A stretch of DNA of 56,899 nucleotides, filler included, from Jimgerdemannia flammicorona (lineage: Eukaryota): assembly GCA_003990765.1 (NCBI GenBank). It is 3 parts of 3 records of this genome, joined end to end, with 100 filler letters (N's around TTAATTAATTAA, not from the genome) between each part and the next. Parts side by side here need not be neighbours in the genome. Positions count along the whole stretch, not along the records: positions 1 to 18,903 come from RBNJ01002077.1; positions 19,004 to 37,901 come from RBNJ01002078.1; positions 38,002 to 56,899 come from RBNJ01002079.1. One strand, written 5' to 3'. The stretch's first letter is position 1. Every line of letters starts with the position of its first letter. Both the position numbers and the translations under genes were made by a program. The notes under the pieces were generated by a model. It was not told the DNA's origin. It saw nothing but the letters and a program-made list of their open reading frames with translations, and did no database searches. Positions 1-56,899 of the stretch are shown piece after piece.

Positions 1-16
1 AAAAAAAAAAAAAAAA

Positions 17-1426
17 GAGTTGGGGAGTCCTCTCAGACCTCAAATATACATATATGTCATAACTAGTCCCCTCATCCACTTCTGGCCCCTTCTCTGTACT
101 CTCTCTCTTCTCATCAGTCTAGATACTTGCTTTGGCTCTCTCCATGACTGCAAGTCCACCTGTGTCCTTCTTTACCCTACTCTCTAGGTTCACCAATAAC
201 TCTCTCTGCCTCTTGCATCCTTGGAATCTTTCCCACAACCCCTTATCCACATGGATCTGCTTTCCATTTACTACCTCCAAATGTGTTGACTCTACATATA
301 CCTTCCAAGCCTTCACTCTCCACTCTATAGCACCACTCAGCTCCTCCAGTGCCTCTAACAAATCCTCTTCCTCCTTCTAACTCCTCTTTATCCTCATCAT
401 CTTACATAAGAATGCCCCCCATTCTATCACCAAAGGTCAGTCCCTGGCCTTCTCAGTAGCTTTCTTCCCTGCTAGTTGAATCTGAACATCAACATCCTCA
501 GTCCTAAATGAGGTCCCTTCCTAGACCTGGAACCCAATATCCACCACCTCTCCATACTTGGCCATGACTTCCTCAACTCTCCTCCTTGTCTCCACTGCAG
601 TCACCATGGGCACCCCTTTCACTAGAAGTTGCACCACCCTGGGGTCCTACCTTAAGCAGTATACCATCAGAACACACATCTCTCTAACAGTCAGCCCAGT
701 CTTTAGTGCCTCCTCTAACAGTCCAGTCTTCTCAAAGTCCACCTCCACCTCTTCCAATCTCTTCAGAAACTTCATGGATGCTGCTCTAGCCATCTGCTTA
801 GCAATTAGCTCCAATATCATTTTTACCATTACTGCTAAGCCCCAGAAGTACAAAGTAACCACAAACTCTGAGATTGACTTCTTGAGTAATAGGGCCACCA
901 CCAGGCCTGTTACACTATCAGCCAGATCACTAGACCTTATATCCTTCCCATATTCTGATTCACCATCAGCAGTTCCATCTAGATTTTTTTCTAGATTACT
1001 CATCATACTTCTATCAGCAGTTATCTCCTCAGCCACTACTCCACCAGTCCCACTGCTCTGGCCCTCTAGAGGGACTCTCCTCTGTTACTACTACTCTGCA
1101 GTCTTTGCTGTCTTCTTATTCCTCCTCAATTAGCCCTCCAGTCCAGTTACCATCTGCCTCTCCTTCACTGCATCTGCAAAGCTTGCTCTTCTACTTCTCT
1201 GTCCTCTAATACTGCTCCCTCCCCTTCTACATCTTCCTACCAACAGGCTCCTCATACTTCTCCCCAAGCCAGGGCCTCTCTCTACATGTTGCCAGTTGAA
1301 TGCACTTGGATCTCTCTGCCCAGTATATATCTCAGAATACTCATCAGTCACTATGCTTCTAGTATCTTTCTCTAAAAACTATGTTATAAGTATTGCCAGA
1401 AGGTTGTGTAATCTGAATATTACTAG
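17..1426 (-). mobile_element. LINE copy L1 (L1/Tx1-like): 5' UTR plus decayed ORF1, 3' part missing at contig end
   Basis: ORF fragments 1130-1351, 647-1036 and 119-361 (AFNWQHVERG, SFADAVK, KKSISEFVVTLYF, LLEALEELSGAIE) match ORF1 of the LINE at 38002-43768; the 5' end resembles the ACYRGTAACATT(C)RGGTRACACAAGAC start of the other copies. Confidence 0.85.
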
Positions 1427-1489
1427 AGAAAGATGAGTAGAATATATCATTGTATATCTCAGCCAAGGAATCTGAAGAGTAGAAAAAAA

Positions 1490-2945
1490 TATGAATCCTA
1501 TAAGTTAGAATGTCTCATAGTCATCTGAACTATAGAAAAGTTTTACTACTATCTTATCAGAAGATACTTTACTATCCAAATGGACCATTCAGCTCTCACC
1601 TAGCTACTGACTACTGGATAATCTAAAGGAATCTATGCTAGATAGATTATGAAGCTGCAAGCCTATTATATAACTATCATGTACTCTCCTGAAAGAACTA
1701 ATGCTAATGCAGATGCCCTTTCATAGATACTCTAAAGGATTCTCAACCAATAAACCAATCATAAATAAGAAGCTCTACTACAGAATTATCACCTATCTGA
1801 GACAGTAAAAGATATCCCAATATCTGAAAGAATGGACACAAATGATTATCAAAACAATTCAAAACTGATAGAGAAATATTAAAGAAAGAAAAGCTACTAG
1901 TTATACCTAAATACAAGAAGGAGCAAGTAATGAAATCAGTATACAAACTTAGTTATCTAGGAGAAACAAACATCTATAATAAGACAAGAAGAACAATGTG
2001 GTGACCAGAAATAGAGAAAGAAATCAGGTAATTTATCAAGACCTGTGACAAATGCCAAAAATAGAAACAAGATCAATAAAATCAGATTCCAGAATCAGTA
2101 TACATAGAACTAATATCCTTTACCCACATAGCAATAAATATGTATAATTAGCTCTCTATCCTTGACTTTGACTAGTAACTGATATATCATTATCATTGTA
2201 GACTTTTTATGAAATAGATAGAGGCAGAACTACTCAAAGAAGTTAATATATAGTTAATTGCTAATTTCTTCTACAAAGTAATCATCTACTGATTCAAGAC
2301 CCCAATATAAGTAATTATAGACAGAGGAACAGAATTTTTAAACTAATTCTTTGAGGTTCTCTATAAGAAGTACAAGATCTAGTATATTCAGACTATAGCT
2401 TATTACTCTCAGGGAAATAGATAAGCAGAAAGGACAAATAAAACTCTCAAGAACATTATTACCGAGATCTGTAATAACTATAAAAACTGAGACCACTATC
2501 TGCCAATAGTATTATCTGCTCTTTGAGATATCTAATTATAAAGTACCCATTTTATCTCTTAAGAAATACTACTTAGAGAAGAAATTTCTCAAGAAATCTT
2601 ATTGTCTAATAAAGATACTATATGGAAATGTATAAATATAGAGATATAGAGACTATACCAAATCAGAAAGAAGGCTGAGAATTATATAACTAAGATACAG
2701 ATACTATAATAGAATAATGCAGAAAAGATTACAAGCTCTTAGAGATTATCAAAATAAAAGACAAAGTCTTAATATATTGGAATATAATAGAAGCTTCAGA
2801 GTTACAAAAACTGGAGCCTAAGTAAAAAGAATCTTACCTGGTGCAAAATATAAAAGAAACTATCTTTTGGCTATAAAAATTCTCAGGCATAATCATCTCT
2901 ACTACTATTTATCAAAACTGACTTAAGAAATATTATAACTAGCTA
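1490..2945 (+). pseudogene. pol: Ty3/Gypsy family D pol remnant (RNase H C-terminus and integrase)
   Basis: Manual translation with many stops gives DHSALT*L..KGIYAR*IMKLQ..TNANADALS (RNase H end), an H/C zinc-finger remnant (TCDKCQK), and an integrase core with IIIIVDF, DRGTEF and AERTNKTLK. Confidence 0.85.
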
Positions 2946-2952
2946 GTAAAGT

Positions 2953-3438
2953 AATACCATTGCCCTCAATATTACCAGCACTATATAATAAGCCATAGAA
3001 AGACAGTGGTGTTTCACTGTGCTACTAACTATAGAGGAATTCTTCAATAGTATCCAAAGTATAGTGCAGATATACTTGTTACAAATTTCACATTTCAAGG
3101 TCTATCAGAACTGAACTGAGTTTCAGGAATATATCAAGTTTGGGCAGCTACTCTACTCAAAGTCAGAATTAGAAAAAGAAGATTGGATCATAGAGTGTTA
3201 GCTCTTCTATACTCAGATTACTATTACTAAAAAAGTGTATAAGTTATTCAGAGAAGATAAAACAGCTCTAGTTCATTTTTAAGGAGTAGCTCTAGGAGAC
3301 TTTAGATATATCAAGAGATAGTACTAAGAGAATATAATGGTACAAATTGTACAGCACAAAGAGATTCAATTGATCAAGGTTTGAGAGTTTGGATAGAATA
3401 TTTTAGAGATAAATTACCTATTCATGAGAATGTTATAA
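2953..3438 (+). pseudogene. Family D 3' accessory ORF of unknown function (decayed)
   Basis: One frame directly after integrase: NITSTI**AIERQWCFTVL...QEYIKFGQLLYS...QITITKKVYKLFREDKTALVHF*GV; similar to accessory ORFs in families A, B, E and F. Confidence 0.6.
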
Positions 3439-3880
3439 CAGTTAATCTGAATTAGAAATATAAATCAGAAGAATAGACATTTAATTATGATATCTAAATC
3501 CAATTCTCAAATATAGCTTAGCCATATAAATAGCAGTCATATTTTGCAAATATGGAAAACTTTAGCAACTACTAAAGATTCTGCAGATATTAAAAAGATT
3601 CAATACTTATAAAAAATAACTTACAGAAAACATAGTCATAACTTAGCCACCTTATAACTAACAAACTTGTATAAATATCTCCAATATCTAGAGTGAATAA
3701 ACCTCAGGTTGAAATAGTTAAAAAATAAAGAGAAAGTAAGAGAACTAGTAAGTCTGTAGAGAGATATACTTCAAACTCATCTACTCCTACATTCTGAGAA
3801 CTCTGTAGAGTCAAAGAAGATCAGTTTTCAAGATATAGAAATCTGACATACTTATATAGTTATATATCTATTATATTACT
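3431..3880 (+). repeat. Probable 3' LTR of family D (right boundary approximate)
   Basis: Starts TGTTA after the accessory ORF; homologous in reverse orientation to about 49165-49617; contains TATAAATA...GAGTGAATAAACCTCAG. Confidence 0.55.
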
Positions 3881-4255
3881 TTAGTTATTTTACTACTTAT
3901 ATAATTACTAAAAAAGAGATATTGAAGGACTATTTTTATATATTTTATAATCTATCATTATATTTATTAAATTATATTCAGAATCTTATATTTTATTTAT
4001 AGAAAATACTTTTTAGAGAAATATTCTTATAAAAAATATTCTTTGAGCAATTTCTTGAACTATGTAACAAATCTATTATAGTGTTTAAATTAGTAATCTA
4101 TCTTATAGATAAGACTAAAACAGATAATACTAATAAGATAATAGTATTATAGAGACTCTTATAAGATTATTATATAGTAGTCTATGAGATTTAAGATAAT
4201 GAAAATGATAGAAGTCAAAATATAATAAAACTATATATTAATAGAATTAATATAT

Positions 4256-5532
4256 TGTAATGTGCCTGGCTCAATAGAGGTATATTATAAGATTGAGGAT
4301 TGATATAGTTTGGCTTGAGCCACTAGTTACTTTGTTAAAAGCAATAAAATGTTCTTGGTGTTTAGTAGTATAATAGTCAAAACTAGATATCTGTGAGCAA
4401 TTTGTGTGTTAATTTCCTTATTGGGATGGTTCTCTGAGTATAGTACTGATTTGTGTGTATATGGTATAGCAATCTTCAAAAGTGTGTGATTTCTGCATGA
4501 TGATCTTATGTAGTGTAGCAGGTTTCTTATACAATTTCTGCATGATGATCTTGTGTAGCTCAATGATCTCTAAAAGTATGTAATTTCTGGTATAATAATC
4601 TTGGTAGACTTCTTCTCAATTTGGTGTGGATTCTCCTAAATTGGTAGACTTCTTGAATGTCACAGATTCTTCTGAATTGGCTCACTGAGAATTGTACTAG
4701 TGGCAGGTTCTCTGAATTGGGCTCACTGGGAATAAACTAATTACTCAGATAGTATGGATAACTCAGATGTCACAGATTCTTCCTGAATTAGTGATTTACT
4801 AGAAATGAAGGATGGTGCAGATTTTTTTTGAATTAGTGACTTACTGGGAATAATAACTGATGGTAGATAACTCAATAATTCAGATTCTTGACAAAGTTAT
4901 ATCAAAGACTGACTTCATTTGTGCAAATGGATTACTGCAAAGTTGTATCAAGAGACTGGCTTATGGCAAGATTCCTTAAGGTGGGCTCTCTGGGAATGCA
5001 GATAACTTAGAAAAGGCAGTGAAGTTCTTCCTTGAACTTGGGCAGCAAACTCAGCTTATCTGGCAAGTGAACCAAAAATAGACTTGTTCTTTGTATCAGA
5101 AAGTAGACCAGAGTGGGAAAAGGTAAAGCTCACAATCTCCTAGCAGTGGCTATAGAGTGGGCATTTCTCTTAAGTATTACAATCCTTTCTGGATCAAGTG
5201 GCTTTTGGCAGACATATCTCTTGAAGTGTAATAGGCAGACTTGTCTTTTGCTTTGAATTTGGACTTTTCAGACTGAGGTTTATTCACTCTTGTCTCTGGG
5301 GTATTTTATATATTGTAATTACTATCTGGTTGCTATATGGCTAACTATAGATTTGCTACTTATGGCAAGTATACTGGTTCAGCACAGATGTGCAGGTCCT
5401 ATACAGATATATCTTATCTGGTAGTCTGGCTATTTATACAGTTTTCTGCAGCAATGGTTGCTGTGTCTGATTACTATAATTCATATCATCTGGCTAAGTT
5501 ATAATTCAGGTGGTATGTTTTGGTTTGTCACA
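4256..5532 (-). repeat. 3' LTR of A1
   Basis: Termini TGTAATG...TGTCACA on +; aligns with 13070-14421 and with 50161-51219 (reverse); internal imperfect tandem repeats at about 4480-4850. Confidence 0.92.
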
Positions 5533-5546
5533 TCAGCCCCCACTAA
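5533..5546 (-). promoter_or_regulatory. Polypurine-tract-like site of A1
   Basis: Minus strand TTTAGTGGGGGCTGA immediately precedes the TG of the 3' LTR. Confidence 0.65.
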
Positions 5547-5585
5547 AGGATGGCCTGTCCTCAGACTGTTCTTTAGTCATCATTT

Positions 5586-6060
5586 CAGTGTGGGTAAGTA
5601 TCTTCTGCATCAATACCTGTTTCATCATCTTCATCATCTGTGCCATAGTTGCTCTATTCCAAGAGTTCTTCTTCTTCTTCTGGGAATAGAATTTCAACAG
5701 CATTGATAATGCTCAGGTAGGTGGCCAGATTCATTCTTCATATGTCACACCAGGGGAATTGTGCTTGTAATAAGGCTGCAGGGTTACATTTATAAAGAGT
5801 GTAGAGCCTATCTGCAGCAGTGACATCTCTTCTTAATAGTCCTGTAGTATTTCTGATATATGTTTATTCTGAGGCTAGAAGGTTCTGCAATTGTTCTCCA
5901 ATTGCATAGTGGGTCTGAAGTTGATGGATCTGTAACAATCATATAATCAGGACAAGATTCTCTTGATAAATCTGAATTCTCTGAAGAGTATTCCCATTGA
6001 CTTCTTAGAATTGGGATAGGGGAACTGGTAGTGATGTAGTTGTCAACTCTCTGATTTATA
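5586..6060 (-). pseudogene. Family A 3' accessory ORF of unknown function (decayed)
   Basis: Single frame after the integrase end: ...QIHQLQTHYAIGEQLQNLL...RRDVTAADRLYTLYKCNPAALLQA...RMNLATYLSII...EEEEELLE*SNYGTDDEDDE; the internal stops are TAA/TAG/TGA, each one C>T change from CAA/CAG/CGA. Confidence 0.6.
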
Positions 6061-8420
6061 ATATAGGAAAAGATATATCTTAAGGCAATTAATATGTACT
6101 GTTGTCCTCAGGGTTCATCCATCAATACCTCTTAAATAGATACTGATTCCTCTAATGTTGTACACAAGATAAGATCCTTTCCATTTGGGCTCTAATTTGG
6201 CAGCAAAGTTTATTTCAATCATACTTCTCCAAACTAGTACTTGATCTCTAATCTTGATCTTCTGGTTCTTCTGTTTCTGGTTATAGTACTTCTTTTGTCT
6301 TTCTTAGGCTTTGGTACTCTGAACTTGGGCCTGATTACATAACTGTTCTGCCTTCTTGAGAAGGTCTCTAAGATTCGTAAGATCAGTAGTTCTGGTTTTC
6401 TTAGCAAACATCATTTCAAATAACTTTTGTTTGGTGGAGGTAGCAGGGGTGTTCTGAATTTCCCATAGAATCTCAGATAAGCAGAGGTCTCAGTTGATAG
6501 AATTGACTCAGGCAAGTTCTTTCTTGATGGTTTAGTTTATTCTTTCTGTCATACCATTAGTCTGAGAGTGATATGATATGGTCTGTTTGAGGTGGATCTT
6601 GTGAATTTGGGTATAACTTGTAATTATGTTGTTGACAAATTCTGTGCCTTGGTCAGAGATAAGTTCTTCTGGGGGTCCATATCTGAGTAAGAGTCCATGG
6701 AGAAGATCTACAATAGTTAAGGCATCTGCGATTTCCATTGAGAAAGCCTTGGGCCACTTAGTCAGATGTTCTACAAATATAAGGATATATTTGTTTCTTC
6801 TTAGTATAACTGGTAGGGGTCTGATTACATCTACTCCCTATCTGTGAAAGATATTGTCTAGTGGTATAATTAGTTATAGTGGTACTTGGTAGTTCTTTCT
6901 TCCTTGGTACTTCTGGTAGGTATCACACTTCTTAAGTATGTCCCAGACTTGTGTTCTGAGATTGGGCCAATATTGGTGTGTTATTTGCAACTTTTCTTCT
7001 ATGTTTGCTTGTCCTTGGTGGGCTTTCTGATGTTCTTTCCAGATGAGATCTTCTTGTGCCTTAATGGTCTGAGAACCTTCCTTTAGGGTATAGTTTCTTG
7101 GGACAACCTTCTTCTAGTTTATTGGGGCTGGTGGGAAAGTATATTAATATTGTTATGGACTTTCTCTACTTTGTGGATGATGGTGATTTTGTAATCCTGA
7201 AGGATAAGGATCCAGTAGGCTAGAATTCTGGTGGGTTCCTTATGATTGAATAGCTATTTGAGGGCTACATGGTCTGTAATCAGGGTAAACCTTTTTCTGA
7301 TGAAGTAATACTTAAACAGAGTAACTGCTCATATGACTGTAAGGCATTTCAGTTTGGTGCTACCATAGTTCATCTGCTGCTGATTGGTAGCTTGGCTTAC
7401 ATAAGCTATTATATAGTATTGTTGGTCAGATTCTTCTTGGGCTAGAACTACTCCTAGGCCATCTTTGGAAGCATCTATATATAAGATGAATGACTTCTGT
7501 AGATTGGAGCACACAAGGATTAGTGCTATGGTCATGTGGTTTTTGAGTTCTTTGAAGTGATTTTGTCCATTTATAAGGTACTCCTTTCTTGAGAAGAACT
7601 TGGATTGAGACAGCAATTTGGGCAAAGTCCTTGTTAAACCTTCTGTAGTAAGATACTAGCATTAGGAATGATAGTGTTTCCTTCAGAGTCTTGGGTACTG
7701 GCCAATTGTTGATCTTCTCAGTTTTCTTTAGGTCTGCATGGATTCCTTCTTTTGAAACTATGAATCTAAGGAATTCAAGTTTCTATTTCCCAAAGTAGTA
7801 TTTCTTTGCATTGAGTCTCAGATGGTTCTTGCAGGTGAGCTTGAAGAATTCCTCCAAGTGGTGCAGGTGTTCTTCAAAGTTTGCTGAATAGATATTGGAA
7901 TCATCCATATATACAATCAGGTAGTAGTAGATTAAGGGGGTATAGACTGAATTCATCATCCTCTGAAAGATGGGGGGTATATTACAAAGTCCAAAGGGCA
8001 TTTGGAGGTATTCAAACAGTTTTCCTAGAGTAAGGAAGGCTGTCTTTTGAATGTCTTTGGGGTCTATAGAGATCTTATAGAATTCTGCAAAAAGGTCCAT
8101 ACTGCTGAAGTATCTGGTATCTTACAACTGATCCAAAAGGTCATTGATTCTAGGCAAAGAATAGGCATTCTTTTCAGTGACTGAATTGAGTTTCCTGTAA
8201 TCTACATAGTCTCCATCCTTCTTTCTTTGGTACAATAAGTATAGGGCTGGCCCTGGGGCTAATAGAGAGTTGGATGACTCCATTGTCTAAGAGTTCTTAA
8301 ATGCACTCCTTTTTGAATGTTTTTAAGTAGTGGGGTATACTATAGGGTTTCTGCCAAATGGGTGTTGTATTTTCTATATTTATACTATAGTGATATAATG
8401 GGTTGTATGGCAGATTTCCA
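6043..8420 (-). pseudogene. pol: A1 reverse transcriptase, RNase H and integrase (pseudogenised)
   Basis: KTAFLT..MPFGLCN..FQRMMN..YMDD (7783-8100); LYIDASKDGLG (7329-7625); ISDQGTEF..QTNGMTERIN (6532-6738); C-terminal TLRTTVHINCLKIY; no chromodomain seen. Confidence 0.93.
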
Positions 8421-8934
8421 TAATCAGTAGTGAAGATATCTTGATATTTGTTGAGGAGTTCTACTAGTTGTTGCTATTGTTGGAATATTAATTCTTCTCC
8501 AATTTTAGTGGAAGGCTTCACTGTCTCCTGGGTCACAGTGGAGCCTTTCCTTTTTTCTGGGACCTTTTGCCATTTCCCAATAAGTTTAGTTCATAAATTT
8601 CTCTATGAGTTCAGTTGAGAAAAGGCACCAGATGTCCTATGATAGTTCCTTTTGGCAAGATGATAGTTTCCCAACTTTGGTTGGTTGCTTGGGAATGTAC
8701 TGGGTTCATCTTATCAGGGAATGTGTGTCCTTCTATATCCAGGTATGGGATATCTTCATTGAGTTCAAAGAAAAGATTTCTGGGGTCGGGTGGTGCAAAG
8801 ATGTCAAAGGTGGTTTGTTCTCCAGGCTCCAGGATGAGATTCTTGTGCAGTTTGACTGATTGGTAGTATACCTTCTGGGGGATATTCTTCTTGAGGTGGT
8901 TGACTTGAAGGAGATGTACTTCCTTCTCGTCTGA

Positions 8935-9345
8935 ACTTCCAAATCCTTTGACTTGTCTTGTTCCTTCAGTCAATTCAGAGACTTCTTGTAATTGTGAGTT
9001 CTTGACCTTCATGAAGACTGCTTGAGCAATCTTCTGTCCTCTAATGATTTGGTGCCATTCTGTACTATTGTTGTATAGGATGATCTTGATTTCACCTGTG
9101 TATTCTGGGTCAATAGTTCCTCTTTCTACAGTTATTCCCTGTCTGGTAAGTCCAGACCTTGAGATTAGTTAGATGTAAGCTCCTTGGGGTGGCTGTATGG
9201 CTAGTCTGGTTCTGATCATGAATGTTTTTCCAGGCTTTATAGATTCATCTTCCTGACTGTGAAGATCATATCCTATATCTTCTGAGTGTACTTTGGTTGG
9301 GGGTTTGGCCTTGGGATGTAGTAGGGCATACTGGGCAACATCCTT
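8935..9345 (-). pseudogene. dut: dUTPase domain within A1 pol (between protease and RT)
   Basis: All five trimeric dUTPase motifs in one frame: IGYDL, SRSGL, GTIDPEYTGEI, KIAQ, RQVKGFGSS; one in-frame stop. Confidence 0.9.
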
Positions 9346-10679
9346 ACTGAGTTTGGGCTATCCTTGGGCTGAGGTTCTGCTAGCAGAGAGCCTCCAGGCT
9401 CTGAGATTGAGGTGTGGCTATCTGGCTACAGTAGAGGGGTCTCAGAGATAGTTGATTCCTCTTCTTTCTATAGGGTCCAGGGCTTCCATGAAGTTGGTGG
9501 CATCCTCTATCTATCTTTGGCAGAATGTATGTCTGATGAGAGCTAAGATGTCTTCTTCTAGATCATAGATCTTGAGAATCCTTCTTCCTGGCTTCTTGGT
9601 CTGGCTTTTCCAGATCTGACCTCTGTTATCTCCTCTCTTCAAGGTATAGATTGCAACATCATGAGTAAGGTGAATCTTCTGATGTTTGCAGTCTTGGTAG
9701 TCTGAGTGTCTTCTATGATTACAATATTCCATTACTTGGAAATAATATTCCTGGTTATTGATTTCTTGTTGTCTTGGGAATTGGTATCCATCTTGGTCAT
9801 AAGTTGGGGGAAGAGTAGATAAGGGGTATATTTCTATTTAGGTGAAGAGACCTTGTCCTCTGAATTGACTTTGCAACTTGGTGGTAACTTCTTAGAAGGT
9901 AGTGATAGTACAACTGTATTTGGGGGTTCTGGTCTCTGGAGTCTCTGTCTCTCCTATTAGTCTAGTAGATGACACTGATAGCAGTAGTCTTGGAGAGAGT
10001 GGAAAACCATTTGGTATGAACATCTGCCTAGCCAAAATGCCGTCTCTTGGTAAGTTTCTTTCTTGGGAATAATGGAGATTGTGCTGGGTCCTTCTTCTAT
10101 ATTCCAAGGATCATTGTCTTCAGATGGTATCCAGTGAGAGTCATCCTAGGGAATAAGTTCAGGGATCTCTTCTCCTTCAGATACTTCTTGTTCAGAAACT
10201 TCTTGGTCAGGAGCTTCTTCTTCCTCAAATGATTCTTGATCCCAAATTGCTTGTACTTCTGCAGCTTCAGCTGCAGGTGTTTCTGGAACATATCTGCATT
10301 TCTTCTTCTTCTTTCTGCACTCTGGGCAGGCTGTGCCAGTCGAATTCCTTGTTTCAATAATCTTGGAGGAGTGCTCAGGGCACTTGTGTCTCTTGAGGCA
10401 GGTAGGGCATCCTTTGATTTCTCCTGCAATGGCTCCAATAGTAATGGGGATGGTATTCTTGACCTATACATTGTATTCTGGCCTATCATTCACTAGGTTG
10501 ATCTGGGGATTAAGTCTGGGATCATTTCCATCTTTGGATTCTTCTTCCTCTTCTATAATAGATTCTTTGCTACTGATATATTCTTCCTAGATAGTGATCT
10601 TCTTCTTCTTCTTTGATTACTCATAGCTGGTCACCTTAATGTACTTCTTGCCTTGATAGTCAAACTTGAGTACTTATTG

Positions 10680-10960
10680 ACCAATATCAACAACTGCATT
10701 CATTTCCTTCATCCAGTTGGTGCCAAGAATCATGTTATAGATGATAGCTTCAGTGACAACAGCTTTCAGGATGGAGAATTGAATGTGTCCAAGAGAGATA
10801 GTGATGTTTTGTACTTCTCCAAGGGGTTGAGTTTGGGCTCCATCTGCTACTATGATGCTGAGGTTGGATGGTCCATCAATGGGCCATTGGAGGGTATCCA
10901 GGAATCATTTGGCAATAACACAGATAGCTGCTCTTATATCTATGAGGATTTTCACCTTTT
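10680..10960 (-). pseudogene. A1 retropepsin-type aspartic protease
   Basis: ILIDIRAAICVI (decayed D[TS]GA motif)...IIVADGAQTQPLGEV...MILGTNWM. Confidence 0.75.
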
Positions 10961-11589
10961 GTCCTCTAATATCTCTATATAAATAGGTGCTGACATGTCT
11001 TTCTGCAGCCTGAATAGGTGTGGGGGCTAGCTCTTGCTGTGGGATGAGAACTTTGCCAGTGCTAGACCTAGTGGTTCTCAGTAATTTATTTCAGACTCCA
11101 GCTAGTATTAGTTGCAGAAACTGCAGAAGGGGAATCTCAATCTTGACTTCTTGAATCTTCTGCCAGGCTTTTTTGTAGATATCTCTAGGCATGGTCTTTG
11201 GGGTATACTTCTTTTTAGGCTTTAGAGTAGCAGGCTCTCATTCTTCTTATTCCATTTCTTCATCTTCTGGTGGCAACTCATTTATCTCAGGAACAAAAGG
11301 TGAGAGAGTCTGGAGAGGTGTTTCTACTTGCTTCTCTTTATGCTCTTCATCTTCTTTCTGAATAATTCTTCTGCTAATATTCCTGGATGGCCTTCTTATG
11401 GGTCTCTTCTACTTCTCTGCTGGGTAGACTATTTTTCAGGTAGTAACCTTGATAGGGTACAAGTCTAGATCACTGTAGTCTTCACTGTTGCTTGCTTCCT
11501 CAAAATCTTCAACAGGATGAGCTTCAGTCTTCTTGTACTGAGTGTCATTCCTTCAGTTTGATGGTTCTGAGTCCCTTCAGTTACTTCTT

Positions 11590-12502
11590 TTACTATTATA
11601 TTTAGTGATATAGTGTCCAAATTATCTATAGTGAAAGCATTGGACTTGGGCTCTGTCTCAGACAGGGTATCTTCTTTCTTCTTACTGATAGTTTCTGTTA
11701 TCTCTTGGTGGGTAACCTTGGCTTCTTTGTGGAGAGTATCCTCTATTATGTATCTTGATAACTCCAGTTTTCATATATGGTAAGTTTTTCAATCTATCCA
11801 ACCAATTGGTCTAACTTGGAGCTGAGGTCTTGGATTTCACTTCTATTCTTCTTTCCTTCTTTAGCTGGCCTTCTTTCTTCAGATCTCTCTTATCCTTAGA
11901 GGAGTCCTTGTAGGGCTTTGACCAGGATGTCTTTCTTATCATCCTTCTTATCATAGTCACTCTAGGTAGTCTCTTATCTGACATCAAAGAATCCTTGGAC
12001 TACATCAATTGCTCTTCAGACCTTCTTATGCTTAGGGTGCAGACATGCTGAGTAATGTTTAGGAGAATCCTATTTATGAATATCATTAGACCTATGATGT
12101 TCTGATTGGTGGCATTGAACCCAGTGATATGCATTCTCTTCTGGATTCTTGTAAAGAAGGCTCTGGGTGATTCTCCAAGATTCATCTTCATCTCCATGAT
12201 AGATTCTTGAGCCTTGTGGTGGGTTTCATTTTCTGCATATTTTTTGATGAGCCAGTGGACCATAGCTATATATTCTAGCTCATAAGATGCTGCTGCTTAT
12301 TTCTGTCTTGCCAGTTCTGAATGTGGATCATTTACTATTTGGTGGAAATTCCTCTAACTGGTTCTCTGAGCTGGACCTTATAGATAGTGATTTTTCTTTT
12401 ATCTGAGAGATTTCTCAGGGCTGCAATTTCTTCCATTCTATCAAGGAATTCTCTGGGGTCTTTCTCCAGATATCTTGCAAAAGTTGGCAGTGAGGTGGTC
12501 AT
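11590..12502 (-). pseudogene. gag: A1 gag (capsid-like region and CCHC knuckle remnant)
   Basis: MTTSLPTF..DPREFLDRMEEIA, MKMNLGESPRAFFTRI (major-homology-like region), QCFHYR*FGHYITKY at about 11600-11650. Confidence 0.75.
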
Positions 12503-13049
12503 TTCATTGTCACTTTCTTCTGATTCTAGTTCTGGTCTGGATTCTGATTCAGATTCTGACTCTAATTTGCTTTCCAAACTATCACTAGAGATGGGAGTGC
12601 TTGGATATCTTGAGAATAGTGTTCTGAATCTTAGATGAAGTGGAATGAGCCTAGGTATTCTTGTAGAAGCTACTTCCAATTCTGTGAGAGCTGGTGATAA
12701 AGATTCAATAAGTGAGATTGGTGGAACTAGTATGGAGTATCTGGCTGTAAGATCTCAGGCTTGTATAATAGGATCTTCTAGTTCTTATACAAGTTCTTCA
12801 AGTTGTCCAGCAGGGCTACCTGTATTGTCTAGTTGATCTGCTTGGAGATCTCTGGCTATATTGGCTTCTGGTTCTGGTTGGAATCCTTCTGATACTGGGT
12901 AGTTAGTAAGTCTTAAGGTGATTACTTCTCTTCCTGTAGATGCTGGTGATAACTGGTTCTTCTATAGTGGCAGAGATTGGTGTTGTATCAAATGTATCCA
13001 ATTTGACTATGGGTTCTTGTGAGCTGAAAAGTCATATTGATTTGAAATC

Positions 13050-13069
13050 TTCTCAGTTAAGCTCCCAAA
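13050..13069 (-). promoter_or_regulatory. Primer-binding site of A1, tRNA-Pro-like
   Basis: Minus strand TTTGGGAGCTTAACTGAGAA follows the 5' LTR; A2 has TTTGAAGGCTCAACTGAGAA; the two combine to TGGGGGCTCAACTGAGAA, resembling the tRNA-Pro PBS TGGGGGCTCGTCCGGGA. Confidence 0.6.
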
Positions 13070-14421
13070 TATAATATGCCTGGCTCAACAGAGGCAAATT
13101 ACAAGATTGGGAATTGATGTAGTTTAGCTGAGCCCCCAGTTACTTTGTTAAAAGCAACAAAATGTTCTTAGTATTTAGTAGTATAATAGTCAAAACTGGA
13201 TATCTGTAAGTGATTTGTATCTCAATTTCCTTATTGGGATGGTTCTCTGAGTGTAGCAGTGATTTGTATATATGTAGTGTAATAATCTCCAAAAGTGTGT
13301 GATTTCTATGTAATGATCTTATGTAGTGCAGTGGATTCTTTATACAATTTCTGTATGACAATCTTGTGTAGTGTGATGATCTCCAAAAGTATGTGATTTC
13401 TGGTATGATAATCTTGGTAGACTTCTTCCCAATTTGGTGCAGATTCTCCTAAATCAGTTGATTTCTTGAATGTTATGGATTCTTCTGATTGGCTCACTGA
13501 GAATTATACTAGTAGTGAGTTCTCTGAATTGAGCTCACTGGAAACAAACTAATAACTCAGATGGCATGGATAACTTAGATATTGCAGATTCTTTCTGAAT
13601 CAATAATTTACTGAGAATAGAAGATAGTACAGATTTTTTCTAAATCAGCAGCTTATTTGGAATAATAACTAGTGGCAGATAACTTAATAATTCAGGTTCT
13701 TGGCAAAGTTACATTAAAGACTGGCTTCATTTGCATCTGTGAAGTTGTATCAAGAGACTGGTTTATAGTAAGGTTTCTTAAGGTGGGCTCTCTAAGAATG
13801 CAGATAACTTGAAAATGGTGGCAAAGTTCTTCTTTGAACTTGGGCAGCAAACTTGGCTTATCTGGCAAGTGAACTAAAAACAGACTCATTCTTTGTATTG
13901 AAAAGTAGACTGGAGTGAGAAAAGGTAAAGCTTACAATTTCCTAGCAGTAGCTGTAGAGTGGGTATTTCTCCTAAGTATTGTAATCCTTCTTAGATTAAG
14001 TGGCTTTTGGCAGATATATTCCTTGAAGTATGTATAATAGGCAGACTTGTCTTTTGCTTTGAATTTGGACTTTTCAAACTAAGGTTTATTCACTCTTATC
14101 TCTAAGGTATTTTATATATTATGGTTGCTATCTGGTTGCTATGTGGCTAACTATAGATTTGCTACTTATGGTAAGTGTGCTGGTTCAGTACAGGTGTACA
14201 GGTCTAGCACAAGTATACAGGTCCTACACAGATATACCTTATCTAGTAGTCTGGCTATTTATACAGTTTTCCATAGTAATAATTTCTGTGTCTAATTATT
14301 ATACTATATGTTCATATCATCTAGCTAAGTTACTAATTGTTTATACCATCTGGCTAAGATGCTAATTATTCATGTCATCTGGCTAAGTTATAATTTGGGT
14401 GATATATTTTGTTTTATTACA
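13070..14421 (-). repeat. 5' LTR of A1
   Basis: Aligns with 4256-5532; terminal TG decayed to TA (TATAATATGCC vs TGTAATGTGCC). Confidence 0.92.
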
Positions 14422-14929
14422 ATATTATAGATAATCAGAACTAACTATTGGCTCTAAGTTCTAAGTGCTAAGTTTCAATTATTTATAGTAATAGTATAGT
14501 CTAAGTATTACTTTTAAATTCTTATACTGATAGTTGTGCCATACTTATATTCTAAGTTGATCAGACTCAGAATTATTAATAAGTTAGATCTGAGAGTTCT
14601 GTAATAAAAATACTACTTTATTTTTACATTTAAGAAAAGTAGGGCTGAGGTTATAATATACTCAGTATAGAGAGTATTTATATAAATTTAAAGCTATAAC
14701 TAATATAGTATATTGGTTATATCTATATATAATTATACTATATTTAGTATCTATAACTACTAGTTGAAAATTTTATAGAAATTTCTATAGAAATTTTCAT
14801 TAGAAATTCTAATAGCTTATAAACATACAATAAGTCATTAAATCCTACTCTTCTTTATCTAAATCTACTCATTGGATTTAGTACTAAACTCTAGATATTT
14901 ATTAAACTGAAGAGCAGTATACTAGACTA

Positions 14930-15275
14930 CTTAAAAAAAAATATTACTTTATTATTCATCATTCAAATTAACAAAGTTCTCATGAGATACTCTATTGAGA
15001 TAATGAGAACTTAGGGTTGAGTATAAAAAAGGACATAAAGTCTTTTAGTAACAATATAAGTATAGTTGTTAATAAAAAGATAGACTTATTACTTAGTACT
15101 ACTGAGAGTAGCTTGTTGATAGCAGAAGATCTAAAAATATTAGATTCTTTTAAGATATTATTAGGCTTTATTTGGGTTAGGGTCTCTAGAGATTTATATA
15201 TTAATAGAAGGTAGTTCTATAAAATTCTATTAGTATTCAATAGCTATAAAGATAGTAGCAGTAATCTTATTCTTG
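14930..15275 (-). pseudogene. Family F 3' accessory ORF (heavily decayed)
   Basis: NKITATIFIAIEY**NFIELPSI...YIVTKRLYVLFYTQP*VL then (frameshift) YLNRVSHENFVNL; N-terminus aligns with family D ITSTI**AIERQWCF. Confidence 0.5.
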
Positions 15276-15399
15276 GTTTGTTCTTAGTGTTTTTACTAAT
15301 TACTTATATTGTAATAGAGTTATTTATACTTCTCTTTATTAAAGGTATTTAGAAATATATCTGTCTTTCAGAAATTCTATCAGAATTTTCATTATACTA

Positions 15400-16443
15400 G
15401 ATATCTGTATTAGATTACTACTTTTTTAATATTTGGTAAAAGATTATCTTCTTTTTTCCAAATAGTATCATATTTAGAATATCTTTTCATTTCACAAAAT
15501 AATACATATCTGGTAGACTTAGCAGCTCATCCAAATTAGTAGTCTTTGTGATCCAGAATATAGTTGACTTTATATTCTGGTTTTTGATTAATAATAATCA
15601 GATCTAGAGGTAATACTATTCTTTCTTTAAAGGTGTTTTCAGTATATAACTTGAGTTAGAATATATAAAACACTGGGTAGATTTTTCTAGAGTTACTGAG
15701 AGATCCAACTTATATATAATAGAACTATACTTCTTAAAGATCTTAAATAGTCCAATATAGCAGAATTTAAGTTTCTTCTTTAGTCCTATATTTTCTAAGA
15801 TCAGGTATTATATACTGAGTAATGTCTAGTTATATTTTATATATATATATAACTTCACTTCTATTTTTATCAATATATACTACTAGTATTCTTTATATTT
15901 TTATATATGTATTATATGCTTAGTAGATAATATTTTATATAATATTAGCAACTTTTTATACTACTGATACTATTACTCATATAATAGTTGTAGAGATTTG
16001 GAAGTATTACCTATAGTTTAGATAGAATGGAGTTATTTTCATACTTATACTTATACTATTATTATATATAAATTTGGCTAGAGACAGTTTTTTATCTCAA
16101 TTATTCTACTTATAGCTACAGTGGATATTAAGTATCTCTTCAGAGTTCAATTGATTTATTCAATTTAGCTATCTATCTATAAGTAATAGGTAATAGACAT
16201 TTCGAGTTATACTTCTATATCTCTTAGGCTATAATATAGGCAAATTTGTATGCCAAAATATATAGCCTATTAGATATAGTTCTTTGAAGAGTACTTACTA
16301 GAAATTACTTGTAAATTTCATATCTCTATTAGAGATAATTACTAATAGTAATCTATAGAAGTAGAATATATTGTCAATAAACAATTATATTATTTCTGAA
16401 GCTATTACAGTAGTGATTATTACAACAAAATGAGCCATCTTTC
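15400..16443 (-). pseudogene. pol: Chromovirus-type family F integrase and chromodomain remnant
   Basis: KMAHFV..LFIDNIF..IISNRDMKFTSNF (integrase core), KLKFCYIGLFKI (GPY/F-like), EYKVNYILDHK..FVK*KRYSKYDTIW (chromodomain); interrupted at 16444 by LINE L2. Confidence 0.7.
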
Positions 16444-18903
16444 ACTGATACCATTTGAGTGACACAAGACTCAGACAATACTTTTTACAATGTTTTTAGT
16501 GATCAACAACTATGGATGTGGATGGTAATGATCGTACTGATGAGTGTGCTGACCAGGGGGGCAGTGGGGCTTTTGGCTAGCAATAGATGAGGAGGAGGGG
16601 AGATGATTTGGGAATGCCAGTGGCCTCGATGGCAGGCTGAGGGTACTAGTGGTGGAGGGAGGGGCAGCCTGAGGCAATGAGGAGGGGAGAGGTCAACCTT
16701 TGCTGACAAGATCAAGATGGGAAGAATGGTCTCTGGTCTGGATGATTGGCTGGGCCTGGGAAAGGTATTGATGGCTGCTGCTAGAGGATAGAGAGGAGTG
16801 TCTAGAGGAGTGTCTGGTGGTAGGGAGGGGGGGGGAGTAGGGGCTGGAGATGTGACTGCTGATGGGGCTGTGACTGGGGGTCTAGAAAAAAATCCAGATG
16901 TGATGGCAGTTGATGGTTCAGGATAGGGGGTGGGCATGAGGCCTGGGGATCTGATGGATGGGGTGATGGGCATAGTGTTGGTGCTATTACTCAAGAAATC
17001 CAGGTCAGAATTCGCCATCACAATGTGTTTCAGGGGCTTAATAGTAACTGTGAGGATGATCTTGAGGCTGGTGGTGTAGGAGGTGAAAGGTGTGGTGTTG
17101 GTGAAGTTTTTGAAAGAGAAAGAAGGGGTCAAGGTGGGGTTTGAGGAGGAGAAAGCATTACTGGCAGCTATGGAGAAAGGGGTTACAGTGGGTGGGGTTG
17201 TGGTCTTTATAGCCAAGTATATGTGCTAGGACCCCTAAGTGGTATAGTTGACAGTGCTGAATCTTTCTACAGTATCAAGGGAGAGGGCCAGGGAGCTGAT
17301 TGTGGGGGCAGTCAAGGAGTATGGCAAGATTGTGGATATCGGGTTCAAGGTCTGGGAGGGTACAGAGCTCCAGACTGGTGATGTCAACATTCAGGTGAGG
17401 CTGGCTGGAAAGGAGAACACAGAGAAGATGAGGGATTGGCCAGTGACCCTGAAGTGAGAACAAGTGAAGTGTAAGGTCATGCAGGTAAAGGGGACTCAGG
17501 AAGAGGAGGAAGATTTGCTTGAGGCTCTGGAGAATCTGGCAGGTGTGGTTGAGAGGAGGAGATTGGCTTGGAAGGAGTATGAAGCCAAGACAGTGATGGA
17601 AGTAGTTGATGGGAAGAGGATCAGAATGGATTGGGGGACCTGGGAGAAGATGCAGGGGAGGAGAATCCAGAAGGAGCTGCTGGTGAAGTTGGGCAGCAGT
17701 GGGGCTGGCAGCAGTGAAGGAGATGGGAGAGCAGGATTACATGCAAGTACCTGGGCAGGGGAACATGGGACAGCCCAAGGTGGGGCCCAGGATGGACTGA
17801 GAGAGGAGAGAGAGGGTGGTGTGGAGGTAGATATAGAAATGAGCAAAGGGGTTCACTCTTTATATAGTGTCCTGAGTGGGGCAGAGGGTGAGAAGGAGTT
17901 GCTGGATATATCAGATGAGGAGTGAGATGAGTCAGTAAGGAGGAGTGCTTTGATAGACCCAGAGGTGGGGGGTAGTTGGGTCACTCAGGGTATGGTGGAG
18001 GCAGTGGATGAGGAGAAGTAGCTGTGGAAGACTCTGAAAGGGGTGGCAGTAGAGAAGCTGGGGAGAGAGGACTTCCAGATTATGGAAGAGAGGTATTGGG
18101 AGGAAATCCTTCATAGTGAGAAGGTGTCACAAAAGATGAGGAATGAGATCCTAATAGTCCTCTTGGAATCAGTTGAATACCAGATCAATGATCAGAGAGA
18201 GGAGGAACTTAGGGGGATTGTGAATAATTGGGCAGCTTACTTGTAGGGCTTGAGGAAGGGATTATAGAAGTGGAAAGTAGTCTGCACAGACTATTGGCCA
18301 GAGATGGAGGTGGTGGATAGGGTGGAATATCAAGAAATCTTGGTGACATTGGATGCTCAGACTGTTGTAGAGGAGGACTTGGAAGCAAAGTAGTGCTTGG
18401 ATCTGGCTAGGGATGAGATGAGCATGGAATACTAGACTGGGGTCTCAAATCCAAATATTATTCAATATGAACAGTATAACTAAAATATTCTCTTTGAATG
18501 TGAATGGGTTATGGGGGGTGACTAGGAGGAAGTACATATTTGGATAGCTAAAGGGACTAGAGGTGGATCTCTTTTTATTGCAGGATGTCTCTTATGAGGT
18601 GGATGTGGACTTATAGGATTGGACTAAGAAATGGGGGGGGGGCTGTGGTGTGGATGGGGAGGGTGGGTATCTTAGTTCAAAAGGGGATGGGGGACATTAG
18701 AGACATTAGACATTGGAGGTCTCGGTTGATGTGAGGAGTATGGAAGAGGCCTGGATGGAGCCCTTTAACAGTTGGGTCATATTATTGCCTGGCAGAGAGA
18801 GGGGAACAGGTGGATTGGATTCAAAGTTTGAAAGTGGCCAGTGTCTTGGGGGAGGTTGGATTTGACTATCTGGGGGGTGACTTCAACATGGTACAGGACT
18901 AAA
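16444..18903 (+). mobile_element. LINE copy L2: 5' UTR, ORF1 (about 16512-18440) and start of ORF2 endonuclease (ATG 18467), cut by contig end
   Basis: 5' UTR GACACAAGACTCAGACAATAC shared with L3/L4; ORF1 YGKIVDIGFKVWEGT; ORF2 MNSITKIFSLNVNGL, LFLLQDV, GGDFNMV. Confidence 0.88.
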
Positions 18904-19003
18904 NNNNNNNNNNNNNNNNNNNNNNNNNNNNNNNNNNNNNNNNNNNNTTAATTAATTAANNNNNNNNNNNNNNNNNNNNNNNNNNNNNNNNNNNNNNNNN
19001 NNN
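18904..19003. other. Artificial contig spacer (N44-TTAATTAATTAA-N44)
   Basis: 100 bp, six-frame stop linker at 18948-18959. Confidence 0.97.
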
Positions 19004-21520
19004 GGTTACTGGCAAATTGCCATGAAAGAAGAAGACATCTACAAGACAGCTTTCCAAACTCGCTATGGACACTTCGAGTTCCTGGTTATGCCCTTTGGCT
19101 TAACTAATGCTCCAGCAACCTTCCAGATACTGATGAATACCATTCTGCATCCATACCCAGACAAATTTGTTGTTGTCTACATTGACGACATCCTAGTCTT
19201 CAGCAAAACCCTGGAGGAACATCTTGAACACCTTGAACTAGTACTACTGAAACTCCAAGAAAACAGACTCTTTGCAAAACTCAGCAAGTGCGAATTTCTT
19301 CTGAAAGAAATTCAATTCCTTGGATACATTGTCACACCAAATGGAATCAAAGTGGACCCCAGCAAAATCTCTACAATCAAAGATTGGCCCACACCCAAGA
19401 AGCTGAAAGACCTCCAGTCATTCCTGGGATTAGCAAACTATTACAGATGATTTGTTGCCAACTTTGCTAAAATCGCTACCGCCCTCACACAAATGACCAA
19501 GCACAGCAAGAAACAAGAACAACCTTGGACCATGAAACAAGAGAAAGACTTCAACAATCTTGTAAATTGGGGACCTGAACAAGATACTGCCTTCCAAGTA
19601 CTGAAAGATGCTCTGATAACCACACCAGTACTTCAAGCGGCAAACCCTGCCCTACTATATGAAGTCACCACTGACGCCTCTGACCTAGCTCTTGGAGCAG
19701 TGCTCATGCAAGAAGAACACCCTGTGGCCTATCACTCCCGCAAGTTCAATGATGCCGAAATCAACTATGCAATTCACAAGAAGGAAATGCTAGCCATCAT
19801 AGACACCCTGATCAAATGGCGACCATACCTAGAAGGAGCACACTTCACTGTATTAACTGACCACAAGTCACTAGTCAACATCAAGACCCAGGCTACCCTT
19901 TCTCGAAAGTAAGCTAGATGTATGAAAGTACTCACCAATTTTGACTATGAAATCCAGTACCACCCTGGCAAGGAAAATATTGTTGCCGATGCAATCTCCA
20001 GACCACCAACTGAAGAGGTTATCCAAACTCTGACCTTGGTTACCAACACTATCATGGAACAAATTATCGCAGCATGTGCTGATAATAAAGAAGCTCAAAC
20101 ACTCTGAGAAATCCTGAACAGTGATGATGCTGATAAGCATACCTGGTACAATCAATACCAACTCAAGGACAATGCTATCTACTACAAGGACAGACTGTAT
20201 GTCCCAAACAACCGAGACCTCCGAAGGACTATCTTATTCGAATGTCATGATGCCCCTATAGCTGGACATTTAGGATTTGATAAATGTTATGAAGTTATCT
20301 CCCGAAACTTCTATTGGCCCCACATGGCAGATCAGCTCAAAACCTACATCACTTCCTGTGATGCCTGCCAACGAAACAAGTCCTCAACACTAGCAAAACC
20401 CTGCTTACTTCACCCTATTCCAGTACCATCCGCGAATTGGGAACAAATCTCTATGGACTTCATTGTACAACTACCCCAAACCAAGAATGGGAAAGATGCA
20501 ATTGTTGTCTTTGTGGACTATCTCAGCAAACAAGCCCACTTTGTGCCTACTACCACTACTGCAACAGCACCAGACATAGCCATACTCTTGTTTGATAACA
20601 TCTTCCGCTATCATGGTCTTCCCAAGATCATTGTTAGTGACTGAGATCTGAAATTCACCAGCCACTTTTGGAAAGCCCTCCATGCATACCTTGGAACGAA
20701 ACTTGCACTATTCACAGCCTTTCACCCTGAAACTGATGGCCAAACTGAAAGAATGAACTGAACTCTGGAACAAATGCTAAGGAACTATGTTTCCTACAGA
20801 CAAGATGATTGGCATGAACACCTCACTGCAGTCGAGTTTGCCTACAACAACAGCAAGCAAGCCTCTCTTGGAATGACCCCATTCTTCGCTAATACTGGAC
20901 AAAACCCAAACACCCCTCTGACACTTATCCGAACTACCGATAAACCCTCCACAGTCGAAGCTGTTGAAGAATTCCTACTTTGAATGTGCAATCTAAGTCA
21001 GATCGCAATTGAGAATTTATCACGAGCTCAAGAACAACAGTCACAGTATGTTAACCAACACTGCTGAGAAGAAACTTTTGATATTGGAGAAAAAGTCCTA
21101 CTGGACATCAGAGGATACCGAGTTGACAACCTCAAGCACAGACCATCTACAAAGCTGAACAGCAAGTTCATTGAACTATTTGAAGTCATTGCACAAGTCT
21201 CTCCAACCTCCTACAAACTGGTGCTACCAGACACCATTAAGATTCACCCAGTCTTTAATGTTCAACATCTCAAGTGATACAATGACAATGATGACGAGCT
21301 ATTTCCAAACCGAACCACCAAACCACCTGCACCTGTCATCATTAATGATCAAGAAGAATACGAAGTTGAACAAATCCTCAACAAACATGGTAACAAGAAC
21401 CATCCTGAGTACCTTGTCAAATGGAAAGGTTACCTGACCCATGATGCAACCTGGGAACCCAAGACCAATCTCCAGCATGCTACTGACCTAGTTCAGGAAT
21501 ATGATTCCTTGAACAACTAG
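19004..21520 (+). pseudogene. pol: B1 pol: RT, RNase H, integrase, chromodomain
   Basis: [62 protein letters not shown]; internal stops mostly TGA (from CGA). Confidence 0.95.
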
Positions 21521-21938
21521 AACCAAATACTCTCCACCTATCCATACATATTATCCTCCTGAACATTATAACTAACACGAACTAAGTCAAGAACTCAGCA
21601 AAACAAGACAAGAATACCGAATCCCTGGAAAAATAGCAAAACTGAAAGCAAGCCTATTCTCCCTGTACCACTGGTGGGAAACAAGACATAGACATTTAAG
21701 AAGATTCCTTAGAGGAAATTCTCCAGCAGTAAATGATGTCAGAATCACTTTCGGCATATGGCATTGAATACACGACCCTTTAACGTGTGAATCCAACGCG
21801 TTAGGCAACTGTACTATGAGCATACCACTTTCTGAAAAAATGGACCTTACCAGACTTTTGACCTTCCAAACGGTGTAATGGCACCAGAACAAATTAGAAG
21901 GCCCCGACAAGGATGTCAAAAGCTAAAAAAGGGAGAGT

Positions 21939-23962
21939 TGTAAGCGCACAACCTCCAAGCCGCCAAAATTACACATGACCTCCGAACAAATCTGGAAATC
22001 ACCTGCTTGATCACGAAGCTGAGTCAAACTGAAGTCACAGCGCACAAAGCTGAGTCAATACGAAGTCATAGAACACAAGATCTATACAAACAGAACCTTA
22101 CCAATCAGGACCAAATGCATATATACTGAGCACCAAGACATGTCAAATCAGAGAACCAAAACAAACAACAACCACAACTTCCAAACACACAAACATGATC
22201 ACTGAAATCTATAACCGCATCCGCGCTGACATTTGGAATGCCATTGTCAACCGAGCCACACCCCCTCTGCCCCTCATGAATATCCATAGCCTGGCACCTC
22301 TCTACTTCATGGAAGCCCAATGGAACGCCCTGAACATACTTAACGAGGCCCACTGGATCGGACAAATATCAAGCTACTACCAGATCGGCCGCCTCTTGGA
22401 AGACATGGTCGAACACCACCACAATACAGACATTACCCAGATGTCTCAACACCAGAAGCTCATCACCCGCAAACATTGAGAACTCTTCTATGAGTACAAC
22501 ACCTTTATTCCCCGCCTCTGAGTCACTACCAGTGAAATGGTTGCTACCCTGTCCTATGGCCAAATCGATGACATAATACAAGAACTCAACCACAAGTATC
22601 TCGAATACATCGAGACCACAGACAGAACCTTCCCACACCCTGATGACCATATCCTGCAAATGCCTCAAGTTGGATATGCCATGAAGGACGTCTACGATAT
22701 AATCCACTTTGACAAAGATGAAGTAGAAGACAATGATCCCTCCGACACCGACATGACCTCAAGCCAAGGATCTCTGCCAACCCTGATCACTCCGCCAACC
22801 TTGCTGATGAACCTACAACAGTTCATAACTACATACGAAACTTATTAGAACAATGACCACTGGCACGAATACCAACCCGCGTTCACTCCTGATTACTTCA
22901 ATTACAATGAAGAGACCGGAGAACACAACCTGTACCTTCAGACAACTCTCGAGATCGAACCAACCACTCTACCACCCGAGTACAAGTGACATGAACCACA
23001 GCCACCAGCATACTATAATCCTGCAACTCATAGTGCTGTAACCTATAGAAGGTATGCAGACAGCGAATCCGATGAAAGCAAAGACAATACACCCATTCTT
23101 CACCCACCAATACCTTATCCAGCATATGAAACAGATGATGCTATCCTGTGGGATGGAGATGAAGTCCCAATGTATTACTACCTCAGCCAACAAGGAGAAG
23201 TAATCCATGAACCACTCTTCCTAGATGACCACTTCATCAGAGATGATGCAATCAATGGTGATGTCATCGAAGACTAGTGCCTAAACCTATAAATAGTCTA
23301 GCAGTCATAGTATAGATAGATTAACCTTGTATGACATGACTGTGAACTGACTCAGCAGTCAGATGATCTCTTGACATATCAGATCACACTTGTACTACGT
23401 GACTGCATTCCGACTCAGCAAGGTACTTAGTGCTACATCCATATTTAGCATAGTCCAGATAGCCCCTCACTAGTATAAATACCCCCTCCCCCAGACCTCA
23501 GAATCTCAGACTGGAACAATCCAAACACAACTCTTGAGCACTTTCCCACAATACCCCTTCATACAAATACTCCTAGTATAGCAATATCATGAATAGCAAA
23601 TAAACCTATTCCATAACCCATAAACCACTCTTAAGTAAATCAGCTCCCTGTTAGGTCCTACTCCTAACCCTGTCACGAAATTTCCTAATTGGGTATTGTC
23701 TGCAGCGATACACCAATTAAACTAAGCCGGTCTTAGTTTTTTGAACTTCCTGAAATACGGAAAATCCTGAACATCTAGAACTAGTCTGAAAAAGGACTTT
23801 GGTTGAGACATCAACCCAATCTTGAAATCAATAAGCGTAGAGGATGTACTCCATATGAAATTGATCTTGACTATAAGAAAACAGTCTTCCAGAACATCCA
23901 GAATATCCAGAAAACCCTTCTAGAACTACGTAACGATTACCCTAAAAAGTAACCCTCTTACA
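21939..23962 (+). repeat. Family B LTR (2024 bp) containing a long ORF
   Basis: TGTAAG/CTTACA inverted ends; aligns with 24688-26753 and 33061-35121 (reverse); TATAAATA near 23474, AATAAA near 23598. Confidence 0.93.
22195..23277 (+). pseudogene. LTR-embedded (U3) accessory ORF of family B, about 360 codons, unknown function
   Basis: ORF pieces 22195-22479 and 22537-22848 and their continuation to TAG 23275-23277 are one frame; internal stops differ in position among the three LTR copies. Confidence 0.8.
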
Positions 23963-24356
23963 CTCCTAGTATAGCAATATCATGAATAGCGAATAAACCT
24001 ATTCAAATAACCCACAAACCACTCTTAAGTAAAGCTATTCCCCATTAGGTCCCACTCCTAACCCCATTATGAGATTTCCTAATTGGGTATTATCTACAGC
24101 AATACACCGATTCAATTAAGCTGGTCTTAGTTTCTTGAACTTCCTGAAATATGGAAACTCCTGACCATCCAGAACTAGTCCGAAAAGGGACTTTGGTTGA
24201 GACGTCAATCCAATCTTGAAATCAATAAGCGTAGAGGATGTACTCTATATGAAATTGATCTTGACCATAAGAAAACAGTCTTCCAGAACATCTAGAACTT
24301 CTAGAAAACTCTTCCAGAACTACATAATGGTTATCTTAAAAAGTAACCCTTTTATA
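23963..24356 (+). repeat. 3' about 390 bp of an older family-B LTR (target of B1 insertion)
   Basis: Repeats 23569-23962 with extra transitions; ends CCCTTTTATA (decayed CCCTCTTACA). Confidence 0.8.
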
Positions 24357-25367
24357 GTTATATAGTTTTGAAAGAGCTTTCTGGAAATTCTAAATATTCT
24401 GAAAGATTGTTTTCTTTAGGTCAAGATCAATTTTGTATAGAGTATGTTCTTTATACTTATTAATTTCTAGATCTGATTGATGTTTCAACCAAAGTTCTTT
24501 TTTGGACTAGTTCTGAATGTTCAGGATTTTTCATATTTCAGAAAGTTCAAAAAACTAAGGCCAGCTTAGTTGAATTGATATATCACTGCAGATAATACCT
24601 AATTAGGAAATTTCATAATATAGTTAGAAGTGAGACCTAATGGAGTGTGGATTTATTTAAAAGTGATTTGTGAGTTATTAAATAGGTTGTAAGAGGGTCA
24701 CTTTTTAGAGTAACCATTACGTAGTTCTGGAAAGGTTTTTTGGATATTCTGGATATTCTGGAAGACCATTTTCTTATGGTCAAGATCAATTTCATATAGA
24801 GTACGTCCTCTATGCTTATTGATTTCAAGATTGGGTTGATGTCTCAACCAAAGTCCTTTTTTGGACTAGTTCTGGATGTTCAGGATTTTCCGTATTTTAG
24901 GAAGTTCAAGAAACTAAGACCAGCTTAGTTGAATTGGTGTATCGCTGCAGACAATACCCAATTAGAAAATTTCGTGACAGGGTTAGGAGTGGGACCTAAC
25001 AGAGAGTGAATTTACTTAAGAGTGGTTTGTGGGTTATGGAATAGGTTTATTTGCTATTCATGATATTGCTATATGTACTAGGAGTATTTGTGTGAAGGGA
25101 TATTGTGGAGAAGTATTCAGGAATGTTCTTGTGTATTCGAGTCTGAGATTCTGAGGTCTGGGGGAGGGGGTATTTATACTAGTGAGGGGCTATCTGGACT
25201 ATACTAGATATGGATGTAGCACTAAGTGCCTTGCTGAGTTGGAATGCAGTCACATAGTACAAGTGTGATCTGACATGTCAAGAGATCGTCTGACTGCTGA
25301 GTCAGTTCACAGTTACGTCGTACAATGCTAATCTAACTATACTATGACTGCTAGGCTATTTATGGGT

Positions 25368-26465
25368 TTAGGCGCTGTCTGGGTAGTCTTTGATGACATC
25401 ACCATCGATTGCATCATCTCTGATGAAGTAGTCATCTAGGAAGAGTGGTTCACAGATTACTTCTCCTTGTTCACTGAGGTAATAATACATTGGAACTTCA
25501 TCACCATCCCATAGGATAGCATTGTCTATCTCGTAGACTGGATAAGGTGTTGGTGGACGAAGGATGGGTGTATTGTCTTCACTTTTATTGGATTCACTGT
25601 CTGTGTACCTTCTATAGGTTACAGTACTATGAGTTGCAGGATTGTAGTAAGCTGGTAGCTGTGGTTCATGTTGCTCATACTCAGGTGGTGGAGTGGTTGG
25701 TTCAATCTCAAGGGTTGTCTGGAGGTATAGGTTGTATTCTCCAGTCTCTTCATTGTAGTTGAAATAATCAGGAGTGAATGCAGGTTAGTATTCGTGCCAG
25801 TGGTCATTGTCCCAATAAGTCTCGTATGTAGTTATGAACTGTTGTAAGTTCATTAGCAAGATTGGCAGAGTGATCAGGGTTGGCAGAGATCCTTGGCTAG
25901 AGGTCATGTTGGCATCAGAGGGATCATTGTCTTCTGCTTCATCTTCATCGAAGTGGATTATATCATAGATGTCCTTCATGGCATATCCAACTTGGGGCAT
26001 TTGTAGGATATAATCATTGGGGTGTGAGAAGGTTCTATCTGTGGTTTTGATATACTCGAGGTACTTGTGGTTGAGTTCTTGTATCATGTCGTCGATTTGG
26101 CCATAGGACAGGGTAGCAACCATTTTGCTGGTAGTAACTTGGAGATGGGGAATAATGGTACTGTACTTGTAGAAGAGTTCTCGATGTTTGTGGGCGATGA
26201 GCTTCTGGTGTTGAGACATCTGAATAATGTCTGTATTGTGGTGGTGTTCAACCATGTCTTCCAGGAGGTGGCCGATCTGGTAGTAGCTTGAGATTTGTCC
26301 AATTCAGTGGGCCTCACTAAGCATGTTCAGAGCATTCCATCAGGCTTCCACGAAGTAGAGGGGTGCCAGGCTATGGATATTCATGAGGGGCAGAGGGGGT
26401 GTGGCTCGGTTGACAATGGTATTCCAAATGTCAGCACGGATACAGTTGTAGATCTCAGTGGTCAT
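25368..26465 (-). pseudogene. LTR-embedded accessory ORF, B2 3' LTR copy (366 codons including stop)
   Basis: Same frame and length as 33736-34833; includes ORF 25785-26255. Confidence 0.8.
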
Positions 26466-26965
26466 GTTTGTGTGTTTGGAAGTTGTGGTTGTTGTTTGTT
26501 TTAGTTCTCTGATTTGATGTGTCTCGGTGCTTAGTATATATGCATTTAGTCCTGATTGGTAAGATTCTGTTTGTGTAAATCTTGTGTTCTGTGACTTCGT
26601 ATTGACTCAGCTTTGTGCACTGTGACTTCGGTTTGACTCAGCTTCATGATCAAGCAGGTGATTTCCAGATTTGTTCAGAGGTCATGTGTGATTTCAGTGG
26701 CTTGTTCAGAGGGTGACATGTAATTTCAGTGGCTTGGAGGTTGTGCACTTACAACTCTCCCCTTCTTAGCTTTCAACATCCTCATCGGGGTCTTCTAATT
26801 TTATTCAGTGGTATAGAGAGAATAGGCTTGCTTTCAGTTTTGCTATTTCTCCAGAGGGTCAGTATTCTTGTCTTGTTTTGCTGAGTTCTTGGTTTGGTTT
26901 GTGATAATTATAATATTTGGGAGGATAATATATAGTATGTACAGATAGGTGCAGAATACTTGGTT

Positions 26966-29900
26966 CTAGTTGTTCAAGGAATCATATTCCTGAACTAGGT
27001 CAGTAGCATTCTAGAGATTGGTCTTGGGTTCCCAGGTTGCATCATGGATCGGGTAACCTTTCTATTTGACAAGGTACTCAGGGTGGTTTTTGTTGCCATG
27101 TTTGTTGAGAATTTATTCAACTTCATACTCTTCTTGATCATTAATGATGACAGGTGCAGGTGGTTTGGTGGTCCAGTTTGAAAATAGCTCATCATCATTG
27201 TCATTGTATCGCTTGAGATGTTGAACATTAAAGACTGGGTGGATCTTAATGGTGTCCGGTAGCACCAGTTTGTAGGAGATTGGAGAGACTTGTGCAATGA
27301 CTTCAAATAGTCCAATGAACTTGCTATTCAGCTTTGTAGATGGTCTGTGCTTGAGGTTGTCAACTTGGTATCCTCTGATGTCTAGTAGAACTTTTTCTCC
27401 AATATCAAAAGTTTCTTCTTGGTGGTGTTGGTTAACATACTGTAATTGTTGTTCTTGAGCTCGTGATAAATTCTCGATGGCAATCTGGCTTAAATTGCGC
27501 ATTCGAAGTAAGAATTCTTCAACAGCTTTGACTGTGGAGGGTTCTTCAGTGGTTTGGATAAGTGTCAAAGGGGTGTTTGGATTTTGTCCAGTGTTGGCGA
27601 AGAATGGGGTCATTCCAAGAGAGGCTTGCTTACTATTGTTGTAGGCAAACTCAACTGCAGTAAGGTGTTCATGCCAGTCATCTTGTCTGTAGGAAACATA
27701 GTTCCTTAGCATTTGCTCCAGAGTTCAGTTCATTCTTTCAGTTTGGCCATCAGTTTCTGGGTGAAAGGCTGTAGATAGTGCAAGTTTTATTCCAAGGTAT
27801 GCATGGAGGGCTTTCCAAAAATGGCTGGTGAATTTCGGGTCTCAGTTACTAACAATGATCTTAGGAAGGCCATGATAGCGGAAGATGTTGTCAAACAAGA
27901 GTGTGGCTATATCTGGTGCTGTTGCAGTAGTGATAGTTGGCACAAAGTGGGCTTGTTTGCTGAGATAGTCTATAAAGACAACAATTGCATCTTTCTCATT
28001 CTTGGTTCGGGGTAGTTGTACAATGAAGTCCATAGAGACTTGTTCCCAATTAGCAGATGGCACTGGGATAGGGTGAAGTAAGCTGGGTTTTGCTAGTATT
28101 GAGGACTTGTTTCATTGGCAGACATCACAGAAAGTGATGTAGATTTTGAGCTAATCTGCCATGCAGGGCCAATAGAAGTTCTGGGAGATAACTTTATAGC
28201 ATTTGTCAAATCCTAAATGTCCAGCTATAGGGGCATCATGACATTCGAATAGGATAGTCCTTTGGAGGTCTCAGTTGTTTGGAACATACAGTCTGTCCTT
28301 GTAGTAGATAGCATTGTCCTTGAGTTGGTATTGGTTGTACTGGGTATGTTTGCCAGCATCATCATTGTTCAGGATTTCTCAGAGTGCTTGAGCTTCCTTA
28401 TCATCAACACATGCTGCAATGATTTGTTCCATGATAGTGTTGGTAACCAAGGTCAGAGTTTGGATAACCTCTTTGATTAGTGGTCTGGAGATTGCATCAG
28501 CAACAATATTTTCCTTGCCAGGGTGGTACTGGATTTTGTAGTCAAAGTTGGTGAGAACTTTCATCCATCTGGCTTGCTTTTGGGAAAGGGTAGCCTGTGT
28601 CTTGATGTTGACTAATGACTTGTGGTCAGTCAATACAGTGAAGTGTGCTCCTTCTAGGTATGGTCGCCATTTGATCAGAGTGTCTATGATGGCTAGCATT
28701 TCCTTCTCGTAGGTTACGTAGTTGATTTTGGCATCGTTGAACTTGCGGGAGTGATAGGCCACAGGGTGTCCTTCTTGCATGAGCACTGCTCCAAGAGCTA
28801 GGTCAGAGGCATCAGTAGTGACTTCATATGGTAGGGCAGGGTTTGCTACTTGAAGTACTGGTGTGGTTATCAGGGCATCTTTCAGTGCTTGAAAGGTGGT
28901 ATCTTGCTCGTGTCTCCAATTTACAAGATTGTTGAAGTCTTTCTCTTGTTTCATGGTCCAGGGTTGTTCTTGTTTCTTGCTGTGCTTGGTCATTTAGGTG
29001 AGGGCTGTAGCAATTTTAGCAAAGTTGGCAACAAATCGCCTGTAATAGTTTGCTAATCCCAGAAATGACTGGAGGTCTTTCAGTTTCTTTGGTCTGGGCC
29101 AATCTTTGATTGCAGAGATTTTGCTGGGGTCCACTTTGATTCCATTCAGAGTGACAATGTGCCCAAGGAATTGAATTTCTTTCAGAAGAAATTCACACTT
29201 GCTGAGTTTTGCAAAGAGTCGGTTTTCTCGGAGTTTCAGTAGTACTAGTTCAAGGTGTTCAAGATGTTCCTCCAGGGTTTTGCTGAAGACTAGGATATTG
29301 TCAATGTAGACAACAACAAATTTGTCCAGATATGGATGCAAAATGGTATTCATCAGTGTCTGGAAGGTTGCTGGAGCATTAGTTAAGCCAAAGGGCATAA
29401 CCAGGAACTCGAAGTGTCCATAGTGAGTTCGGAAAGCTGTCTTGTAGATGTCTTCTTCTTTCATGGCAATTTGCCAGTAACTATTTCGCAGGTCAAAGGA
29501 GCTTATGAATTGTGGGTTAGTGAGCCTATCGAATATTTCGTCGATCCTTGATAGTGAGCAACAGTTCTTGATAGTCTATTCATTGAGATCGCAATAGTCA
29601 ATGCACATTCGCAGGTCTCCTCTTTTTTTGACAACAAAGAGGACTGGTGTACCATAGGGTGATATGCTGGGTCTGATGAATTCTTGTTCTAGGAGTTCGT
29701 CAATTTCTTTCTTGAGTGAATTGATTTCTCTCGGAGACATGTGGTAGATTGACTTGAAGGCTAGTTTGGTATCTGGGATAGTCTTGATTGCATAGTCTAC
29801 TGCTCATTTGGGAGGTAGGCCTTTTGGGAGCTTCTTTGGAAATATATCTCAGAATTTCTGGAGTAGTGGTCTGATATGGCTGTCAACTTTGGAAAAGTCT

Positions 29901-32900
29901 TCTTCAGAGTTCTTGGGTTCTCCTTTGGTTGGGTGGATGGAGATGGCAAAGAGAGGGCATTTCTTGGCCAATTTCTTGAGTTGTAGCTTGTTGATGTGGG
30001 TGATCTTTGGTCCAGGGTCACTAGAGTTGAGTGAGTTCTTTTCGCCTTGTAGTTTGAAGTTGTGGTGTCCTTTCTTGATGGTCAGAGAATGGTTTACCCA
30101 ATCGATCATGGGGTTCTCTTGTTTTAACCATAGAGTTCCAAGGATGATTTTGTTGTCAGGGAGTGGTACGATCTGGAGGGTAATATGTACTCAGTAGTCA
30201 CCAATTTGGAAGGGTAGATTGTGGACTTCTTTGCTAATAACATGTGAGGTTCCATCAGCTATAGCAACTGCTTGAGTTTGCTATACTGGAGAGGTGAAGA
30301 CCTTGAGTCTGTTGGCTGTCTCTTTATTGATGAAGTTGCCTGAGGCACCACTGTCTATTATAATCTTGACAGGTACTCCATTGACAAAAGCCTTAAGGGT
30401 GAGCAGTTTGTCTGATCCAATGGTGGTGATTTCAGTTGTAGGAGCCTTTCTTCTGTTGGTTCTTCTTTGAGCTAGTTCATTGACACAAGAGAAGCAATCA
30501 TCAATCATTTGGGAAGAGTACATTCCAATACCATGAGGGCATCAGCCACTTGGTATATATCTATCTTCGATCTTCTTGTAGAATTGTTCTTCTTTGCTCA
30601 TGGTAGGTTGGGCTGGGGCTTTGTTTGATAAGCCAAATCCTTTGGATCCTCAGATGGTGGGCAGTAGTTCAGGGACTTCCTTGACTGTCAGAGTTGACTT
30701 GATTTTTTCGAATAGGATCTGGGCAATGCAGAAACCAATAGGGATCTTGAAGGGTGTCCAACTGTGGTTTTGGATGAGGACAATAATTTCGCCTGTGTAA
30801 TCCTCATCAATGACTCCTCCTTCTACTGAGAGTCCTTTCAACGCTAGGCTGCTGTAACAGCATATTCTTCCAACATGTCCTTCAGGGATTTGGATACTGA
30901 TTCCTATGTAGACTTGTTTGACTTCTCGGTTAGAAACTGTAGCTTCTTTGGCTGCATACAGGTCATATCCAGCTGCTTTTTGACTTCCTTTGGTTGGGGC
31001 TTTAGCAGTTTGTCTTAACTTGACAAGGTCTAGTGTTCTGGTAGTCAGGTTGTTGAGGTGGTGAAGAGTGGTAACAGTTGCTCGTATTGCTGTTTGGGGT
31101 TTTCGGTTAGGGCAGGCGCTGGCCATGTATCCTGTCTTTTGGTAATAGAAACATACTCCACTTCTTCGAAGTTTATTCCTTTCACCTTCAGTAAGTTTCT
31201 TGAAGGTACTGGGCTGGGAGGGTTCAGGATTTCTGAGTGTCCAAGAGGTGGATGTGGAGGGAGCTCAGGATGCTTCATGCTTAGGTTCTTCTTTCTTGGT
31301 CCAAGTCCTTTCCTTGTTGTTAAATTGTCTTTGGGGCAGAATTGGTCCAGCTGTTAGGATTCGCTTGACCATAGTCTTGATTCTTGCCAGGCACCATTGT
31401 TGGTGGTCACAACCAACTGGACAGCCTTGTTCTCAGATTTTTCTAGTAAGCCATTCAGGCAGTGCATCGAATAAATGGTCTGCTCTTGTACCATTTCGTG
31501 CTTCATCATTGGCGATATATCCTAGGCCAACAGTGTTCAGGAGTGACTCGAGTTTTTTACAGAAGGTTTCAAATTCTTCTTTGCCATATATATCAAATTT
31601 GAGGTTGTGGAGTTTTACTCGAGATTCAGCAATCATGGTTTCACTGTGATATTGAGCAATCATGAGTTGTTTGAGTCCAGGGGCTGCAGGGTGGGCTCTA
31701 TATCCTGGGGCATTGTTTGCTACATTCTGGGCAACTACTGCAGGTCGGGTATCCCATGTGAGGAGTTTTTCAGGAAGGGTTCGCCACCATTCTTTGGCAG
31801 GTCCTCGGAAGAATGTAACAACTCGGTGGACATAGGCTGTAGTGGTAGCAAAGAGTTGTTCCAGAGTGTGGTCTTGATTGTTCGTCAGAACGCAGTCAGC
31901 AACTCACTCATTGGTCCATTGATTGGCTTCAAAGTTGGTGTCAACTATACTAATGAAGCTTTGGACTTCTTGTACAGTACCATTGAAGGTAGGTAGGCTC
32001 AGATTTTTGGTAGGTCGGGTCTGTTCAGCTAAGGCAGTAATGGTTGCTGCCATTATGGCTACCTGAGCTATAAGGTCTAGAATCTGTTGGTTTGCTATGT
32101 TGTTTACTAGAGGTGGTTAGACTGCTGGTAGTGGTATTACTGGTACTACTTGAGGTACTGGTGTAGAGTGTGATGGGGTTCTTTGGGTCTGTGTAAGTTG
32201 CTGGAGTAGTAGTTGTGGGTCTGGAGTGAGAGCTTGATAGATAACTGTTTGTTGCTGTATAGGTGTATTCTGTCCTGATGGAGGTACTTCTCCTTCGGTA
32301 GTATATCTGGGATCAAATTTACTGAGATAATCCTCCTCTTCTTTGGTTTGGTCCCCATGTAATTGGGTTTGCTCAGCGTCGAAGTAGACAGAATCAGTTG
32401 TATATCTGATTTCAGATGGACTTAATTCAAAGTCAAGTTCAGGTTTGGTATTGGTTTCAGATTCGGGTAGAGCTGTAGCAGGGCCTGCTTCAGGTTTGGG
32501 ATCAGGTAGTTGATGAAGGGTTTCTCTTGCTTCTTCTTTTAGGATATGGCGGGCCTTGCTGTTCTGGAATCGGTAGTATAAGGCGGTCTTGGTCCTGGTG
32601 TGGTGAAAGTTGGTAGAGTTGAGCCACTTAACTACAGAGGCTTGGGCTTCGTGAGGAACTAAGGCTAGAAAGACTGCTGCTGGTTGTCCTAGGTCACTCG
32701 GATTTGTGGAGCTGACAAAACTCTTGTTCAGAAGAGTAAAGAAGGCTTCAATAAGACCTTCTTCATCTTGACTTGCTGGGTGTAGTGCAAGGAGTTTGGT
32801 GAATAGGGTTTCACCTATTTGCTGGTTTAACCAGAGTACTTCTTTCTTTGAATGAAGTTTGTCCCACTTGTTGCAGGTGTGGAGGTCAAATTGTCCTTGT

Positions 32901-33058
32901 ACATCAGGTTCAATTCTCTCCAGATTGTCAGATAGTTCAGGATAAATTCCGGTTCAGAGATTGGGCTTTATACCAACTTGTAGGAATTCTCAGAAGGGTT
33001 TGTAGCAGGATAAGGAAGCATCTTGAAGCGGAATTGGATTATAAACCACTGTTACCAA
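26966..33058 (-). pseudogene. gag-pol: B2 single-frame gag-pol polyprotein with only in-frame stops
   Basis: ORFs starting 31663, 31126, 30523, 30109, 29464, 28993, 28063 and 27712 are all in one frame; LPTFNG (gag), CFYYQKTGYMASAC (knuckle), IIDSGASGNFI (PR), YIDN (RT, decayed YIDD), chromodomain. Confidence 0.93.
30620..31040 (-). pseudogene. dut: dUTPase domain of B2, between gag zinc knuckle and protease
   Basis: AAGYDL, SSLA, GGVIDEDYTGEI, IAQ, *GSKGFG motifs. Confidence 0.92.
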
Positions 33059-33060
33059 GT
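33043..33060 (-). promoter_or_regulatory. Primer-binding site of B2 (TGGTAACAGTGG, possibly tRNA-iMet-like)
   Basis: ACT-TGGTAACAGTGG directly follows the 5' LTR end; tRNA identity is inferred from resemblance to TGGTAGCAG only. Confidence 0.5.
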
Positions 33061-33735
33061 TGTAAGAGGGTTACTTTTTAGGGTAACCATTACGTAGTTC
33101 TGGAAAGGTTTTCTGAATATTCTGGATGTTCTGGAAGACCATTTTCTTATGATCAAGATCAATTTCATATGGAGTACATTCTCTATACTTATTGATTTCA
33201 AGATCGGGTTGACGTCTCAACCAAAGTCCTTTTTTGGACTAGTTCTAGATGTTCAGGATTTTCTGTATTTCAGGAAGTTCAAGAAACTAAGACCAGCTTA
33301 GTTGAATTAGTGTATCGCTGCAGATAATCCCAATTAGGAAATTTCATGACAGGCTCAGGAGTGGGACCTAACAGGGAGTGGATTTACTTAAGAGTGATTT
33401 GTGGATTATGGAATAGGTTTATTTGCTATTCATGATATTGCTATACTAGGAGTATTTGTATGAAGGAATATTGTAGGGAAGTATTCAGGAATGTTCTTGT
33501 GTGTTCGAGTCTGAGATTCTGAGGTCTGGGGGAGGGGGTATTTATACTAGTGAGGGGCTATCTGGACTATACTAGATATGGATGTAGTACTAAGTGCCTT
33601 GCTGAGTTGGAATGCAGTCATATAGTACAAGTGTGATCTGATATGTCAAGAGATCGTCTGACTGCTGAGTCAGTTCACAGTCACGTCATACAATGCTAAT
33701 CTAACTATACTATGACTGCTAGGCTATTTATGGGT

Positions 33736-34833
33736 TTAGGTGCTGTCTGGGTAGTCTTCGATGACATCACCATCGATTGCATCATCTCTGATGAAGTAGT
33801 CGTCTAGGAAGAGTAGTTCATGGATTACTTCTCCTTATTCACTAAGGTAATAATACATTGGAACTTCGTCACCATCCCATAGGATAGCATCGTCTGTCTC
33901 ATAGGCTGGATAAGGTGTTGGTAGACGAAGGATGGGTATATTGTCTTCACTTTTATTGGATTCGCTGTCTGTATACCTTCTATAGGTTACAGCACTATGA
34001 GTTGCAAGATTGTAGTAAGCTGGCGGCTGTGGTTCATGTCGCTCGTACTCAGGTGGTGGAGTGGTTGGTTCAATCTCGAGGGTTGTCTGGAGGTACAGAT
34101 TGTGTTCTCCAGTCTCTTCATTGTAGTTGAAGTAATCGAGAGTGAATGCAGATTGGTATTCATGCCAGTGGTCATTGTCCCAATAAGTCTCGTATGTAGT
34201 TATGAACTATTGTAAGTTCATTGGTAAGGTTGGTGGAGTGATCAGGGTTGGCAGAGATCCTTGGCTAGAGGTCATGTCGGCATCAGAGGGATCATTGTCT
34301 TCTGCTTCATCTTCATCGAAGTGGATTATATTATAGATGTCCTTCATGGTGTATCCAACTTGGGGCATTTGTAGGATATGATCATTGGGGTGTAGGAAGG
34401 TTCTATCTGTGGTTTCGATGTACTCAAGGTACTTGTGGTTGAGTTCTTGTATCATGTCGTCGATTTGGCCATAGAATAGGGTAGCAACCATTTTGCTAGT
34501 AGTAACTCGGAGGTGGGGAATAATGGTACTGTACTCATAGAAGAGTTCTCGATGTTTGCGGGTGATGAGCTTCTGGTGTTGAGACATCTGGGTTATGTCT
34601 GTATCATGGTAGTGTTCAACCATGTCTTCCAGAAGGCGGCCGATCTGGTAGTAGCTTAAGATTTGTCTGATTCGGTAGGCCTCGCTAAGCATGTTCAGAG
34701 TGTTCCATCGAGCTTCCATGAAGTAGAGGGGTGCCAGGCTATGGATATTCATGAGGGGCAGAGGGGGTGTAGCTCGGTTGACAATGGTATTCCAAATGTC
34801 AGCACAGATACAGTTGTAGATCTCAGTAGTCAT
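33736..34833 (-). pseudogene. LTR-embedded accessory ORF, B2 5' LTR copy (best preserved; two internal stops)
   Basis: ORF 34207-34890 plus in-frame continuation to TAA 33736-33738. Confidence 0.82.
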
Positions 34834-37189
34834 ATTTGTGTGTTTGGAAGTTGTGGTTGTTGTTTGTTTTGGTTCTCCGATTTGACGCATCTCGGTACTT
34901 GGTATATATACATTTGGTCCTGATTGGTAAGATTCTGTTTGTGTAAATCTTGTGTTCTGTGACTTTGTATTGACTCAGCTTTGTGTGCTGTGACTTCAGT
35001 TTGACTCAGCTTCATGATCAAGCAGGTGATTTCCAGATTTGTTCAGAGCTCGTGTGTGATTTCAGTGGCTTGTTCAGAGGGTGATGTGTAATTTCAGTGG
35101 CTTGGAGGTTGTGCACTTACATAGGTTTATTTATTATTTATGATATTACTATACTAGGAGTAGTTATAAAGAGATATTATGAAGAAGTATTTAGAAGTTG
35201 TGTTTGGATTGTTCAAGTCTGTAATTCTGAGGTCTGGGGAAGGAGATATTTATACTAATAGGAGGCTATCTAGACTATGCTAAATATAGATATAGTACTT
35301 AGTACTTTGTTGAGTCAAAATGCAGTTATATTATAAATGTGAACTGACATATCAAGAGATCATCTGACTGCTGAGTTAGTTTACAATTACTAACTACTAA
35401 GCTATCTATAGATTTAGATGCTATCTGGATAGTCTTTAATAATATTACCTTTGATGATATTATCTCTGATAATATCTGAGCAGTTTTCTGACTTCTGATA
35501 TCATCAGTTTCAAAGATGTTGTCACATCTGTCTCTTGCAAAACTAAAGCTATTCTTGATGGTAATAGTTATATAAGAATAACAGATCTTAGTTCTCTTTT
35601 TTTTTAGACTATTGGTATATTTGCAAGAACTGGCTATTCTTATCTAGAGCAAGAGCTCTTATTATCATAGCTGGGGGTTTGAACCTCTTGGAAATGATAT
35701 TTTCTATAATCCAAGATAATTTCTAGTAGCAATATCTGTCATATAGATAGACTTGAGATTGGTTTCAATAATGTTGGCTTTCTTGAGTTTAGATAAAGCA
35801 TCTGTCATTCTCCAATAGAGGTGATACAGATAGAGTGAATAGAGTTATTCAAATATATTTTGCTTTTGCTAAGTAATAAGGTCTTATATAGTTGCAGTAT
35901 ATCTTAGTCTTGAGTTAATAAGTACAGTTTATGAACCTTTAGTAGATGAGATAGGTTCTTCTTATTTCAGTTTGAGTTTAGTACTTCAGTTTTCTTTTGT
36001 AATAGTATAGTATATCAAAACTAGTTATAGAGATTTAGGGTCAGTTTAATGATTATAGTACTTCTTCTGATATTCTTATATCTTAGCAGTAAGTCCTTAT
36101 ACTTACTGGTATATTTTGTATAACCAGGTGATCTCTTTAGTAACTTGTTTTGTAATCTTGCATGTAGTTTCTAAATTAGTTCTGAGGGTAATATGTGATT
36201 TTGGTGGCTTAGAGGCTGTGTACTTACAACTCTCCCCTTTTTAGCTTTCAATATCCTCATCAAGATCTTCTAATTTGATCTAGTGTTATTATATCATTTA
36301 GATAGTTCTTGTAGCTATATTTATTGAGGATTTGTTCAACTTTGTATTCTTTCTAGTTATTAATAATGATAGGTATAGATAGTATTGTAGTTTAGTTCAG
36401 GAATATGTCTCAGAATTTCTAAAGTAAGGGTCTGATATAGCTATCAACTTTGGAAAAGTCTTCTTTGAGGTTTTCTGGTTCTTCTTTGAATAGTTGGATA
36501 GAGATAGCAAAGAAAGGGCATTTCTTAGCCAATTTCTTGAGTTATAACTTATTGATGTGGGTGATCTTTGGTCCAGAATTGCTAGAACTGAGTGGGTTTT
36601 TTTCACCTTATAGTTTGAAATTGTGGCATCTCTTCTTGATAGTCAGGAAATGGTTTACCCAATTGATTATAGAGTTTTCTTATTTTAACCATGGGATCCT
36701 AAGGATGATTTTATTGTCAGAAAGTGATACAATTTGAAGTGTAACATATACTTAGTAGTCATCAATTCAGAAGGGTAAGTTGTAGACTTTCTTATTAATA
36801 ACATGTGAGATTCCATCAGCTATGGTAACTGCTTGAGTCTATTGTACTGGAGAGGTCAGGACCTTGAGTCTATTGGCTATTTCTTTATTGATAAAGTTGC
36901 CTGAGATACTACTGTCTATCATAATCTTAATAGGTGCTTAATTGATAAAAGCTTGTAGTATAAGAAGTTTGTCTGATTTGATAGTAGTAATTTCAGTTAT
37001 AAGAGCTTTCCTTCTATTGGTTCTTCTTTGGATCAGTTCATTGATATAAGAGAAGCAATCATCAATCATTTAAGAAGAGTACATTCCAATACTATATGGG
37101 TATCAGCCATTTGGTACAAATCCATCTTTAATTTTCTTATAGAATTATTTTTCTTTACTTATAGTAGATTGGGCTAGAGCTTTATTTGA

Positions 37190-37600
37190 TAAGTTAAATC
37201 CTCTAAATTCTTAGATGGTAGGCAGTAGTTTAGGGACTTCCTTGACTATCAGAGTTGATTCAATTTTCTTAAATAGGATCTAGGCAATACAGAAACCAAT
37301 AGAGATCTTGAAGGGTGTCCAACTATAGTTTCAGATGAGACAATGATTTTACCTGTATAATCCTCATCAATGACTCCTCCTTCTACTGAGAGTTCTTTTA
37401 ATACTAGGTTGCTGTGACAGTATATTTTTTCAACATATTCTTCAGGAATTTAAATGCTGATTCCTGTATAGACTTGCTTAACTTCTCAGTTGGAAACTAT
37501 AGCTTCTTCAGCTATATATAGGTCATATCTAGCTGCCTTTTGACTTTCTTTGGTTGGGGCCTTGGCAGTTGGTCTTAACTTGACAAAGTTCAGTGTTTTG
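37190..37600 (-). pseudogene. dut: Decayed dUTPase of B3
   Basis: Aligns with 30620-31040; EGGVIDEDYTG retained. Confidence 0.8.
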
Positions 37601-37682
37601 GTGGTTAGATTGTTGAGGTAGTATAGAGTGGTAATGGTTGCTTATATTGCTGTTTGGGGTTTTCAGTTGGGGCAGGTACTGA

Positions 37683-37901
37683 TAGTGCTCCGAACGAGTC
37701 AATCCGGATGGGATTCGGATGGATTCGAATTGGATTCGAATCAGATTCGAATCGGATTCGAATCCCATCCGGATGGATTCGAATCAACCATTGTTTTGAT
37801 TTCCAAATTAGACAATTAAATGTTTACATCAATAACTTGATGAATAATCATCCAAATTTGATGATCTTGGTGTCATTTGAAAGCCCTTAATAAGGCCTTT
37901 C
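37683..37901. mobile_element. hAT-type MITE, left part (young, CpG-rich), cut by contig end
   Basis: Starts TAGTGCTCCGAACGAGTC like the TIRs at 51349 and 54609; GATTCGAATC repeats; interrupts the B3 knuckle-dUTPase junction. Confidence 0.75.
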
Positions 37902-38001
37902 NNNNNNNNNNNNNNNNNNNNNNNNNNNNNNNNNNNNNNNNNNNNTTAATTAATTAANNNNNNNNNNNNNNNNNNNNNNNNNNNNNNNNNNNNNNNNNNN
38001 N
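37902..38001. other. Artificial contig spacer (N44-TTAATTAATTAA-N44)
   Basis: 100 bp, linker at 37946-37957. Confidence 0.97.
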
Positions 38002-41000
38002 CCCCCCTACCCCTTCTCGATAAAACACCACTCTATCGACTACAATTCCCACCCTCCCACTACTCTGTTTGCATATCCTTATCACCAAACCATGCCACCA
38101 CCCCCCTGAGGGACCCCAACCTATCCACCATCCAGTCAACAGATCCCCCAACAGCTCCTCCCACCTTACAACCTTCTTCTGTAGGCTCATCTGCTGCCCC
38201 TCCTCAAACACAAATAGCCAATGTCCCGCCAGACTCACCCAAACTGCTAACACCCACCTGATAGTGAGCCAACTATCACCCACCCCCCCTACCAGCCAAG
38301 ATCTCAAGTCCTCCCAGCAATCCCTTTCACCCACTGGCCTGCGCTCTATACCCAGTCTATTCTCTATTTCAACCCAAAAGTCCCCCAAAACCTCACACTC
38401 CCCCAGCCAATGTTCCGGCATCTGCACCAAACCCCCAACTTGTCCTACATTGTAACACTCCTCACAATCAAAACAGCCACCATCCACCAGATGCCTGGTG
38501 CAGAAATTTAGCATGACGTTCCTCCATAGCATTCGCCATCACACCATCCAGAACTTGGAGGGAAGCCACCACCTCACCTCAGTGCTCTAAGCCCAGAGAT
38601 ACCAGCCCAGTCCCACTCCTTGCCAATCCTGACTACCTGCCAACTGCTTGGCCAAAGGTCTTGGCCAAGACTCCGCTGACACTCTACTCCATCCCCAATA
38701 TCAAAAGTAACAAGTGGAGTATCCCCCAGAAGTAGTCTATCCCATTGCCACATATGAGGACTCCACAACACCTCCCCCTCATTGCCTTGCCAGCGCAGAC
38801 CAATCTGGTGTGCTCCATCGACCACTCTCCACCAAAAGCCCTTAAACCACAGCCACCGAATTCTATTAAGCCCTACCAAAGAGAGTAGATCTCCTGAGGA
38901 CCCTCGGGGGGAGGTTCTCATCTCCCACACCTTCTGCATCAGAAGTACCCAACCCCCTCCTTGTAGTTCAGCTGCTCTCTTCAGCCACCAGGCTCGCAAG
39001 CAGTGCAACCTCTTAGGGAAATCCACAAGGCCAAGACCTCTCCTGTCCACTGGCATTGCAAGAGCATCCCAACAGATCTGGGACCTCCTCCCTGCCCAAA
39101 TCCAATCCCTAGCCGCCTTCATCAGCCTCTTTACTACCCAAGCTGGGAAGTCTAAGTGATATGCTACATACCACAGCTTAGGAAACCAGTATGTATTCAG
39201 AATTGATACCCGCCCTGCTAGAGAGATATGGCAGCCTCCCCAACCTCGAAAAACCTCCCCCCAAATAGCCACCCTGCTCTCTCACCATACTCATGGCAAG
39301 ACAGAACTATATATAGAGAGGAAGATGCTCAGATAATGTACCATCTCACCAGTAGGGACAATTGTTCCAATGATGTCCCCACCCACCAGTCCATTCCCTA
39401 GCACCATGGTCTCACACTTATGCTAGTTGAGCTTTGCCCCAGAGTGAACCTCATACCATTCCACTGTCTCCTGAAGTACCTTGACATCTGTCACAGACCC
39501 AAGGCCAACCACTATATCATCTGTAAAGGCCCCCACCTTCCATACTATACTATAGATAGAGAGCCCCACCACCTTCTGGTGAATCCTATCCATTAACGGT
39601 TCCAATAAGAGAGCATAAAGAATAGGGGACAAGGGGTCCCCCTGAGGAACCCCTCTCCTCAAGGTAAATACCTGACCATGGTGACTATTACACAATAGTA
39701 CTGCCCAACTACCCTTGAGAAGATTCACTATAGAAGCCCGAAATCCAGGAGGAACACTAATACAACCCAACACCTTGCTCAGCCAAACCCACCAGACCCA
39801 GTCATAGGCCTTCTCCTGATCCAAAAAGACCAACTTCCCATCCAGGCTACAGGCCTGGGCCCCTTCAATGACACCATACACCCAAGCAGTCCCATCTCTA
39901 ATAAGTCTTCCTCCAACAAAGCCCTGCTGTTCCTCCCCCAGAACCTGTTGGGTAACCTTCTACAGCCTTGCAACAACTACCTTAGTTACCATCTTCCTGT
40001 CCATATCCAAGAGCATGATTGGCCACCAGTTCTTCCAGTCTTCTCTTCTTCCCTTGTCTTTGTACAATAAAGCCACTAGCCCAAGGTCCTGCTCCCCAAC
40101 CCATTCACCACTCTGAAGAATATGATCACAGAGAGCAGTCATCTCCCCCAGAATGCTGGAGACCTTGACCATCTTCTTCCAGAAGTCCCATGGTAGTCCA
40201 TCCTCCCCAGATGCTGTTCCAGTTTTTGTTGCCACAAGGACACTCTGGACTTCCTCACCTCACACCAGCAAGGCCAAGTCATCCAGTCCAGCCACTTGTA
40301 GTGGCCTCTATTCTCCTAATGCCTCTTCAATAGCTACCTCATCAGCACCCCCTTCATCCTCACTCTACAAATCCTGTCATCTCTCTTTCAAAACCCCTAG
40401 AATTTGTTGTGTGCCATGCACTATGTCCCCATCAGCATCGAGGACATCATCCCACCAATGTCTCACCCTCTATGCATTGAGCAGATAGGATAAATATCTA
40501 GTAGGCCACTCACTCTCCTCAAGCCCCTGCCACCTTAGCCTAGCAGCCATACCTTATATATGCACCTCCTCCTCTTCTCTCAGCACCTGTTGTAGTTCCA
40601 ATATCTCCAATCTCACCCACACCAACCTTCAATCCTCCACCCCATCAGAAGTAAGCAAACCAGCTCAATCCATCTGCAATCTCCACAGCCTGCTGGAAGC
40701 ACACCTTGTGTGCTTCCTCCTTCTTCTCCCAGCTTCTCTCCCGGTCTCTCCCCAATAGACCCTTGTAGCCTCTTTCAATCTCATCCCTGAACACCCACTG
40801 ACAAACCCTCATACTGCCAGCATGAAACTTTTGCCTAAATGTCCTCTACCTAAGAATCCCACAACCCCTTCTCAGCTAGTAGGGAGGAGTTGAGGCGCCA
40901 ATGTCCAGGTCCATCTCCACTCCCCCCAAACTGCCCCTGTCCCAACAATCTCCAGTGATCAGACCATAGGCACCATTCCATCTCCAATACCTTCCAGACA

Positions 41001-41636
41001 TCTGACCCCCAGCATTCTGCTGTCAGAATCCAGTCAATCCTTATATCCAAGCCATTCACCCAATGTGTATAGACCCTAGAGTCACTCTACCACATTCTAC
41101 CCATATCCCCTAAGAAGCTCAACCTCTCCACCTCCTCCCATGCATCCAGGCCTCCACTTCTCCCTCCTGCACTCCTCCCACTATCAGTGCGGTCCAGACA
41201 CTGATCCTGAACCATATTAAAGTCTCCCCCCAATCACATCGACCCCTTCTGCCAAGAGAACACCCTCCTCTAGCAGCTCTTCAATCCAAGCAATCCTCTC
41301 ACCCCTAACCACAGAGTAGTAGCAAGAGCTAACCCTCACTGACTCCCACCCTGGCCACTGCCAATTACCCCAGACCAAACAGTCACCCCAGCTCCTGATT
41401 CCCTCCAAGTCACCTCTACCCTTCCTCACCAGAATCACCACTTTTTCAAACCAAGCAGATGCCCCGCCCCATTCCATAGTCCACCTCGCCCAATCATCCT
41501 CATCCTCACACTGCACATCCTGTAGTAAAAAGAGATCAGCCTCCAATCCCTTGAGCCAAGTAAAAATGTTCTTATGCTGTCCAGACCCCCTCAGCCCATT
41601 CACATTCAAAGAGAAAATATTTGTTGTACTGTTCAT
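38002..41636 (-). pseudogene. L3 ORF2: APE endonuclease, non-LTR RT, CCHC knuckle
   Basis: FSLNVNGL, LLQDV, RIDWIL, SDH (APE); LDQEKAYD, GVPQGDPLSPILY, AFTDD (RT); GRVSILNTYWFPKLWY; CEEC..PEHWLGEC. Confidence 0.92.
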
Positions 41637-41689
41637 AAGGAATAATGTAAGAAAGTATTCCCATCCTCTACAAGTCTACATTCATCTCC

Positions 41690-43707
41690 TTCTGCACCAA
41701 GTCCAATTCACATTCAGCAGCTAGTTCCCTTTCCCCAGCATCCTGTACCTCTAATCCTCCCAGGAGTTCTACCATTGCCTCATCTTCCCTCTCCTCAAAT
41801 TCCTCTCAATACTCCAGACAGGCCTCCCTCCAGAGCTGCAAACCATGCTGCTCAGCCCAGCAGTATATTGCCTGCTCACCTGCAGCCACCACCAGCTCCA
41901 CCTTCTTCACCTCATCAACCTCATATCTCTCCTCCTTTAAGAGGATTGCAAAAATCTCCCCCTTCAGTGCCTCCACTACTCTCTCACTATGCAGAATCCT
42001 CTCCCAGTGCTCCTCAGGCATAACCCACAGGTCCACTTCTCCCAATGCATCAGCCACAAGGTTATCCATCACCTTGCTCATCCACAGCAAGTTTCTTACC
42101 TCCTTCTCTTCAGGAGTCTCTGGCCGTCCTGCATCCAACATCGTGGTATCAGTACCCACACTGGCAGCCTCATCCCACTCCTCCTCAGGGACATCCACCA
42201 GCTCATTCTCACCAGCTGCCACCACTTGTCTCCCTTTCGCCACATCAGGGACCCCAAAACACACTTACTGGGCCCCCTTCATCAGCACATCCTCTGATGC
42301 CCTTCTCTTCACAGCTGGGCCCCTCCTGATCAGAGGGGGGGGGGTGGAGTCCAATTCTAGCTCCCAGACCTCAAAGGTACCATTGGCAAAAGGGTCCTTG
42401 CTCAGAACCTTCCCATCTCCTTTCTTGTCTACCTCCACCTCCCCTACCCTATTACTAGCCCAGACACTGGCCTTGATGCCCCCAGACACCTCAGCCCCAA
42501 CTGCCTTCTTCTTCGCCTCAGCTGTCATACTTGCCAGTAGCTCTCTCTGCCTCCTACGCCTCTGTGCCTGCTCCCACTGCCCTTTGTCCATGCGGATTCA
42601 CTTCCCCTCCACAACCTCCAGATGTGTCGACTCCTCATACATCTTCCAGGCCCTCGCCCTCCTCTCCACAGCTCCACTCATCTCCTCCAGTGCCTCCAAC
42701 AAGTCCTTCTCCTCCTCCTCACTCCCCTTCACCCTCAATACCTTACAGTTGAATGCCCCCCACATTAGCACAGAAGGCCAGTCACTTGCCTTCCCCATGG
42801 CCTCCTTTCCTGCCAGCCAAATCCTGATGTCAATGTCACCCGTCCTGATCATTGTTCCCTCCCACACTTGAAAGCTGATGTCCACCACATCACCATACTC
42901 AATCATCACCTCCTTCACCTACTTCCTAGTCTCCTCCTTGGTCACCATGGGCACCCCCTTCACCAGAAGCTGCACCACTCTAGGGTCCTATCACAAGCAC
43001 TGCACCATGGAGACTACTACCTCCCCAACCACAACTCCAGTCTTCAGTGCCTCATCCAGTGGACTGGTCTCCTCAAATCCCACCTTGACTCCCTCCAGAC
43101 CCTTCAAGAACTTCACTGAGGCTGCCCCAGCTACCTGCTTCGAGACAAGCTCCAGGACTATCCTCGCCGTCACCACTAAGCCCTGGAAGTACAAGGTCAC
43201 TGCAAACTCTGAGATCGACTTCTTGAGCAATGGGGTCACTGCCAGCCCTGTTACACCATCCGCCAGGTCTCCCTTCCACATCAGAAACCCCTGCCCCCCC
43301 TGGCCATCAGCTGTCATATCTTCTTTTTTTTCCTGATTCCCCATCACACTTCCATCAACAGTCACACCCCCAGCCACAGTACCTCCAGCCCCTACACCTG
43401 CACTCCCAGCTGAAGCACCACCCCCCCTTCCAAGGCTTGCCTTGCCTTTCCCCTCAGCAGCACCAGCCCTATTACCAGCTAGCCACTCACTCCTCTTAAC
43501 CTTGTCGGCAAAGCTCAGGAGACCAAATCTTCCCCTATTGCCACCAGACACTGGTCCCCCTCCAGAGCCTTCTCCATTCTTCAGCCTGCCGAAAGCCCCC
43601 ATCCCCAGGCCATAACCCCTTCCCACCTGCTGCCAGTTGAAGGCCCTAGATCTATCTGATCTAGTACATGCACCTGTATGATCATTGCTCTCCATGTTGC
43701 TAGTCAC
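41690..43707 (-). pseudogene. L3 ORF1 (Gly-rich N-terminus, RRM-like core, acidic C-terminus)
   Basis: In-frame pieces 42991-43707, 42598-42918, 42265-42591, 41806-42264; VQLLVKGVP..YGDVVDI..RTGD motif typical of L1/Tx1 ORF1. Confidence 0.75.
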
Positions 43708-43768
43708 CTTTCACCAAAATGTTGTCGAAAGTATTGTCTGAGTCTTGTGTCACCTGAATGTTACTGGT

Positions 43769-44826
43769 GTCTTCCTCACTCCCCTTCACCCTCAAAACCT
43801 TACAGATGAATGCCCCCCACATCAGCACAGAAGGCCAGTCACTTGCCTTCCCCATGGCCTCCTTGCCTGCCAGCTGAATCCTGACATCAATGTTATCCAT
43901 CCTGATCATTGTCTCCTCCCATATCTGAAAGCTGATGTCTACCATATCACCATACTTAACCATCACCTCCTCTATCCTCTTCCTAGTCTCCTCCTTAGTC
44001 ACCATGGGCACCCCCTTCACCAGAAGCTGCACCACCCTGAGATCTCATTGCAGGCACTGCACCATAGGGACTACTACCTTCCCAACCATGACTCCAGTCT
44101 TCAGTGCCTCATCCAGTAGGCCTGCCTCCTCAAAGCCCACCTTGACCCCCTCCAGATCCTTCAAGAACTTCACTGAGGCCACTTCAGCCACCTGCTTCGA
44201 AATAAGCCCCAGAACCATCCTCACTGTCACTACCAAGCCCCAGAAGCATAAGGTTACCGCAAACTCTAAAATCAACTTCTTGAGCAACGGAGTCACTGCC
44301 AGCCCCATTACACCATCCACCAGATCCCCCTTCCACATTGGGAGCCCCTGCCCCATCTGGCCATCAGCCATCACATCTCTTTTTTTTTCCTGATTTCCTA
44401 TCACACTCCCATCAACAGTCACACCTCCAGCCACAGCACCTCCAGCCCCTATGCCTGCACTTTCAGCTAGAGCACCACCCCCTCTCCTAAGGCTTACCTT
44501 GCCCTTCCCCTCAGCAGCACCAGCCCTAGTACCAGCCAGCCACCCACTCCCCTTAACCTTGTCTGCGAAACTCAAGAGACCAGATCTTCCCCCATAGCCA
44601 TCAGACACCAGTTCCCCTCCAGAACCTTCTCCACTCTTTGGCCCTCCGAAGGCCCCCATCCCTAGGCCATAACCCCTCCCCACCTGCTGCCAGTTAAAGG
44701 CCCTAGGTCTATCTGACCTAGTATGTATACCTGTATATTCATCGCTTTCCATGTTACTAGTCACCTTTCACCAAAAACATTGTTGAAAGTGTTGCCTGAG
44801 TCTTGTGTTACCCGAATGTTACCAGT
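43769..44826 (-). mobile_element. LINE copy L4: 5' UTR and ORF1 N-terminal half, abutted or interrupted by L3
   Basis: ORF 44045-44764 is a close paralogue of 42991-43707; same 5' UTR. Confidence 0.88.
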
Positions 44827-45431
44827 AAAAGGTGTTGACCATAGTGCATGCCTGAAGATCTGATGGATCTTAGCTGTCCTTGTTTTACGTATATCCATGG
44901 GAGTGGCATCTTATAGCTCTTGAGTACTGGCCTGTGGGAACTCCTAGCAGAGAAGGTTTCCTATTTCATACTCCTGCCACATTTAGAGGCATTTGGTGAC
45001 AATAGTGATCCTTGTTTCCATTTCATGGTGGTAGAGGATATAATGATAAGGGTCACTAGTACCCAGGTTAACACTAGGAGTCCTTCTTGAGTGGGTCCTC
45101 ATAGCTCTTCTGATGTCTTGGAATATCCTTTCTTTAACTGAGGTGCCTTGGTGGTTCCTTGACCTTGAGGTTTGGTGAGCAGCAGACATTTCATTTGTAG
45201 TAAGTCTTTGAGCTATTTTGGGATTGGTGGGTTTTGTTGGTTACTGCTACTGCAGTTCCTTGATCCTTATTTTATATTTCTCAAGATACTCATACTGTGG
45301 TCACAATGACTCACAATTGGTCATCATTACTCATCTTGTATGCTATATGATCTTCTTGTACTCCAATCTGGTGACTTGTAAGGAAAGACTGTCTCCTGTA
45401 CTGATGTCATCATTCTGAGGTCACCATTATA
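44827..45431 (-). mobile_element. Probable LTR start of a further family (E) carrying an accessory ORF, inserted in element C and interrupted by L4
   Basis: Element C pol breaks at EFIL*T (RNase H start) into TATAATGG (decayed TG.. terminus); ORF 44983-45189 plus continuation resembles the family B LTR ORF. Confidence 0.55.
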
Positions 45432-48400
45432 CTGTCTACAGAATAAATTCCTGAAACAAATCTGGTTTTCTGAGAATAGATACTTAGATCAGTCTAATCT
45501 TGAGCTCATCAAATACTTTCTGTTATCTACCAGTCTATTGAAACTTATCATCTTTCTTATTAAGTTTATAGATTGGGTCTATAATGTTGGAGAATTCTCT
45601 AATAAATCTATAATAGTATAAGGTAAGTCTTATGAAGGCTTGAGCTTCTGTAATAATAGTGAGTCTTAAATATATTATTACTACTTAAATCTTAAGAGAG
45701 TCTATATATATTCTCTCCTGATTAATAATATAGCCAAGATATGAGATCTCAATTTCTGTAAACTTATACTTCTTGGACTTAATATATAAGTTATAGTTTC
45801 TTAATTTCTCTATAATCTATTAGATATATTATAGGTAGTCCTATACTATCTTACTATAGCTAATAATATCATCTATATAAACCATTATATATCTTTCTAT
45901 ATTATAGTTAAAGATTTTATTTATCATTTGCTAGAAGCTTACTAGTATATTATATATTCTAAATAGTATTTATAGATAGACATAGATTCTATCTAAGTAA
46001 TGAAAGCTAACTTTTCACTTACTGTTTCTATGAGACTAATTTGGTAGAATTCTAAATATAAATCCAAAGTGCTGTAATACTGTACTTTGTCTTCTAGGAT
46101 TATGAGAATATCACTTATGAGGGATAGTAGTTAGTAATCCTTTTTAGTAACCAGATTGAGCTTTCTATAATTAGTGAAGAGTCTTGAGATGAATTTTTTA
46201 GGTTTGCTTTCTTTCTTTAGAGCTAGTATAACTAGTGAAGCCTAAGAACTATTGACTTCTTTAATGATATTAGTTTCTTTCATTTACTTGATTTCTTCTC
46301 TAAGCTATTTATAGTAAGCCAGTAGAATAGATCTTACTTTCTAATAGATTGTTTCAGTAACTTCTGTATCTATATCATAATAGTAGTATAGTATATTTTC
46401 CTTAATATTCTTGAAATCTATAGTAAGAAAATTCTCAAATTTATAAAGTATCTTCTTGAGTTCTTTTTGAGTGGAAATTTATTCCTAATAGTATAGCTAT
46501 ACTTATTTATAATTTTCTCCTTCTTGTGATCCAGTTCAGTGATCTTAGTACTAATAAAAACTTTTCTTTTTATAGATCTGAATTCTTTCCTTTCTCTTTT
46601 TATTTCCTCCAACTTCTTAACTTTTATGATCTTCAGCTATTAGACCAGAAAGATTAATATCTATATTAGTCAGTTCTTCTTCTTAATTAAAAATAGAATC
46701 ATAGAATTGTGGTTTCTAGTAATGAGTAGTATTTCTCTAGTATAATCCTAATTAATGACTTCTCCTTCAATAGTAATCTCACTTCTAGCCAGATTACTCC
46801 TTGTTTTGAGAATCTCAATATAGTCTTTTAGAATAGTTATCTCTAGACTAGTTACAAGCAGAGTGGTTATCTGGAGTTCAAGTATGGTTTCTCTACTGTA
46901 GTAATATTTATTTCAGTTGCATTTTCTGACTAATATTCTAGTAGAACTATATCAGAGTAAATCTTCTGAATCTTGATCTTAATTTCTTTTTCATTATTAC
47001 TATCTTTCAGAAGAGCTAATAGTTTATCATTCTTTTCCTCCTCCTTTTCTTTTTTCTCCTCTCTTATCTATTTCTTGAGAGCCTTTTATCTTCTTTGATA
47101 ATAGATCTCCTTGATTCTACTGATATACTGATAGTAATTATAATATACTCTATATAGTACATCCTGATTCTATGGAGATAGACTCTTTATAGTATATATC
47201 TTTCTATAATCTTCTTGCACCTATCTTCTTTGTTCATTCATTTAATCTTTTTTTTTCTTTTTCTAAGTGATCACTATAAGCTTCTTCTTGCTTATCTTCT
47301 TTTTCTCTATTTTGAGTAAGACTTCTTTATTAATATTAATAGAAATTTGTATCTTTTATCCATAGTAGATAATCTGCATCTTCTAGACATTTAGATCAAT
47401 TATTACCATAACTTTATAAAGCTATTGATTGCTGATAAGGATGTCATAGTTGGTTATATTAGTTATAATTATATTTACTGGAATAATTGCTCCTCTAAAC
47501 TTAATAGAGATATCTCAAATTTATCCCAGAGATATAGCTCTTATACTATCTACTATAATGAATACTAATTTAGTTACTTTTTCAACCTTCTATTCTAAAT
47601 AGTCTACTGTCTTCTTACTGAAGAGATATCCTCCTACTCTAGTATTAATGATGACTTTAAAGACTCTATCCTCAATATGATAGATTATATTGACAGAGGT
47701 CTTATAATTGTCTTCACTTTCTTCTCTAGAGTCTTCTTAAATATTATTAGCCTTGATTATCTTTCAATATTGATCTTTGATTATCTCTATAAGTCCAAAT
47801 CTTATTTATTATCTAAATGTGGAGATTTCTGATAGTTGGCCAAAAGTTGTATTGACTTTTTGTTAGCTGAGATCTTTAAAGATATTATACTTGAAGATTT
47901 TAATCTTATAAAGCTTCTTTTCCTTTTCTCTCTTACTGACTAAGATAGTTTCTCAGATAATATTTTCAACTACTTGCTCAAGCTCTATATCTCGGTCTAT
48001 TTGTTTAGTAGTGATTTTACTTTCTGTAGTTATCTTCACTTTCTTTTCTACTAGATTCTTCTTGAATCTTTCTAGTAGTCTCTTATAGGGCTCCTTGCAG
48101 ACATCTTTCTTAATAGTTTAAACAGAGTAGGCTTTTCAATCTTTTTCATCAGACTCCTCAATTTCTTTAAAGGTAATAATATTGATCTGTTCTTTATTTC
48201 AGATAGTATTGTTTAGCTAGATCTTATGCTTGGTTTTACTTATATATTTATAAAAGTAATAACATTTTTCTCTATAATTATAGCAGATATCTCTCTTCTT
48301 ATCTAAGATGGTAGCAAACTTCTGAACTGGGCAATAATCTCTCCCTCTAATTTTCTTTATTATATCTTCTAAGTAGGTAGTTATTTTAGTAAAATTTTGA

Positions 48401-49617
48401 TAAGTTTCTCTATAAAGTCTCTATTTCTCATTATTTTACAACTTTTAGCTATAGTGTGTTTTAATTGGCTATTGTGGTATAGATTATACTAGTCACCTTA
48501 GGTGTTTTAATTTAGACTCTAGTGACTCTTTCTATTATATAGTCTTATAGATATCTAGCTATCTAGTATTGCTGAGTATAGGTAATCTTTTATAGCAGAT
48601 CTAAAACTACTAGTGATAAGCAAATAGCTATAGCTATCTCTAGATAGATTTCTTTTATAAAGATTGCTTTAGCTACTTAGTGCTGAATAATATTAATATA
48701 ATTAGTAAAGATTATCTAATATTAGATTCTAGTGTAAAATATATTTATCTCTTCACTAATTCCTTAGTATATTATATTGAGCTAATTCTTTAGAGCTTAC
48801 TTAATCTCATCTATATAGTATATAGTTTGGAGCTAGGTGTTTTGTGCTGCTAGTATAGCATTATCATCTACTCCTATATAGATTATAGCTGTGAATACTA
48901 CTTTTGCTGAACATTGGAGACTAGAGGATATGAGAGCTATTTACTGTCTTGCTATCAGAGTCCTTATAGTAACATATTGCTCAAAATTATCAATAAAGAT
49001 GATGATTGATTCATCTGAAGTATATTTATAGAATACTGGTAGTTTTTTATCTATCTTATCTGGATATCTCAGTTCAGTTCGTATGGTTATTTGGATGATA
49101 GTGGTTATTTATTATTTAGCTTAAAAGTGAGAGATTTATCTTAAATCACTAGTTAATAAGTACTAAGTTATAATATAGTAAATATCTAATCTCAGAAGTA
49201 TGATAGATTTCTGTATCTTGAAAACTTGATCTTATTCTAATTCTTGTAGAGTCTTCAGAGTATAGAAGTGTGAGTTCAAAGTATATCTGTCTGTAGGCTT
49301 ACTAGTTCTCTCACTTTTTCTTTATTTTGAACTATTTTGATCTGAGATTTTATTCACTCTAGATATTGAGATATTTATACAAGTTTTTTAGCTATAGAGT
49401 AGCTAAGTTATAAGTTACTTTTGCAAATATTAAATATTTTGATATCTGCTAGGATTTCAATAATTATAAGAATTTTAATATCTATAGAATCTTAAGTTTC
49501 TATATTGCTAAAATAACTGCTATTTATAAGATTATATTATATTGAGGAATTAGATTCAGATACTGTAATCAAATCTATTCTTCTAATTTATATTACTAAT
49601 TCAGATCAACTATCATA
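45432..49617 (-). mobile_element. Highly decayed Ty3/Gypsy element C (5' LTR, gag, PR, dUTPase, RT)
   Basis: MVYIDDII at about 45861-45885; knuckle remnant ICYNYREKCYY near 48270; protease-like KVIINTRVGG near 47650; LTR-like 49165-49617 homologous to 3431-3880. Confidence 0.75.
46500..46940 (-). pseudogene. dut: Decayed dUTPase of element C (between PR and RT)
   Basis: KTRSNLARSEITIEGEVIN*DYTREILL (motifs 2-3) and RERKEFRS (decayed motif 5). Confidence 0.6.
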
Positions 49618-51348
49618 CTAGCTAAAATAGAATACTAGTATTAAGAAAAGATAAGAATATTTTAATAAAGTCTTAGTACTAAGAGAGAATTTCTAAGTAT
49701 TAATAACTATACTTAATTAAAATTTCTCAAACTTAAATTGATATTATCATAAAGAGTTAACTGACTTTATATAAGATAAAGATCAAAGATTAGGTAGTTA
49801 GAAATTTAAACTATTAGAGAAAAATTCTTATTATCCTGAGTAAGTCTACTAGTAGTAACTAATTTATATAAAAATACATTAAGCTAGTAAGTAGAAGTAA
49901 GAGTATATATTTTACTTTAAAGTCTTAAATAAGATCTTATATATTCTTAAGATTGATTAGTAGTTCTTAAATAGTATTATATTTAGAGTAACTCATCTAT
50001 TTGATAAGATATTCAGATTAGTAGTAGTAGATTCTCTTATTTAAATTTTTATAGCCTTATACTTAATATAGTCTTCAATAATTACAAAGGCAGATAGCTT
50101 GAGAATTTAATTAGAATAGAGTAGTAACTAGTTTTAAGTCTTAAGATAAGATATATATATTGTGATATATAAATAATATAGTATAACTAAATAATATTAT
50201 AGTTACTAGTATAGTTACTCTATTTTATAGAAATTGTATAAATAATCTAAATAGCTAAAGAAGAAAAACTAATAGTAAATATCTACTAAACAGTAAATAT
50301 TTACTAGATAGTAAATGTTTGCCTCTATAAATAGTAAACCTATAGTTAGCTATATAGTAACCAGATAGTAACCAACTTATATAAAATATCTCAAAGACTA
50401 GAGTGAATAAACCTCAGTCTGAAATTGAAACCAAAAAGTAAAAGACAAGTCTGTCTATTATACTTTGAGAGAGATATCTGCCAAAAGCCATTTGATTCTA
50501 AAGAAAAAGGTTTGCAACATTTAGGAGAAAAATCTACTCTAAAGCTACTTTTAGGAGATTGTGAGCTTGATATCTGATTCATACTCTGGTCTACTTTCTA
50601 ATATAAAGAAGCCTGCTATCTTATCACAAAGCCAGTCTAGAATAAGATATGAAGCTAGTCTCTCTATATAACTTTATACAAATAAAGCAGTCTTTGATAT
50701 AACTTTGTTAAGAAAAGAAACTTATTATTATTTAAGTAATCTACTACTTAAGAAAGAACTGCTATTTTTCAAGAAGTCTACCAATTTTGAAGAATCTGTA
50801 TTATCTAAGTTATTTGAGTTATCTACTAACTTGCTGCTTATTAAGAAATACTATTAATCATCTATGTAATATAGAGATCATTATATAGAAATTATATACT
50901 TTTGGAACAGAATTATTATATAGAAATTATATATTTTTAGAATAAGATTATCATATTAGAAATTATATAAAAAACGTACTTATACTATACAAACTATCTG
51001 TATTATCCAAAATACCACTATACTTAAGAACTATCCTAATTAGGAAATTTGTCTAAATTAACTACTGTATTCAGATTTATCTATTATATCACTAAATACC
51101 AAGAATATTAGATATTATAGAATATTTTATTACCTTTTAACAAAGTAACTAGAGACTAAAGTCAAACTATATAATAGTCTTAATCTTGTAATTTGTCTTT
51201 ATTGAGCCAGTATATTATATTTGAAGGCTCAACTGAGAAGATTTTCTTTAAATCTATATAACTTTTTAGCTCATAGAAATTCAAAAGCCAAACTAGATAT
51301 ATTTGATATAATACCAATCTCTATTACTATAGAAGAATAAGTCATTAC

Positions 51349-51718
51349 TAGTGCTCCCAAATGAGTCGAATCAATTTGAATCGAATCGAATTGAGGGTTA
51401 AACAAGTTGAATCAAATTGAGGGTCTGATTCAAACCCTAATTTTCAAAATGCAATAACTCAGCGTAAACTCATCCAAATCTAATGTACTTTAGCTTGTTA
51501 GAATCACATTAATATGGTGAATCTAACAAGCTAAAAACGTTAAATTTAGATGAGTTTTCATTGAGTTATTACATTTTGAAAATTAAGGTTTGAATCAAAC
51601 TTCGAATTGAATTGGACCTTTGATTCGATTCAAATTGAATCAAATTGGACCCTTGATTCGATTGAATCGAATCAAGTTTGGGCCAAATTCGATTTGATTC
51701 GATTCATTGGGAGTACTA
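51349..51718. mobile_element. Fold-back hAT-type MITE (370 bp)
   Basis: TIR TAGTGCTCCCAA / TTGGGAGTACTA; 8-bp TSD GTCATTAC at 51341-51348 and 51719-51726; near-complete palindrome centred near 51512. Confidence 0.9.
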
Positions 51719-52382
51719 GTCATTACTAGTATTTAGATAAAAAGAAAAGTAATTACCTCAAGACTTGCTAATTATTCAGTATTAGAAGGATCCCAACCAG
51801 AAACCAGTATAATACAGAATCCTCAACTAGTACCAACAGACTTATTACCAAGAGACTTGACCCAATCAGACCAATTAGATAATATAGACAGCTCTACTAG
51901 AAACTTCAATAAGTTTGTATAAAAACTTGAAAATCTCATTATACAATCTCAGTTCTCCTCAAAAACTCCACCAGTCTCCCTATTGAACTACTATCAGGAC
52001 TAGTAACTATAGAACTAAAAGGACTAGAAATAGCCTCTTCAAGAATATCCAGACCTACTGTACTTTGTCCAAGATCAATAATACTATTTTCAGGATATCT
52101 AAGCATCTCAAGCTCTAGCAATAACTCAGAAAGTAAATCAGAATCAAAATTAAAACCAGAATCAAAACCAGAAGACAGTGATAATGAAATAACTATCTCA
52201 ATGACAATCTTTACAGAATATCCAGAAGAAGACTCAAGAGAATTTCTTAATAGAATTGAATGAATTACAGCTCTAAAGAATCTCTCTACTTAGAGAAAAG
52301 TTACCATTTATAAGATCTAACTCAAAGAACCAGCCAAGAGAATTTTCAACTAAATAGTAAGTGATATATGTATATTCAGACC

Positions 52383-52998
52383 TTTTTTTATAGTCACAAG
52401 GACTTCTACTTTATTATTAAACTATCTATAATATACTAATACAAATGAGCTCTTTACCCAATTCCACTTAGAAACTCTCTCCTACTCTCACTATTTCTCC
52501 AAAACACTACCAACCCCTCTACTATCCCAATTCTCTCCCTACTCTTCTCAGATTTCTTCATCAATTACCTCTGATACCCTCTATCAGTACTTCTACCCCT
52601 CTACCACCCATTCAATAAATCTATTATTAGCCACTTCCATCTAGCCACTTTTACCCCCAAAGTCAACCAATTGACTCTTCTCAAATATATATAACTAATA
52701 TCTTACAAGCCTAATCCAAATCACTAGCACTCTTTCTAATATCAACCACTCATCTCCCAACTCCTCCACCAGCCTCCTCTAGAGGTTTCTCCACCTCTCT
52801 TCTGTCACTAACTCTGGTGGGTGTACTCTTAGCTATACCTCAATCTTCCTTTAAAAGTCACCCATTATCTCACAATCCCTTAGTCAATGTTCAGGAGTCT
52901 GTACCACTTCTCTCTTCTACCTGACATTCAAATACTTCTTATACTCCTGAGTACTACCTTCTATTAAGTGACCTGTCTGGTAGTTCAATATTACATTA
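52383..52998 (-). mobile_element. 5'-truncated LINE copy L5 (ORF2 C-terminus and poly(A))
   Basis: T-tract at 52383; TSD CAGACC(TT) at 52377 and 52999; NVILNYQTGHLIEG..QTPEH*LRDCEIMGDF matches the L3 ORF2 C-terminus. Confidence 0.8.
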
Positions 52999-54608
52999 CA
53001 GACCTTAGAATAGTCATTTATATAGTACTAATCTGAAAAGTAGAATATAAAGTCATGATTTACTAGTTTATTAAAAAATATATAGAAAATGAAATCCACT
53101 ACAAGGTCTAAGAATCCATTATAGGAATGAGAATGAATCTTAGAGAATCACTTGGAGTATTCTTTACTAAAATCTAGAAAAAAATATATATAGCTGAGTT
53201 CAATGCTACTAATTAAGATATTATAGATTTAATGACCTTCATAAATAGAATTTTTCCAAACATTACTCAGTATATCTATATCCTAGATATTAGAAAGTCT
53301 GAAGAATAAGTAGATATAGCTTAAGAATTTTTCAATATTAGACAAGTAATTACCTGGAGTGATCATAATAAAAAAGATAACAAAGAAGACCTCTTGGTCA
53401 AAATCCTATAAGAACTTCTTCAAAAATATGAAAAATCAGAAAAAGGAAAGCCAGCTAAGGAATGGAAAAAAGAGAGAAATAAAATCTAAGATCTCAACTC
53501 CAAGTTAGACTGATTGGTTGAAAAAATAAAAAAACTCACTATATGTGAAAATTGGAGCTATCAATAGGATAACAGAGGGTATATACTATAAAGAAACCAA
53601 GATTACTCATTCAGAGATAACAAGAGCTACTAGTTATAAGAAGAAAGAAAGTACCCAGTCTGAGATAGAGCCTAAGTTCAATGCTTCTACTATAGATAGT
53701 TTGAATATTATACTATAGAATATAACAATAGAAGAAATAATCAAAGAGACTCAGAACTACTAAATTGAAAGAATGAAACTCAGTACAAGAAGACTGAAGT
53801 CCACTTTGTCAAAGACTTTAAAGAAGAAGATAATAGTAAAGACTATAGTAATCTAAACCTATATCCAACTAAAATTATTATCAAGAAAACAGTCTATTCA
53901 GTTAAGAAAAGAAAGAGACCAGTAGAAAGACCATCCAGAAATATCAGTAGAAGAATTATCTAGAAAGAAAACAAAGAAGATAAAGAGGAGCAAGTTGAGA
54001 TATCTCTCAGATTTCTCTCATCTTTTGTCTAGAAAACAAATGAACTACTATCAGAAGATAAAGAAATAAAATAAGAAAAATAAGAGTCTATTGTTCCCAA
54101 TCTAAAAAGAAGTATACTCTGAAGACTATACTAAGAGACATCTATAATAAAGTCTGATAAAAGATTCAAGAAGCCAAGATAGAAGTCTCTCTCTTATAGT
54201 TTCTATAACTGATATCTGCTGGAGTTTAAACCAAACTATTGAGAACCACTAGATCTAGCATTGGTTAAGTCCCAATCTCACAATAAGAATCAGTAACAAC
54301 TACTATCTAGGCTGCAAAAAGATATATCAATATATATCTATATAGAGATATATATTAGAAGATAGAAGACAAAAATCCTCATTAATATAAAAATAGCTAT
54401 CTATATCATTGCTAAGTAATTTCTAAATACTCTCTAGTAGCCTATTGATAAATTATCTAATCTCAGCATTATAGTAACAGATAGAGCCCAAACTTAATCT
54501 CTTTAGAGAAGTATGAAATATTACTATCTCTCTTAGACACATTTAGTTCTCTATTCTAAAAGCTATTATCACCAAAGCTATTATCTATAATATAATCCTT
54601 GATATAAA

Positions 54609-55122
54609 TAGTACTCCTAAATGAATCAAATCAATTCAAATCAAATTGAATTAAGAGTGATTTAAATTAAATTAAATTAGAGATTTTTCAATTTCAATTG
54701 AGTTTAAATTAAATTAAGTTCAAATCAAATTAGAATTTAATTTGAATTATTTAAATCAAATTGAGGTCTGATTTGATTTGTAATTAAAAGTCAAACTTTA
54801 AAATATAATAACTTGACAAAAATATCTCCAAATTTGATATATTTTAGCTTTTTGAATTCATCTTAATAAGGCAAATCTAGTATAATAAATATTACTAAAT
54901 TTGGACATTTTTCTGTCAAGTTATTGAATTTTAAAAATTTAGGTTTGAATAAAAATTTGAATTAAATTGGACCTTGATTCAATTTGAATTGAATTGAATT
55001 GAGTCTCAATTTGATTTGAAGTTTTTGAATTAAATCAAATTGGGTTTTAATTTAATTTGAAGTTTTTGAATTGAATTAAATTTGGGTCCAATTTAATTCA
55101 ATTTGATTTATTAAGAGCATTA
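54609..55122. mobile_element. Fold-back hAT-type MITE (514 bp, older)
   Basis: TIR TAGTACTCCTAA / TTAAGAGCATTA; 8-bp TSD GATATAAA at 54601-54608 and 55123-55130; decayed GAATC/GATTC repeats. Confidence 0.88.
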
Positions 55123-56899
55123 GATATAAACTAGATGAAGGAAATAAATACAGTCATTGACATTCACCAATAAGTACTCAAATTTGACTATAGAGAAAAA
55201 AAGTACAGAATTAAGATAACTAGCTATAAGCAATTAAAGAAAAAGAAGAAGGTCATTATTCAGAAAGAGTATGTCAGTAGTAAAGAATCTACTATAGAGA
55301 AAGAAGAAAAATCTGAAAATAGAAATAATTCCAGACTTAATCCATAAATCAACTTGATAGATAATAGACCAGAAGATAATGTATGAGCTAAAGATACTAT
55401 CTCTATCACAATTAGAGCTATTGTAGAACAAGTCAAAGGATACTTTACCTATCTCAAAAGACATAAGTATTCTGAACATTCCTCCAAGATCATTGAAATA
55501 AGATATAGTCTGTTCTAAGTATAGAAAAAGAAAGAAAAAATATAACTACTCTCTGAAAATACCTATAACTGAAACTATAGAATAATAAGTAATTTAGAGT
55601 TAAGAAATATTTAATAAAGAAATCTCTAAACAAGAAGTTTCTGAATAGGAGGAACTTTCTGAATATATCTACTGAAATAATTCTTACTAGATATTACTAG
55701 AAGATAATAACTCCTGAAATATTAAAGATGGATTAAGCATAGTCACTATTGTCTTTTAACTAGAAAGATATTAATATTGAAAGGTCTTCTACTCTCTCTG
55801 AGACTATTGCTATCAGTATCACTTATTAGACCAGTAAGAAAGATAAAGATACTATAGATCAGAATCTCTAATTACAATTATATAGATAACTACTTTTAAG
55901 AAACTACTACAATATTGAAAAGATGAGCTAATAGATAAGGTCACTTTATCAAAACAGAAGTATAGCTCTTAGTTATACTTCCTTCAACTTATGATAGAAA
56001 TGGATTCTGATTCCCAAGACAATAAGAAGTTAATAATAAAGAACTATATTTTTAAGCAATAAGATATTGTTATTATGGAAAATATCTAGATTACTAAGAT
56101 TATATATATCAGAAGATTTACCTTAGTTATGATATTACTATACATATACTTAAGAAAAAAGATAACAGAGCTCATATCTAAAGAAGCCAGACTAAGAGAC
56201 TATAGAAGAAGACTCTCAAGATTTATAATTTAGGAGATGATATCTGAGCTCTCATTAGATATACAATCTGTCAAAGATGAATATAAAATATCATCAACTT
56301 CATAGAAGCCTTAGATCCTATAGGAAAAAGAGAAATTGATTATCTCCAAGACCCCTCTACTGGAGCTAGATAACTATACCTTAATCTTAGAGTCTGGGGG
56401 CTTATCTTTACTAGAATCTCAGCCCAAGGATAATCTGAACCCAATGAAGATATTATCTAGTATATCTTACTATATTCTAAGGTCAAACTCTCAATTAAAG
56501 CTATCTTCATAGTCTTTGAGATAAATCTATTAAGTCTAGAAAAATAATAGTACTTAGTATAGAACTAACTATATAATTATCTAAAAGAACCTATATCTAA
56601 CTAATCTTAAGATCTGAACTTACTAGATAAGAAATAACTATAAAAGGAGAAATAATAGACTCTTAAGATTATCCTAAACAATAGTAGTATAGAGTGAAAT
56701 CAAATTTATAAAGAACAAAAAATTATACAAGTAATCTTCATAAAGATCAAGAACCCCCAACTATAAGAGGTCTCTAAACTAACTCAAGGTATAAGATAAA
56801 CTAAAAGATTTAAAAGCTCAAAAAAGAAAGAAGTATACCTCCTCCAGATTAATTACTTCAAGAAGAATATTCCTTTTTTTTTTTTTTTTTTTTTTTTTT

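Follow-up and report, generated by a model that had tools for sequence, protein, structure and literature searches.

An orphan gene inside the long terminal repeats of a Ty3/Gypsy element of Jimgerdemannia flammicorona and its possible relatives in other retroelements

Introduction

To our knowledge, few LTR retrotransposons carry extra genes, and most of these genes lack an explanation. We analyzed a stretch of 56,899 nucleotides (filler included) from the genome of Jimgerdemannia flammicorona (assembly GCA_003990765.1), in which three parts of three records were joined end to end; this whole stretch is referred to below as the window. A first-pass annotation had proposed that one unannotated accessory-protein family is carried at the 3' end of five Ty3/Gypsy families, designated A, B, D, E and F. 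The locus therefore raises the question of whether such a gene exists and how many of the five stretches belong to it. In the reading that we prefer, and whose chances of being right we regard as about even, family B possesses a third gene after gag-pol, placed in a U3-like part of the LTR; E is probably its distant homologue, D probably a decayed member and A a possible one, and F, on present evidence, does not belong.

Results

The ORF of family B lies within the LTR

Family B is a Ty3/Gypsy element with a chromodomain and a dUTPase and without env. Its LTR was 2.07 kb long and contained a whole 365-codon ORF in all three copies, showing that the location given by the first-pass annotation was correct. 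The features of the two elements (B1 and B2) were as follows.

33059..35121, minus strand: 5' LTR of B2, starting with TGTAAG and ending with TTACA, then a PBS-like TGGTAACAGTGG
24686..26753, minus strand: 3' LTR of B2, with the purine tract AAGAAGGGGAGAGT directly before it
33739..34833, minus strand: accessory ORF in the 5' LTR of B2, 365 codons, 2 internal stops
25371..26465, minus strand: accessory ORF in the 3' LTR of B2, 3 internal stops at sites differing from the other copies
22195..23277, plus strand: accessory ORF in the 3' LTR of B1, 4 internal stops, also at sites differing from the other copies
26969-27208, minus strand: chromodomain of B2, upstream of the 3' LTR and on the same strand as the ORF
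34905..34910, minus strand: TATATA, about 70 nt 5' of the ORF ATG, a candidate own promoter
33541..33546, minus strand: TATAAA in the 5' LTR of B2, LTR position 1576, about 190 nt past the ORF stop
33418-33423, minus strand: AATAAA in the 5' LTR of B2, LTR position 1699

The B2 element was flanked on both sides by the 5-bp target duplication ACCTA, and its LTR ends were TG..CA. Only in B was a sense ORF found downstream of the integrase/chromodomain and within an LTR-bounded element with a target duplication, the arrangement expected of an additional ORF. The ATG was at LTR position 289 and the stop at 1386. In both B2 LTRs, TATAAA (1576) and AATAAA (1699) were present downstream of the ORF stop, so the ORF would be placed in the U3 part of the LTR, and the TATATA upstream of the ATG may serve as its own promoter. 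An open frame piece of 255 codons (34210-34974) covered the first 208 codons of the ORF.

Purifying selection acts on the B ORF, for which no Pfam or PDB relative was found

Within its 365 codons the ORF frame was interrupted by 2 to 4 stops, and each copy had its own private set of stops; the count was 3 to 8 over 372 codons when the end of the frame was included. The other five frames of the region had 8 to 35 stops. For the copy with 2 stops, 17.8 were expected, and shuffled sequences averaged 17 to 18. Differences between B1 and B2 at codon positions 1/2/3 numbered 37/23/75 and 39/25/70 in the two comparisons, and those between the two B2 LTRs 27/20/33; between the lineages, changes were thus mostly at the third position. 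For dN/dS, a check suggested by the first-pass annotation, a value of 0.13-0.17 was obtained for B1 versus B2 in the ORF frame, compared with 0.99 and 1.01 in two control frames. The B ORF is thus a real gene under purifying selection.

A search of 1.84 billion representative proteins with the B ORF returned three matches, two of which were true and were fragments of B's own family: P0001, 128 aa long with 86% identity, and P0002, 247 aa long with 64-66% identity and open throughout. The third was a spurious repeat protein and was rejected. No relative was found among known retroelement proteins, as would be expected if the element had picked up a piece of a host gene by transduction and made no use of it. 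However, the ORF was present in three of three LTR copies and in a fully open relative at 64-66% identity, selection was maintained while the lineages diverged, and the 1.84 billion representatives included no cellular homologue; we consider host capture very improbable. The protein word-index search with the B ORF as query, for which the open piece at 34210-34974 was used, returned nothing, and metagenome locus scans with alignments of the B N-terminal and C-terminal parts gave pattern matches among which no relative was confirmed. PDB searches by sequence or profile gave chance-level matches only.

The first ~110 residues of the B protein form an N-terminal domain for which helices are predicted with low confidence; they are followed by a long, very acidic and aromatic-rich remainder with a pI of about 4.1. 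AlphaFold2 models of the N-domain reached a pLDDT of 52.9 alone and 53.0 with E rows added, so the 'all-helical' part of the first-pass description is weakly supported; its acidic tail was present in both B and E.

The E ORF adjoins a LINE

The E stretch and its surroundings comprised the following features.

44830..45189, minus strand: remnant of the E ORF, ~120 codons from its start, cut by the 5' end of a LINE
45190..45439, minus strand: unit of ~250 nt preceding the E ORF, with a TGTAG start, where the RNase H of the neighbouring element stops
38002..44834, minus strand: LINE adjoining the E ORF, with endonuclease and RT; the ORF lies just outside its 5' end
38002-41700, minus strand: LINE ORF2, endonuclease and RT
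42713-44834, minus strand: two tandem units of 1053 bp at the LINE 5' end

Two intact relatives of E were found, P0004 with 271 aa and 73% identity and P0005 with 247 aa and 82% identity; no Pfam family was precomputed for either. The E ORF had been assigned to the 3' end of a Ty3/Gypsy element. This assignment was not supported: no integrase was found upstream of the ORF and, judged from its sequence, the adjoining element (38002-44834) is a LINE, i.e. a non-LTR retrotransposon, separate from the accessory-ORF family. A single frame of 1332 codons, nearly open, matched RVT_1 at 1.1e-24, its N-terminal part held the start of an endonuclease with a weak Exo_endo_phos match (E 0.0008), and a second LINE copy began at a unit boundary. 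A different element, rich in AT, was represented by a broken RT/RNase H about 250 nt upstream of the E ATG, and the TGTAG-initial unit at 45190..45439 may be the start of an LTR. Continuation of this RNase H into E was rejected, as the RNase H breaks at ~45440 at the TG-initial unit and E has protein relatives of its own. An aldehyde dehydrogenase matched by the E stretch in PDB (E 0.045) was dropped because true relatives of E had been found.

Pfam searches with P0001, P0002 and the D, A, F and E stretches returned no family at E values up to 10, and the suggested resemblance to YhcG/DUF1016 was not borne out. The label 'unannotated' held for B, for which neither a Pfam nor a PDB relative was found. 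No env-like features were detected in P0001, P0002, P0004 and P0005 (maximum 19-residue Kyte-Doolittle mean 0.12-0.97, no membrane segment). In the ESM Atlas, no convincing neighbour of P0001 or P0004 was found, and the model of P0004 had a pLDDT of 0.35. The two proteins shared three listed nearest clusters (a 105-aa orphan with 66 members, DUF6192 and Closter_coat), which look like hubs for orphan sequences and were therefore given no weight.

B and E are probably distant homologues

The HMM-HMM comparison of B with E, another check suggested by the first-pass annotation, yielded one collinear hhalign alignment of 102 columns with 22% identity and a P value of 0.028, but a probability of only 1.7%. 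The same alignment was recovered with MAFFT at 23-26% identity. In shuffle tests, the P0001-P0005 pair had a z of 4.5 with BLOSUM62 (3 of 2000 shuffles reached the score) and 6.4 with BLOSUM45 (0 of 2000), and the P0001-P0004 pair had 2.7 (36 of 2000) and 4.4 (5 of 2000), respectively. The BLOSUM45 scores between B and E were 88 and 71, above the maximum of 58 among 212 other real ORF pieces of the window; the BLOSUM62 score of P0001-P0004 (40) was exceeded by 2 of 212 unrelated pieces. BLASTP did not align the two N-domains, its best match (E 1.9) being in the tails. The layouts also agreed. Both proteins have an N-domain followed by an acidic tail (D+E 19-23%, K+R 4-8%, pI 4.1, maximum 19-residue hydropathy <1), and the ATG was 289 nt from the TG start in B and about 251 nt in E. 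Several profiles and tests were tried, so the nominal P values are optimistic. We conclude that the B-E signal is a twilight-zone one and that the two are probably distant homologues with a common N-domain and acidic-tail layout.

These results also bear on whether B and E are unrelated orphan ORFs, with the resemblance of D, A and F a matter of chance, picked by eye among the low-complexity, decayed, AT-rich translations of the entire window. The low hhalign probability is in keeping with chance, as are the pairwise z values of at most 2.6 for all 14 cross-family pairs of the decayed window copies and the comparable z of 3.5 that P0004 gave with an RNase H piece, which we judged to be noise. 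However, chance accounts poorly for BLOSUM45 scores above those of 212 real pieces, for two programs giving the same full-length collinear alignment, and for the common layout and similar ATG positions. An origin of the B/E domain from RNase H was rejected: the best alignments were in different registers with z of at most 3.5, and nothing was found with the RNase H of A.

D is probably a decayed member, A a possible one

The three remaining stretches were located as follows.

2953..3438, plus strand: D post-integrase stretch, in frame with the integrase; an LTR starts at 3434
3121-3270, plus strand: part of D matching the second half of the B+E profile
5586..6061, minus strand: A post-integrase stretch, out of frame with the integrase
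5786-5977, minus strand: part of A with a weak profile match
14930..15286, minus strand: F stretch, after chromodomain-like sequence; membership unsupported

All 14 motif strings on which the first-pass annotation was built were present at the places and strands it gave, with ITRKHRELF intact only in the copy at 34540-34566. The D, A and F stretches were, as it had stated, sense-strand sequences that follow the integrase (or chromodomain) and precede the LTR. However, their stop density was near random expectation: 10 stops in 162 codons in D (13.7 expected), 6 in 158 in A (10.3 expected) and 12 in 119 in F (9.4 expected), each stretch being known from a single decayed copy. Whatever the nature of B and E, such counts would fit stretches that only extend the integrase with a variable C-terminus or that form a non-coding spacer ahead of the polypurine tract. 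The integrase frame runs on into the D stretch, the most open piece of A (99 codons, 5811-6107) is in a frame other than the one first proposed, and the A stretch had no Pfam match and no relative among longer proteins in the word-index search, all of which agree with this explanation. In D, however, the decay reaches even the integrase frame (27 stops in 393 codons versus 34 expected), so the stop counts have no power there.

Profile searches of the window spoke against a mere extension or spacer. With a B+E profile built without D or A, the two best non-family matches fell in the tails of D and A, in the sense frames. D was the top match (1.4 bits, E 0.11), a score reached by 2 of 120 decoy windows, and A was the next match in three profile versions. 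The score of A was at chance level (-2.2, with a decoy median of -2.15), and 18 of 399 top-3 decoy matches fell in any of the three tails. These matches suggest that D is probably a decayed third member; A is a possible decayed member on account of the position of its match, not its score. F was never found by any profile or pairwise search of the window and, on present evidence, would not be a member. We regard an extension or spacer as the source of D, A and F as a real though doubtful possibility.

Other searches were less favorable to membership and would be expected if the resemblance were due to chance. Profiles of B alone or E alone missed D, A and F. A whole-domain semi-global scan was not significant, as 17 of 25 decoys reached the score of E and D ranked 14th. 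When D was used as a phmmer query, B was found only at E 4, and an unrelated frame matched just as well. A three-block chain test, whose blocks had been picked after the matches were seen, gave a score of 52 that 2 of 40 decoys also reached. Scoring tolerant of C>T/G>A decay brought no gain. Set against these results, the fall of the two best B+E profile matches in the D and A tails is not what chance would predict. We consider it rather unlikely that B and E are unrelated and the other resemblances accidental. The proposal of one family in five Ty3/Gypsy families was accordingly narrowed: it stands for B, extends to E as a probable distant homologue next to a LINE and perhaps to D and A, and finds nothing in F. 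Similarity between families exceeded controls for B-E in the shuffle and ORF-piece tests but was weak with hhalign and BLASTP; it was marginal for D and did not exceed controls by score for A, and F was never found.

A match to the B blocks inside the LTR of A (4421-4624) was weak and in a frame different from that of a weak E-profile match at the same place, and was dropped as chance.

Contigs of four sequencing runs were compared with positions 2900-18903, and the differences were mostly transitions. Summed contig depth was 5.98 in the bins with the D stretch versus 102 in neighbouring bins, and 16.3 versus 140-208 for A. This is only a hint that the two stretches vary among copies, as contig depth cannot rank parts.

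Discussion

The B element carries a selected protein gene wholly inside the LTR of an env-less retrotransposon. With the ORF in U3, the genomic RNA would carry it at its 3' end, and translation could proceed from a subgenomic or LTR-internal transcript, for which the TATATA ahead of the ATG, at a distance of about 70 nt, is a candidate promoter. From this position and the protein layout we infer that the product may act on the element's own expression, combining a targeting N-domain with an acidic activation-type tail. Each new LTR would bring a copy of the gene with it, and solo LTRs may retain one. Should the B-E(-D) relation prove right, lineages would share a module, and its product would be a tractable candidate for a regulator that a transposon encodes to act on its own promoter or on host silencing. 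A broader scheme, in which several otherwise different LTR retrotransposon lineages of a single host have retained or exchanged one orphan accessory gene, located before the LTR or inside U3, that serves as a transactivator or anti-silencing factor, seems to us improbable as a whole; were it true, solo LTRs would be free-standing genes for a B-type protein.

Retroviral genes encoded in U3 include sag of MMTV and the 3' part of nef of HIV. Like these, B would have a coding sequence in U3, with one copy in each LTR, to be read from the genome 3' end. Unlike them, the B protein has no membrane segment and the retrotransposon has no env; the likeness is one of position, not of sequence. Some fungal chromodomain Gypsy elements have an 'add. 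ORF' without an assigned function, and the place of their dUTPase varies (Novikova et al. 2010, PMC2864245). The elements described here are similar in having a dUTPase at different positions together with an unexplained extra ORF, although that 'add. ORF' is known from a figure legend and is likened to B by description only. In bdelloid rotifers, ORF3 types are common to unrelated retroelement lineages (Rodriguez, Kenefick and Arkhipova 2017, PMC5408684). One type of extra ORF thus occurs in different lineages there, and elements sharing a gene have a precedent. The bdelloid ORF3s are recognisable enzymes (GDSL esterase, DEDDy exonuclease) or env-like, whereas B is an orphan. Additional ORFs (aORFs) of plant LTR retrotransposons are sense ORFs that follow pol and precede the 3' LTR (Vicient and Casacuberta 2020, PMC7264820). 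As in B, an extra sense ORF lies 3' of pol in most or all copies of a family and its role is unexplained. Compared by description only, B differs from the plant aORFs in that its ORF is within the LTR rather than before it, lacks env-like features, and belongs to J. flammicorona instead of a plant host. The B gene is a new variant of this known "additional ORF" theme, with a function that can so far be proposed from its layout.

Element map

Elements were mapped by self-comparison, Pfam searches of 136 stop-free pieces and tblastn queried with pol pieces from the window itself. Decayed retrotransposons were nested in one another across the window, which had a GC content of 0.25 to 0.54 and contained four short N runs. 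The first-pass annotation had proposed one accessory-protein family in five Ty3/Gypsy families (A, B, D, E and F; B is represented by elements B1 and B2).

4258-5506 and 13072-14338, minus strand: LTRs of A, 83% alike; gene order gag, protease, dUTPase, RT, RNase H, integrase
24686-26753 and 33059-35121, minus strand: LTRs of B2, 93% alike; gene order gag, dUTPase, protease, RT, RNase H, integrase, chromodomain
From about 21956, plus strand: 3' LTR of B1, an element represented by its right half
To near 2940, plus strand: AT-rich integrase remnant of D, with an LTR from 3434
About 15440-16440, minus strand: integrase and chromodomain-like remnant of F, decayed beyond D
36845-37680 and 36302-36409, minus strand: dUTPase with protease, and a chromodomain piece, of a third B-like copy that also holds LTR pieces
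45583-46082 and 46706-46849, minus strand: RT and dUTPase of an AT-rich Ty3/Gypsy remnant, interrupted by the E unit
51979-56874, plus strand: decayed A-like Ty3/Gypsy remnant, gag to dUTPase, continuing past the window end
22195-23277, plus strand: B ORF in the 3' LTR of B1
25371-26465 and 33739-34833, minus strand: B ORF in the 3' and 5' LTRs of B2
2953-3438 (plus), 5586-6061 (minus) and 14930-15286 (minus): post-integrase stretches of D, A and F

The dUTPase changed position between families, as had been noted, lying between protease and RT in A (8614-9168, minus strand) and ahead of protease in B (30653-31264, minus strand). The third B-like copy (35122-37901, minus strand) was rearranged and ended at an N run, and B2 was seemingly inserted into it. 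In a metagenome contig, position 15310 (the F tail) was joined to 3433 (the D LTR starts at 3433/3434) with 16 other letters between, suggesting that a D-type LTR adjoins F-like sequence elsewhere.

Transitions made up 79 of the 80 differences between the ORF copies in the two LTRs of B2 (C/T 55, G/A 24; 33739-34833 vs 25371-26465), an excess consistent with cytosine deamination or a RIP-like process. Where the window and related contigs differed, transitions likewise predominated. The same process seems to have affected the AT-rich elements (D, F and 45.5-57 kb) at an earlier time.

The B ORF in the LTR

The B ORF is a real gene located in the LTR. The B2 LTRs began with TGTAAG, ended with TTACA and were flanked by a 5-bp duplication, ACCTA; AAGAAGGGGAGAGT stood ahead of the 3' LTR, about 230 nt separated the pol end from the LTR, and TGGTAACAGTGG stood after the 5' LTR. 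The ORF ran from an ATG at LTR position 289, with TATATA about 70 nt 5' of it, to a stop near position 1386. TATAAA (position 1576) and AATAAA (position 1699) were kept in both B2 LTRs; because they follow the ORF, the usual LTR layout would place it within U3. The distal part of the LTR carried repeats of about 393 bp (23569-25085 and 33063-33453), as two direct copies and an inverted stretch in B1 and as one copy in each B2 LTR.

Over 365 codons the three ORF copies contained 2, 3 and 4 internal stops, all at different positions (3 to 8 when counted over 372 codons with the frame end included), compared with 8 to 35 in the remaining five frames and a shuffle mean of 17-18. Differences at codon positions 1/2/3 were 37/23/75 and 39/25/70 between the B1 and B2 lineages and 27/20/33 between the two B2 LTRs, which diverged after insertion. 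Nei-Gojobori dN/dS for B1 vs B2 was 0.13-0.17 in the ORF and 0.99 and 1.01 in the two other frames. C-rich third positions inflate this effect, since dN/dS between the two B2 LTRs was already 0.30; the contrast of 0.30 with 0.13, together with the position counts, indicates purifying selection during the family's active period.

HMMER searches with the B ORF against 1.84 billion representatives returned three matches, two of them true: P0001 corresponded to the first 128 residues of the protein (86% identity) and P0002, fully open, to the last 247 (64-66% identity). The third, a repetitive bacterial protein, was discarded. No Pfam family and no PDB relative was found for the B ORF.

The E ORF and the neighboring LINE

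E is also a real ORF, though its setting differs from that claimed. It had been placed, probably within an LTR, at the 3' end of a Ty3/Gypsy family; its neighbor is a LINE, and the ORF is not 3' of an integrase. The LINE had a single nearly open frame on the minus strand (38002-41999) with the start of an endonuclease and an RT (RVT_1, 1.1e-24), and two 1053-bp tandem units, 86% alike, upstream of this ORF2 frame. Because a second copy (16436-18903, plus strand) started exactly at the beginning of such a unit, the LINE 5' end was put near 44834, where base composition also shifted. The family had three copies in all (38002-44834, minus; 16436-18903, plus; 1 to about 1450, minus). Its sense strand had a strong excess of G (GC skew about -0.45 on the plus strand), and the ORF2 translation was accordingly rich in the residues G, R, W and E; the 1053-bp units, a tandem pair in the long copy, resembled tandem promoter monomers.

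The E ORF started at 45189 and was interrupted after about 120 codons. Some 250 nt 5' of it, at 45439, began a unit with initial TGTAG, exactly where the RNase H of the AT-rich Ty3/Gypsy remnant stopped. This unit, for which the window supplied no confirming second copy, may represent the beginning of an inserted LTR; its initial TG and the ATG are about 251 nt apart, compared with 289 nt in B. TATAAAA at 45268-45275 (minus strand), about 80 nt 5' of the E ATG, parallels the TATATA of B. Two proteins recovered by a word-index search, P0004 (271 aa; 73% identity) and P0005 (247 aa; 82% identity), are intact relatives of E; no Pfam family was assigned to either.

Probable relationship between B and E

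The decayed window copies of B and E showed no similarity (z at most 0.4), and comparison was made through the intact natural proteins. With hhalign, one collinear alignment of 102 columns paired E residues 20-124 with B 7-109 at 22% identity (P 0.028, probability 1.7%), and MAFFT independently gave the identical alignment (23-26% identity). Smith-Waterman scores of P0001-P0005 exceeded shuffles with BLOSUM62 (z 4.5; 3 of 2000 as high) and BLOSUM45 (z 6.4; 0 of 2000), as did those of P0001-P0004 (z 2.7, 36 of 2000; z 4.4, 5 of 2000). Among 212 real stop-free window pieces the maximum was 58 with BLOSUM45, against 88 and 71 for the P0005 and P0004 pairs, and 43 with BLOSUM62, against 49 and 40. 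Both proteins had a strongly acidic later part (D+E 19-23%, pI 4.1), and no membrane segment was found in either. Against homology, BLASTP of B vs E recovered a short acidic motif only (E 1.9), and P0004 reached z 3.5 with a piece of RNase H that aligned out of consistent register, a value that therefore gauges the chance level among a couple of hundred comparisons. On balance, homology of B and E is fairly likely.

Tests of membership for D, A and F

All 14 motif strings sought were found at the places and on the strands reported, and the proposed frames were reproduced. Profiles of B only or E only did not match D, A or F. When a B+E profile built without D or A was scanned over six frames of the window, its best other match was D 3121-3270, in the proposed frame and over blocks 2 and 3 of the three recurring motifs (1.4 bits, E 0.11), a score that only 2 of 120 decoy windows, shuffled locally, also reached. 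With three versions of the profile the A stretch came next, at -3.4, -2.7 and -2.2 bits; since the last score equals the decoy median, the evidence for A is confined to its position in a post-integrase tail, and such tails received 18 of 399 decoy top-3 matches. The most open frame of A differed from the proposed one, and no relatives were found among longer proteins. F, also proposed as a member, never matched, even after D and A had joined the profile.

In a three-block test, with blocks picked after the fact, D (55) and E (52) ranked first and second in the window; 0 of 40 decoys reached 55 and 2 of 40 reached 52. The unbiased whole-domain scan was not significant, with the score of E reached in 17 of 25 decoys and D ranked 14th. 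Stop counts gave no sign of coding in D, A or F; they have no power in D because its integrase frame is itself near random.

Interpretation and comparison with known systems

In our interpretation, these LTR retrotransposons carry an orphan accessory protein, whose presence is certain in B, probable in E and possible in D and A. In B the protein is encoded by an LTR-located ORF under selection, has an acidic tail and belongs to no known family. Its expression could come from the genomic 3' end or from a promoter inside the LTR, and it may have a regulatory role, with a putative targeting N-domain joined to an acidic tail of activation type. AlphaFold2 models of the B N-domain, alone and with the E rows, looked all-helical, lending slight support to the helical module proposed earlier, but at low confidence (pLDDT 52.9 and 53.0).

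In the full-text literature searched, the crapaud paper included, no fungal-type Ty3/Gypsy element with a protein ORF wholly within its LTR was found. The nearest analogy to an ORF in an LTR is provided by the U3 genes of retroviruses. Plant elements with an additional ORF between pol and the 3' LTR are described in PMC7264820, and one ORF type common to unrelated retroelements in bdelloid rotifers in PMC5408684. Fungal chromoviruses are drawn, in PMC2864245, with an additional ORF of unknown function and with dUTPase at varying places. Extra retroelement ORFs are thus known in plants, rotifers and fungi, and the present protein, which lacks known relatives and whose location inside an LTR had no counterpart among fungal-type Ty3/Gypsy elements in the literature searched, is rated as a variation on a known theme.
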